Origin: Leucoraja erinacea
Taxonomy: Eukaryota
Length of the DNA stretch: 64,000 nt
Assembly: GCF_028641065.1 (NCBI RefSeq)
Contig: NC_073403.1
Span: 30,876,001-30,940,000, forward strand
Direction: 5' to 3'
This document shows positions 1 to 64,000 of this stretch, one piece after another. Every line of letters starts with the position of its first letter. The stretch's first letter is position 1. Position numbers and translations under genes: made by a program. The notes under the pieces are model-generated. The model was not told the origin of the DNA. It did not search any database and worked only from the letters and a program-made list of their open reading frames with translations.

Positions 1-560
1 GGAATCATTCTTGTAAACCTCCTCTGGATCCTCTCCAGAGCCGACACATCCTTCATCAGATACGGGGCCCAAATTTACTCACAGTACTCCAAATGCGGCC
101 TCAACAGCGCTTTATAGAGCCTCAGCATTACATCTCTGTTTTTGTATGCCAGTCCTCTTGATATAAATGCTAACATTGAATTTACCGTCCTTACTACTGA
201 TTCCACTTGCAAATAAACTTTTCCTTAAAAGTTAATGCACCTCCGATTTCTGGATTTTCTCTCCACTTTGAAAATTATCTATTATTCTAGAAAACTCCAC
301 TTAGAAAATAATCATTCTTATTACCAAAATGCACGACTCCGCACTTTGCTACACTGAATTTCATCTGTTACTTCTCTGCCCACTCTCCTAACCTGTCCAT
401 GTCCTTCTGCAGAGTCCTTGCTTTCTCTACACTAGCTGCCCCTCCACCGATGGTAGCACCATCTGCAAGGCCTTCAATCCCTCACCCAAATCATGAACAT
501 ACATCGTGAAAAGAAGCGCCCCCCAGCACCGTACCTTGCGGAACTCCGCGAGTCACTGGC
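1..560 (-). mobile_element. CR1 LINE RT 3' fragment
   Basis: Reverse complement resembles the CR1 C-terminal region (RPHLEYC..FW) found intact at 37667-38389. Confidence 0.65.
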
Positions 561-1238
561 AACCTGAAAAAGTGTCTCTGTAAATTGACCCTCGAGTGCA
601 GGGAATGGATGAGAAAGTGGGATAACATAAAACCACCGTTGTTTCATTATGTTCTGTCTCTATCTGGACGATACATAATGGACGATTAAAGCAGTCTTGC
701 TTACTTGAACTTTATTGTCTTTGTGCAGTTGTCATCTCTCTGCCTTAGTAACGTTATCTGAAACTGGGCCGCGAGCGCGGTGTCACCTCTAAAACAGTCC
801 CCCGTACAACAGTACGTAAATAAACAATCCTATTGTTACATCTTTCTTTTTCTTTTTTCAAGTTAGTCTCTTCCCCTTAGGTATTCTAGTGCAACAAACT
901 TGTACCATATGCTCTGCTCATTTACAACAGATCTAACAACATAAGCAATAATAAATCAACAGTTCAAAACATCAGTTTTCCAACAAGTGCATAAACAACA
1001 CATTTTCATTTCTTTCATTTTATTTATTTTTTTCTTTTCCTTACATAGTCCATACTCTAATCACTGAGTATAGTCTGTCAGGTAGTGGGGGTCTGATAAC
1101 TTGTCGACCTGACCTGATGACCATGTCTTGGTTCTCTGCTGGGCCATCTGGCAGTATGGCCGCCTCAGTCACTGTTGGTGTGGGTGTGTTTTGTGTTGGT
1201 GTGAGCGTGGTGAGATTGTGTCTGAGGTGGCGACGATT

Positions 1239-3572
1239 TCATCTCAGAACACCTCCTGACTCTAACTCCACCTCATACGATCTATGGCTCACCTGTTGGA
1301 CCACTCTCGCTGGTCTCCAGCCCTTGTGTGTGTCACAGGGCTGTACTCTCACACTGTCCTCTCTTTTCAGAGTGTCCATGTCTTTTGCTGTGCGGTTGTA
1401 GTACTTTTCCTGTCTCTGTCTGTTGTATTTCAGTCCCTGTTCGTCGTGTGTTACCTCTGGCTTCAGCAGAGTGTCCTTTGTGGGAAGCAGGGTCCTGGTC
1501 CTCCTGCTTAGGAGTCTCTGTGCCGGGCTTGTGTTGAGGCCCTGGCTCGGTGTGTTGCGATGATCCAGCATTGCCAAGTACAGATCCTGTCTCGCTGCTG
1601 CAACCTTCAGCATCAGGCGCTTGGCTGTCTTTACCGCTGACTCCGCCTTCCTATTACTCTGCGGGTATCCCGGCGACGATGTACTGTGTTCAAAACCCCA
1701 CTTCTGGCTGAAGTGCTGAAACTCTTGTGATGCATACTGGGGTCCGTTATCCGAGATAACAATGTCAGGAATCCCCTGTCGGGCAAAGTGGGTCTTGAGT
1801 TTTTTGATCACTGTGTTGCTCTTAATGTCAGGTAGATAATCGACCTCCCAAAAGTTTGAATAATAATCCACTGTTATCAGATAGTCTTTATTGTGAAAGG
1901 AGAAAAGGTCCGTTCCTACCTTGGCCCAGGGTCTGCTGGCCATGTCATGTGGATGTAGTGTCTCTCTTTGTTGCTTTGGGTCCACTGACCTACATATGTC
2001 ACATTTGGCGATGAAGGTCTTGATCTCCTCGTTCATTCCAAGCCAGTATACACACACCCTCGCTCGCCTCAGACATCCTTCTACTCCCAGGTGAGGGGAG
2101 TGGATCCTGTGAGTGATGTCCACCCCGAGTGCATCAGGTATCACGGCTCTGTCCCCTCGGAACACTATGCCATCCTGGAAACTCAGTTCATCTTGGAAAG
2201 TGTGGTAGTGCCTGATGTCACTTGGTAAGTCCTTTTTTCTCTTGGGCCACCCTGACAGTATTCTGTTTGCCACACTCTGTAACTTTGTGTCATCTTTTGT
2301 TGCAGCCCTGATGGCACTCAGCCTCTCTGCTGAAATGGGTAGGTAGCTGACCATGTTCACAGTCCCTATATCTGTCTCACTCTCTCCCTTAGTGCTCTCT
2401 AGTAAGTATGCTCTACTCAGCGTGTCTGCAAGTAGCATATCCCTGCCTGGAACATTTGTCACACTAATATCATACTGCTGCAGTCTCAGTAGCATTCTCT
2501 GCAGTCTCTTAGGTGCACTAAGTAATGGCTTTCTGTGTATATTTTCTAGAGGCGTGTGGTCGCTTTGTACTGTGACCTCTCTACCATAAGTATACTGATG
2601 GAACTTTTCCATCCCAAACACTATGGCTAAGCATTCTTTCTCTATTTGGGCATAGCCCCTTTCAGTTGGTGTGAGTGCCCTACTACCAAATGCTACCGGT
2701 TTACCTTTCTGTGTCAGGGCGGCCCCCAGTCCCGTGTCAGATGCATCACACTGAAGTGTCAACTCCTCTTCCTTGTTGTAGTACTGTAGAACTGGTGCTT
2801 TAGCGATTTTGTCTTTCAGTCTTTGAAACGCCCCTTCTTGGATGTCCGTCCATTCCCACATGTTCTCCTTGCGCGTGAGTTGTCTCAGAATCTCAGAGTC
2901 ATCTGAAAGGTGGTCATAGAACTTAGACAGATAGTTGACCATCCCAACTAATCTCTGTACCCCTTTCACGTCCGTTGGCCTTGGCATCTCTCTGATTGCC
3001 CGTACTTTCTCCGGGTCAACCCTCAGTCCCTCGGCCGTGAGCAGATGACCTATGTAGGGTACCTCTTTTTGTCTGAGCTTGAATTTGTCCGCGTTCAGCT
3101 TGATGTTACGCTCTCTGCACCTGGTTAGAAAGCGTCTGACTTTCTCGTCGTGGTCCTTTCCTGCCTCCTCTTGTGTTGCTCCTTCCCCCGTGATTAACAC
3201 ATCATCTGCTATGACGCAGACTCCTGGGAGGCCCTCCAGGGCCTGCATGAGCTTTCTTTGGAACACTTCCGGTGCTGGGCTTATTCCCATCGGCATCCTT
3301 AGCCAACGGAAGCGACCAAATGGGGTGGCGAATGTGGTAAGGTAGCTCGACTCTTCCTCTAGTTTGACGTGCCAGAAGCCTTGCTTCACGTCGCAGACTG
3401 TGAATACTTTTGCCTTTGACATCTCCGGCAGGATGTCATCTATAGTTGGGAGTGGATAGTGACTTATTTTTAGTGCCCGATTCAGAGGTTTTGGGTCTAT
3501 ACAGATCCTCAGCTTCCCATTAGGTTTTCTCACTGCGACCATGCTACTGATCCAGTCAGTGCTGCATTCCAC
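1239..3572 (-). CDS. Gypsy Pol (RT, RNase H, integrase)
   Basis: RICIDPKPLN, MPMGISPAPEVFQ, IADDVL (RT); QCDAS and YAQIEKE (RNase H); H-H-C-C zinc finger, GTDLF, SDNGPQY (integrase). Confidence 0.9.
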   Translation of the reverse strand: MECSTDWISSMVAVRKPNGKLRICIDPKPLNRALKISHYPLPTIDDILPEMSKAKVFTVCDVKQGFWHVKLEEESSYLTTFATPFGRFRWLRMPMGISPAPEVFQRKLMQALEGLPGVCVIADDVLITGEGATQEEAGKDHDEKVRRFLTRCRERNIKLNADKFKLRQKEVPYIGHLLTAEGLRVDPEKVRAIREMPRPTDVKGVQRLVGMVNYLSKFYDHLSDDSEILRQLTRKENMWEWTDIQEGAFQRLKDKIAKAPVLQYYNKEEELTLQCDASDTGLGAALTQKGKPVAFGSRALTPTERGYAQIEKECLAIVFGMEKFHQYTYGREVTVQSDHTPLENIHRKPLLSAPKRLQRMLLRLQQYDISVTNVPGRDMLLADTLSRAYLLESTKGESETDIGTVNMVSYLPISAERLSAIRAATKDDTKLQSVANRILSGWPKRKKDLPSDIRHYHTFQDELSFQDGIVFRGDRAVIPDALGVDITHRIHSPHLGVEGCLRRARVCVYWLGMNEEIKTFIAKCDICRSVDPKQQRETLHPHDMASRPWAKVGTDLFSFHNKDYLITVDYYSNFWEVDYLPDIKSNTVIKKLKTHFARQGIPDIVISDNGPQYASQEFQHFSQKWGFEHSTSSPGYPQSNRKAESAVKTAKRLMLKVAAARQDLYLAMLDHRNTPSQGLNTSPAQRLLSRRTRTLLPTKDTLLKPEVTHDEQGLKYNRQRQEKYYNRTAKDMDTLKREDSVRVQPCDTHKGWRPARVVQQVSHRSYEVELESGGVLR

Positions 3573-5016
3573 TAGTGTGATTATCCCTCTTCTCTCTAGA
3601 TCTTTGTTCCTCTTGTAGAGGTGTCATCATAGCTACAGGCACTCTGCGCTTTGGCAGTTTCACTGGCGGTACTCTGTCATCTATCTCTATTCTATATTCA
3701 CCCTCCATGCAGCCATCTCCGGTGAACACATCCTCAAACTCTTCATTTATTTTGTCCATGGTCACGTATTTGCCACTTTCTCCCTTTGTCACTGGGCTCG
3801 GCTCTTTCTTCACTATGTTGTCTATAGCCAGAATATTCTCGTACTGTACTTTTATCAACTTCATTGCCTCGCTGGCTTTTCTGCCCAGTAAAGGGATTCT
3901 GCTACTCTGGTCAACCACTTGAAACTCTAGTCTGTACAGCTTGTTGTTTCTGGGGTTTCTGACCTTTACCTTACATGTACCCAGAGGAGTCAACTTGGTC
4001 TTGTTATACATCATTAGCACTTTCTCAGTGTGCTCTAACTGTGTGTCTGGGTTTAGTAGATCGATGGGGATGATATTACAGGTGGCCCCACAGTCTATCT
4101 GGAAGTCAACTAACTTTTCCCCTATCTTCATTCCTGCAAAGAGCTGCTGGCCCTGACTGTGGCTGTTTTTAACCTGGTTTACAGTTTCATCCTCTCTATT
4201 TGCTTCAGTTATACAGTTGACATCCTCATAAGAGTCACTGTCACTAGTCTGCTCTGTAACTGCATGCACTTTCTTAGTTTTCCTACTGCTCTCTTGTCTC
4301 GATCTGCACTGAGCTGCAAAATGATTTTCCTTTCCACACCTCTTACACTTTTTCCCAAAAGCTGGGCATTTTTTCTTATTCCTCTCGTGTGTTCTACCAC
4401 AAAACTTGCACAGTATCTCATTGTCTTTTTGTCTCTCTTCTGCCTGTTTCAGTGCATGTACCTCCTTCACTGTCTGTCCTTGCAGTGTTCTGCTATTCTC
4501 CCTTGACAGCTCTGTAGCTCTACAAATGTGCAGGCATGTCTCAAGAGTCAGCTTCTCTTCCCTGAGTAATCTCTCCCTCAGTGCTGAGCTATTTGTACCG
4601 CACACAAGTCGATCTCTAATCAATGAATCTCTAATGTCCCCAAAGTTGCAACTACTAGCAAGTATTTTCAAGTCTGTTCCATAGCTGTCCACGTTTTCAT
4701 CCAATCCTTGGTTCCTCATGAAGAATCGGTACCTTTCCACAGTCTCGTTTACCTTTGGGTTGCAGTACTCGTCAAACTGTATGATCATTGAACTCACTGT
4801 GGTCCTCGCTGAAGGGCTAGCACTCGACAAAGTTGCCCAAAGTTCCCTGCCTTTTTCTCCGATGAGATCGTTGAATAGCTTGACTTTTGTGGTCTCTACG
4901 GCGTCTGGCATGGTAAGGTCCATGTACAGCGTAAACTCCTCCTTCCAATTTTTCCATGACTTCGCCAAGTTGTTGGAATCCAAAACCAAAGTTCCAGGGG
5001 GTTTTAGCCCTTCCAT
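3556..5016 (-). CDS. Gypsy Gag (zinc knuckles) plus aspartic protease
   Basis: CKFCGRTH...CPAFGKKCKRCGKENHFAAQC knuckles and the IDCGATCN protease motif. Frameshifted from pol near 3605. Confidence 0.85.
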   Translation of the reverse strand: MEGLKPPGTLVLDSNNLAKSWKNWKEEFTLYMDLTMPDAVETTKVKLFNDLIGEKGRELWATLSSASPSARTTVSSMIIQFDEYCNPKVNETVERYRFFMRNQGLDENVDSYGTDLKILASSCNFGDIRDSLIRDRLVCGTNSSALRERLLREEKLTLETCLHICRATELSRENSRTLQGQTVKEVHALKQAEERQKDNEILCKFCGRTHERNKKKCPAFGKKCKRCGKENHFAAQCRSRQESSRKTKKVHAVTEQTSDSDSYEDVNCITEANREDETVNQVKNSHSQGQQLFAGMKIGEKLVDFQIDCGATCNIIPIDLLNPDTQLEHTEKVLMMYNKTKLTPLGTCKVKVRNPRNNKLYRLEFQVVDQSSRIPLLGRKASEAMKLIKVQYENILAIDNIVKKEPSPVTKGESGKYVTMDKINEEFEDVFTGDGCMEGEYRIEIDDRVPPVKLPKRRVPVAMMTPLQEEQRSREKRDNHTSGMQH

Positions 5017-5138
5017 CGCTGTCAGCTAGCTGTTGGGTTTTTTTTTTTCTTTGCCGGCTTCTGTAAGGCTAACGTTAGCCTGCTGCTAGCTAGCTAAACT
5101 TTCACTTTTCTCGTTAATTCTGCCAATTATCCACGTCC

Positions 5139-5156
5139 ATCCCACCGCTGCCACCA
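5139..5156 (-). promoter_or_regulatory. Primer binding site complementary to the tRNA-Leu 3' end
   Basis: The + strand reads ATCCCACCGCTGCCACCA, which matches the 3' end plus CCA of vertebrate tRNA-Leu(AAG/UAG) as I recall it. It abuts the 5' LTR. Confidence 0.8.
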
Positions 5157-6120
5157 TGTTTCATTATGTTCTGTCTCTATCTGGACGATACATAATGGAC
5201 GATTAAAGCAGTGTTGCTTACTTGAACTTTATTGTCTTTGTGCAGTTGTCATCTCTCTGCCTTAGTAACGTCATCTGAAACTAGGCCGCGAGCGAGCGCG
5301 GAGTCACCTCTAAAACATTTCCCCGTACAACAGTACTTAAATAAACAATCCTATAGTTACAACCGTGAACGAGTGATCGATGGTCAGTGTGGATTCGGGC
5401 CTGTTCCCATGCAATATCTCTGACATAAACTAAACGTGTTTTACTCCAGCGAGTTTAGATTTGACGGAACGGCTGTAAAACAAAGGTTTTCACAATATCT
5501 CAATACACGTGACAATAATAACCCAATACCAGTTTACCCCGTTTCCCTTCAGCCTCTCAGCGGGACCCGAGCGGTTCACACACACGCCCACTGTCGGATG
5601 TGACGAGCCCGTCTCTGTCCCCGGGACACTTTCGCTTCGGCCGCTTCCCCTCGACAGACCGAGCCGGAGACTTCACACTCGGCTACAAGTCGTTTAATTT
5701 CAAGGAGAAGCAGAAATGTCTGGTGTAAAGAACAGAGAGGCAGAAGCACTTTCTTCTCGGAGAGCAGAGTGTGGGTCCGGTGTATCGGCGCTGAGAGAGT
5801 CGCCATCAACCAAGCGGCCGCGACCCGTCTCCCCGCACTGTCCCCCTGAGATGTGGCTTCAACGCAGTTGGGTGAGTGGAGGGGCGGCTTTAACACAATC
5901 TCTGTCCGTGGCTCCGAGGGTGAGCGCTGAAAGGCGCAGTGTTATTATTACCCGGATAAAATGCAGCCCCCAGCGATGCACAGACAGAGACACGTCCCCT
6001 CCTCACCCCGTCCCCTGCCGAGACTGAGCCTCCCCCACAACACCTGTGACCCCCCCCCCCCCCCCCCGATGTGAACCTGCGAAGCTCTGAGCCGCAGCGC
6101 TGCTTGTTCTCTCCCATCGT

Positions 6121-6268
6121 GGATTTCCCCGTCGCTGCTGCGGGACTCTCCCACTTTCACATTCCTTACTTCAGAACGGAGACCGCTCTCTCCCGCCACT
6201 TTCCAAATTTCCAGTGGCATAAATTCACTTTTCAAACATCAGCTATTTCGGATTGTAGCATATTAAAG
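6121..6268 (+). promoter_or_regulatory. IFN-A promoter: NF-kB and IRF motifs with TATA-like box
   Basis: GGATTTCCCC (6121-6130, kB site); GGGACTCTCCCACTTTCACAT from 6142 (kB plus IRF); ACTTTCCAAATTTCC and AATTCACTTTTC (IRF-like); CATATTAAAG at 6259-6268. Confidence 0.7.
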
Positions 6269-6442
6269 CGGGCAGCATGGCAGAGACAACTGACAGAATC
6301 CACAGCCACCGGTCTCGGCAGCACAGGCGGCAGCTCCCGGATCACAAGTCGCTGCATTTCCATATCCAGAATTTCAGTCAGCGATCAGGAACCGTTTTCG
6401 TAGCTGATTCGTGTCTCAGATCGGTGCTTTACTCAGTGCACG

Positions 6443-9400
6443 ATGAAGATTGTTTTGGGCAGTGTTTGCAGAGTTTGGATTGTGTGTGTGTTGTTGTCCG
6501 GCTCCCTGAGCCTGGGCTGTGAGAGGCTGCAGTTACTGCAAGTTCTCAACACGGACACTCTGGGCAAACTGAACGAAATGGTGAGTTGTACACGCTCCCA
6601 GAGGCGGATATTTGTTGTTAAAAAGTCAGTGATTACATGGAGCCTGTTCTCTAGTATTTCGCTTTCTGGGGATGTTTATATTCTGCACTCTGTATCTCCC
6701 CCTTCGCTCCACCCATTGTACTTGTTTGCATTTACAACATTATTATCTGTTTAGAATGGATAGCAACAAAAGCTCTGGGGTTGTGAGTAACGTTGGAATC
6801 TTTTCTCTCAGGGTGGCCACCTACCCCGACAGTGTGTGACTGAGCGGCGGTCGCTGAAAACCAAGCCCTTGAACCTGGTGAAACTTTCCATGGGGGTTAC
6901 GGTGAGTTAACTCTGCATTTTACTTAAACGTCGTTCACTCAAGATCTTTATGTTAAGTAATTGAAGAACCCCATTTAATTCTTTGCCAGAGAAAGTGATA
7001 TCAGTTCTTCCACACCACGGTACTCTCTATTTCTGACTCCATTACTGAGCTCGTTCACACTGAATGTATCTCACTGGAGTTAACACACCTCTTCCATCTC
7101 TCTCTCTCCCATTCACTAGTAGCCTGTGCTCTGCATCTTCTCATCATTCTACATGCTCTACTACTGTGTTGCACCCTCAATCATCTTCTGCCGTTCACAC
7201 TTACACCCTCTATACCTGTTTTACCTCTATTCCAGTTATCTCACCCACCTATTGAGTTTACATCTTGACTTAACCTCCTGGGAATACTCTACTCCCCTCA
7301 AAGCATCTCACAACCTGTGTCCACCATAGGCGGTGTCACCATTGACACCACACTAACCTGTTGATGACTGAGCGCAGAGAGGGATTCTGAGATTCACTTC
7401 TGGTCTAGTTAAATATTTCCACATTTCAGCAAGTCCATTGGGTTCAGGGAGGAGAAAGCACGGGGAGTCAGAGGAGAGGTGTACAACATTATGAGTGTCT
7501 TAGTACGGGTAGACAGCCTTTATATTTCCCCTGTAGCAGAGATATCTGTAACAAGAGGCCATGAGTTTGAAGAAAAATGTAAATGTTTAGACTGCCTACA
7601 AAGAAACATCTTTGTCCAGTCTATAGCTGGATTCTGGAGTGCACTGCCTAGTATTGGGATCAACATGGTACAGCAGGCTCAATTGTTGGCCTGTCTTGAT
7701 AGATAATGGAAAGAGTGAAAGTAGATACCAGGAACTACAGATACTGGTTTACAAAAAAAACAAAAAACTGATGGAGTAATTAAGCAGTTACCTCAGCACT
7801 TTGTGTCTTTTGTTTTACACAATGCGAGGTAGAGATAGAGAGGGCTGAAGGACCTATATTGTATCTCCATCGTGCTGTGGTTGTTGACATACCCCCCAAC
7901 TGAAGTTTTGAAGTGTAGAAGGTGTGTGTGCTGAATTCTTCCTGTTATTATTATGGGGTGGTTGTTACACATCCGCTACCTGAAGGTCTTGATATGATGA
8001 ATGTTCAGACAAATTACAAGACTCTTCCTCCCTCCTTTAATCTTTTTAAGTCCCCCATCCCCTAACCAACTCGCCTTTGTGCCATTTCTGGACCTACAGA
8101 TTTACCATACAATTGTTCATAAGCCCATATGTTATTGGAACAGATTTAGGCCATTCGGCCCATTGTGTCTACTCTGCCATTCAGTCATTCATTACGTATC
8201 TTTATCTCTCAACCTCATTCTATTGCCTTCTCCCCTTAAATGCTGACATCCGTACAAATTTAGAATTCTGTCTAACTATGCCTTAACAATGCACTTTGAA
8301 TTGGCCTCCACACTCAACAGTCCAATTAATACCACAGATTCACCATCTGTCTTAAGAAATTCACCCTCATCTCCTTTCTAATGGCACGCCCCATAATTCT
8401 GAGGCTATTGCCTCTGGTCCAAGACTCTTCCACTAATGGAAACATCCTCTCCACATCCACTCTTTCCAGGCCTTTCATTATTTAGTAAATTACAAAGAGG
8501 TCATTCCTCATCTTTCTGAATGACAGCAAGTACATGCCCAGTGACATCAAACACCCATCACATGTTCACCCAATCGTGCCTGGGATCATTCTTGTAGAAC
8601 TCCGCTGGACCCTATCCAATGCCAGCATATCCTTCCTCAGACATGGGGACGAAAACTGCTCACATTACTCCAAATGTGGTCTGACCAGTGCCTTGTAAAT
8701 CCTCAGCATTACATCCCAGCTTTGATGGAATTATGAACTTTGACGGAATTTGCAATTGAATTTGCTCTTGCCTTCAGAAGTTATTGTTCAATTGTTTCAC
8801 ACAATCAATTCAGGCAACTGTTTCCTTTTATACATCTTTACTGACATTGTACACCTCTATAAAATCTCCAAGTCACATTCACTGTTTGATGAGATTAGTC
8901 AGATCTTCTCCCATCTCTCCCTGTAATTCTGGTCCTTCAGCATAGATTGTATTCTTGCAAAGTTTTCACATTCCATCAAAGACCGTGACACTGTGTCCTG
9001 CATCTGAGGCTGTACTGCTTGTTAATTGATCATACACTGTTTAAACCTCTAACTACAGATTACAATTCCACTGGCTCTGACCTTCTTTCAGTTCTGTGTG
9101 TATAGCAAGCCTCCAGTCGAGAGTTAATTGTCTGAAATAGGTGCTTGATTGTGACTTATCCTATTCTGCTAATATTGTTAAGCATTATATTTCAATTTAA
9201 ACCAGATTGGATCCAGGATCTGGCTAATGTCTCTATGTGTGTTTTGCACAGGCCCAGGACAGGATCCAGATTGTCCATCAAACACTGCATCACCTCCGCA
9301 GGATCTACAGCATGAACCTGAGCTCAGTAACGTGGGTCCAGGCCACAGTGGAACACTTCAGGCTTCTCCTGGATCGGCAGTTCAGAGAGCTGGAAGTCTG

Positions 9401-9693
9401 TGTCAGGAAACCAAGCACAGGGTCCAGGGCAAGGAAGAATGCCACAGTTCATAAATACTTCAGGAAACTGAGAAAGTTTCTGAAACTGAAGGTGAGCTAA
9501 TTGTCATGAAACTATGTGATTACTAACAGATTTTACAGACAAATTATTTCTGTTCATTATCTAATACATTTTCTCGATATTTTCCCTTTTGCAGGGATTC
9601 AGTGACTGTGCCTGGGAAATAACTCGCGCTGAGACCAGGGCACATTTACAACAGCTCCTTCTCATCATGGCAACAATCAGCAGGGAACAATGA
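6443..9693 (+). CDS. Type I interferon gene A; join(6443..6580,6812..6901,9252..9491,9595..9693); 188 aa
   Basis: Hand-spliced with GT-AG phase-0 introns. Exon 1: MKIVLGSVCRVWIVCVLLSGSLSLG (signal peptide) then CERLQLLQVLNTDTLGKLNEM. Exon 2: GGHLPRQCVTERRSLKTKPLNLVKLSMGVT. Exon 3: AQDRIQIVHQ...ELEVCVRK...KYFRKLRKFLKLK. Exon 4: GFSDCAWEITRAETRAHLQQLLLIMATISREQ*. CAWE, the YF..L..FL helix and four cysteines are type I IFN hallmarks. Confidence 0.93.
8130..8720 (-). mobile_element. CR1 LINE 3' fragment in IFN-A intron 2
   Basis: Degenerate reverse copy of the CR1 3' end (aggccattcggccc...ctccaaatgtggtctgacc). Confidence 0.7.
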
Positions 9694-10189
9694 GGATATT
9701 TCAGAGACTGAATCATAAGAGACTCAAATTGATGACTATTTAATGTACCTTTTTGTTACAGAAAATATTTCTTATCATATTAGTATTACATTCCTGGAGC
9801 AAAACTGAAAAATTACTGGAAGGACACAAAGTGCTGGAGTAACTCAGCAGATCAGGCAGCATCTCTGTAGAATATGGTTCGATGATGTTTCAAGTTGAGA
9901 CCATTCTTTAGATCTCTTATGCCGGATACGTGATACATGAAAAATGGAAGATGTTCAAACAACTCAGTACGTGTGGAGTGGAAATCTGAGTTATCCTAGG
10001 TCAAATAAACTGGAATTACCAGAAATTTTAACTGTTTTTCAACCAGAATTATTATTATTCAATCAGAAGCGTTAGTTATATTTTCTCATCTTAGCTGTTT
10101 TTCTGAACTGTGGAGTATATCCAGCATTTTACAATGTATTATTCCGTTATTTTGACGATTGAGTCATGAAGAACAAAGAACATTTGGAT

Positions 10190-10453
10190 ATTTCTCTTTA
10201 TTTAAGTGTTGATTTAATTTATTGATATTTATTTTTGTACCATTATCCTGTGGTGAACTATGAATCTTGAAAAATCCTCTCATTCAAAGAATGACAAATT
10301 TAGTAAATTAATTAAATTCATTTAGTGAATATATTCATTTCAGTTTATTTATATTTGCACTGGCATATTTTTAAGCATATATCAACAGTGGTCAAAATCT
10401 TTGTTAATTTATTGTATTTTATAGAAAAGTGGATATTTTTTTTGTAAAATAAA
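10190..10453 (+). promoter_or_regulatory. IFN-A 3'UTR AU-rich elements and poly(A) signal
   Basis: Many ATTTA/TTATTTA pentamers; AATAAA at 10448-10453 followed by a T/GT-rich tract. Confidence 0.6.
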
Positions 10454-11229
10454 CTATTTTTCAATGAAATGCGGATATAATGTGTTTTCAATATTGCATA
10501 TTTTTAGCATTGTATTTATTTTTGCCAATCTGTCTAATGAATGGGAATTCTCGCATTTCCAGACAAGTCCCTTGAATATATTTTTCCCTCTGTAATCTCA
10601 CATCGCATAAACAAAGTATGTGGAGGTCAAGATGCCAGTTTTTTGGACTTATGTGAGACCCCATTTGGAGTATTGCCTGCAGTTCTGGTCACCATGTTGC
10701 AGGAAGTATGTGTAGGCTTTGCAGTGTTGGCAGTATGGGTTTACCAGACTGCTGCATGGACTAAGGTTGATCAGCTGTCAGGAGAGGTTGCACAAACTTT
10801 GCTTGGAAAGGGTAGACAGAACCCTTTTCCCAGGATAGGAATGTCAGCTTTAAGGAGAATAGGGCAAAATGTGATGGAGATGTGTGGGGCAAGTTTGTTA
10901 CTTCTTGGGGCAAGATGGTTGCCTGGAATGGGGTGCTGGTGATGGTAGTTAAGGCAGAGATAACATTGGCAATTAGATGCCTTTAAATAGAGACATGGAT
11001 ATTCAGGAGATGGAACGGGAGGCAGAGGTAATTAGTTTAACTTGGCATGGAAATTATAGGTCAAATGATCTGTTCTCTGCTGTACTGTCCTATATCCCAT
11101 GTTGTCCTGGGGACTGGCCAAAGCCTCCTGACTCATCTCCATTGGATGTAAAAATGTAAAAAATGGATCAGCCTCCAGTTACCACAGCCAGTGCTTGGGG
11201 CATCTCAGCAAGTTTGTCACATCGAAGGT

Positions 11230-14200
11230 CCTGGAAGAGAGAATGTGGGTGACCATGAAGAAGGGAATAAGACCATGAGTGCAGGTGACATCAGTGGCCA
11301 TCCCTCTTCATAAGAGGCACGCTCCCTTGGGTGATATTTGGTGGACAAGAGGGGGGAAGGGGAATGGGGAATGAAACCTCAAGGTAGTGTTCAGCAGGAC
11401 TGTGAAATCAGCCCTGTGACTTCAGGCAAAGCATTAGTGGTGGGCGACTCTATAGTTCGTGGTGAAGACTCTGCGGCAGCAGTCAAGACACCAGGATGAT
11501 GTGTTGCCTCCTTGGTGCCAGGTTGAAGTACATCTTGGAGTGACTGCATAGCATCCTCAAAGGTGGTTGGTGGAGTGTGAAGCAGCTGGAGGTCGTTGGC
11601 ACATATGACAGAGGTATGAAAAGGAAAGAGGTTCTGCAATGGGTGTATGGGGAATTGGGTAAAAGGCTAAAAGGCAGGAGCTCCGGGGTAATGATCTCTG
11701 GATTGCTTCCAGTACCTCGTGAGTGTAGGAACAGAAAGCTAATGTAGTTGTATGTATGGCTGAGGAGTTTGTGCAGGAGGCAGGAATTCAGATTCCTAGA
11801 CCATTAGGATTTCCTCCAGGGCAGAGGTGATCTGCACAAGAGTGAGGGGTTGCACCTTAACTCCAGAGGTTCCTATATCCTGCCAGGCGGGTTTACTAGT
11901 GTTACACAGCTGGGTTTAAACTAGATTGACAATGGGGTGCCTGTAGGGCAGAGGCAGATGAGTGGTTACAAGTTGGTATAGAAATGTGATGAGAGAAAGT
12001 TTAGTGGACAGAGTAGGCAAGAGAAAGACTTGGAGTGCGCAGATTCATGACAGATGCAGTTTAATGTGGATTAATGTGAGGTTATCCACTTTGGTAGCAA
12101 AAACAGGAAGACAGATTATTATCTAAATAGTGTCAAGTTGGGAATAGGGGAAGTACAACGGGATCGGGGGGTTCTTGTTCATCAGTCAATGAAAGTAAGC
12201 ATGCTGGTACAGCAGGCCTTGAAGAAAGCCAATGGCATGTTGGCCTACAGAACAAGTGGAGTTGAGTACAGGAGCAAAGAGGTCCTTCTGCAGTTGTATA
12301 GGGCCCTAGTGAGACTACACCTGGAGTATTGTGTGCAGTTTTGGTCCCCTAATTTGAGGAAGGACATTTGTGCTATTGAGGGTGTGCAGCGTAGATTCAC
12401 AAAGTTTAATTCTCGGGATGGCGTGACTGTCATATGCTGACAGGATGGAGCGGCTGGGCTTGTACACTCTGGAATTTAGAAGAATAAGAGGGGATCATTG
12501 AAATATGCAAGATTATTAAGGGTTTGGACACGATAGAGGCAGAAAACACGTTCCCGGTGTTGGGGGAGTCCAGAACCAGGGGCCACAGTTTAAAAATAAA
12601 GGGCAAGGCATTTGGAATGGAGATGAGGAAACACTTTTTCTCACAGAGATTTGTGAGTCTGTGGAATTCTCTGGAGGCCGGTTCTCTGGATACTTTCAAG
12701 AGAGAGCTTGATAAGGCTCTTAAAAATAGCAGTCAGGGGATATGGGGAGAAGGCAGGATCTGGGTACTGATTGTGGATGATCAGCCATGATCACATTGAA
12801 TGGCGATTCTGGCTCGAAGGGCCGAATGGTCTACTCCTGCACCTATTGTCCATTGAGTGAGGAAGGCTTTTTGGTTACAATTTGACATTTCTTATGCAGG
12901 AGGCCTGACAGGTAAGGTAGATGAGCTTTGGGCATGGATGTGTACATACAACTAGGACATTGTAGCTATTACGGAAACCTGGTTAAAAGTGGGGCAGGAC
13001 TGCCAACTCAATTTTCCATGTTACAGCTGCTTCAGGAGAGACAGAGGTGAGGGTAAAAGAGGAGGGGGTGTTGCATCATTGGTTAAGGAGGATGTCACGG
13101 CAGTGATCAGTGGTGGCATTACAGACAGTCTGTCTAGTGAGGCTATATGGACGGAGCAGAGGAAGAAGATAGGGATGATCCCCTTTTCTGGAGTGTACTA
13201 CAGGCCCCCAAATAGTTAATGGGAATTAGTAGAGCAAATATGTCAGGAGATGGCAGGCAGCTGCAAGTCTAATAATGTTGTCATAGTAAACGATTTTAAA
13301 TTTTCCACTATTGACTGGGAATGTCATAAAGTAAAACGTATAAACGGGGCAAAATTTGTCAAATGCCTTCAGAAAAGTTTCCTCCGGGAATATGTGTAAT
13401 AACTTTCTTCCCACACTAAAGATGTACAAGTTTACAGGTTAATTTGGCTTCGATAAAAATTGTAAATTGTCACTGGTGTGTAGGATGGTCTTCATATCCG
13501 GGGATTGTTGGTAAACGCGGACTCAGTGGACTGAAAGGCCGGCTTAGTTATGCGAAGTATCTCTAAACTAAACTAAATGTTCAAGGATGAGACTTTTTGG
13601 ACAACTGACCACTGTTTTATTAGGTTTAAGATAGTTATGGGTAAAGACAGGGTGGGCTCAAAAGTTAAATTTTTAAATTGGGGCAAGGCCAACTTTAAAG
13701 GTATCAGACCTCACTCCAGTTGATTGGAGCAGATTGATTGAAGGAAATGGACCATCAGGAAAATGGAATGTTTTAAAAGTGTGCCGACAAGAACTCAGGA
13801 CATACACATCCCTGTTAGTGAAGGGTAAGACGGTGAGTGTAAGGAAGCTTGAATGATGGGGAAATTGACTCTGGTCAAGAGCATGGAACCACACAGAAAT
13901 CAAGCAGTTAATTCTGTGGGGAGCCACCTGAGATGGTCAGGGTTCTCAATGAATATTTCTCTTCTGTTTTTAACATGAAGAAAGACATGAGGATGGCGGG
14001 ACTTTGGGGCAATCAATGGAAGTGGCTCGAGAGCAGTCAGTATTATGTTGTAGTGGCGCTGAAGGTCCTGACAGTATGAAGGTAGACAAATCCGAGCCTG
14101 ATCAGATATATCCGCGCTCAATTTGAGAAGATAGAGAGGAAATTGCAGGTGCCCTTGCTGAGATTTACATCTTCATTAAATACAGGTGGGGTGCCGGAAG

Positions 14201-14400
14201 GCCTGAAGCATCAAATGGTGTGCCTCTCTTCAAGAAAGGCTGCAGGGAAAGCTTGGTAACTACAGGCCTACATCTGTGGTCGGAATGTCGGAATGTCATT
14301 AGCGAGTATTGTAAGGTATAAGATATACATGAATTTTGGTGACCATGGCCGATTAGGGATATTCAGCATGGATTTGTACATGGGAGATCGTGTCTGGGCC
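11230..14400 (+). mobile_element. Degenerate CR1 LINE (ORF1 esterase remnant and endonuclease region) with a younger CR1 3' end nested at about 12046-12850
   Basis: VVGDSIVR esterase-like motif near 11437; endonuclease motifs (ITETW, RRDR..KRGGGVA, GVYYRPPNS); ORFs 12138-12440 and 12524-12790 encode the CR1 C-terminus. Confidence 0.75.
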
Positions 14401-14405
14401 CATTA

Positions 14406-14631
14406 TGCCCCTATCCTACTTAGGAAACATGAACGGAAACCTCTGGAGACTTTGCACCCCACCCAAGGTTTCCGTGCAGTTCCCGGAGGTTTTTGTCAGT
14501 CTCCCTACCGGCTTCCACTATCTGCAACCTCCGGCAACAACCTGCAACCTCCGGGAACCGCACGGAAACTTTGGGTGGGGCGCAAAGTCTCCAGAGGTTT
14601 CCGTTCAGGTTTCCTAAATGGGACAGAGGCA
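14406..14631. mobile_element. PIF/Harbinger MITE with about 85-bp inverted arms
   Basis: TGCCCCTATCCTACTTAGGAAAC...GTTTCCTAAATGGGACAGAGGCA, flanked by a TTA TSD (14403-14405 and 14632-14634). Confidence 0.85.
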
Positions 14632-14664
14632 TTACTGTTTGACATGATGGCATCTATATCTAAG

Positions 14665-14881
14665 ATTTGATAGATAGATAGATAGACTTTTATTGTCATT
14701 CAGACCGAAGTCTGTACGAAATTGCAGCAGTCATACATATAATACAGTACAATAAAACAACAATAAACACATATTATCATCCACCACAGTGAGTCCACCC
14801 AGCATCTCCTCACTGTGATGGAGGCAAAAGTCTTAGGTCTGCAGTCTCTTCCCTACTCTTCTCCCTCTGCGCTGGGGCGAT

Positions 14882-14916
<35 letters not shown>

Positions 14917-15385
14917 GTGAGTATGTTAAGAACAGTCCCGCGGCACAAACACCGTGGCCCGGGGTGGTTGAAGCTGCCGCCCACCAGTCCTGCAGACGCA
15001 GCCGCTGGCCCGCGGTCGAACCCCGGACTCAGGCCACCACCGCCAGAACACAGTCCCAGCCACCCTCACGTGGGTACTGCGCCGTCTTCAGCCTCGGGCT
15101 GGGCTGCCGCGACTTGGGCGCCGAACCTCCCTCGGGCTTCCAGCGCCACACCTTCCCGAGCTCGGCCGCTCCGACGGGAGCCTCGTTCCACCCTCGGGCT
15201 GGCCGCCCTCACGGGAGCGCTCCAACCTCTTCCAGCCCTGAGCCGGACCACCCTCACGGGAACGAGCTCAGGGCGAGTCCTGAAGGTGCTATGCCTCCGG
15301 AGCCTCGAGGTCGTCAGCTCCATTAGGCCTCAGCACAGACGGAGGCAGAGAAGGGGAATACGACAAAAAGGTCGTATTCCCCCGT
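14665..15385 (-). mobile_element. GC-rich non-autonomous repeat with a Rex1-like tail; related pieces at about 20020-20460 and 43765-43930
   Basis: Shares TTTATTGTCATTCAGACCGAAGTCTG...CATCCACCACAGTGAGTCCACC...GTGATGGAGGCAAAAGTCTTAGG with the 20020 copy. TGACAATAAA plus microsatellite tail on the - strand. Confidence 0.55.
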
Positions 15386-15952
15386 ATTTGGATGAGAACG
15401 TAGTTAGCACGTATGCAGGTGATACAAAAGTAGATGGTACTGGAGATAGTGAAGATGGTGGTGAAACATTGCAACAGGATCTTGATCAGTTGGACATGTG
15501 AGCCGAGGAAAAATGGATGGAATTTAATGCAGGGAACTCCCTTTCGGGAGTTCTAACATGGGCAGGACCTACACAGTGAACGGAGAGCTCTGGGGGCTGT
15601 TGTAATGCAGATGGATGCACGAGTGCAGGTACATTGTTCCTTGAACGCTGCGTTACAGGTAGACAGGGTGATCAACAAGGCATTTTGCACATTAGCCAAA
15701 CGTCAGATAATTGAATATTTAAGTTATGAGGTCATGCTGCAGTTACATAATTCACTCGTGGAATAGAGAGTGTTTCTCTGCATGCACTAACGGCGGCAGC
15801 ACAGATCCAGTCACTGTCACCTGAACCCTGAATATAAACGTGGGCCACAATCCGTGGACACAGCGCAGACCCTCGCTCTGCTCTATCAGTGTCCCAGGTG
15901 GACTGACCCACACGGTCCTGAGCCGGAGCGGGCGTGTCATTGAACTCTGATC

Positions 15953-16092
15953 GGGAAATTTCACTATCGCTGCTCGGGCACCTCCCGCTTTTGGATTCAC
16001 CGCGTCGGTGCGGAAACAATCACATTGACACATTCTTTACAACACACCTCCCGCCCACTTTCCGTTTCGGAATGGAATGCCGCACTTTAAAA
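15953..16092 (+). promoter_or_regulatory. IFN-B promoter: kB-like site, ISRE, TATA-like box
   Basis: GGGAAATTTC at 15953-15962; ACTTTCCGTTTC at 16057-16068 (ISRE/IRF-E consensus); TTTAAAA at about 16086, positioned like the paralogs' TATA-like boxes. Confidence 0.65.
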
Positions 16093-16204
16093 CCGGCAGC
16101 ATGACAGGTACAGCTGACAGAATCCACAGCCACCGGTCTCAGCAGCACAGGCGGCCGCTCCCGGATCACAAGCCGCTGCATTTCCATAGACCCTGCGTTG
16201 GAAG

Positions 16205-18734
16205 ATGGATTTGGGCAGTGTTTGCAGAGCTTGGATTGTGTGGGTGTTGTTGTCCGGGACCCTGAGCCTGGGTTGTGAGAGGCTGCAGTTACTGCAAGAT
16301 CTCAATATGGACACTCTGGGCAAACTGAATGAAATGGTGAGTTGTCCCCGCTCCCAGACACCGATCCGACACTCTCCGGCGATCTTTGATTTTTCATTTC
16401 CCTGGTCAGATACGGTGCAATAGTTTAAAGCTTTGACGGGTTCCCTGTCTGATATCCGCGACGCTTGCCTGTCAGTTACTGGATTCTCTAGAACATAATT
16501 TACCCTCTTCCCCCAGGGCGGCCCCTTTCCGTGGCATTGTGTCAGAGAGAAGGTCCCGTTGAAAACACAGCCCTTGAAACTGGTGAACCTTGCAAATGGG
16601 TTGTCGGTGAGTGATTGGATTTTTAATTCATTCATTCGCCTTATTTAGAACCTTCATCGACTAATAACGTGAATTACTTTTGGATCTGCAAACAATTGTA
16701 GAACTCCTTTCCCAAATCATATTATGATTGACGCAGACATGGTGGGACGAAGAGCCTCTTGCATTGCTGTACTGTTGATGTTCAATGTTCTGTGTAATAA
16801 ACAAGGAAGCAAAATGTGTGCCGGACTTCGATTCAATGAGGTTGTGTTACTAAAGCGAGGTAGCCCGGCTGTAATTGTGGACAGATTTTGATGCAGCAGA
16901 ACATTGAATATTAGGTGTCGATTTTATTTTTCGTACCCAACGAAAGAGAGAAATTCCTGGCATTTTGCACTTAGGTTCTTCAGTCTCTGTAGCCGCCTGA
17001 AGAAAGATCGCCGTTGGTCTGATAAGCCTAGTTTTGATTAATTCTGATAGATTTTGATGCCCACTGAATTTTAGAGTGGAAAATGGAGTGTGGTTCCACT
17101 TTTGGGATCATCTGGTTCTCACGGCTCAGTGTTTACAAAGATGTGATCGTCAATGAAGACTGAAATTAGGCATCTTATTTCCTCAGATGGTTGCATATCT
17201 CTGAATACATATTCTCCAGGCAGAGTCTTAGAATATCTTTTGCGCCTTCCTATTTTACTCACACTAACACTTTTAGTCTTTCTAACGCGATGGACATAAT
17301 CTTACTGTCCATTTCAAACGTTTAATTCCACTCTAATCGCCTGGGAATATCATACCTTTCGCCCGTTAACAATTTGGCGTTAACTCACGTCCTCAATTCA
17401 AATGTCATGAACATGACACGGTGCCAGTTAAGTGATATAATCCTGGAATTGTTAGAGCAAGATCCTTAACATTGAAGTGCAGATAAATTGCATGTTCCTT
17501 TCTGGATCATCCTTCCACCTTTATGGGACGTGCGAGTTATATTTCCACTTATTCCATCTCCTGGAATGTATCCAATATCTAAAACAGGCAGTTGCATTTA
17601 GGACCATATTTTTTATTTTATTTGCTTTTCTAATGTTCTTAATTGAATTCTAATAAAGCTAGATAAATATGTACTTTGAATACTGCAAAGCTTTTCAAAG
17701 AAATTCATCATATTCATCGTTGTGAACATCTCGAATACTTTCCAGTAATGTGACATTGTTTCTTCCTTTACTTCGTGTACAGTACGTCCAGAAGTTGATT
17801 TTTCTTTTCAACTGAAATCCTGTAAATGTTATTTTCCTATTAATGTACCTACACAAAATAAGTTGAACACCCTTCCTGTTATAAAGTTTGCGTGTTCATT
17901 GATTCTTTGAGGTTCTGGTTGTCTGACAGCAAGTCGCCACGATGTTTTTGCTCGTCTTTTATTATGAGGCTGAAGTACGGATGTCTCTAGTTATTCTGGG
18001 AAATATGACTGTTTTTACTGCTTCGCCAATATTTGTTGACTCTGCACCCAAAATACTTTTCATTATCTTCTAAACACCTAACATTGCTCGTTTGCTATCT
18101 CGCGTAAATATGCGTTCTCCGCCCTCTGGGTAAGATCCCATGTTAATTAAAACTAAATATCCCATGTTAATTAAAACGAAACCTCTCCCCGTTCATTGGT
18201 TTCAGGTTTCGTTGCCCCGTGTTCCTTTCCATAACTAACAGACCCCTATTACCGACAAGACCGCTCTAATGCCACCTTGTCTCCTCTCCGCAGGCTCTGA
18301 AGAAGATCCAGATTGTCCTTCAAACACTGAGGCAAACCAGCGAGATCTACAGCGAGGATACGGGCTCGGCCCCGTGGCCCCGCGAAGAGGTGGAAAGCTT
18401 CCGGCTTCTACTGCATCGGCAGATCAGAGAGCTGGAGGAATGCGCATGGAAACGGGCGCCGGAGTCTCAGCAAAAGAGAAACATTGCTGTTCACAAATAC
18501 TTTCGAAAACTGCGACGCTTTCGGAAACATCAGGTGAGTTGGTTATGCTTACAATCCGGTTTTATTTGCAGATATTCCATTTCACCCAAATTCAATCTGT
18601 CCCTTGCTTAATGTATTTTCCTGATTCCTTCCTTTTTCTAGAACTTTGGCGACTGTGCCTGGGAAATGATCCGCGCCGAGACAAGAGCCCATTTACAGCA
18701 GATCCTTCTCATAACGGCAAACATGAGGAGCTAA
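16205..18734 (+). CDS. Type I interferon gene B; join(16205..16336,16517..16606,18294..18533,18642..18734); 184 aa
   Basis: Exon 1: MDLGSVCRAWIVWVLLSGTLSLGCERLQLLQDLNMDTLGKLNEM. Exon 2: GGPFPWHCVREKVPLKTQPLKLVNLANGLS. Exon 3: ALKKIQIVLQTLRQTSEIYS...LEECAWK...KYFRKLRRFRKHQ. Exon 4: NFGDCAWEMIRAETRAHLQQILLITANMRS*. Splice sites are canonical and exon sizes match the paralogs. Confidence 0.92.
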
Positions 18735-19082
18735 AACTGAACATTTCCCCGGGCTGGGGCAGCACAAGAAGAGTCTCGGCCCGAAACCACAGCTATTCCT
18801 TTTCTCCAGACATGCTGCCTGACCCGCTGAGATACTCCAGCACTTTGTGTCTATCTACAGGGAAGGAAGAATTAACTGAACAATAATTTATTTGTAAACG
18901 TCTTCAACCGGGAGTTGGGAAAGTGGAAATTACGTCTGGATTACGTATTTCACTGCGTGTCGTTCGCGAGGTCGCTGAGCGGCTCTGGAACGCCGAGGTG
19001 ATGACTTGGTGATGGCGGCGCGGGTGGTGCAACGGACTAAATGCGTCAACGAGACAGCGTTAACTAGAAGACAAACAGCGAA

Positions 19083-19205
19083 GAAGGGTCTCGACCCGAA
19101 ACGTCGCCTATTTCCTTCGCTGCATAGATGCTGCCGCACCCGCTGAGTTTCACCAGCATTTTTGTCTACCTTCGATTTTCCAGCATCTGCATGCAGTTCC
19201 TTCTT
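19083..19205 (+). mobile_element. 5'-truncated Penelope-like 3' repeat in the IFN-B 3'UTR, with a 10-bp TSD
   Basis: AAACAGCGAA at 19073-19082 and 19206-19215. The body matches the PLE 3' ends at 26850-26950 and 56850-56976. Confidence 0.8.
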
Positions 19206-19284
19206 AAACAGCGAATACATACATTCAGCGGCTGGCCGTAATTTGTCAACGCGTATTCCTGTTTTAAAACGGTGGATTATATCG

Positions 19285-19532
19285 GTTTATTTATGTATTT
19301 ATCTTGGTTTATTTAACTTTTATCTATTTATTCATTCATTCATTCATGTCTGTGGTTTTATCTAAAATGTGCTGATTATTCAGCCCACGAAAGTTGCATT
19401 CCTTTGTTCAAATGCATGTAACTATATAAATTAATCTTGTAACATATTTATTTGTAGTTATTTATTAAGAGATGTAATTTTTTTTGCACTGGAATATTTT
19501 ACACGGAAAGATTCAAAATTACTATCAATAAA
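19285..19532 (+). promoter_or_regulatory. IFN-B 3'UTR AU-rich elements and poly(A) signal
   Basis: Clustered TTATTTAT motifs; AATAAA at 19527-19532. Confidence 0.6.
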
Positions 19533-20877
19533 TTGTTCAGAAACTCACATCTTTTCTGAACTGGTCTTATTATTGATGTCTGTGGATGTCAGTTGTTTGT
19601 AAATATATTTACGATTGCAAATGTTTTACATTCCTCTCCCTGTATTCTGTGGCTGGATCTCACTTACTTCCCCTGACGGAACAAAATAGACTGATAGACA
19701 ATAGGTGCAGGAGTAGGCCATTCGGCCATTCGAGCCAGCACCGCCTTTCATGGCTGATCAACCCCCATCAGTACCCCGTTCCTGCCTTCACCCCATAAAC
19801 CCTGATCCCGCTATCTTTAAGAGGCCTATCTAGCTCTCTCTTTAAAATATCCAGAGAACCGGCTTCCACCGCCCTATGAGGGAGAGAATTCCACAGACTC
19901 ACAAATCCCTGTGAGAAAAAGTGTTTCCTCGTCTCCGTTCTAAATGGCTTACCCCTTATTGTTAAACTGTGCCCCCTAGTTCTGGACTCCCCAACATCAG
20001 AGGTACAGGGTTACAGGGTTTCCTTTATTGTCATTCAGACCGAAGTCTGAACGAAATTTCGTGCCTACAGTCATACATACATACAATACAATAAAAAAAC
20101 AACAATAATAAACACATATTAACATCCACCACAGTGAGTCCACCTAGCACCTCCTCACTGTGATGGAGGCAAAAGTCTTAGGGTCTGCAGTCTCTTCTCT
20201 CCTCTTCTCCCTCTGCGCTGCGGCGATACCCCACCGGGCGATGTTAAAACAGTCCCGCGGCTCAATCACCGCGGCCCGGGGTGGTCGAAGCTGCCGTCCA
20301 CCAGTCCTGCTGCCGCAGCCGCTGGCTCGCGGCCGAACCCCGGACACAAGTCACCGCCGCCAGAACGCCGTCCCAGCCACCGGAGCACCGTTCCAGCCCC
20401 GAGCCGGATCGCCTTCACGTAAGTACCGTTCAGCCTCGCGCCAGGCCGCCCCGACATGGGCGCCGCTCCTCCCTTGTTTCACCCCCTTGTTTCATCACTC
20501 CCTTCCCTCCCAAACCGCCCTCTCACCACGTACTTCCCCCTGCAACTGGTCTGGAAATCTACTACTCCTCCATCTGCCGCTGCTTGGCTGGAAGACGTCA
20601 TGTTTTTTTTAAGGTTAGAAAATATTAAATTCACATTGAGGGGGTCTGTGAAAAAGTTTTATTTGAAATGTGAACCCTTTTTTTTAATCATACTTTGAGG
20701 GTCTAAAGGAACTACCTATTGACTGAGGGCACTTGACAGTAAGTGGGGATCCGCCTTTATTCTGTTTTGTTACTTTATTATTGTTAAAAACGTGCATTTG
20801 ATTTTGTGATATATTTGGATTGTGAAAAAATAAGCTGCCAAGGGGTGTTTAGGGAGGGTGGGTTAGGGTTATTTTGT

Positions 20878-20880
20878 TTA

Positions 20881-20950
<70 letters not shown>

Positions 20951-20951
20951 T
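20878..20951. repeat. (TTA)n microsatellite
   Basis: Direct reading. Confidence 0.95.
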
Positions 20952-21424
20952 ATAAAAAACAAAATGGAGGAAAAATGTAATGCCATACATCAGATCTACT
21001 GTGCATTTAAAAAAAAAATTCCCTCCAATAAAAAACTATTAATTAAAAAAAAAGAATAATGAAAGCCATATATAGAGTAGATGTCGAAAGGATGTTTCCA
21101 CTGTTTGGACAGTCTCTCGGACAAGAGGTCATAGCCTCAGAATTACAGGGCGCTCTTTTAGAAAGGAGGTGAGGAGGAACTTCGTTGGTCAGAGGGTGGA
21201 TAATCTGTGGAACTCATTGCCTCAGAGGGATGTGGAGGCCTGGTCAGTAGATATTTTTAAGGCAATATTTTTAACACATTCTTGATTAGAACGGCTGTCG
21301 AGAATTATGGAGAAGGTAAGAAAATGTGATTAGAGGGCCGAGATCAGCCATGATTGAATGGAGGAATAGACTCGATGGGCCGAATGGCTTAATTCTTCTC
21401 TCGCAATTTATGAAGAATTTACTA

Positions 21425-21929
21425 TAACCCGCATTAAATGTAGCTCCCAACGATGTACAGACACAATCACGTCCCCTCCCCACCCCGTCCCCTGCCGAGA
21501 CTGAGCCTCCCCCACAACACCTGCGACCCCCTGATGTGAACCTGCGAAGCTCTGAGCCGCAGCGCTGCTTGTTCTCTCCCATCGTGGATTTCCCCGTCGC
21601 TGCTGCGGGACTCTCCCACTTTCACATTCCTTACTTCAGAACGGAGACCGCTCTCTCCCGACACCTTCCAAACTTCCAGTGGAAACATTTCATTTTTCCA
21701 ACTTCACTGATCTTCGGATTGTAACATATTAAAGCGGGCAGCATGGCAGAGACAATTCACAAAATCCACAGCCACCGGTCTCGGCAGCACAAGCGGCCGC
21801 TCCCGAATCATAAGTCGCTGCATTTCCATATCAGCGACCAGGAACCGTTTTCGGAGCTGATTCTGGTCTCAAATCGGGTTGAATATGGCTTTGGACAGTG
21901 TTTGCAGAATTTGGGTGTTGCACATTTAA
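21425..21929 (+). pseudogene. Truncated type I IFN relic: promoter, 5'UTR and start of exon 1 only
   Basis: Near-identical to the gene A/C promoter (5947-6400). ATG at 21885 gives MALDSVCRIW VLHI*, after which homology stops. No matching downstream exons are seen, but an assembly gap follows at 22061. Confidence 0.75.
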
Positions 21930-22060
21930 CAAAACAACTCTCGTTGACCAGTGCTTGGTGGAGGTACACCAGTGGTTCATAGATTAAGTACAAACGTAAA
22001 TACATATATATAGCCCTCCCTCAGAGGACGTCAAGAAAGGCTTGAGAGTAAAGATGACTT

Positions 22061-22207
22061 NNNNNNNNNNNNNNNNNNNNNNNNNNNNNNNNNNNNNNNN
22101 NNNNNNNNNNNNNNNNNNNNNNNNNNNNNNNNNNNNNNNNNNNNNNNNNNNNNNNNNNNNNNNNNNNNNNNNNNNNNNNNNNNNNNNNNNNNNNNNNNNN
22201 NNNNNNN
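22061..22207. other. Assembly gap (others at 28540-28912, 39881-40076, 58042-58200)
   Basis: Runs of N. Confidence 1.
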
Positions 22208-23701
22208 GGGATGCTGTTCCACAGTCTCGGAGCTAACCGGCCTATAGATTCACCCCTTCTGCTTCGCTTCCTTTTTGTAGTGGGGTGATGATTTCCAATC
22301 TTCAGGAACTCTGGTATACTCTGAAGTATACAATCTTCAGTATACACACGCTGTCCATTCCTTCCACAGATGCTGCCTGTCCCGCTGAATTCCTCCAGCA
22401 CTTTGTGCCTTCCTCAATGTTCCAGCATCCGCAATTACTTGTGTCACCGTTTCCGTGACCTTCCCCGTGGAGACGCCGGAATCGCAGCTTTCCTCAGCAT
22501 TTCGCCGCTTTCCCCTCACCTCTCAGCGTGACCCGAGCTGATTACAAACGCAACCCGCTGGAGCAACTAGGCGGATCGGGCAAAGTCTGGAGGGGAATGG
22601 ACAGACAAACCTTTCTGCCGAGACCCTCTCTCTGCTCCAAACACTTCCTGACCCGCTCGGCTCCGCCCGTAAGTTAATGACGAAAATGCCAGCGTCTGCT
22701 GTCTCTTGTGCCGCATGTTCACAAACACGCCCACTCTGGGATGTGGTGTGACGTTTAAGCGTGTTTTTTTGGATAGGCACATGGAAGAGCAGGGAATAGG
22801 GGAACATAGATCGCGTACAGGGAGATGAGATCAATGTACCTTGGCACCATGTTCGGCACAAACATTGTGGGCGGCCGGTTCCTGCGCTGTATTGTTCTAT
22901 GTTTTGTAAGCAGTAGCAGTAGTGTCATGTGAGGCTGCTTCTGAGGAGAGTTTCATGATAGATAGAAAAAGGGACAATTTCCTCTTTTGCTCTACATATT
23001 GTACTCCAGCAAGGTTAGATTTAAGTGAATGGCGGTAAAACAAAGGTTTTCACAATATCTCAGTGCACGTGACAATAATAATCCAATACCGCTTTATCCC
23101 GTTTCCCTTCAGCCTCTCAGCGAGACCCGAGCGGTTCACAAACACGCCCACTGTCGGATGTGACGAGCCGGTCTCTTTCCCCGACTCACTTTCGCTTCGG
23201 CCGCTTTCCCTCGACAGACCGAGCCGGAGACTTCCCGCGGCGGCGAGAAGACAAGAAAGGGATCGGGACCGACCACACTCGGCTCGAAGCCTTTTAATTT
23301 CAAATAAAAGCAGAATGTCTGGTGTAAATAACAGAGAGGCAGAATCACTTTTTTTCTCCTCGGAGAGCAGAGTGTGGGCCCGGTGTGTCGGCGCTGAGAG
23401 AGTCGCCACCAACCAAGCGGCCGCGAGCCGTCTCTCCGCACTGTCCCCCTGAGATGTGGCTTCACCGCAGTTGGGTGAGTGGAGGGGCGGCTTTAACACA
23501 ATTTCTGTCCGTGTCTCCGAGGATGAGTCTGAAAGGCGCTGTGTTATTATAACCCGGATAAAATGTAGCCCCCGGCGATGCACAGACACAGTGACGTCCC
23601 CTCCCCACCCCGTCCCCTGCCGTGACTGAGCCTCCCCCTCTGTGACCCCCTCATGTGAACCTGCGAAGTCTGAGCCGCAGCGCTGCTTGTTCTCTCCCAT
23701 C

Positions 23702-23852
23702 GGGGATTCCCCCGTCGCTGCTGCGGGACTCTCCCACTTTCACATTCCTTACTTCAGAACGGAGACCGCTCTCTCCGAACACCTTGCAAATTTCCAGCGG
23801 AATCATTTCACTTTTCATACATCACCTATCTTCGGATTGTAACATATTAAAG
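23702..23852 (+). promoter_or_regulatory. IFN-C promoter: NF-kB and IRF motifs with TATA-like box
   Basis: GGGGATTCCC at 23702-23711; GGGACTCTCCCACTTTCACAT from 23725; TTTCACTTTTC; CATATTAAAG at about 23843-23852. Confidence 0.7.
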
Positions 23853-24032
23853 CGGGCAGCATGGCAGAGACAACTCGCAGAATCCACAGCCACCGGTCTC
23901 AGCAGCACAAGCGGCCGCTCTCGGATCACAAGTTGCTGCATTTCCATATCCAGAGTTTCAGTCAGCGATCAGGAACCGTTTTCGAAGCCGATTCTTGTCT
24001 CAGCTCGGAGCTTTACTCAGTGCACGTTGAAG

Positions 24033-24727
24033 ATGGTTTTGGGCAGTGTTTGCAGAGTTTGGATTGTGTGTGTGTTGTTATCCGGGACCCTGAGCCTGGG
24101 CTGTGAGAGGATGCAGTTAATGCAAGTTCTCAACACGGAAACTCTGGGCAAATTGAATGATATGGTGAGTTGTCCCAGCTCCCAATGACCGATCCGACAC
24201 TCTTCGTCCGGGCTTTTTGTTAAAAAGTGAGTGATTACACTCCTGTTCTGCACTCAGTATCTACCCCATCGCTCTATCCATTGTACTTGAGTTTGCTTAA
24301 TGGCATTGATGCATAGTAATATCTAATTAGAATGATAGCATGAAGAACAAAAGCTCTGGGGTTGTGAGTAACGAAGACATCTTATTTTCTCAGGGTGGCC
24401 ACCTACCCCGACAATGTAGGACTGAGCGGCGGTCGCTTAAAACAAAGCCCTTGGACCTGGTGGTGAAACTTTCCATGGGGGTTGAGGTGAGTAAACCCTG
24501 CATTTTTATGCTACCTACTTTGATGTAGCTGGTATGAACATTTAAAAAAAAACTGACAATAGAAGAATAGCAAATCCTTCACTCCGTTCTTATCATCACA
24601 CTCATTGCAATAATGTATTACTACATTTGATCTAATAACCGCACCTTCCAAATCACCTGCTTTCCTATGAAGGTTCTACCCTCAACCTTGTTTGTTCTCT
24701 TTCCTCCACAAATACTGCAGACCCGCT

Positions 24728-24809
<82 letters not shown>

Positions 24810-27800
24810 ACCGGCTATAGTTATTTAACTACACCTTATTATTTATGCTTTTACCTTTCTACAACGAATCTCCCAAGCCTCCAATCAACAAATAACATGT
24901 CTGCTCATATCATTTTGTCTTTCCCATCTCCACATTTTGCACCTCAAGACCATAATTTAAAGCGTTGTCGTCCCTGGATTTGTCTTTCAGGACAGGGAGG
25001 ATTTGACTGCACTTAAGTTCGGTAGAGTAGAGTCCACCTGTGTATATTGTGTACATTCATGTACATCTGGTACCACCTTGTCTTGACTGTTATGGTCCAA
25101 GGACTGGACTTTATCCTTCACATTCCTTTTGCCATCTATGCCCTTCTGTCCAACTATTTCCTCATTAAGTTATCAAACAGTGTACTTTGAAACAAATCCC
25201 AAAATACTTACTTATATTTTAAATTGATATAATGCAACCAAATTGTATAATTTTACAGTTTTAGAGTTTGGATTCTGCTTCTGACCATGTTGCAGCAAAG
25301 TGTACACATTTCCTCCTAATCATAAATAGTGTCATATCGCATTGATATAAACCCTTCAGCCTAACTCGACCCTGCCGACCAAGATGCCCCATCTAAGCGT
25401 CCCATTTGCCTACATGAGGCACATATGCCTCTAAACCTTTCCTATCCATGTACCTGTCCAAGCAACTTTTATACGCTGTCATAGTACCTACCTCAACGAC
25501 TTCCTTTGGCAGCATGTTCCATATATTCAACATCCCCTGTGTTAAAACATTCCAATTTAATCTTTCTCCTCTCACCATGAATCCATATCCCCTGATTCTT
25601 GATTTCCCTACCCTGGGTAAAAGACTGTGCATTCACCCTAACAATTTCCTTCATGATTTTATACATTCTATAAGAACTCGCTCCACCTTTTGCTCTCCAG
25701 GGAAAGAAATTCGAGCCTGCCCAGCCTTTCCCGAAAGTTCAGGCCCTTGAGTCCGGTAAACATTCTTGGAAATCTTCTCTGCATCCATTCATGCTTAATG
25801 ACATCCTTCATATAGCAGGGTGACCAACATTGAAACAATACCCTAAATGTCATCTCACCGACATCTTGTACATTGACTCCCATGGCTATCTGGACTACAT
25901 TTCTTCCCACCCCGCTTCCTGTAAGGACCCTATCCCCTACTGCCAATTCCTCCGTCTACGCCACATCTGCACCCAGGATGGGGTGTTCCAAACTAGATGT
26001 CTTCATTCTTTAGGGAACGGGGGTTCCCCTATTCGACTGTAGATGAGGCTCTCACCATGGTCTCTTCTATATCCCATAGCTCCGCTCTCACTCCCTATCC
26101 CCCCACTGGTAACAAGGACAGAATCCCCCTTATCCTCAGCTTCCACCCTACCAGCTGTCACATACAACAGATAATCCTCCGACATTTTCGCCACCTCCAA
26201 CGGGGTCCCACCATTGGCCACATCTTCCCATCACCTCTCCTTTCGGCTATTCACAGAGACCACTCCCTCCAAAGCTCCGTGGTCAATTCGTCCCTTCCCA
26301 CCCAAACCACCCCCTCCCCTGGTAGTTCCATTGCAACCGCATGAAATGCCACACTTGTCGCTTTACCTCCCCCCTCGACTCCATCCAAGGACCCAAACAG
26401 TTTTTCCAGCTGAGGCAGAGGTTCACCTGCATCTCTCCTCCAACCTCAGCTGTTTCATCTGCTGTTCTAGGTGTCAATTGCTCTACATCGGTGAGACCAA
26501 GCGCAGGCTTGGTGATCGCTTTGCCCAACACCTGCGCTCAGTTCGCATTAACCAACCTGATCTTCCAGTGGCTCAGCACTTCAACTCCCCCTCCCATTCC
26601 GAATCCAACCTTTCTGTCCTGGACCTCCTCCATGGCCAGAGTCCCACCGCAAATTGGAGGAGCAACGTCTCATATTTCACTTGGGTAATTTACGCCCCAG
26701 CGGTATGAGCATTGACTTCTCCAATTTCAGGTATTCCTTGCTTTTTCCCTCCTTCCCCTCCCTTTCTGTCTCCCCCCCCCCCCCCCAGCCTACTGTCTGC
26801 ACCTCTTCCCTTCATCTTCCACCCCCCCCCCCCCCCCGCACCCCCACATCAGTCTGAAGAAGGGTCTCAAGCCGAAACGTCACTTTTTCCCTTCACTCCA
26901 TAGATGCTGCCTCACCCGCTGAGTTTCTCCAGCATCTTTGTCTACCTTTTACATCTTGTACAAGTTGCTTCGCTCACTAGGTCTCTCCTGTGCTGCAGTC
27001 AATAATTATAAAGGTTTCCAGCTCCAGTTCTGCCTTCAATCTCATTTTTGAAATGCAGGCCCTCAGGACCGAGAATAATTTGCTTCCAGCTCTGTTCTCC
27101 CGAATCCTGCATTGTTGAAAACCCATTGTAAAGCACTAAGTCCTGCAAAATATGCTCTGAAATTTCATGTTGCTACAGCTGTCCTCAGAGGCCTTTCCTG
27201 CTGCAAATATCCTCCCATAACCCTCACCCTAAAATCGCACTCTGCAGCAAACTATATTCCTGGATTGATGGAGATCCATATTAGGTCGATATAGCTGTAA
27301 AATGCTTTAAGATTCTCCAGGCTGCCTAACCATTTTAAAGTATCAGGCTGGTGTAGCCTGTGCTGTAAAGTCACATATTGCTGTAACTCTGTCGCATGCC
27401 GGGAGGAGATCTTTGAAAGGCCTGGCACTATTATCCCTTGCCCTGCCAAATTTCTAGTTCTTACCATACAATTATTTAGGTTGGGCATTTGCGTAATTTC
27501 CTATTTAATCTTTCCTCACTATACCTTCACTTACCTCCATCTTAAACATTCTCGTACAACTTCATAATGACTTGATACAACTTCCCTTATTTATTCAACC
27601 CAGATTTCTTTTCCCTCTCTTTGCCACAACTCATGTAACTTGGTACCATTCTTTTGAACTTGTGTTTAGCAACTTGGATATCATAAATGCACCAGAGGCG
27701 TTGCTGGTTGATCATTAACTATTTTACCAACTATTCATCTGGATCTGAACTCCTTTCAGTGCTCCAGTTGAGTGCTTATTATTTACTGCTGGTATTTAAC

Positions 27801-28349
27801 TTACTGATAATAGTTTTAAGAGCACTCTAGAGCAATTCTAATGTGAAATGGGACAAAACACCCACTAATGCCACTGTGTGTGTTTTGCACAGGCCCAGGA
27901 CAGGATCCAGATTGTCCATCAAACACTGCATCACCTCAGCAAGATCTACAGCATGAACCTGAGCTCAGTAACGTGGGTCCAGGCCACAGTGGAGCACTTC
28001 AGGCTTCTCCTGGATCGGCAGCTCACGGAGCTGGAAGTCTGTGTCAGGAAACCAAGCACAGGGTCTAGGGCAAGGAAGAATGCCACAGTTCGTAAATACT
28101 TCAGGAAACTGAGAAGGTTTCTGAAACAGAAGGTGAGCTGATTGACATGAAACATTGTGATTACCAACAGATTTTACAGGCAATTTATATCTGTTACACA
28201 ATCTAATATATTGTTTTGACTTTTTCCCTTTTCAGGGATTCAGTGACTGTGCCTGGGAAATTACTCGCGCTGAGACCAGGGCGCATTTACAACAGCTCCT
28301 TCTCATCATGGCAACAATCAGCAGGGAACAGCAGGGAAGACTCAAGTGA
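24033..28349 (+). CDS. Type I interferon gene C; join(24033..24164,24394..24486,27893..28132,28236..28349); 192 aa
   Basis: Exon 1: MVLGSVCRVWIVCVLLSGTLSLGCERMQLMQVLNTETLGKLNDM. Exon 2: GGHLPRQCRTERRSLKTKPLDLVVKLSMGVE. Exon 3: AQDRIQIVHQ...KYFRKLRRFLKQK. Exon 4: GFSDCAWEITRAETRAHLQQLLLIMATISREQQGRLK*. Close paralog of gene A. Confidence 0.93.
24729..24805. repeat. (CA)n microsatellite in IFN-C intron 2
   Basis: Direct reading. Confidence 0.95.
25875..26950 (+). mobile_element. Penelope-like element 3' portion (GIY-YIG) in IFN-C intron 2
   Basis: CSRCQLLYIGETKRRLGDRFAQHLRSVR; homologous to 58817-59926 but frameshifted. Ends in the 3' repeat with the hammerhead motif. Inserted into a CR1 fragment. 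Confidence 0.85.
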
Positions 28350-30614
28350 CATGGAGACGGAGAACGATTATGATATATTTAAGATAACCCCTTTCTTTGT
28401 GAATGGTGTTTTAAAAACGTTGTTAATTTATTGTCATTTATTGAAGGTTATGCATTTGGCAACACTTTTTACATTGATATCTTTTATTGAGGGCAAGGTT
28501 CTAACATAATTATTCTCAATGTCACTCTTTTATTTAAGTNNNNNNNNNNNNNNNNNNNNNNNNNNNNNNNNNNNNNNNNNNNNNNNNNNNNNNNNNNNNN
28601 NNNNNNNNNNNNNNNNNNNNNNNNNNNNNNNNNNNNNNNNNNNNNNNNNNNNNNNNNNNNNNNNNNNNNNNNNNNNNNNNNNNNNNNNNNNNNNNNNNNN
28701 NNNNNNNNNNNNNNNNNNNNNNNNNNNNNNNNNACACATATATATGNNNNNNNNNNNNNNNNNNNNNNNNNNNNNNNNNNNNNNNNNNNNNNNNNNNNNN
28801 NNNNNNNNNNNNNNNNNNNNNNNNNNNNNNNNNNNNNNNNNNNNNNNNNNNNNNNNNNNNNNNNNNNNNNNNNNNNNNNNNNNNNNNNNNNNNNNNNNNN
28901 NNNNNNNNNNNNTCATATGTATGTGTGTGTATATTTATATTTAATTAATATGATATATATATACACAAATATTTACAGTGTATGTATATATCAAACACCA
29001 TCTCAGAGTTAATTTAACTTATTGATATTTGTTGCTTTATTATTGTTCTGTAAGGAAATTCAGTGAATGATTCTGTTTTGTCCAACTCCTGCTCGGATAG
29101 AGTAGCTAATGCAGCAACTCTCAGATTCATGACAAGTGCACTGTGTGCATCTTACCTGTCTCACTGTTCTTCTGTTCATTCCACCTGTATTGGTTGATGC
29201 TACTTTAGTTCATCCTCCACAATGAACTAAGTGATGTTTCGCATTCAATGGTTTTATACCAATGTAATGTTTTTGTACAATATGCAAATGACTAAAACAA
29301 GAAAGCACCTTTAATATTTATTGAGAATTATGATAGGTTATTTTAGAGACTGTAGTTTTAAGTACATAGTGTGCTATTATTCTCAAAACGTTTGTCTTGA
29401 TTTTGTAGTGACTTTATGAATTGGAGAATGGTAGATTTTTGTGCCTTCTCAAAGACCATTTCCTTAATTTCTATTTCGTTCTCTGTAGCTTCTGATTGAA
29501 TCGCTACTACTCCAATTGCAATATGCTTTTGGAATGTCCAAACCATCACTCAGCCTCTTATTTCTGTCAAGAGTACTGTGGGCACTTGCAGGTTGAATTT
29601 ACGGGCTGATGAGACTTAATCTCTACCCATTTGCTGTTAAAGAAAACATTAAAACACACCACAAAGATCGGGAAGGCAATCAAGACTTATTTAAGAGCAT
29701 CAAATACAGCGATCACTGGGAGCAATCTAGCAGATTAATCACCGAACAAAGATTCATCTGCTCCTAATATACAGAATCTACCTTTAATGTGTCGTGTACT
29801 GTTTGTTGCAGGCACTTAAGCATGTTTTCTTCTTCAGAATTGGTTTTATAACAACCATAAATCATGCACCTCCAAAAGACACAGATCAACAAATACAACT
29901 CAATCCCACCCCATGGCAGATAACCAGAAGTCCTGTTATCTACCTAATTTGATTGTTTTGGCATTGAAGTTTGTCCTTCCACACTGCACAATGATGCTTA
30001 AGTGCTTGTTCCTTCAGAGCATAAATTCACCTCTGGTCATCTTATTTAATATTTATTCAGTGTTATGTCCTCAGTTCTGTAGAGTTGAAATTCTTTGTTA
30101 AGTTATTAATATTTAATGAGCCGTTTACAGTTTATAATGTTTTTGTTTTGATATTTTTTTATTGAAGATGAGTATCTAAATAAATTATTTTCAAAGTTAC
30201 ACTTTTATTTGTGTCCATTGACTGCCTTACTGTGCATAACTTCTCTAATTTCTTCTTGCTCCCTGTTAAAGGCTGTTCCCCTCATTTTGTTCTCCACTTT
30301 GTAATGTCCTATGACATTGATCAGTCAAATCCTCTGATCGCACTTTGAACTGATTTGGCCCAATCTCCCATTTCCTGGATGGGGGACTGATTTCATATCT
30401 TGGTATTTATCTTTGTATTGTCCTCTTGAATGATGCTGGGGTAAGCCCAAAATGTCCCACAGATAGTGAAAGGAAGATAGTGATCATCCCACATATAACA
30501 GATAGTGCTGTTATGAAGATAAAGGGCATTCAGTGGGTGAGAGCAGATCGTCAATGAGAAGGTAAATGCATTGGAAGTCTTTTATTTAACTCTGAAGTTC
30601 CATATTTACAACAC

Positions 30615-30908
30615 GGCACATTGGCACAGTGGTAGAGTTACTGCCTTACAGCACTAGAAACCCAGGTTCAATCCTGAGTACGTGCTGTGTGTACAGAGTT
30701 TGTATGTTCTCCCTTTGCATGCATGTTCTCCGGATGTTCTTGTATCCTCACACATTACAAAGACATGCAGATTTGTAGGTTAATTGACTCCTGTAAATTG
30801 TCTTAAGACAGAACTAGTGAATGCGTGATTGCTGGCCAGCGCAGGCTTGTTGGGCTGAAAGGCCTGTTTTCATGCCGTTTCTCTAAATATCTACACTATA
30901 TTAAACTA
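30615..30908 (+). mobile_element. tRNA-derived SINE (V-SINE/HE1-like); other copies at about 52680-52990 (-), 13400-13577, 33205-33340, 47890-48065
   Basis: A box TGGCACAGTGG, B box GGTTCAATCC, central TTTGTATGTTCTCCC domain and a TAAAC-type tail. Confidence 0.7.
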
Positions 30909-31304
30909 ACTAGACCAAGTGCAGACTTGGGGGTCTGTTCGTGACGTGCGGTTGTGGGGGGGTGGGGGGGGGGGGGGGGGGAGGCAGCATGCAGCGTCAC
31001 ACACACTAACTATCCCCCCCTCCCCCCGCACTCACATTTATTACCCCCCTTGATATTATATTAATATTATTAATTTGCTCCTTTTACCCCATAACCATAC
31101 TATCTACTGATGCATAGTCCCCAAAATAAAAAGCATTTTGATTCTCTTATTAATCTATTCCAATACAATTTTAATGCATTTTGTCTCAAATCATTGTCTC
31201 TAAAACTAATGGTGCTGTTAACATGAGGCTCACTGACGTGCAATGGCCAAGTTATTCCTCCATATCTGAAGATGATTGGAAATATATAAGCAGAGCAGTC
31301 ACTA

Positions 31305-31860
31305 CCTCAATCCATATGAGGTGCTGTTCCACCAATTTCAGGTGGTGCTCGCTCTGACCATGGAGGAGACCCAGGGCAGAGAGGTCGGATATGGTATGGG
31401 AGGGGTAGTTGAAGTGCTGAGTCACCAGGAGGTCTGGTGACTTTAATGCAGACCGAGTGGAGGTGTTCGGAAACGATCGCCAAGCCTCCGCTTAGTCTCA
31501 CCGATGTAGATCAGCTGATATCTAGAGCAGCGGATGCAATAGATGAGGTTGGAGGAGATGCAGGTGAACCTCTGTCACGCCTGGAATGACTGCTTGGGTC
31601 CTTGAATGGAGTCGAGGGGGGAGGTAAAGCGACAAGTGTAGCATCTCTTGCGGTTGCAAGGGAAAGTTCCCGGGGAGGGGGTGGTACGGGAGGGAAGGGA
31701 AGAATTGACAAGGGAGTTGCGGAGGGAGCGGTCTTTGCGGAAAGCAGATATGGGGGGTGATGGGAAGATGTGGCGAGTGGTGGGGTCACGTTGGAGGTGG
31801 CGAAACTGACGGAGGATTACTTGTTGTATGTGACGGCTAGTGGGGTGAAAGGTGAGGACT
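31305..31860 (-). mobile_element. Penelope-like element fragment
   Basis: High similarity to 58870-59420 (GIY-YIG region). Confidence 0.8.
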
Positions 31861-33677
31861 AGTACACAGCAGTTTATTTGCTGCCTTACTGCACCAGAGA
31901 CCCAGGTTCAACTCTTGACTATTGGTACTGCTTCTTTGGAGTTGGTATGTTCTCCCTGTGACTGCAAGGGTTTTTCCAGGTGCTCTGGATTCTTCCCACA
32001 CTCCAAAGGCATACAAGTTCGTCGGTTGGGTAGGAAGGAAATGCAGATGCTAGTTTAGATAGATAGATAATTTATTATCACATGTGACATCTCACAGTGA
32101 AATTCTTTGTTTTGCATATCATACACCAGGTATAGGTTGCCGACACAGTTGCAAAGTATTGATTACAGTCCCTAATGGTCCCTCTTTGTTCTCGGTGCCA
32201 ATCCCGCTCCCCCACGCTGGGTCCCTCTTGGTGGCACGTTCTCGGTGGCACGTCCTCATCTGACCTCCGGCACCCACCGCGCTCCTGTCCTCAGCCGCCC
32301 ATTGCCGGGTCCTCTATCGGACAGTTCCACAGTGCTTGCCAGGGGCTTCCAACTGCCCTCCTCACTACAATTTGGCTAAAATTGTTTTCGGTAAAATCAT
32401 AAATTGTCCCTAGTGTGTAGGATAGAGCTTGTGCACTGGGTGATCGCAAATCAGAACAGTCTTGTTGGGCAGAATTGCCAGATTCCGTGCTGCATTTCTA
32501 AAGTTTAAAGCAATGACTAAAATCTCTAAACTATCTCTGTCCATTCCTATCCATACTCTTTATATTAATGAGAATCAAAAAATTACAGATTTTGTCTGTT
32601 GAAATAAAAACAGAGAATGCTGTAAAACTCAGATGCTGCCTGACCAGCATTTTCTGTTTCTCCATTTTCTCTGTGATAATTGTGCCGTTGGCTGTGGTCC
32701 CTACCACTGGTAATTTTCCAATCCAATTTTAAATTGCATTCACTCTTCCTTTGCCTGTCTCTTTTCACTTGTTTATAAAAAGCATTTTGATTCTCTTATT
32801 AATCTATTCCAATACAATTTTAATGCATTTGCTTTGTATCTTATTTCCTTAGTCAGATTACATCTGTGCTTTCTCAAGCAGTTTGGTTGTTCAATTGCTT
32901 TCAGTGGTTGGCATTTATCATGGATCTTCTTTTCCTATTCAGTTTTAAACTCTGTAGGGAAATCTGCCTTTGAATGTTTTTCTTTCCCAATTTGTATTAA
33001 ATTGCATTTCACTTGGGGCTAAATTTCTTAGTTTATTATCATTAATAATTCTCTAAGTGGGTATGACTGCTCTGTGTTAATTGCTCCTTATCTTTTCTAC
33101 TGAGTTCCATAAGCACTCTAAGCTAACTCCAACTCTACGGGATCTGGTCTCCCATTAACATTGTGGTGTGAGCAGGATTCACATTGTCCTTTAAACACAA
33201 CATCACAAGTTTTGTAGATTAATTGGCTTTGGTAAAAAAAAAAGTAAATTGCCCCTAGTATGATGGGTCGGCTTGGACTCGGTGGGCTGAAGTGTCGGTT
33301 TCCAAGCTGTATCTTTAAACTAAACTAAACTAAACTAAACAAGTGTGACATCCATGACATAAACGTGGGGGTGAATCTGGACCACATGATACAGAGGAAC
33401 TCTTCCATCTTCTCCTGGATTAACAAAAGATGAAATAGATGGTGAAATGTGAAATTTTACATTTTAGTAGGAAGGAAGAGAAGATCCAATAAAAGCAAGA
33501 GAGCATATTTCTGAAAAACTCACAAGGTAAGAGAGGTCTGTGGATTTGTGGAGGAAAGATGGAAACTGGCAGAGTGGTGTAAGGAAGTGATTAAAAAAAT
33601 TCATTTGATCCTGAGCCTGATAAAAAGGGAGATAGAGTACAAAAGATAAGTCACGGTGAACCTTTATAAAATAAAGT

Positions 33678-36600
33678 GTAGACAACAATGCTGGAGAAAC
33701 TCAGCGGGTGAGACAGCACCTATGGAGCGAAGGAATAGGTGACGTTTCGGGTCGAGACCCGTCTTCAGTCTGATGTGAGGGTGGGGGGGGGGGGGGGGGG
33801 GGGGAAGACGAAAGGATGAGGCGGAGACAGTAGGCTGTGGGAGAGTTGGGAAGGGGAGGGGAAGAAGGGAGAAAGCAAGGACTACGGGATATTGGAGAAA
33901 TCAATTTCATATCGCTGGGGTGTAAACTACACAAGCGAAATATGAGGTGCTGCTCCTCCAATTTGCGCTGGCATTCACTCTGGCCATGGAGGAGGCACAG
34001 GATAGAAAGGTCAGATTCGGAATGGGAGGGGGAGTTGAAGTGTTGAGCTACCGGGAGATCAGGTTGGTTAATGCGCACAGATCGGAGATGTTGGGCGAAG
34101 CCATCGCCAAGCCTGCGCTTGTTCTCACCGATGTTAAGCAGTTGACACCTAGAACAGTGGATATAATAGATGACCAGGGAGTTATGGAGGGAGTTGTCTC
34201 TGCAGAAAGTTGAAAGGGGAGAAGATGGGAAGATGTGGCGAGTGTTGGAATCCCATTGAAGGTGGCGAAAATGTTTGAGGATTATCTGTTGTATGTGACG
34301 GCTGGTAGGGTGGAAGGTGAGCACAAGGAGGGCTCTGTCCTTGTTACGAGTGGGGGGATGGGGAGTGAGAGGAGAGCTACGGGATATAGAGGAGATCCTG
34401 GTTAGAGCCTCATCTATAGTCGAAGAGGGGAACCCCCGTTCCCCAAAGAATGAGGACATCTCCGATGCCGTGGTTTGGAACACCTAATCCTGGGTGCAAA
34501 TGTGGCATAGACGGTGGAATTGGGAGTTGGGAGTTGGGGATAGAATCCTTATACGAAGCAGGGTGGGAAGAAGTGTAGTCCAGATAGCCATGTGAGTCAG
34601 TGTTTTTGTACTAGATGTCGGTCAGTAGTCTGTTACCTGCATTGGAGACAGTGAGGTCTAGAATCGGTAGGGAGATGTTGGAAATGGTCCAGGTGAATTT
34701 GAGTGCCGGTTGGAAGTTAGTGGTGAAATGGATGAAGTCAGTGAGTTCTGCATTGGTGCAGGACAGGCACGTGTTGTGAGTGATTACTCAGGGTAGGCAG
34801 TCAGTCGGCTTTGAAAACAAACCTTAAACTGCGCATGCGCAGATTGTTCTCTCCGTAAAAATAAAAAATAAAAATAAAGACAGTAACAATTCAATTTGCC
34901 CAAGGTTTCCAAGTCTCCTTTATTCTGAATTACTGAATGGGTGGGGGGCTGAAGGGTGATGGCAGGTGGAGAGATGGTGGGGAAAACGAGAGTACAGGGA
35001 AAGGTTGAAAAGTTGTTATCTTATTGAATGACAACACTTGTTCAAGGGACCAATTGGGGGGAGAGTTCCTTTCACAGTGTGTGGAGAGTCTGTGCCAGGG
35101 GTTAAAGTTGCGGGGAGGGCAGGAGCGTTGAGAAGGAGGGGGTCGGGGATAATGCCAGTAACTCACTCACTCACCGCTGCTGCGGCACTCCGGGCGCGGC
35201 GCCACCGCATTGTAGCCGGGGATAGCAGCTCAGGGGGCTGCGAGTGGCCGCCGGGACCCGACAGCAGAACTAGCCGCCACTTCAGCGCCTTCTGCCAGCC
35301 CACTCATCTTTGGCAGTGCTTTCCGTCTGAACACCTCTCATCCGCCGCTCGCCGACTTCGCTCATGACAGCCGCTTCCCGCAAATCCTTAAATTCCCACA
35401 GCCGAGTAACCTCAATCGCGCTGTTGGAATTTAAAGATTTGCGGGAAGCGGCTGACATGAGTGAGGCCAGCGAGCGGCAGGAGAGAGGTTTTCAGACGGA
35501 GAGATGCCAGAGGTGAGCGGGGGCCGGCAGAAGGAGCTGAGGGGGCGGCTGGTTCCGCTGTCCAGCCCAGCGGCCACTCACAGCCACCCAAGCTGCTTCC
35601 CTCCCCGGCCTCAATGCGGTGGCTCCGTGCAAGGAGCGTCGCAAGTGTCATGATCCCGACCCCTCGTTCACAATATTCGTGCCCTCCCCGCAACTTTACC
35701 CCGGGCCAGACTCCCCAAACGCTGTGAAAGGAACTCTCCCTCCACCACCACACCTTGGGAAATACGGTATTTAAAAAAATAAAGCACCAAGAAATGTACT
35801 TACCACATTATCGGTGCACGAAATACATTCTTCTCTCTTTGTTTCCTAAGATACACTTATAATAATGACAATCCATATTTGAAAACCCCGCCAAAAAACT
35901 AGCGGTACTGCAAAGGCAGAATTCTGCTGCCTTCAGTCTCGCTTGTCATTGACGGCTTGAAGCAGCGCTGACGGCATGTGGGCTGCACAGACCTTCAAGG
36001 GTTACAAGTGCTGCGGATGAAAAGCACGGAGAATTATGCCTACTTAATAGATCGAACTCTTAGATAGGCATAATTCTCCTACGCCTTTACTATTTATATT
36101 TAGTAATTACCATTTTATAATTTTGGTCAGGGTAGGAAGTGCCTACCTTGCCCACCCTGACGGCACGTGCCTGGTGCAGGAGGTAGCACCAATGCAGTCT
36201 TCAATGTCGCGGAGGTAGAGTTCGGGGATAGGGCCATGGTACGCCTCGAACAAGGATTGTTCAACGTACCCTACAAAGAGGCAGGCATAGCTGGGGCCCA
36301 TGCGCGTGCCCATAGCTACGCCTTGGATTTGGAGGAAATGGGAGGAGTTAAAGGAAAAGTTGTTGAGGGTTAGGACCGGCTAGGTGGAGGAGAGCATCGG
36401 TAGAAGGGGATTGGTTGGTTCTGCGGTCGAGACCCTTTAAGACCCTCCTGGTGGGGGATGGAGGTGTAGAGTGACTGGACATCCATGTTGAAGATGAGGG
36501 AGTGAGGGCCTGGAAAAGTCATGGAGGAGATGAAGAGCGTGTGAGGTGTCTTGGACATAGTTAGGGCGGGATTTGACCATGGGGGGTAGGATGGAGTCGA

Positions 36601-36685
36601 GGTATGTTGAAATAAGTTGGGTGGGACAAGAAAAAGCAGAACCAATGGGTCTGCCAGGACAGTCAGGTTTGTGGATTTTGGGGAA
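33678..36685 (-). mobile_element. Penelope-like element interrupted by a hAT element
   Basis: ORF 33701-34483 encodes the GIY-YIG region. RT motifs (DVQSLYTSIP, GVAMG) at 36174-36680 continue the sequence across the insertion. Confidence 0.85.
34764..36173. mobile_element. Non-autonomous hAT DNA transposon
   Basis: TIRs CAGGCACGTG / CACGTGCCTG; 8-bp TSD GTGCAGGA at 34756-34763 and 36174-36181. Confidence 0.85.
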
Positions 36686-37656
36686 CTGAAACAGAGGCCT
36701 TTAAAATAATGGTAGATTCCACTTTGGATTATTGCACCACAGTTAAGTAAAGATATAAAGACTTTGGCAAAAACACAATTAAATAATTCACAGATGAGGA
36801 GCATTAATTATGACGATGGAGTGATGACTGGCATGTTCTCCTTGGAATAGAAGAGTTTCCAAGTGGATTTGATGGGGGGCATCTAAAATCATGAAGGAAA
36901 GAGAAACAGTACCTGTTGTGAGAGGCATCGATAAGCAGGAGATGTGGAATGAAAGTGCAGTAATAGGCAAGAGAACCAAAAGTGACATGTTGAATTTACA
37001 TAGCAGGTGGTCAGAATCTGGAATGCACTATTTGTAATACAGATTCCATTGTACCATTCAGGAGGGAGCTGGGTTAATATCTGAAAGATGAATTTGAAGA
37101 GCTAAAGGAGACAGTGTGAGAGTGGGATTTGTTGAAATAATTTTACATAGAGGTGATATCAAGAGTCAATTTAATTGTCATATAGACTGAAAAGGCTGAA
37201 TGGTCTACCACAATGCTGTAACAATTCTGAATGTCAGTTCAGGGTACTGGAAGGATGCATGTGGAAATCAGCCACGGTAACAAAATTGATAAGAAATGGC
37301 ACATTTAACAAAAAGTTTAGAATCACACCATTTTACAAAAGGTGGGACAGTTAATTTCTCGTATGATTACCAATACAGTTTCTCTCGCATAATTTAAGAT
37401 TTTCATATTATTTCTGGTAATTTCTTGAATACTTTTTTTTGTGGACCCAGTGGTTGTGCATGGAAAGTAACCTTCTTTGAGACAAGAACTAATTTGCAAA
37501 GGTAGACAAAAATGTTGGAGAAACTCAGCGGGTGAGGCAGCATCTGTGGAGCGAAGGAAATAAACAACATTTCGAGTCAAAACCCGTCTTCAGATTAGAT
37601 TTTCCAGCCCGTTGGTGACTGAGAATGATAATCAGATGTATATATTTTTAATAATG

Positions 37657-38486
37657 AAAGTATAATGTGGATAAATGTGAGGTTATCCATTTTGGTGGCA
37701 AAAACAGGAAAGCAGACTATTATCTAAATGGTGGCCGATTGGGAAAGGGGGAGATGCAGCGAGACCTGGGTGTCATGGAACACCAGTCATTGAAGATAGG
37801 CATGCAGGTGCAGCAGGCAGTAAAGAAAGCGAATGGTATGTTAGCTTTCATTGCAAAAGGATTTGAGTATAGGAGTAGAGAGGTTCTACTGCAGTTGTAC
37901 AGGGTCTTGGTGAGACCACACCTGGAGTATTGCGTACAGTTTTGGTCTCCAAATCTGAGGAAGGACATTATTGCCATAGAGGGAGTGCAGAGACGGTTCA
38001 CCAGATTGATTCCTGGGATGTCAGGACTGTCGTATGAAGAAAGACTGGATAGACTTGGTTTATACTCTCTAGAATTTAGAAGATTGAGAGGGGATCTTAT
38101 AGAAACTTACAAAATTCTTAAGGGGTTGGACAGGCTACATGCAGGAAGATTGTTCCCGATGTTAGGGAAGTCCAGGACAAGGGGTCACAGCTTAAGGATA
38201 AAGGGGAAATCTTTTAAAACCGAGATGAGAAGAACTTTTTTCACGCAGAGAGTGGTGAATCTCTGGAACTCTCTGCCACAGAGGGTAGTTGAGGCCAGTT
38301 CATTGGCTATATTTAAGAGGGAGTTAGATGTGGCCCTTGTGGCTAAGGGGATCAGGGGGTATGGAGAGAAGGCAGGTACGGGATACTGAGTTGGATGATC
38401 AGCCATGATCATATTGAATGGCGGTGCAGGCTCGAAGGGCCGAATGGCCTACTCCTGCACCTAATTTCTATGTTTCTATGTTTCTA
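37657..38486 (+). mobile_element. Young 5'-truncated CR1 LINE
   Basis: Uninterrupted 240-aa CR1 ORF2 C-terminus (37667-38389), a 3'UTR hairpin region and a (TTTCTATG)n tail. Confidence 0.9.
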
Positions 38487-38794
38487 ACGGTGCCTCAATA
38501 ATTTTCTATTACTTAGGTGTAATAGCACAATTTTGATGCTGGTGAGTGATTGATTTAAAAATATATGTTATTTCCCCATATTTGATTATCATTTTAACTT
38601 TTTGCTTTGTATTTTCCTGTGATAGCGTTTATTGAGGGAAGTTTATGAAATATTCTATTTCCTCTCCCATTTTAGATCAGCAGCTGTTACAAGAAGTTTC
38701 ATTTCAGCTTCACTCTGGGCACCTTACTCCACACATTAGTTTTTCACTGTCAGGCTATGTTGTGGTCGAGACTAATTTTGATCCTCCTTTGAAA

Positions 38795-39370
38795 TGAGCA
38801 GATGACACTAAAGTGGGTGGTATCATAGATAGTGAAGATGGTTATCAAAAATTACACCAGTATCTTGATCAGTTGGGCAAGTGGGCAGGGAATGGTTAAT
38901 GGAGTTTGATGCAGATAAGTGTGAGGTGTTGTATTTTGGTTAAACTAGGACAAGATCTTCATGGTGAATGGCAGGTTTCTGGCAAGTATGGCAGAACAGG
39001 GGGATTGAGGAATGCAGATATATAGTTCCTTGACAATGGCGGCAAAGATAGATGGGGTGGTCGGGTCTTTGGGCGCATTGGCCTCATCAGTCAGAGTATT
39101 GAGTATAGAAGCTGGGATGTTATGATACAGTTGTACAAAAAATTGGTGAGGCCACATTTAAAATATTGTGTTCAGTCTTATTCACCCTGTCATAGGAAAG
39201 ATGTTAAACTGGAAAGAGCGCAGAGAAGATTTATAAGGTTGTTGCCAGACTTGAGGCCCTGATCTATAGGAAGAAATTGGACAGGCTAGTACTTTATTAT
39301 TTGGAATGCAGGAGGATGAGGGGTGATCTTATAGTGGGGTATATAAGATCATGAGGGGAATGGGTAGGAT
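38795..39370 (+). mobile_element. Degenerate CR1 RT fragment
   Basis: ADDTKVGG...DLDQL motif with stops. Confidence 0.65.
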
Positions 39371-40284
39371 CAGTGGTGGACTGGCCAGGGTGTCAGCTTG
39401 CCTGATGGCAAGTGGGCCCCTGATGAATTGGGCCCCATCAGGGCCGGCATTTGGCCAACTGGACCGATTTTCCCCATATTGGGCACCGTGCCTAAGGGGG
39501 GGCCCGCATTAATCTTCCGTATTTCATATGGAAATACAAATTCGCTTTGTTAAATAAAGATTACAAAAAAACATTCGCCATACAGATTTTTTTACAAAAC
39601 GAACATGGATAACAACCGCTGTGGATAATAAACAATGTGTTGACTGCTACTGTAGTACTTGTTAACAGCCAGTAGTTAGTTATACAATGGCTCTGGGGGG
39701 CGTGGGAGTCTACAGGGCAGCAAGCCCCAGCACCGCAGCAGACTCAGCCATGAGTATTCAACGCTAAACGCCGGGAGTGGGCAGGTTTTTAACTCGTTCG
39801 GTGCTGGTACTACAGTAGACCAGGTTGGAGGTTTGAGTCTGTGTTAACATTGATGTTGGGGTTAATGGCCTGGGTGGGGTNNNNNNNNNNNNNNNNNNNN
39901 NNNNNNNNNNNNNNNNNNNNNNNNNNNNNNNNNNNNNNNNNNNNNNNNNNNNNNNNNNNNNNNNNNNNNNNNNNNNNNNNNNNNNNNNNNNNNNNNNNNN
40001 NNNNNNNNNNNNNNNNNNNNNNNNNNNNNNNNNNNNNNNNNNNNNNNNNNNNNNNNNNNNNNNNNNNNNNNNNNNNCGTGTGTGTCTCTGTCTGTGTGTG
40101 TATGTGGGGGGGGAGAGGGCAGTGGAGAGACAGAGAGAGGGGGGATTTTCAGTTAAGAGTTGGACACGAGCAGTTGTCAACACGAGCAGCTCACGGAGCA
40201 GTCAGAATGAGAAACACTACTCGGCTCTCACACACACACTCATGGAGTGAACTGTAGATATAAACGTGGCTGGGGTAGAGAGGT

Positions 40285-40502
40285 GGGGGGGGAGAGGGAG
40301 AGGAAGAGGGGGAGAGAGAGAGCGAGAATTGGAGAGAGAAGAGAGAGGAAGGGGGAGAGAGAGGGACAGAGAGAGGGGGGGAGATAGAGAGAGGGGAAAT
40401 TGGAGAGAAGAGGGAGAGAGTGGAAGGATGAGAGGGAGAGGGAGGGGGGGGGAGAGAATTGGAGAGAGAAGGGGGAGAGAGAGAGGGGGGAGAGAGAGGA
40501 GG
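40285..40502. repeat. GA-rich low-complexity repeat
   Basis: Direct reading. Confidence 0.9.
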
Positions 40503-41489
40503 ATTTGAAGGCCTTATAAAGGGCGCATCAAACCTTTACCACAATAATGCCTGGATTAGCACATAGTAGTTGGAGTCTTGGATCTTTGCCCCTTGTGAGG
40601 TTGTTGTGTTTTGGTAAGTAGTTGTATCCTATTCCCGAGAGCCATCTCCCTCATATTCCTTCTGTTCTCCCCCCAAAAAGACAGTTTTTTCAGGTTTAGG
40701 TTCCTACCAAGTTTGGCCAATTTCATGTGGAAACAAAAAAGGGCAGATGTTGGTTTATATCAAAGATAGACACAAAGTGCTGGAGTAACTCAGTGGATTA
40801 GGTAGCATCTCTGGAGATAAAGGATAGGTAACTATCCGATTTCTCCAGAGACACTGCCTGACCTGGTGAGTTACTCCAGCACTTTGTGTCTATCTTTGGC
40901 CAACTTCATTCCTTACATAACAGAGACACCAAAATCTATTGGCAATCAGGGAAGAAAGAAAGCTCAGTGGAGATATAACTAAAGATTGACACAAAGTGCT
41001 GGGTCAGGCAGCATTCCTGGAGAACATGAACAGGTGATGTACGTAGCTACAGCTGCTGAAGGATTTGAACGTTACATACAAAATAATCCTGAAAATAAAA
41101 GTGAAACTATTGGAAATGCTCAGAACATTAATCATCATCATTGAGGAAAATGTGGTTTAGTTTCAAGATTTGTTTTTTAAACCATTGTTCTTTAACATCC
41201 TGTTCGTTTCAAAGTACCAGTACAAGTAATTGTCATGTATAACTCATAGAAACAATACATATATATTTATATTATGGATATTATAATAAAGATATAAAGC
41301 ATGAAATCAAAAATCTATTCAGCACGGAAACAGCTCATTAATCTTGCATTTGGACATGGTTTACAGTGTAATATTGAATTTCTGAAGAAGGGATCTGAAT
41401 CAAAATATCACAAATCCATGTCCTCCACAAATGCTGCTTGACCAGCTGAGATAGTCCAGCACTATGTGTTTGGCATTGAGTCAATTATC

Positions 41490-43212
41490 AAAAATGAAAT
41501 AGCGGCACACTTGGATAGCAGTAGCAGGACCGGTCCGAGTCAGCATGGATTTACGAAGGGGAAATCATGTTTGATTAATCTTCTGAAATTCTTTGAGGAG
41601 GTAACTAGGATGTAGCATACCTGAACGTTCAGAATTTGATAAGGTCCCACATAGGAGATTAATGGGCAAAATTAGAGCACATGGTATTGGGGGGTAGGGT
41701 ATGGACATGGATAGAAAATTGGTTGGCAAGTTGGGAAAAGGGGAAGTGCAGTGGGATCTGGAGGTCCTTGTTCATCAGTCAATGAAAGTAAGCATGCAGG
41801 TACAGCAAGCAGTGAAGAAAGCAAATGGCATGTTAGCCTTTATAACAAGAGGAGTTGAGTATAGGAGCAAATAAGTCCTTCTGCAGTTGTATAGGGCCCT
41901 AGTGAGACAACACTTGGAGTATTGTGTGCAGTTTTGGTCCCCTAATTTGAGGAAGGACATTCTTGCTATTGAGGGAGTGCAAGGTTAATTCTTGGGATGG
42001 CGGGACTGTCATATGCTGAGAGAATGGAGTGGCTGGGCTTGTACACGCTGGAGTTTAGAAGGATGAGAGGTAATCTTATTGAAACTTTTAAGATTATTAA
42101 AGGTTTGGACACGCTAGAGGCCGGAAACATGTTCCCGATGTTGGGGGAGTCCAGAACCAGGGGCCACCGATTAAGAATATGGGGGTAAGCCATTTAGATT
42201 AGAGACGAGGAAACACTTTTTCTCACAGAGTGTTGTGAGTCTGTGGAATTCTCTGCCTCACGGGAGAGCTAGATTGGGCTCTTAAAAATAGTGGAGTCAG
42301 GGGATATGGGGAGAAGGCAGGAATGGGGTACTTATTGGGGATGATCAGCCATGATCACATTGAATGGCGGTGCTGGCTCGAAGGGCCGAATGGCCTACTC
42401 CTGCACCAATTGTCTATTGACTACAATCGCTCCCTACCATTTTTTTCAATGGCCCTATCGAGGTAGGGGCCATCTGCCTTGTCAGGCAACAGAGGGGAGA
42501 TTGCCATGCGGGGAACAGCTCATGCCCACAAAATTGTAATGTCTCTGCTGGTTGCTGGTCCATATGATATATGGGAAGGATACATATATTGGCCATGTAT
42601 GGCACCCCATGGGAGATTAGAAACATGGAAAATAGGTGCTGGAGTAGGCCATTCAGCCCTTCGAGCCAGCACCACCATTCAATATGATCATGGCTTACAA
42701 TCTAAAATCAGTACCCCATTCTTGCTTTTTCCCCCATGCCCCTTGATTCCTTTAGCCCAAAGAGTTAAATCTGACTCTCTCTTGAATACATCCAGTGAAT
42801 TGGCCTCCACTGCCTTCTGTGGCAGAGAATTCCACAGATTCACAACTCTCTGGGTAAAAACGTATTTCCTCATCTCAGTCCTAAATAACCTACCCCTTAT
42901 TCTTACGTAGACAAAAATGCTGGAGAAACTCAGCGGGTGATGCATCATCTATGGAGCGAAGGAAATAGGCAATGTTTCGGGCCGCCTTCCTTATTCTTAC
43001 CCCTGGTCCTGGACACCTCCAACATTGGGAACATTTTTCCAACATTGATCCTGTCCAATCCTTTAAGATACCCTCTCATCCTTGTAAATTCCGGTGAATA
43101 CAAGCTAAGTCAACCTATTATTTCATCATATGTCAGTCCCTCCACCCGGGGAATTAACCTGGTGAACATACGCTGCACTCCCTCAATAGCAAGAATGTCC
43201 TTCCTCAAATTA
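41490..43212. mobile_element. CR1 fragments (+ at about 41490-42420; - at about 42620-43212)
   Basis: QHGFTKGKSC and [10 protein letters not shown]-type motifs with CR1 3' ends. Confidence 0.75.
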
Positions 43213-43224
43213 GAATCCGTCTGA

Positions 43225-46192
43225 CAAGGGGTCCCACTTTGCAGATAACAAAGTACAATGGCGAGCAGCTGATAGTGGGGCGCAGTGGACTCTCCACATC
43301 CCACTGGGCTGGTGGAGCAGGAATGGTCTACTAAAAGCGCAGATACATACATTAACTCCCTCCCACATGCTCAAGGGGTAGGACCCTGTGTTACAGCAAG
43401 CAGTAAACAACTTGAACCAACGACCTGTGGCAGGGGGTACTTGCGGCATCATAGCGAGAGAATGTTGCACATATACCGGATGCTAATGAAAACAATACGG
43501 ACCTGGTGGTGCACATGTGACGCCTAGAATAAAATTGGGAAACAATTGCACTATGAGGGCATGGAGAGCGCCTGGTGGAATTTGTGGTCTTGGAAGTTCG
43601 AAAGCCGGGGGAATAATATTCTGCAATTCCCTATGGCTTCCCTACTTCTGTGTGAGGAGTGCCCGGAGGGTGGAGGGCTGGTATTGATCCTGAAGGTGGT
43701 TTGTAATGGTACAGCCTGAGGGCCGAATGTTCCGCGATTAGGTGCATAGGGTTCAAAGGTTCAAAGGTATTTTATTGTCACACGTACCAATTAAGGTACA
43801 GTGAAAATAATTACCATACAGCCATACTAAAAAAAAAGCAATACGACATACAACTACATAAAAGTTAACATAAACATCCACCACAGTGGATTCCACACTC
43901 CTGGCTGTGGTGGAAGGCAATGAAGTCAAATATTCTTTCCTCGTTATTATGTTTAAAACATCAGCTTGGGCTGATTAAAACGGACCAGTAAATCGTGAGG
44001 ACGCTTGCAAGGTCATTAAGCTAAGCTTTGCTTCCATAGAGACATCCGTGACTAGCTGAGTGTCTGATAGAACACATAACTCCGCCATTATGGTATGGGC
44101 CTCATCGGACTCTGCAACACCAAGGAATTTGTGGTGAGTAATTCATAAAAAGCATTAAAGTAAAATGTTTATAAATTCAATAAACCTTGATTAAAAGATT
44201 TTACTGGCAGAAGAAGTCTGTGCGCCCTTGCCAAGACTAAGCCCTCCAAGCAGTAGCTGTGCCATTGCGACTCAGGGATCTGCAACATCTCCTCCCTCAG
44301 TAGCGTTGAGTAGGCATGAACGATTCTTTCGTGCGGCGTCCTTGGCTGCGACAAGACGTTTATTGTCTCGGTAGTGGTCTTAGCCTGTTGCATGATCTGC
44401 AACAAAGAGAATGCAATCCTGGTAAGTATTTTTTGGGAGGCGATGGAGAAACGTGGACGTAGGGCGGAGTAAATGGGAAATTTGCTGATTGTTCACCCGA
44501 AAGCACTTACATCCGTGAACATCTCCCGCTGAAGTTGTTGAACAGGCACGTTGCAACCTGCCACAGTTGTGCAGGCCGGCTTTTGCTTGGCGTGCTGCTG
44601 TTTGTCCGCAGTGCTGGACCCAGAGGGTCCCTCTGGGGAATCCGTCTGGCCCTCACTCGAGGTGGCGCACAATGATTTCCCCATGGTAAGCTGGAAGAAA
44701 GTAAATGTGTATCAGGAATGTGCAAGGCCATCAGGACGTAGCAAGCAAGGTGACCACCAAGTTATCATTGTCAAATATCATTTGACCATCTCACTTTCCA
44801 ACAAATTATAATTGTTACATAATTTTCATAACTATTCACCTTCTTGCCGCTCTTCCTCCTATGCACTCGGACTATGTGGTTCCGGACAAACCCCCATTTC
44901 TGCACTATCCACTGCTCCCTGTCAGTCAGTGGCTGACTGGCGGAGCCAGTCTTGCCAAGACTGTGAGACAGCCTCCCGAACCGTGTCCTCTGACTCTTGA
45001 ACCATTGACACAGTTGGTCAACTGTGAAAACAGAGAATAAATGAAGATCAGAGTTGAGCAAATTGTAATCTTAATTGGAACTGCAATTACAACCACAGAC
45101 ATGTAGACAAACTACAATATATGTACTTACAAGAGCAGCCAGGGAACTCCTTCGCCTTGTTTTCAAGCATCGCGTTGCGGAGATCCGTGCTCCTGAAATC
45201 ACGATGGCCCTTATCGTACAGTTCTCGGTGGACCTGATACCATCCTACCAGTTCTCCCTCTTGTTCCTTGGTAAAATTATAAGGCCTTGTGACCACCGTT
45301 TTCTTCTTCTTCGCCGGAGCAGCTGAGGCATCAGTCTCCTGAGCCAAATCCGAGTCACATTCTGCAGCAGCAGCTGAGTCAGGAGTTGGGGCATGAATTT
45401 GGGTAGGAACTGGTGAGGGTTTTAAGGCAGAAGATCGGGCAGGAGATCGGGCAGGTACTGATGAAGGGGCAGGGTCAGGAACAGCAGCATGGCCAGAAGC
45501 AGTGGCTGGACCCTCCAGTATCTGTATGTTGTTTCTAATAATCTGCTTTACCTTGCCCTGTATGGAATGCTTCTTGATGTTCCTGGGGTCCCTTGTTCTC
45601 TTCATGTTCTCTGTGGATCGCTGCAGCTTGGAAGAAAAACGTGGCTCTGTGGCAAGAAACGTGGTAAGTGGTGATTATTTACAAATCGCGCCCGGTTTTT
45701 ATGCTGATGCGATAAAGGCGGGCCGACTGATAGTGGACGTCGAAGGTAGACAAAAGTGCTGGAGAAACTCAGCGGGTGCAGCAGCATCTATGGAGCGAAG
45801 GAGATGGGCAAAGTTTCGGGCCGAATCCCTTCCGCAGACTGATCTTAATGGCCGCGCACGTTGGGCGTCGGGCGGTGACGTCATCGCCAGGCTCGGCGTA
45901 CGCCGTCAAGTCGCTGCGTACAACGTCAAGACGCTGCGAACGACGTCAAGACGCTGCGTACGCCCTCAATGTGGGCGCCTGTGGGCCGACGGGCCGTTGG
46001 CGCGCGGGATTTTCGGACAGTGCGGGATTTTCTGAGCCCCGCGCGATGTCGGGACCAGCCCCGCACAACTCCACGCGCCTCCGCGCTTCCAAGTGGGACC
46101 GGCCCCGCGCGGCCATACGGTGCCCGTACTCCTCAAGCGACCACGTTTGGTCGCCCCAGACGCATGCAATCGCATGCAAGTGGACAGGCCCT
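43225..46192 (-). mobile_element. PIF/Harbinger-type element with a spliced Myb/SANT (MADF) gene
   Basis: The right TIR reads AGGGCCTGTCCACTT on -, similar to the MITE terminus; the left end GGGGTCCCACTT is degenerate. Exons at about 45605-45131 and 45021-44840 encode ELVGWYQVHRELYDKGHRDF...WFKSQRTRFGRL. Confidence 0.6.
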
Positions 46193-48360
46193 GTAGTTTA
46201 ACACATAATCACCTCGCATTCTTAGAGATAGAATTATTATACTGAACATTTGATTATTATTGTTTATATACTCAGTAACATGTAGTTAGATGGGCGCTAC
46301 TGTAGGCTCATGCCTCCAAAGGTGGAGTGTATTTTAAGGGTTAAACAGACAATTTCAGCTAAAATTGAGTTATCAGCAAGATTAGCAGCACCGCATTCTA
46401 AACCCTTCGAAAACAAGATGTTTGCAAAACATGTGGGAGATGTTTCCGCATCTGTTCCCACACAATGCCGGGGAACGTCTGAGTTTGCTGAGCGCAACAC
46501 GTTGGGCGAATCGCCGCGGACAAAGGGGGGGCTTATGATTGTCTCCGGGAGTGGGTATGGCAGATAAGAAATGCCATAAAGGATGGTGTCCGGCGCCCTT
46601 CCAGGAGGAGCCCCAGCGAACGGGTACCAGGTGATCAACAACAGGAACATCCTGTGGCGTGTACTCGGGGTTTGACAGTGTATATGCGGATACGTGAGCC
46701 TATGTGGTTTATTTTATTTAGAAGTTTAATAAAATACCCTGTTATTCACACTCTTATTTGTCCAAATCCGGTGATTTATCGAACACAACACAATTATGAA
46801 GGATCTGCACCACTAGGGCCATTCCTTCTTCACCCTGAAGTCCCCTATCACCTGGCTGAGGAACAGCGATGTTCCTGCAAATTATCAGGTTCATGAGCGG
46901 ACCTGCCATGACAAAGGTGCACTACAATCCATCTCTTGCATTCTATGTTTTTGCACTGACATTTTTTTGTTTTGTTTTTGCGCAGTTTACTTTATTTTAC
47001 ATGTTTTGTGGATAATAGATGTATACTTAATGTATAATTTGTTTGCTGTAGGAAGGCATCGAATTTGTTTTGCCTGTTTGCCTTTGTGCCTATGGTACTT
47101 CTACAAACAAGATTTTTCATTGTACCTGTTGCTCGGCGTATTTGTGCATTGACAATAAACTCCACTCGACTTGATCTGTGGCCTGAGAAATCGTTCATGT
47201 TATTCCGTGTCTTTGTACTCTGTGGAAGTAATACTGATACCAACTGCTGCGGTCGGACTATGAACTTGGTCGAAGATGCCTTCTGATCCATTGAATCTCG
47301 CTGAACATCTTGTGTAAGGTGTGTCCAGCAATGAATTTTGCGAGCTGGCACACACAGGTGTAGGACTCTGCCTAGACTGATGCTGAACTTGGATGCAATG
47401 TTTCCATGGGAAAGGCAACAGTGTCAGACCCGAAGGAGCCTGGTCTATGTTCCCCTAAAGGTTTATACAAAATGCTGGAGAAACTCAGCGGGTGAGGCAG
47501 CATCTATGGAGAGAATGAATATGCGACGTTTCGGGTCGAGACCCTTCTTCATAGATGCTGCCCCACCCGCTGAGTTTCTCCAGCATTTTGCATCTACCTT
47601 CGATTTTACCAGCATCTGCAGTTCTTTCTTAAACGCATGTGCCCCTGATGTAGATGTGCAATTAATTCGCACCTAGCGACCTCTACCGACTGCAAAGAGA
47701 TGATGAAATGCTGGAGCAACTCAACTGGTCATCCAGAATACTGGGGACAAGGGATGTTTCGGGTCCAGAAGGGTCTCGACCCGAAACTTCACCTAATCCC
47801 GTTTCCAATAGATGCTGCGTCCGCTGTTATTCCAGCATTTTGTGTCTACCTTCGGTGAAACCCAGCATCTGCAGTTCCGTCCTACAACTTTAAAGGTTAC
47901 TTAGCCTCAGTAAACACAAATGTAAATTGCCCCAGTGCGTGTAGGATAGCGCTGGTGTACAGGATGATAGTGCTAGTGTACTGGTCTGCGCCGACTCGGT
48001 GTGCCGAAAGCGTTGTCTCCGCGTTGCATCTCGAAAGTCTGAAGTAAAGTCTGAAGTAAGTAAAAACTAGACCGCGAATGCAAGTAAAGTTCTTTTCAGG
48101 AGTAGAGACAGTAAAAGGTGAGAGCTATGTCCGACTGAATGCCAGAGGGTCGCGATACTTTGGGAGAAACTTCAATCACCAAGAATCTACTCATTTCATC
48201 ACTCACAGACAAAGATCTTTCAAAAAATAACAGTTTCAAAAATGGTACAAGTACAAAATCTTTATTACCTCGTTTCAATTAAAAATAGCAGTTTAAAATA
48301 AATAGTCTCCAAATTATATTAAGGTGTATATTCTCTGCACAGTAAGCACCAGACTCCAAA

Positions 48361-48740
48361 ACATCCTCAAAACAAAATAAATACTGACAGTCAGTTTGTG
48401 CATGTTAATATAATAAAATAGGTGTCAATTTCAACTAAAATGTGAATAAATAACATGAATCAGGTTAAATGTGTATTGGTGACTTCCGGGAAACTTCATC
48501 AACCCAAGATAAATGCTTACAGTACATGTTTGCATGATAATGTTATAAAAATAGGCGATCGTTTCAACTATGCAAATAATTAACATAAATCTGGTTAAAT
48601 GTATATTGGTAACTTCAAGGAAACTTCGTCAAAACAAAATAAATACTTACAGCATATGTTTGCATGTTAATATTATAAAAATAGGTTATCTTTTCAGCTA
48701 TGTAAATAAATAACATAAATCTGGTTAAATGTATATTGGT
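48361..48740 (-). repeat. Three tandem 130-bp AU-rich units in the IFN-D 3'UTR
   Basis: GGTTAAATGT(G/A)TATTGGT recurs at 48463, 48593 and 48723. A poly(A) signal lies at 48261-48266 (TTTATT on +). Confidence 0.85.
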
Positions 48741-48747
48741 CACATCT

Positions 48748-51700
48748 TCAGTTCGTCTCGTTGATTCTTGTCATTACTAGAGGCAATTGTTGTAAACACG
48801 CCCTGGTCTCGGCGCGCGTTATTTCCCAGGCGCACGCGCTGAATCTCTGCAAAAGAGAAACGTTCGGAATCACGCATCAGAGAATGAATAGATTTAGATT
48901 GAGTGAAATAATTGCCCACGGGTCGTTAGATGATAAGATTCAACCGGCTCACCTTCCGTTTAAGAAACTTGCCGAGTTTCCTGAAGTAGTTGTGAACCGC
49001 GGCGCTTCTCCGTGGCCGGGTCTCGGAGCCTGTGTTCCTCACACAGTTTTCCAGCTCTCTGATCTGCCCAGCCAGGAGAAGCCTGAGATGCTCCACCTTG
49101 TCCCGGGGCCATGTGACCGAGGCCAGGTTCATGCTGTAGATCTTGCTGAATTGACGCAACACTTGGTAGACAACACGGACTGTGTCCGGGGCCTGCACAC
49201 AACACAAAGCGATATCATGGACCCGTGAGAACGGCCGGGAGGGGACAATATCACACTCATTTCCAAATCCAACAGCGGTCAGTGGAATATGCATGTTTGC
49301 AGTTGTCTTTAAAACCTTGTCTAAACATTGTTGTTGGCAACTTAACATCGCTAGCAGCTCGGTGATGAAACTCGTGTTTTACTCTGTGTAGGAACGAACA
49401 ACAGATGCATGTTTACACCGAAGATATACACACAATGCGGTGTAGTCAGCGGGTCAGGCAGCATCTCTGGATAAATTGAATAGGTGACGTTTTGGATCGA
49501 GTTCCTGCTACAGACAGAAACTGACCCGTCGAAGAAATGGTCTGGACCCGCAACGTCACCTATTCCTTTCCTTCAGAGATGATGCCTGACCCGCTGAGCT
49601 GCTCCTGCATTTTATGTCATGTTTTTGTTTTAGCTGACCAACTCCTTCAATCAAAGGACGTGAAATCGTTCTTCACGGAACTGTTTCGCTCGGTGAAAAC
49701 CCAGTTGTGTTGTGTCTTTATTAACATGGACACAATAATATGAAAAACCGCGTCCCAGATTAAGAATATATGCGAACCGTATATTAATTGTTCCCGAGAG
49801 CATTGGCGGCGAGATTAAACGACGCTAATATATGTACACTCACCCGTCCTCTCTCCATGAGTTTGGACAAGTTCAATGTCCTGACTTCCAATGATGTCCT
49901 TTCAGCTGCGCACCGCCGGGTCAGGGGGGCTCCCTACAACAGAGGACACGGTCAAGTCCGGCTCCGGCACACAATTCACACACAGCAACATTATCTCTAA
50001 TAACATTGTTTGCTGTCAGGCAACCTTTTGGATTGCACCTGACTATTTGACCGCACCCGCCCTTTCGTCTTCTCCTCTCCCTTCCCATTCTCTCATCCGA
50101 CGTGAAGCGGTACAGCTCTGCATGCAGTTTATCGCACCGCGTATCCCGTACACCTAGTCTGCTGAAATTTAAATTCAGTCGTGTACTCCGTCTACCCACT
50201 CCTTCAGCGAGGCTCACCCGCCCACTCGGTACATTAGCGCCATCCGGACTACAGCGAATTCAACAGCAATTCCACGCCCCTCACCAGAACGAACAGAATC
50301 CGCTTACATTCTCTGTTCCCGGTGCGCCAGACTTCATTGTTTTCCTTCTGTCTACACCTCCTCCACATGACTCTGCTCCCCTTACACTGGTGCCCATGGT
50401 CCATGCGTCAAACCTGTTCCTCCCTCCTTTTCTGAATAGTTTTACTGGCCTGATCAATTTTACTGTTTGTATGCATCGTCATCACCTCCGCCTCAATTTC
50501 CTTTGTTTAAGAAGGAACTGCAGATGCTGGAAAAATCGAAGGTAGATAAAAATGCTGGAGAAACTCAGCGGGTGAGGCAGCATCTCTAAAGGAAAGGAAT
50601 AGGTGGAAACAGTGGGCTGTGGGAGAGCTGGGGAAGGGGAGGGGAAGGAGGGAGAAAGAAATTGGGGAAGTCAATGTTCATACCGCTGGGGTGTAAACTA
50701 CCGAAGCGAATTATGAGGTGCTGCTCCTCCAATTTGCGGTGGGACTCACTCTGGCCATGGAGGAGGCCCAAGACAGAAGGTCGGATTCGGAATGGGAGGG
50801 GGAGTCGAAGTGCTGAGCCACCGGGAGATCAGGTTGGTTAATGGAACTGTGCGGAGGTGTTGGGCGAAGCGATCGGCAAGCCTGTTGACACCTCCTGCAG
50901 TGGATGGAATTAATGAGGTTGGACGAGCTGCAGGTGAACCTCTGCCTCGCCTGGAAAGACTGCTTGAGTCCTTGGATGGAGTCGAGGAGGGAGGTAAAGT
51001 GACAAGTGTAGCATTTCCTGCGGTTGCAAGGGAAAGTACCAGAGGAGGGGGTAGTTTGGGTGGGAAGGGACGAATTGACCAGGGAGTTACGGAAGGAGCG
51101 GTCTCTGCAGAAAGCCGAAAGGGGATGAGATGGAAGATGTGGCCAGCGGTGGGATCCCGTTGGACGTGGCGAAAATGTCTGAGTATTATCTGTTGTATGT
51201 GACGGCTGGTAGAGTGGAAGGTGAAGACAAGGGGAACTCTGTCCTTGTTACGTGGGGTGGGGGGGGGGGGGGTGAGAGTGGAGAGTGGAGCTACGGGATA
51301 TAGAAGAGACCCTGGTGCGAGCCCATCTATAGTCGAATAGGGGAACCCCCGTTCCCTAAAGACATCTCTGATGCCCTGGTTTGGAACCTCATCCTGGATG
51401 CAGATGCAGCGTAGACGGAGGAATTGGGAGTAGAGGATAGCAGGGTGGGAAGAAGTGCAGTCCAGATCATTAGTGCTTTATTCTTTCATTTTCACCTCAC
51501 CCTTCCATATCCCCAGTTTCCTTCTCCCCTGACTCTCAGTCTGAAGAAGGGTCTCGACCCAAAATATAACCCATTCCTTCTCTCCAGATATGTTGCCGGT
51601 GGAGTTACGCCAGCATTTTGTGTCCGCCCTCCACTCTCTGATCATTTCCCCTTCTCTGCAGCTGCAGACGCGCTTCATTGCAAACCTTCTCAGCAGTAGA

Positions 51701-51982
51701 GAGGCCGTTGAGTTGAAACATTAACGCCGCTTGTCGCGCTACGGAGGCCGCCTGACCCACTGAGAGTTCTACCAGGGTCTAACAACATCACACGGAGTTT
51801 AACACTTCACTCACTTTAATGCTACAATGTGATTCTCTATTTACACTTACCATTTCATTCAGCACAATCTGAGCTTCCTGATTAATGTCCACCTGCACAT
51901 CCGGACCCCGGCAGCCCTGCGCCAGGACCCCCGCCAACAACACTGGTAAAACGCAGAGTCTCCATGCGTTCGCGAAGGACAT
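48748..51982 (-). CDS. Type I interferon gene D (divergent); complement(join(48748..48846,48953..49192,49844..49933,51851..51982)); 186 aa
   Basis: Exon 1: MSFANAWRLCVLPVLLAGVLAQGCRGPDVQVDINQEAQIVLNEM. Exon 2: GAPLTRRCAAERTSLEVRTLNLSKLMERGR. Exon 3: APDTVRVVYQVLRQFSKIYSMN...LENCVRN...NYFRKLGKFLKRK. Exon 4: RFSACAWEITRAETRACLQQLPLVMTRINETN*. Phase-0 GT-AG introns; exons of 132/90/240/99 nt. Confidence 0.92.
50503..51470 (-). mobile_element. Penelope-like element 3' portion in IFN-D intron 1
   Basis: HGQSESHRKLEEQHLIIRFGSLHPSGMNIDF and the same 3' repeat end. Confidence 0.8.
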
Positions 51983-52107
51983 GTTCAACCAACCAACTGG
52001 AATCTGAGCAGTGGCGAGACCGGGATTCAGGTCGGAATGCAATATCTGTCCGAGATGACCTGCTTTGCTCTTCGATTGAAATGATAGCCTCTGCTCGAGG
52101 TGATGCG

Positions 52108-52241
52108 CCCATTTTAAGGTGTACATCAGGATATTCCTTTGACGTTTCAAAAACAAATCTCATTTGCTTCCCACCGCAATTCTTTGAGGGAATCTTTAAT
52201 TTCGTTGCGAGCTGACTACAGCTGAACCCTTTCACTTTCTG
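52108..52241 (-). promoter_or_regulatory. IFN-D promoter: IRF-E/ISRE, kB-like site, TATA-like box
   Basis: On the gene strand: GAAAGTGAAAGGG (+ strand 52227-52239), GGAATATCC at about 52129-52137, and CCTTAAAAT at about 52111-52119. Confidence 0.6.
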
Positions 52242-55200
52242 CTCCATTCAAAGCGAATTGCCTCTGACCAACAGAGACTTAATCGGTTGGTTCTCAGGAT
52301 CTCAGGTGCGATGTACTTCGATACCGAGATTCACAAAGACAATTAGTAAAATTCCATTTTATGCATGTTTCATTTTATATCAATGCAGAATGATTTCAGT
52401 ATTGGAAATCAAGGTACTGTCTTGATTTGACGGGGATTTTTTTGACAGTTCAGGCTCTATTGATCCCTCACGACTGCAAGGGTGAAACACAGCCATGTAC
52501 TTTGTGCTTTTTCATACCTCTAGATTCCCCTCCCCTGACTGTAACTGTTGAAAATCATGAGACAATATTAGCGAATAATTCAAATAGCTATAATGCGCTA
52601 CTTGATGCCTGGTTAGTGGGTTTGTAAATAATGAGATGTTAAAGCTTACTATGAACATCCGAAATATCAGAAGATGTTTAGTTTAGTTTGGAGATACGGA
52701 GCGGAAAGATGCCCACCGAGATACAGAGCGGAAACATGCCACCGACTCGCGCCAACAATCCCCGTACACTAGTACTATCCTACACACACTAGGGGCAATT
52801 TACAATTTTACCAAGCGAATTAACCTACAAACCTGCACGTCTTTGGAGTGTGGGAAGAAACCGGAGCACCCGGAGAAAACCCACGCAGGTCACGGGGAGA
52901 ACGTGCAACCTCCTTGCAGACAACACCTGTAGTCAGGTTCAAATCTGGGTCTCTGGTCTATAAGTCAGCAACTCTACTACCGCGCCATATAGCGGTTATA
53001 TTAATATACGGTTATAGCCAAGCCGGTTGCCTTGTTGAGTGAATATTGAAATATCTGCCCATCATTTACCCTTTATCTCACTTTACTAAAAATGCATCTG
53101 CATTATCTCCAAAGCGTTTACTTGTTCATTTATCAACTTGCCCTTAAATATCTGTGAATATACATCAGCTTTAACGCTGTTGCTCTGCTTTTTCTTCCCC
53201 TCAGAATCACTTGGTTGGCCCCGTCTTTCCATGTTGATTCATTCAATATATATTCCTATTAAATTTAAGTTCCCATTATGTCTCCCATTATGCCTGATAT
53301 ACATTTTTCACAATTCTGTAATTAGCATGTTCACTATTTGCCAAGGCGCGTACGATTTCCTTATAACTATCTGCGGTGATATTAACTTTATCCAATCCTC
53401 TGATGAAGACGGCGCCTCTGCAATTACATTTCATTCTTTATTCATAATCAGATTCAATTAAATGACAGAACGGCCCCACAAGGCAACCGGCTTATTTGTC
53501 CGCTATAACCGAAGTAAGATCATGTCGGGTAGATGGACGTTGGCATCAAGAAGTAGGTTAAAGGTGAGAGGAGAAAGAGGAACCTGTGGGCACATTTTTC
53601 ACACAATTTATCTGGTGGTTATGTGGAACAAACTGCCAGAGGACATGGTTGAGGGGGTACTATGACACCATTTAAAATAATTTTAGACAGATACATTCAT
53701 TGGAAAGATTTAGAGGGATATGTGACAAATGCAGGCAGGTGGGACGAGTGTCTAGTGTGGCATCTTATTCATATTCAAGTCCATGTGGTATGTCTCTATG
53801 ACTCAATGACTCGATAACTGATTATGATTAATTCATTCAACTTATTTGTACTATATGTCAAATCAAAAATAACATCAGCAATACATATATGTTCAAGTGA
53901 TATGTTCATAGAAAATTATAATATTAAAATAATTAATTCATTTCATAAAGTTACATTTTTTGCACATGAAATATGTTATCAAGTTTCCAAAGGGGCTGAA
54001 TTGATTGGTTGGTCGCAGTTATAATCAGAATTGTGGATTGAAACCCCTCTGAAAGGGAATAGCAGCTTTAATTTTGATCTTGTTTTCCGCGGCAGCATCT
54101 CTGTTTTGGTTATTGACAACTCAGCAAACGAGCGTTATTCCATCCAGCAGTCATCTGTGTCATTTTTTGAGGATTACCATTTATTTAGGCATTCAAAGTG
54201 TGGGTATGCAAACCTGAAACCTTTTCCCTGATTTGCGGTGATCTCTGTATATATGCTGTGCCAGACACATCCAGTTCACTTATTGCAATGTCTTCACCTA
54301 ATTTCTTCACCTAATTAAATTTTACAGCTTATACAATATGTAATTCCAGATCAAGACCTATGTTAATTAATATTGTATTACATTTTATTTTTAATTGTTT
54401 CCAAATGTCATTGTTGGTCTGGGTCATTTGAAAACATGAATATGTCTAGGGTGTATATTATAGCCGTGTACCACACATATACCTATTATTGATTTTTAAT
54501 CACACAACTGCTTATAGACTATAGACAATAGACAATAGGCAATAGGTGCTAGAATAGGCCATTCAGCCCTTCGAGCCAGCACTGTGATCATGGCTGATCA
54601 TCCACAATCAGTACCCCAATCCTACTTTCTCCCATATCCCTTGACTCCGCTATCTTTAAGAACTATCTAACTCTCTCTTGAAAGCATCCAGAGAATTGGC
54701 CTCCACTGCCTTCTGAGGCAGCAAATTCCACAGACTCAGAACTGGCTGGGTGAAAAAGATTTTCCTCATCTCCGTTCTAAATGGTCAACCACTTATTCAT
54801 TTTGAATTATAATTTTTAATCAAAACAAGGCACTGACACAACAGAATATTCATCACTGCCAGATGCTAACATTGATCTGTTTAATTCAGCGGGATCTTCT
54901 ACACACTGGCTTACTATCATGGAGCTAGAGCGCATCTGAATCTGCCATACAGAGTAGTCAAGATGAGGTAACTTTTGTGGACAATAAACAAATTCCAATA
55001 CAAAAATCTTACTTCAGGGTCAAATTATGGTGGAATTAACTGCAGTTTCCAAAAATGACACTTTTTTAACAAACTTTCAAGTTGCAGTGGTTTCCAAACA
55101 GTGCATTTATAAAATTATGAGACATGTAGATAGGGTAGACAGTCAGAATATTTTTCCCAGGATGGAAAAATCAAATATCGGAGGGTGTAGCTTAAGGATG

Positions 55201-55714
55201 AGAGGGGCAAAGGTATGTGTGAGGGCGGATTTTTGCATAAAGGGCAGCGAGTGGCTGAAACACACTGCCGGGGATCGGACGAAACAGATGAAATAGTGGC
55301 TGAAGACTTTTGGATAGGCATATGGATATGCAGGGAATGATATGGGTTATGTGCAGGTAGATAATTGATGGTCTTGGTATTATGTTCAACATTGACATTG
55401 TAGGCCGTAGCGTATTTTTCTGTGTTGTACTGTTCTAAGTACTAAGGTAGCAAAGATAGATTCGGTGGTTAAGAAAGCATATGGGATTTTGAGCTTCATG
55501 AGACTGGGTATGGAGTATAGGAGCATGGAGCTCATGCTAACATTTTGTTGAGGTTTTGTTATCCCACAGTTTGAGTGTTCAATGCAGTTCCTGGGATCAC
55601 AGCACAAGAAGGGTATGAATGCTCATGGAGGTGGAGTAGAGGAGATTAACCAGGACGCTGCCAGGATTGATTTGTTCAGTAATGACAAGAGATTGGATAG
55701 TCTTCGTTTGTTGT

Positions 55715-57340
55715 AGAAATGTAGAAACATATAAAATAGTTGCAGTAGTGGGCCATTCGGTCCCTCGAGCCAACACCTCCATTTAATATGATCAGGGCTG
55801 ATCATCCAAAACCTGTACCCCATTCCTATTTTATCCATATATTCCTTGATTCTGCTAGCCTGAAGAGCTAAATCTAAATCTCTCCTAAAAACATTCAATG
55901 ATTTGGCATCCACCGCCTTCCATGGCAGAGAATTCTGCAGATTCACAACTCTATAGGTGTAAAACGTTTCCTCATCTCAGTCCTAAATGGCCTACCCCAT
56001 ATTCTTCAAACTGTGACCCCTGATTCTGGACTCCCCCAACATCGGGAACATTTTCCTGCATCTGGCCTTTCCGATCCCTTCAGAATTTTATACGTTTCTC
56101 TAGGATCCCCTCACATCCTTCTAAATTCTGGCGAATTCAAGTCCAGTCAAACCATTCTTTCCTCATATCGGTGCGTTTCGGGTGATCATTCAGTCTGAAG
56201 AAGGGTCCCGACCCGAAAAACGTCACCCAATCCTTCACTCTAGAGATGCTGCATGTCTTGCTGAGTTACTCCAGCTTTTTGTGTCTATCTTCGGTTTAAA
56301 CCAGCATCTGCAGTTCCTTTCAACACCATTCAGTTAATAATCTGCCTCCCTGTTCTTGGCACCAAAGTGGATAACCTCACATTTATCCACGTTATACTGC
56401 ATCTGCCATGCATCTGCCCACTCACCCAACCTATCCAAGTCACCCTGCAGCCTCATAACATCTTCCTCACAGCTCACTCTGCCACCCAGCTTTGTGTCAT
56501 TCGCAAACTTGGAGGTGTTTCATTTAATTCCTTTGTCTAAATCACTAATATATATTGTAAACAACTGGAATCACAGCACTGAGCCTTGCAGCACCCCACT
56601 AGTCATTGGCTGCCATTCTGAAAAGGACCCATTAATTTCTACTCTTTGCTTCCTGTCTGCCAAACAGTTCTCTAACAGTTCATGCCATGCGTCCTGATGG
56701 CATGAACGTTGAATTCTCCCAATTTTGCTAGCCCTTGCTGTCTCCTCCTCTTCCTTAACCCTCGAGCTGTCTCCTCCCACCCCCCCGCCATTGGGCTCCT
56801 CCTCCTCCCTTTTCCCTTCCTTCTCCCCCCACCCCCCTACCCCCTATCAGTCTGAAGAAGGGTTTCGGCCCAAAACGTCGCCTATTTCCTTCGCTCCATA
56901 GATGCTGCTGCACCCGCTGAGTTTCTCCAGCATTTTTGTGTACCTTCGATCTTCCAGCATCTGCAGTTCCTTCTTGAACAGTTCTCTATTCATGTCAATA
57001 CCCATGTGCTCTAATTTTGCACACTAATCTCTCATGTGGGACCTTGTCAAAGCCTTTTTGAAACTCTGGAATCAACACACCCACTTGCTCTCCCTTATTC
57101 ATTCTACTTGTTACATCCTCAAAAATTTCCAGAAGATTAGTTAAGCATGATTTCCCCTTCATAAATCTATACTGACTTTGACTGATCCTGTCACTGCTTT
57201 CCAAATGTGCTGCTATTACATTTTTAATAATCGATGCAAGCATCTTCCCCACTGCCGATATAAGGCTAACTGGTCTACAATTTCCTGTTTTCTCTCTCCC
57301 TCCCTTCTTAAAAAGTGGGGTTACATTGGCTGCCTTCAAT
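55715..57340 (-). mobile_element. CR1 fragments with nested PLE 3' repeats
   Basis: ANVTPLFKKGGREKTGNCRPVSL and SGVLQGSVL motifs. A PLE piece at 56675-56976 is flanked by the 12-bp TSD AACAGTTCTCTA. Confidence 0.75.
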
Positions 57341-58721
57341 CCTCAGGCGTGTGAAAAGCAACATGATTGAGATTTGCAAAATTATGCCGGCATAGGTCGG
57401 GTAGATAGTGAGAAACCTTTCCTTACTTTGGGGAGAAAAATAAAAACAGATGACTTGGTTTAAGATGAGGTGTATGAGTGTAGAAGGGGATCTGATGGAA
57501 TAAAATGACCTAGATGGTGTTTGTAATCGAGAACACTTCCTGAGAAGATGATGGATGCAGGTACTCTGACACCATTTTAAAAGCACCAAGCCAACAACAT
57601 GAATTACCAAAGCACAGCAGGCTACAGACCTAGCGTTGGCTGTGGGATTAGTGTAGATGATTTCTTGATGGTCAACATGGAATGGTGGTCCAAGTGGCTC
57701 ATTTCCCTGTCCTGTCTGAATCCATAACTCTTTATCACCATGAAATACATATGTGGAATGAGGATTTTTACAAATAAAACTAACCTATTTGAATTATTCT
57801 TTCAATGAATTGTGATATATGATTTAAAGATTCTTTGATTTTTTTGCTTACGTTCCTTTGATTTATTTCTTAATCTCCCTTTCAGTATTCTTATATATTC
57901 TTATATGATATGAAAGTGAATTAGGTGTCAAATTAAACTTCTTTTTATGCTTTATCTGATGGGATAAATTACAGACTTGATTTTTTAAATCTCAAAATGT
58001 TGTAAAATTGCTACCATCAGGTTATTAAACACAATTACCTCNNNNNNNNNNNNNNNNNNNNNNNNNNNNNNNNNNNNNNNNNNNNNNNNNNNNNNNNNNN
58101 NNNNNNNNNNNNNNNNNNNNNNNNNNNNNNNNNNNNNNNNNNNNNNNNNNNNNNNNNNNNNNNNNNNNNNNNNNNNNNNNNNNNNNNNNNNNNNNNNNNN
58201 GTGTATATATATATTTATCTGTGTGTGTGTGTGAGTGTGTGTGAATGTATATATCTATGTGTGTGTGTGTGTGTGTACTTGTGAGTATGTGTATATATGA
58301 ACATATAACTTTTTTTTTTCTCTTGTTTATCACACTGTTTACAGTGTACTATGTTTACATTTTCTGTTGTGCTGAGGCAAGTAAGAATTTCATTGTTCTA
58401 TCTGGGACATGACAATAAAACACTTTTGAATCTTGACTCTTGACCATGTGGGAACATGAGATATCCACGCAGACGAAGAAGCCAGCTGTAACATTCAATA
58501 GAATCATGGCTGATTTTTTTCTCAAATCCATCCCCATTCCTTTTACAATAGCCCTTTGTTCCTTTACCAAGCAGAAATCTACATAGCTCAAAGTTACATA
58601 TTTTCGGAGAACTCTCCTGACGCAGCTCTCTCTCCAAATATTTCTCAAGATGGACCACCCTCTGAGGGTTGAAATTCTTCATCAACGCCGAATTACAGTA
58701 GGTGGACACCCCTTATTTTCT

Positions 58722-61650
58722 TCGAAGGAAGGAAAAGGGGGAGGAGGAGGAGCCAGAGGGCGGGGGGATGGGAGGAGACAGCTCGAGGGTTAAGGAAGGG
58801 GAGGAGACTGCAAGGGCTAGCAAAATTGGGAGAATTCAACATTCATGCCATCAGGATGCAAGCTGCCCAGACGGAATATGAGGTGCTGTTCCTCCAATTT
58901 CCGGTGTTGCTCACTCTGGCAATGGAGGAGACCCAGGACAGAGAGGTCGGAATGGGTATGGGAGGGGGAGTTGAAGTGCTGAGCCACCGGGAGTTCAGGT
59001 AGGTTATTGCGGACTGAGCGGAGGTGTTCGGCGAAACAATCGCCCAACCGTCGCTTAGTCTCCCCGATGTAAATCAGCTGACATCTAGAGCAGCGGATGC
59101 AGTAGATGAGGTTGGAGGAGATACAGGTGAACCTTTGTCGAACCTTGAACGACTGCTTGGGACCTTGAATGGAGTCGAGGGGGGAGGTGAAGGGACAGGT
59201 GTTGCATTTCTTGCGGTTGCAACGGAAAGTGCCCGGGGAGGGGGTGGTACGGGAGGGAAGGGAAGAATTGACAAGGGAGTTGCGGAGGGAGCGGTCTTTG
59301 CGGAAGGCAGACATGGGGGGAGATGGGAAGATGTGGCGAGTGGTGGGGTCATGTTGGAGGTGGAGGAAATGACGGTGGATTATGTGTTGTATTTGCCGGT
59401 TGGTGGGGTGAAAGGTGAGGACCAGGGGGACTCTGCCCTTGTTGCGAGTGCGGGGATGGGGAGAGAGAGCAGTGTTGCGGGGTATGGATGAGACCCTGGT
59501 GCGAGCCTCATCTATGGTGGCGGAGGGGAATCCCCGTTCCCTGAAGAACGAGGACATTTCCGATGCCCTGGTATGGAATGTCTCATTCTGGGAACAGATG
59601 CGGCGTAGGCGGAGGAATTGGGAGTAGGGGATGGAGTCTTTACAGGGGGCAGGGTGGGAAGACGTGTAATCCAGATAGCCATGTGAGTCAGGTGGTTTGT
59701 AGTGTATGTCGGTCAGAAGTCTGTCCCCTGCGATGGAGATGGTGAGGTCAAGGAATGGTAGGGAAGTGTCGGAAATGGTCCAGGTGTATTGAAGTGCCGG
59801 ATGGAAGTTGGTGGTGAAGTGGATGAAGTCAGTCAGTTGTGTGTAGGTGCAGGAGGTGGCCCCAAAGCAGTCGTCAATGTAACGGAGGTAGAGGTCGGGG
59901 ATGGGGCCCTGGTATGTATTGAACAAGGATTGTTCAACCTACCCAACAAAGAGGCAGGCGTAGCTGGGGCCCATGCGTGTGCCCATAGCTACGCCTTGTG
60001 TTTGGAGGAAATGGGAGGAGTCAAATGTAAAGTTGTTGTGGGTGAGGACCAACTCCGCTAGGCGGATGAGAGTGTCAGTGGCTGGGTATAGGTTGCTCCT
60101 CTGGTCGAGGAAGAACCGGAGGGCTTTGAGGCCATCCTGGTTGGGGATGGAGGTGTAGAGTGACTGGACATCCATGGTGAAGATGAGGGGGTGGGGGCCT
60201 AGAGAGTGGAATGCGTGGAGGCGGCGGAGAGTGTCTGAGGTGTCTAGAACATAGGTGGGAAGGGATTTGACCAAGGGGGATAGTATGGAGTCAAGGTATG
60301 TGGAGATGAGTTCGGTGGGGCACGAACAGTCAGAGACAATGGGTCTGCCGGGAGAGCCGGGTTTGTGGATTTTGGGGAGAAGGTAAAAACGGGCCGTGTG
60401 GGGCTGGGGAACGATGAGGTTGGAAGCTTGGTCGGGCAGGGCGTGGGAATTTATGAAGTCGGTGATGGTGCTTGATATGGTGGCCTGGTGCTCGTCAGTG
60501 GTGTCATGGTCCAAGGGTAAGTAGGAGGAGGTGTCCGAGAGTTAGCGCGTGGCCTCAGGTTTGTAGAGACCGGCGCGCCAGACTACCACGGCGCCTCCCT
60601 TGTCGGCTGGTTTGATGACCCAATCTGGGTTTTTGCGGAGTGATTCAATGGCAGTGCGTTCAGAGGGGGAGAGATTGGAGTGACAAAGGGGAGTGGAGAA
60701 GTTGAGGCGGTTGACGTAGCTGCGGCAGTTCTGGATAAAGAGTTCCAGAGCCGGGACTTTACGAGGGGGGTTCCACGAGGAGGGGGTGCGTTGGAGACGG
60801 GAAAAAGGGTCATCCTTGGGGGGTCGAGGACTCCTTCCCATGGAAGTGCGCTGCGAGGCAGAGGCGATGGTAGAAGCGCTCCAAGTCATGGTGGGCGCGG
60901 AACTCATTGAGATGGGGACGGAGGGGGACAAAGGTAAGACCTCTGCTGAGGACAGACCGTTCGATGTGGGAGAGGGGGAGGTGGGGGGGGGGGGTGATGG
61001 TGAACACCCAACAGGCGATGGGATGATGGGAGTTGGGGCCAGAGGAAGGCAGGTGGGTGGATTGGGGACGGGGCGATGTGTTGGGGGGGGGGGGGGGGGG
61101 GGGGTGGGTGTGTGGGTGTGTCAGGGTCAGGGGGGGGGGGTGGGAGGGCTGTAATGTGGGTGGGGAAGAGCGGGGTTGACATGGTTGGAGGGGGATGGGA
61201 GGGAGTCAGTGGAACAGCCACTGAGGTTAGCAAGGCTAGGCAGACGGGCACTAGGACCCAGTGGAGTTGAGCCCAGGAGAGAGGGAGTGAGCAGCGTGGA
61301 GGCTCCTGGCCCAGTGTCCAGTGCAGAGTCCAGGCTCCAGGTAAGGCGACGGCTGTGGGTTGCTGAAGGGTGGTGGAGTGGCGCGGGTCGCCGGAGCCGA
61401 TGGTCGGAGTCCAGTGGCAGTTGAGTCGGGGTCCGCGGGCGATGTGTGGGAGGTCCCGGTGGGTGGATGGTCGGCGGGTCGGCGGCGAGACGAGTCGGGT
61501 GCATTGCGGTAGCTATGTTGGGGGAGCCCCGGTCCGGCGGCGATGTTAGGCGGGCCCAGTGCGGCGGCGGTGCCGGGTAGGTCGGGTCCGGTGGCGGTGT
61601 CGAGTAGGTCGGGTCCGGCGGCGGTGTTAGGCGGGCCCAGTGCGCTTAAA
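58722..61650 (-). mobile_element. Near full-length Penelope-like retroelement (RT plus GIY-YIG), interrupted by stops and frameshifts
   Basis: IKPADKGGAVVV, FYLLPKIHK, DVQSLYTSIP, GVAMGTRMGPSYACLF, YLRYIDD, YCIRCSRCQLIYIGETKRRL. Pro-rich repetitive N-terminal region. Confidence 0.92.
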
Positions 61651-62649
61651 GAAGACATGTTGTATTCTTGCCTTCATTGACTTCATCATGATGCAGCATC
61701 TTAGCAATCTGATTTGGCCCCATTTGGAATATTGTGTGCAGTTCTGGTCACCTACATACAGGGAGGACGTGAAGGCTTTATAAATGGTGCAAAGAAGGTT
61801 TACCAGAATTATTAGGAAAGAACTGCAGATGCTGGTTTAAATCAAAGGTAGACACAAAATGCTGGAGTAACTCAGCAGGACAGGCAGCAGGACAGACTGG
61901 AGAGAAGGGATGGGTGACGTTTTGGTTCGAGACCCTTCCTCAGAATGATGCCTGGATTAGTGGATAATAGTTGAAGTAGGATGGACTTGGATTGTTTTCT
62001 CTGCAATGCCAGAGGTTGAGGGGACACTTGACAGAGGTGTATAAAATTATGAGAGGCAAAGATAAGGTAGGCAATCAAAACTTTGTTATCCAGGAACTAT
62101 CAAATACTCACCTCTAATGTGAGTGGGCAAGATTGTTGCAAAGGGGGTGGATCCTGGAACACACTGTCAGGAGTGGCAGTGAAGGCAGATAAGATCATGG
62201 CATTTAAGAGACTTCTGGAGAGGTACATGGATATGCAGGGAATTGGGAGATCTGGATTATGTTGCCAACATAAAATAACTCCCTTATCCCTAAATATTGC
62301 TTTGCGACTATCAAACAATCTACCATCCATGTCAATATATCATTGCCAGTATCATGGACTCTTATTAGCATACGATCAGCTAGACACAATGTTGTAAGTT
62401 CCAAACTTGTGGCTGACCTTTATATTCACAATCCAGAGTTTCCTCTTCTGAGTCTTAGACCTTAACCCTTGTGTGACCCCAGCTGTTGTGTTTGGGTAAG
62501 TAGTTGAATCCTATGTCTGAGAGCCATCTCCCTCCAATTGCTTCTGTTCTCATCAAATAAGACTGTTTTTCTGTTTAGGTTCAAACCCAGTTTAGCCATC
62601 TTAATTTAGAAACAAAGAACAGTAGTTGCTGGTTTAGACAAAGGAACAG

Positions 62650-63500
62650 AAAGATAGGAGAAGGCCATTTGGCCCATTGAGCCAGCAACACCATTCAATA
62701 TGATCATGGCTGATCATCAAAAATCAGTACTCCGTTACTGCTTTTTCCGCATATCCCTTGATTCCTTTAGCCCTAAGTGCTAAATCTAACTCTCTCTTGA
62801 AACCATCCAGTGAATTGGCCTCCACCGCCTCCTGTGGCAGGGAATTCCACATAATTCGTATTAATTAAATATACAATATAAAGGGCAGTTTCAATTTTGA
62901 TAAATTTTGTAAATATGAATAAATTTAGAATTAAGAGCAGTGAAGAAGTTTTTCCTCATCTCAGTCCTAAATGACCTACCCATTATTCTTAAACTATGAC
63001 CCCTGGCTCTGGAATCCCCCAACATCGGGAACATTTTTCCTGCAATTAGCCTGTACAATCCTTTAAGGATTTTACATGTTTCGATAAGATGCCCAGTCAT
63101 CCTTCTAAATTCCAGTAAATATAAGCCCAGTTGACCAATTCTTTCATCATATCCCGCCATCCCGGTGAATCTACACTGCACCCCCTCAATAGCAATAATG
63201 TCCTTCCTCAAATTAGGAGACCAAAATTGCACAGAATCCTTCAGGTGCGGTCTCACCAGGGCCCTGTACAACTGCAGTAGGACCTCCTTGCTCCAAAACT
63301 CAAATCCTTTCCCAATGATGGCCTTAAGCTTTCTTCACTGCTTGCTGGACCTGCATGCTTACTGCCAGTGACTGCTGTACAAACACACCCAGGTCTGGTT
63401 GTACCTCCCCTTTTCCTAATATGACACATTCAGAAAAAAAATCTACCTTCCTGTTCTTGACACTAAAGTGGATAGTCTCACATTTATCCACATTTATCCA
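62650..63500 (-). mobile_element. CR1 LINE 3' fragment
   Basis: ORF 62891-63271 (YRALVRPHL...FWSPNLRKD). Confidence 0.8.
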
Positions 63501-64000
63501 CATTGAGGCTACTCAGCCTCAGTACCGGCTCTCCACAGGGCTGCGTACTGAGCCCCCTGCTCTACACCATCTACACACATGACTGCACCCCCGCCCACCA
63601 CAGCAACACCATTGTCAAATTTGCGGATGACACTACGGTGGTGGGACTCATCTCCGGGGGGAGACGAGTACGCCTACCGGGATGAGGTGGAGCAGCTGAC
63701 AGTGTGGTGTGAAGAAAATAACCTGCTCCTCAACACCTTAAAGACAAAGGAAGTAATACTAGACTTCAGGAAGAACAAAACGGACATGGTACCATTGACT
63801 ATCAGAGGGGACTGTGTAGAGAGGGTGGCGGATTTCCGCTTCCTGGGAATCCATATTGAGGAGGACCTGACGTGGAGCGTGAACACCACTGCGCTGCTGA
63901 AAAAGGTCCAGCAGAGACTGCACTTCCTGAGGGTGCTCAGGAAGAATAACATCACTCAGAGACTGCTGCTGTCCTTTTATCGGTGCTCCATTGATAGCAT
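63500..64000 (+). mobile_element. Rex1/Babar non-LTR retrotransposon RT fragment
   Basis: STGSPQGCVLSPLLYTIYTHDC...IVKFADDTTVVGLIS; LN..KTKE...DFRK. Confidence 0.85.

What the first reader, a model, noticed from the sequence alone, without database searches (positions are those of the whole stretch)
6443..51982. Four intact 4-exon, 4-cysteine type I interferon genes hidden among transposons
Seen: four spliceable genes with near-invariant exon sizes (132-138 / 90-93 / 240 / 93-114 nt), all phase 0. They form three sequence groups (A+C, B, D), and D faces the others tail-to-tail across about 20 kb of repeats. Known: teleost and amphibian intron-containing type I IFNs have 5 coding exons, while amniote ones are intronless. 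Inference: the 240-nt exon 3 corresponds to fused teleost exons 3 and 4, so this is a lineage-specific repertoire, probably chondrichthyan. Automated pipelines can easily fragment such genes.
Basis: partly seen in the sequence, partly recalled or inferred. Interest (0 to 1): 0.7.

Follow-up and report, generated by a model that had tools for sequence, protein, structure and literature searches.

The report
Skate interferons with signal-less transcript
These are four intact antiviral (type I interferon) genes of a skate with the four-exon layout already known for sharks and rays, but two of them carry an extra upstream exon whose spliced RNA skips the export signal and first helix, so it likely keeps the genes switched on without releasing active interferon.

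Summary
Observation confirmed to the base: four intact, all-phase-0, four-exon, four-cysteine type I interferon genes. They are 4 of 19 intact genes in a ~385-kb cluster. New here: genes A and C have an upstream exon 0 that splices straight to exon 2 and skips the exon for the signal peptide, Cys1 and helix A. In skate RNA this join has 30 raw reads in 3 of 4 runs and stands in contigs of 2 of 4 other runs; exon 1 is almost uncovered (reads pooled over near-identical copies, treatment unknown). Nine cluster copies keep the exon, and database models of six skate and ray species begin with it. It parallels the two-promoter, non-secreted interferon of teleosts but loses helix A. No paper on it was found in eight searches. 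Whether a protein is made, and what it does, is untested.

The parts
5620..5871 (+). Gene A exon 0: alternative first exon (5' end approximate), in-frame ATGs at 5716 and 5851, phase-0 donor GT at 5872; no hydrophobic signal stretch
   Evidence: Joined to 6812 in raw reads and contigs; frames; hydropathy
6142..6270 (+). Gene A proximal promoter: kB-like site, two GAAAGTG IRF-core matches (minus strand), TATA-like box
   Evidence: Consensus matches only; motifs recalled, function untested
6443..6580 (+). Gene A exon 1: signal peptide, Cys1, helix A
   Evidence: alignment to solved interferons
6812..6901 (+). Gene A exon 2 (Cys2)
9252..9491 (+). Gene A exon 3, 240 nt (Cys3)
   Evidence: PF00143 43.3 bits; covered by contigs without an internal joint
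9595..9693 (+). Gene A exon 4 (Cys4, CAWE motif, stop)
   Evidence: exon 3-4 joint GT..AG of 103 nt in 2 of 4 runs
16205..18734 (+). Gene B, four exons 16205-16336, 16517-16606, 18294-18533, 18642-18734; 184 aa; no exon 0 found
   Evidence: identical to P0090
21419..21914 (+). Truncated copy: A-type promoter and the first codons of exon 1 (ATG 21885), then unrelated sequence
   Evidence: self-BLAST 83% to 5942-6478; exon HMM
23230..23474 (+). Gene C exon 0 (5' end approximate); only the ATG at 23454 is in frame; the upstream ATG is out of frame and stops 4 nt before it
   Evidence: spliced product identical to P0003
24033..28349 (+). Gene C, four exons 24033-24164, 24394-24486, 27893-28132, 28236-28349; 192 aa
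37223..37502 (+). Decayed interferon exon 3/exon 4 remnant (CAW motif, about 100-nt spacing, no AG acceptor), likely an old pseudogene
   Evidence: weak exon-HMM hits of 14.7 and 19.1 bits, translation
48748..51982 (-). Gene D, four exons 51982-51851, 49933-49844, 49192-48953, 48846-48748; 186 aa; no exon 0 found
52230..52245 (-). GAAAGTGAAA IRF-element match 257 nt upstream of the D start codon
   Evidence: consensus match

Best explanation
The four genes are intact four-exon type I interferon genes of a skate, likely induced on infection from the promoter just before exon 1 to give secreted cytokine, and the A-type genes (A and C) also have an upstream exon 0 that is spliced past exon 1, giving an RNA whose predicted product lacks the signal peptide and helix A and likely cannot act as interferon. 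Shown: gene structure, family, cluster, exon 0, its splice join and its dominance over exon 1 in the runs laid. Inferred: (1) the exon-1 promoter is the IRF/NF-kB-driven inducible one; (2) the CpG-rich exon-0 promoter is the resting one; (3) without helix A and the Cys1-Cys3 bond the product is unstable or unable to bind the high-affinity receptor chain; (4) the use of this transcript is to hold the gene body transcribed and ready while no active cytokine leaves the cell, with a promoter switch on infection as in zebrafish IFNphi1.
For: Structure and family: (best PDB match grass carp IFNa E 3.9e-23). Exon 0 to exon 2 join: 25 reads from 19 starts in X12, 2 in X19, 3 in X13, 0 in X16; contigs in X1 and X3 of 4 runs. 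Exon 0 depth about 35-43 against about 1 on exon 1 in X12, and no exon 1 to exon 2 join listed in 4 of 4 raw runs; exon 1 uncovered in 4 of 4 contig runs. Nine cluster copies keep ATG, seven codons and donor, with 1 variable site in 21 and 0 in 8 donor bases, against 19 in 135 upstream and 50 in 112 in the intron. The exon occurs only inside the cluster (13 of 13 hits). 32 fetched proteins begin with it, from Leucoraja, Amblyraja, Rhinoraja, two Mobula species, Hypanus and one unnamed contig. GAAAGTG core within 400 nt of 16 of 17 exon-1 starts tested, 2 of 9 exon-0 upstream regions, 17 of 153 background bins (the promoters are related, so not independent). CpG observed/expected 0.96-1.03 at exon 0, 0.54 for the window. 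Model of the 149-aa form: pLDDT 88.6, first 8 residues disordered, four long helices, none in place of helix A; matches type I interferons. Helix A is part of the ligand-binding-chain interface in mammals (PMC8863823 passage). Two-promoter precedent: PMC5127012 passage.
Against: No stimulated sample was identified, so induction of exon 1 is not shown, and tissue and treatment of all runs are unknown. The depth comes mostly from one run (X12); X16 shows nothing. Reads are pooled over near-identical copies: only 2 of 31 X12 reads at 5755 and 3 of 29 at 5690 carry the window's gene A letter. The RNA runs carry organism code A and the best DNA holders code B, so identity of species is inferred from 95-100% matches. 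No RNA was laid on B, C or D. The kept in-frame ATG in two orders of rays fits a made protein better than a mere priming transcript. CpG content is also high at the exon-1 promoters (0.80-0.89). AlphaFold gave a confident four-helix model, which does not show instability. One exon-0 copy has lost exons 1 and 2 and two have frameshifts downstream, which fits neutral carry-over as well.
Confidence: 0.55

Rival explanations
1. The exon-0 transcript is harmless read-through from a CpG-rich region that happens to hold a splice donor; it was copied along with A-type genes and has no role.
For: The longer reading frame from the first ATG is open in only 4 of 9 copies; exon 0 persists on broken copies; B, D and the other groups lack it; low read counts in 3 of 4 runs.
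Against: ATG, seven codons and donor are nearly invariant while flanks vary; a similar seven-residue start stands in models of skates and of stingrays/devil rays; teleosts use the same two-promoter logic.
Confidence: 0.25
2. The exon-0 product is a working intracellular interferon like trout iIFN1a/b, signalling inside the cell through signal-less receptor chains or released on cell death.
For: In-frame, signal-less, conserved start; confident four-helix model that keeps Cys2-Cys4, the AB region and the last helix; trout precedent (PMC3828176 passages).
Against: Trout intracellular forms are as long as or longer than the mature protein at the N-terminus, whereas this form lacks the first 21 mature residues including helix A and Cys1; signal-less receptor variants were not looked for here.
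Confidence: 0.12
3. The exon-0 product is a damper: it keeps the surfaces of the middle helices, binds one receptor chain or partner without completing the complex, and so limits resting interferon tone.
For: Helices B to E are intact in the model while the helix A part of the high-affinity interface is gone (passage); the form dominates in the runs laid.
Against: Without a signal peptide it would not meet surface receptors; no binding was tested.
Confidence: 0.08

Closest known systems
Cartilaginous-fish type I interferons (elephant shark IFN1 cluster; PMC5332411 passages, PMC6640115 abstract, passages and part 4 of the text)
   Same: Four exons, three phase-0 introns, loss of intron 3, 4C and 2C forms, tandem cluster linked to a growth-hormone-family gene.
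   Different: PMC5332411 lists three genes in elephant shark; this cluster has 19 intact frames (18 4C, one 2C) and several broken copies. The passages read mention no upstream exon or signal-less transcript in cartilaginous fish, and PMC6640115 does not contain the word 'skate'.
Teleost IFNa/IFNphi1 long transcripts and trout intracellular IFN (PMC5127012 section 2.4 passage; PMC3828176 passages)
   Same: Two promoters, an upstream exon, a transcript without signal peptide that is present without known stimulation, a downstream promoter for the secreted form.
   Different: Teleost cases are two-cysteine group I 'a' genes and keep the mature domain; here four-cysteine genes skip the whole of exon 1 and lose helix A and Cys1. 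The tree gives no sign that skate A-type genes are orthologous to teleost IFNa, so the layout is likely convergent.
Database models P0035, P0028, P0003 (exon-0 forms), P0090 (gene B), P0108 (gene D fragment), named interferon tau/alpha-like of Leucoraja erinacea
   Same: Identical to the window's spliced products.
   Different: The models are unremarked; the secreted forms of A, C and D were not among the proteins fetched.
Shark interferon clusters noted earlier in this scan
   Same: Tandem four-exon arrays, exon modules shared between diverged subtypes, more than one first exon per gene.
   Different: There the second first exon is described as another signal-peptide exon; here it has no signal peptide and has RNA support.

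Membership tests
Type I interferon | Pfam Interferon domain PF00143 over cut-off | tested here: met
   Exon 3 of 4 of 4 genes, 42-49 bits against 26.8
Type I interferon | Hydrophobic N-terminal signal peptide and CAWE motif | tested here: met
   Peak hydropathy 2.1-2.7 within the first 20 residues in 4 of 4 (no SignalP run); CAWE in exon 4 of 4 of 4
Type I interferon | Helical type I interferon fold | tested here: met
   Profile hits 19 solved sequences, all named interferons; model of the exon-0 form matches zebrafish and carp type I IFN first, TM 0.72-0.74. The full-length fold with a 10-row alignment was too poor to use
Type I interferon | Induction by virus or dsRNA, antiviral activity through IFNAR | not testable with these tools
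   Only promoter consensus matches
Cartilaginous-fish four-exon IFN1 | Four exons, three phase-0 introns, third ancestral intron lost | tested here: met
   Cys1-4 lie in exons 1, 2, 3 and last, as teleost exons 1, 2, 3, 5 (PMC12232857 passage); contigs cross exon 3 of the A type without a joint. Teleost intron positions were not aligned base by base
Cartilaginous-fish four-exon IFN1 | Cluster linked to growth hormone and CD79 | tested here: inconclusive
   The only Hormone_1 hit of the genome lies 197 kb before the cluster and a sodium-channel gene 0.6 Mb before it; naming them GH and SCN4A is inferred. The ITAM search for CD79B rang nowhere
Cartilaginous-fish four-exon IFN1 | Groups with shark, ray and chimaera IFN1 in a tree | tested here: met
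   All 17 skate rows lie among shark and ray sequences; 67-row chondrichthyan clade SH-aLRT 88, quick tree
IFN-f lineage (PMC6640115) | Clade with ray-finned fish IFN-f | tested here: inconclusive
   One named IFNf (paddlefish, P0124) sits on a long branch with support 29
Teleost-type intracellular IFN | Upstream exon giving a transcript without signal peptide | tested here: met
Teleost-type intracellular IFN | Mature interferon domain kept whole | tested here: not met
   Exon 1 with Cys1 and helix A is skipped
Teleost-type intracellular IFN | Member of the two-cysteine group I 'a' subgroup | tested here: not met
   Four-cysteine genes in a ray-specific clade
Teleost-type intracellular IFN | Long form constitutive, short form inducible | tested here: inconclusive
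   Exon-0 form dominates in the runs laid, whose treatment is unknown
Teleost-type intracellular IFN | Protein made in cells and able to induce ISGs | not testable with these tools
   No protein data

The most novel reading that the evidence does not exclude
Skates and rays evolved, independently of bony fish, a two-promoter interferon switch in which a resting upstream exon replaces the signal peptide and helix A, and the resulting four-helix protein is a made, selected molecule (an intracellular interferon or a built-in antagonist) kept across two orders of rays.
Probability: 0.2. Interest if true: 0.72.

Novelty: new variant of a known kind. Interest (0 to 1): 0.4.

Why it matters
The genes as first described add little: the layout is published and the genes are partly annotated. 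The exon-0 transcript matters for three reasons. Signal-less interferon transcripts are described, in the papers read, only for one teleost subgroup; a second case in rays would show that resting, non-secreted interferon RNA arose at least twice and makes its disputed purpose testable by comparison. A natural form lacking helix A is a ready test of which surfaces an interferon needs. And it explains why public skate annotations list many interferons without signal peptides, which would mislead gene counts, trees and anyone cloning a skate interferon for assays.

Tried and rejected
Full-length fold with a 10-row alignment: pLDDT 44, not used. Careful tree did not finish; the quick tree was used and deep nodes are not trusted; two frameshifted skate copies were left out of it, and the two genes modelled later are not in it. 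No RNA holder was listed as on record. X16 gave no exon reads and X24 none on exons 0-2: no evidence either way. ITAM search for CD79B: nothing rang. Search with the stingray exon-0 region found only stingray and devil-ray proteins, 7 of 7: exon 0 in sharks is neither shown nor excluded. Exon 0 as a transposon piece: rejected so far, 13 of 13 genome hits lie in the cluster (that search skips very common words). A KRPRP stretch in the long exon-0 frame resembles a nuclear signal (recalled), but that frame is broken in 5 of 9 copies and absent from ray models, so it was dropped. False duplication by the assembly: the A-B units are 97-99% alike over 5-21 kb and differ in structure, which favours real recent duplication but was not tested with reads. 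The bacterial promoter scan is irrelevant. PMC3166218 was not held. Scan look-ups by place and by sequence found nothing. Literature searches that found no report of a signal-less interferon transcript in cartilaginous fish: (listings only, apart from the six papers read in passages); one search found nothing useful on helix A deletions. Subscription journals and supplements were not seen and could hold such a report.

Full report
1. Observation. Splicing by coordinates gives stop-free frames of 188, 184, 192 and 186 aa with exons of 132-138, 90-93, 240 and 93-114 nt, GT-AG introns, all phase 0. Each exon carries one of the four mature cysteines, and exon 4 begins just before CAWE. Exon 3 of all four passes the Pfam Interferon cut-off. 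A and C are 91% identical, B about 60% to them, D 42-49% to the rest. Four matching phase-0 structures with family hits are far beyond chance.

2. What it is. The 21 relatives of exon 3 are skate, ray and shark interferons (20 named, one unnamed), and a profile search gave 76 chondrichthyan proteins. Gene B is identical to P0090; among fetched proteins D is present only as a fragment. The genome holds 24 exon-3 matches, all on contig C27 between 30.755 and 31.128 Mb. From 464 kb around the window I modelled 21 copies: 17 of 19 were intact and two more, so 19 intact four-exon frames, 18 with four cysteines and one with only Cys2 and Cys4. Further copies lack exons 1-2, are frameshifted or are orphan exons. 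The only growth-hormone-family hit of the genome lies 197 kb before the cluster. The A-B pair occurs three times at 97-99% identity. Exon 1 of A, B and C is 90-92% identical while exons 2-3 of B differ from A and C (65-68%), and one gene outside the window joins a foreign exon 1 (55% to D) to D-type exons 2-4 (90%): exon modules have been exchanged, as earlier scan notes proposed for sharks. In a quick tree of 100 rows the A/C group includes electric ray, sawfish, stingray and devil ray (support 100), the B group sawfish and devil ray (98), and the D group eight shark genera (99); deep nodes, including any link to IFN-f, are unresolved.

3. The extra exon. Database proteins close to A and C begin not with a signal peptide but with a short stretch joined to exon 2. 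That stretch lies upstream of A (ending 5871) and of C (ending 23474), with a phase-0 donor; the spliced frames equal P0035, P0028 and P0003. RNA shows the join. Contigs of X1 and X3 run from exon 0 into exon 2, X3 on into exon 3, both show the exon 3-4 joint, and exon 1 has no cover in 4 of 4 contig runs. In raw reads the join has 25 reads from 19 starts in X12, 2 in X19, 3 in X13 and none in X16; in X12 exon 0 is about 35-43 deep and exon 1 about 1; no exon 1 to exon 2 join is listed. Limits: tissue and treatment are unknown, only 5-25% of each run was read, and reads pool over near-identical copies (2 of 31 X12 reads at 5755 carry the window's own letter). Nine copies in the cluster keep ATG, seven codons and donor; the longer frame from an earlier ATG is open in 4 of 9. 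The 21 coding bases vary at one site and the donor at none, the upstream 135 bases at 19 and the next 112 intron bases at 50. The exon is found only in the cluster and only with A-type genes. 32 fetched proteins carry it, from three skate genera, two Mobula species and Hypanus; none of the shark proteins fetched does.

4. How it likely works. Exon 1 encodes the signal peptide and the first 21 mature residues, which align with the N-terminal helix of human, zebrafish and carp interferons (naming it helix A is established knowledge). The model of the 149-aa form has a disordered start and four long helices with nothing in the place of helix A, and matches type I interferons. Helix A takes part in binding the ligand-specific receptor chain in mammals (PMC8863823, passage). 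An IRF core lies within 400 nt of 16 of 17 exon-1 starts but 2 of 9 exon-0 regions, against 17 of 153 background bins. I therefore read A-type genes as two-promoter genes: a resting upstream promoter that yields an RNA unable to release active cytokine, and an inducible promoter that yields the secreted protein. The role I think most likely is priming without signalling (about 0.55 for the whole account); neutral read-through (0.25), a working intracellular interferon (0.12) and an antagonist (0.08) remain open. B and D appear to have the inducible route only; no RNA was laid on them.

5. Against what is known. PMC5332411 (passages) gives the four-exon layout with loss of intron 3, the 4C and 2C forms, linkage to growth hormone, and alternative 5' splicing only for some teleost genes. 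PMC6640115 (abstract, passages and one ninth of the text) describes birth-and-death evolution and two shark lineages. PMC5127012 (passages) describes the constitutive signal-less long transcript and inducible short transcript of zebrafish IFNphi1 and salmonid IFNa. PMC3828176 (passages) shows activity of trout intracellular forms, which extend rather than shorten the mature N-terminus, and says such splicing was seen only in the two-cysteine 'a' subgroup and was open for four-cysteine genes. PMC12232857 (passages) gives the cysteine-by-exon pattern of teleosts. So the genes are members of a known family; the exon-0 transcript works like the teleost long transcript but fails two membership features (whole mature domain, group I 'a' subgroup).

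6. Verdict. The finding as written is correct and known (alone about 0.15-0.2). The helix-A-skipping upstream exon is real at the RNA level, sits unremarked in public gene models, and was not found in print, which do not cover subscription journals or supplements. Its function is untested. Novelty: new variant of a known kind. Interest 0.40.

Noticed in passing
window 640-5361: A pair of 94% identical direct repeats (640-840, 5157-5361) encloses a long minus-strand element that by eye looks like an LTR retrotransposon; it ends about 260 bases before exon 0 of gene A. Family not tested.
   Followed up: no
G000:C27:31073275-31078635 (-): Intact two-cysteine (Cys2/Cys4) interferon gene of 177 aa, related to whale shark P0114 and devil ray P0116.
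   Followed up: partly
G000:C27:30794834-30797953 (+): A-type copy that has exon 0, exon 3 and exon 4 but no exons 1-2; database models P0001 and P0053 begin with exon 0 joined to exon 3.
   Followed up: partly
G000:C27:30979855-30983454 (+): Chimeric gene: exon 1 is 76% like the divergent gene at 31.09 Mb and 55% like D, exons 2-4 are 90% like D.
   Followed up: partly
G000:C27:31088608-31092606 (-) and 31120363-31128273 (+): Two strongly diverged four-cysteine genes, one acidic in the middle helices; the first sits on a long branch inside the D group, a candidate for changed receptor use.
   Followed up: no
G000:C27:30749795-30755923 (+): A second exon-1 copy lies inside intron 2 of the first gene of the cluster, and an orphan exon 1 lies 6 kb upstream, like the spare first exons noted in sharks.
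   Followed up: no
window 48359-48746 and 9700-10400: The 3' regions are AT-rich; D's has a roughly 130-nt unit repeated three times, and A-type transcripts extend to about 10360.
   Followed up: no
window gene D, exon 4 (48748-48846): D-type proteins carry a fifth cysteine in the last helix; all four mature proteins are basic, predicted pI 9.7-10.6.
   Followed up: no
G000:C27:30804564-30805737: Exon 0, promoter and exon 1 end at a run of N, so one more gene may be missing from the assembly.
   Followed up: no
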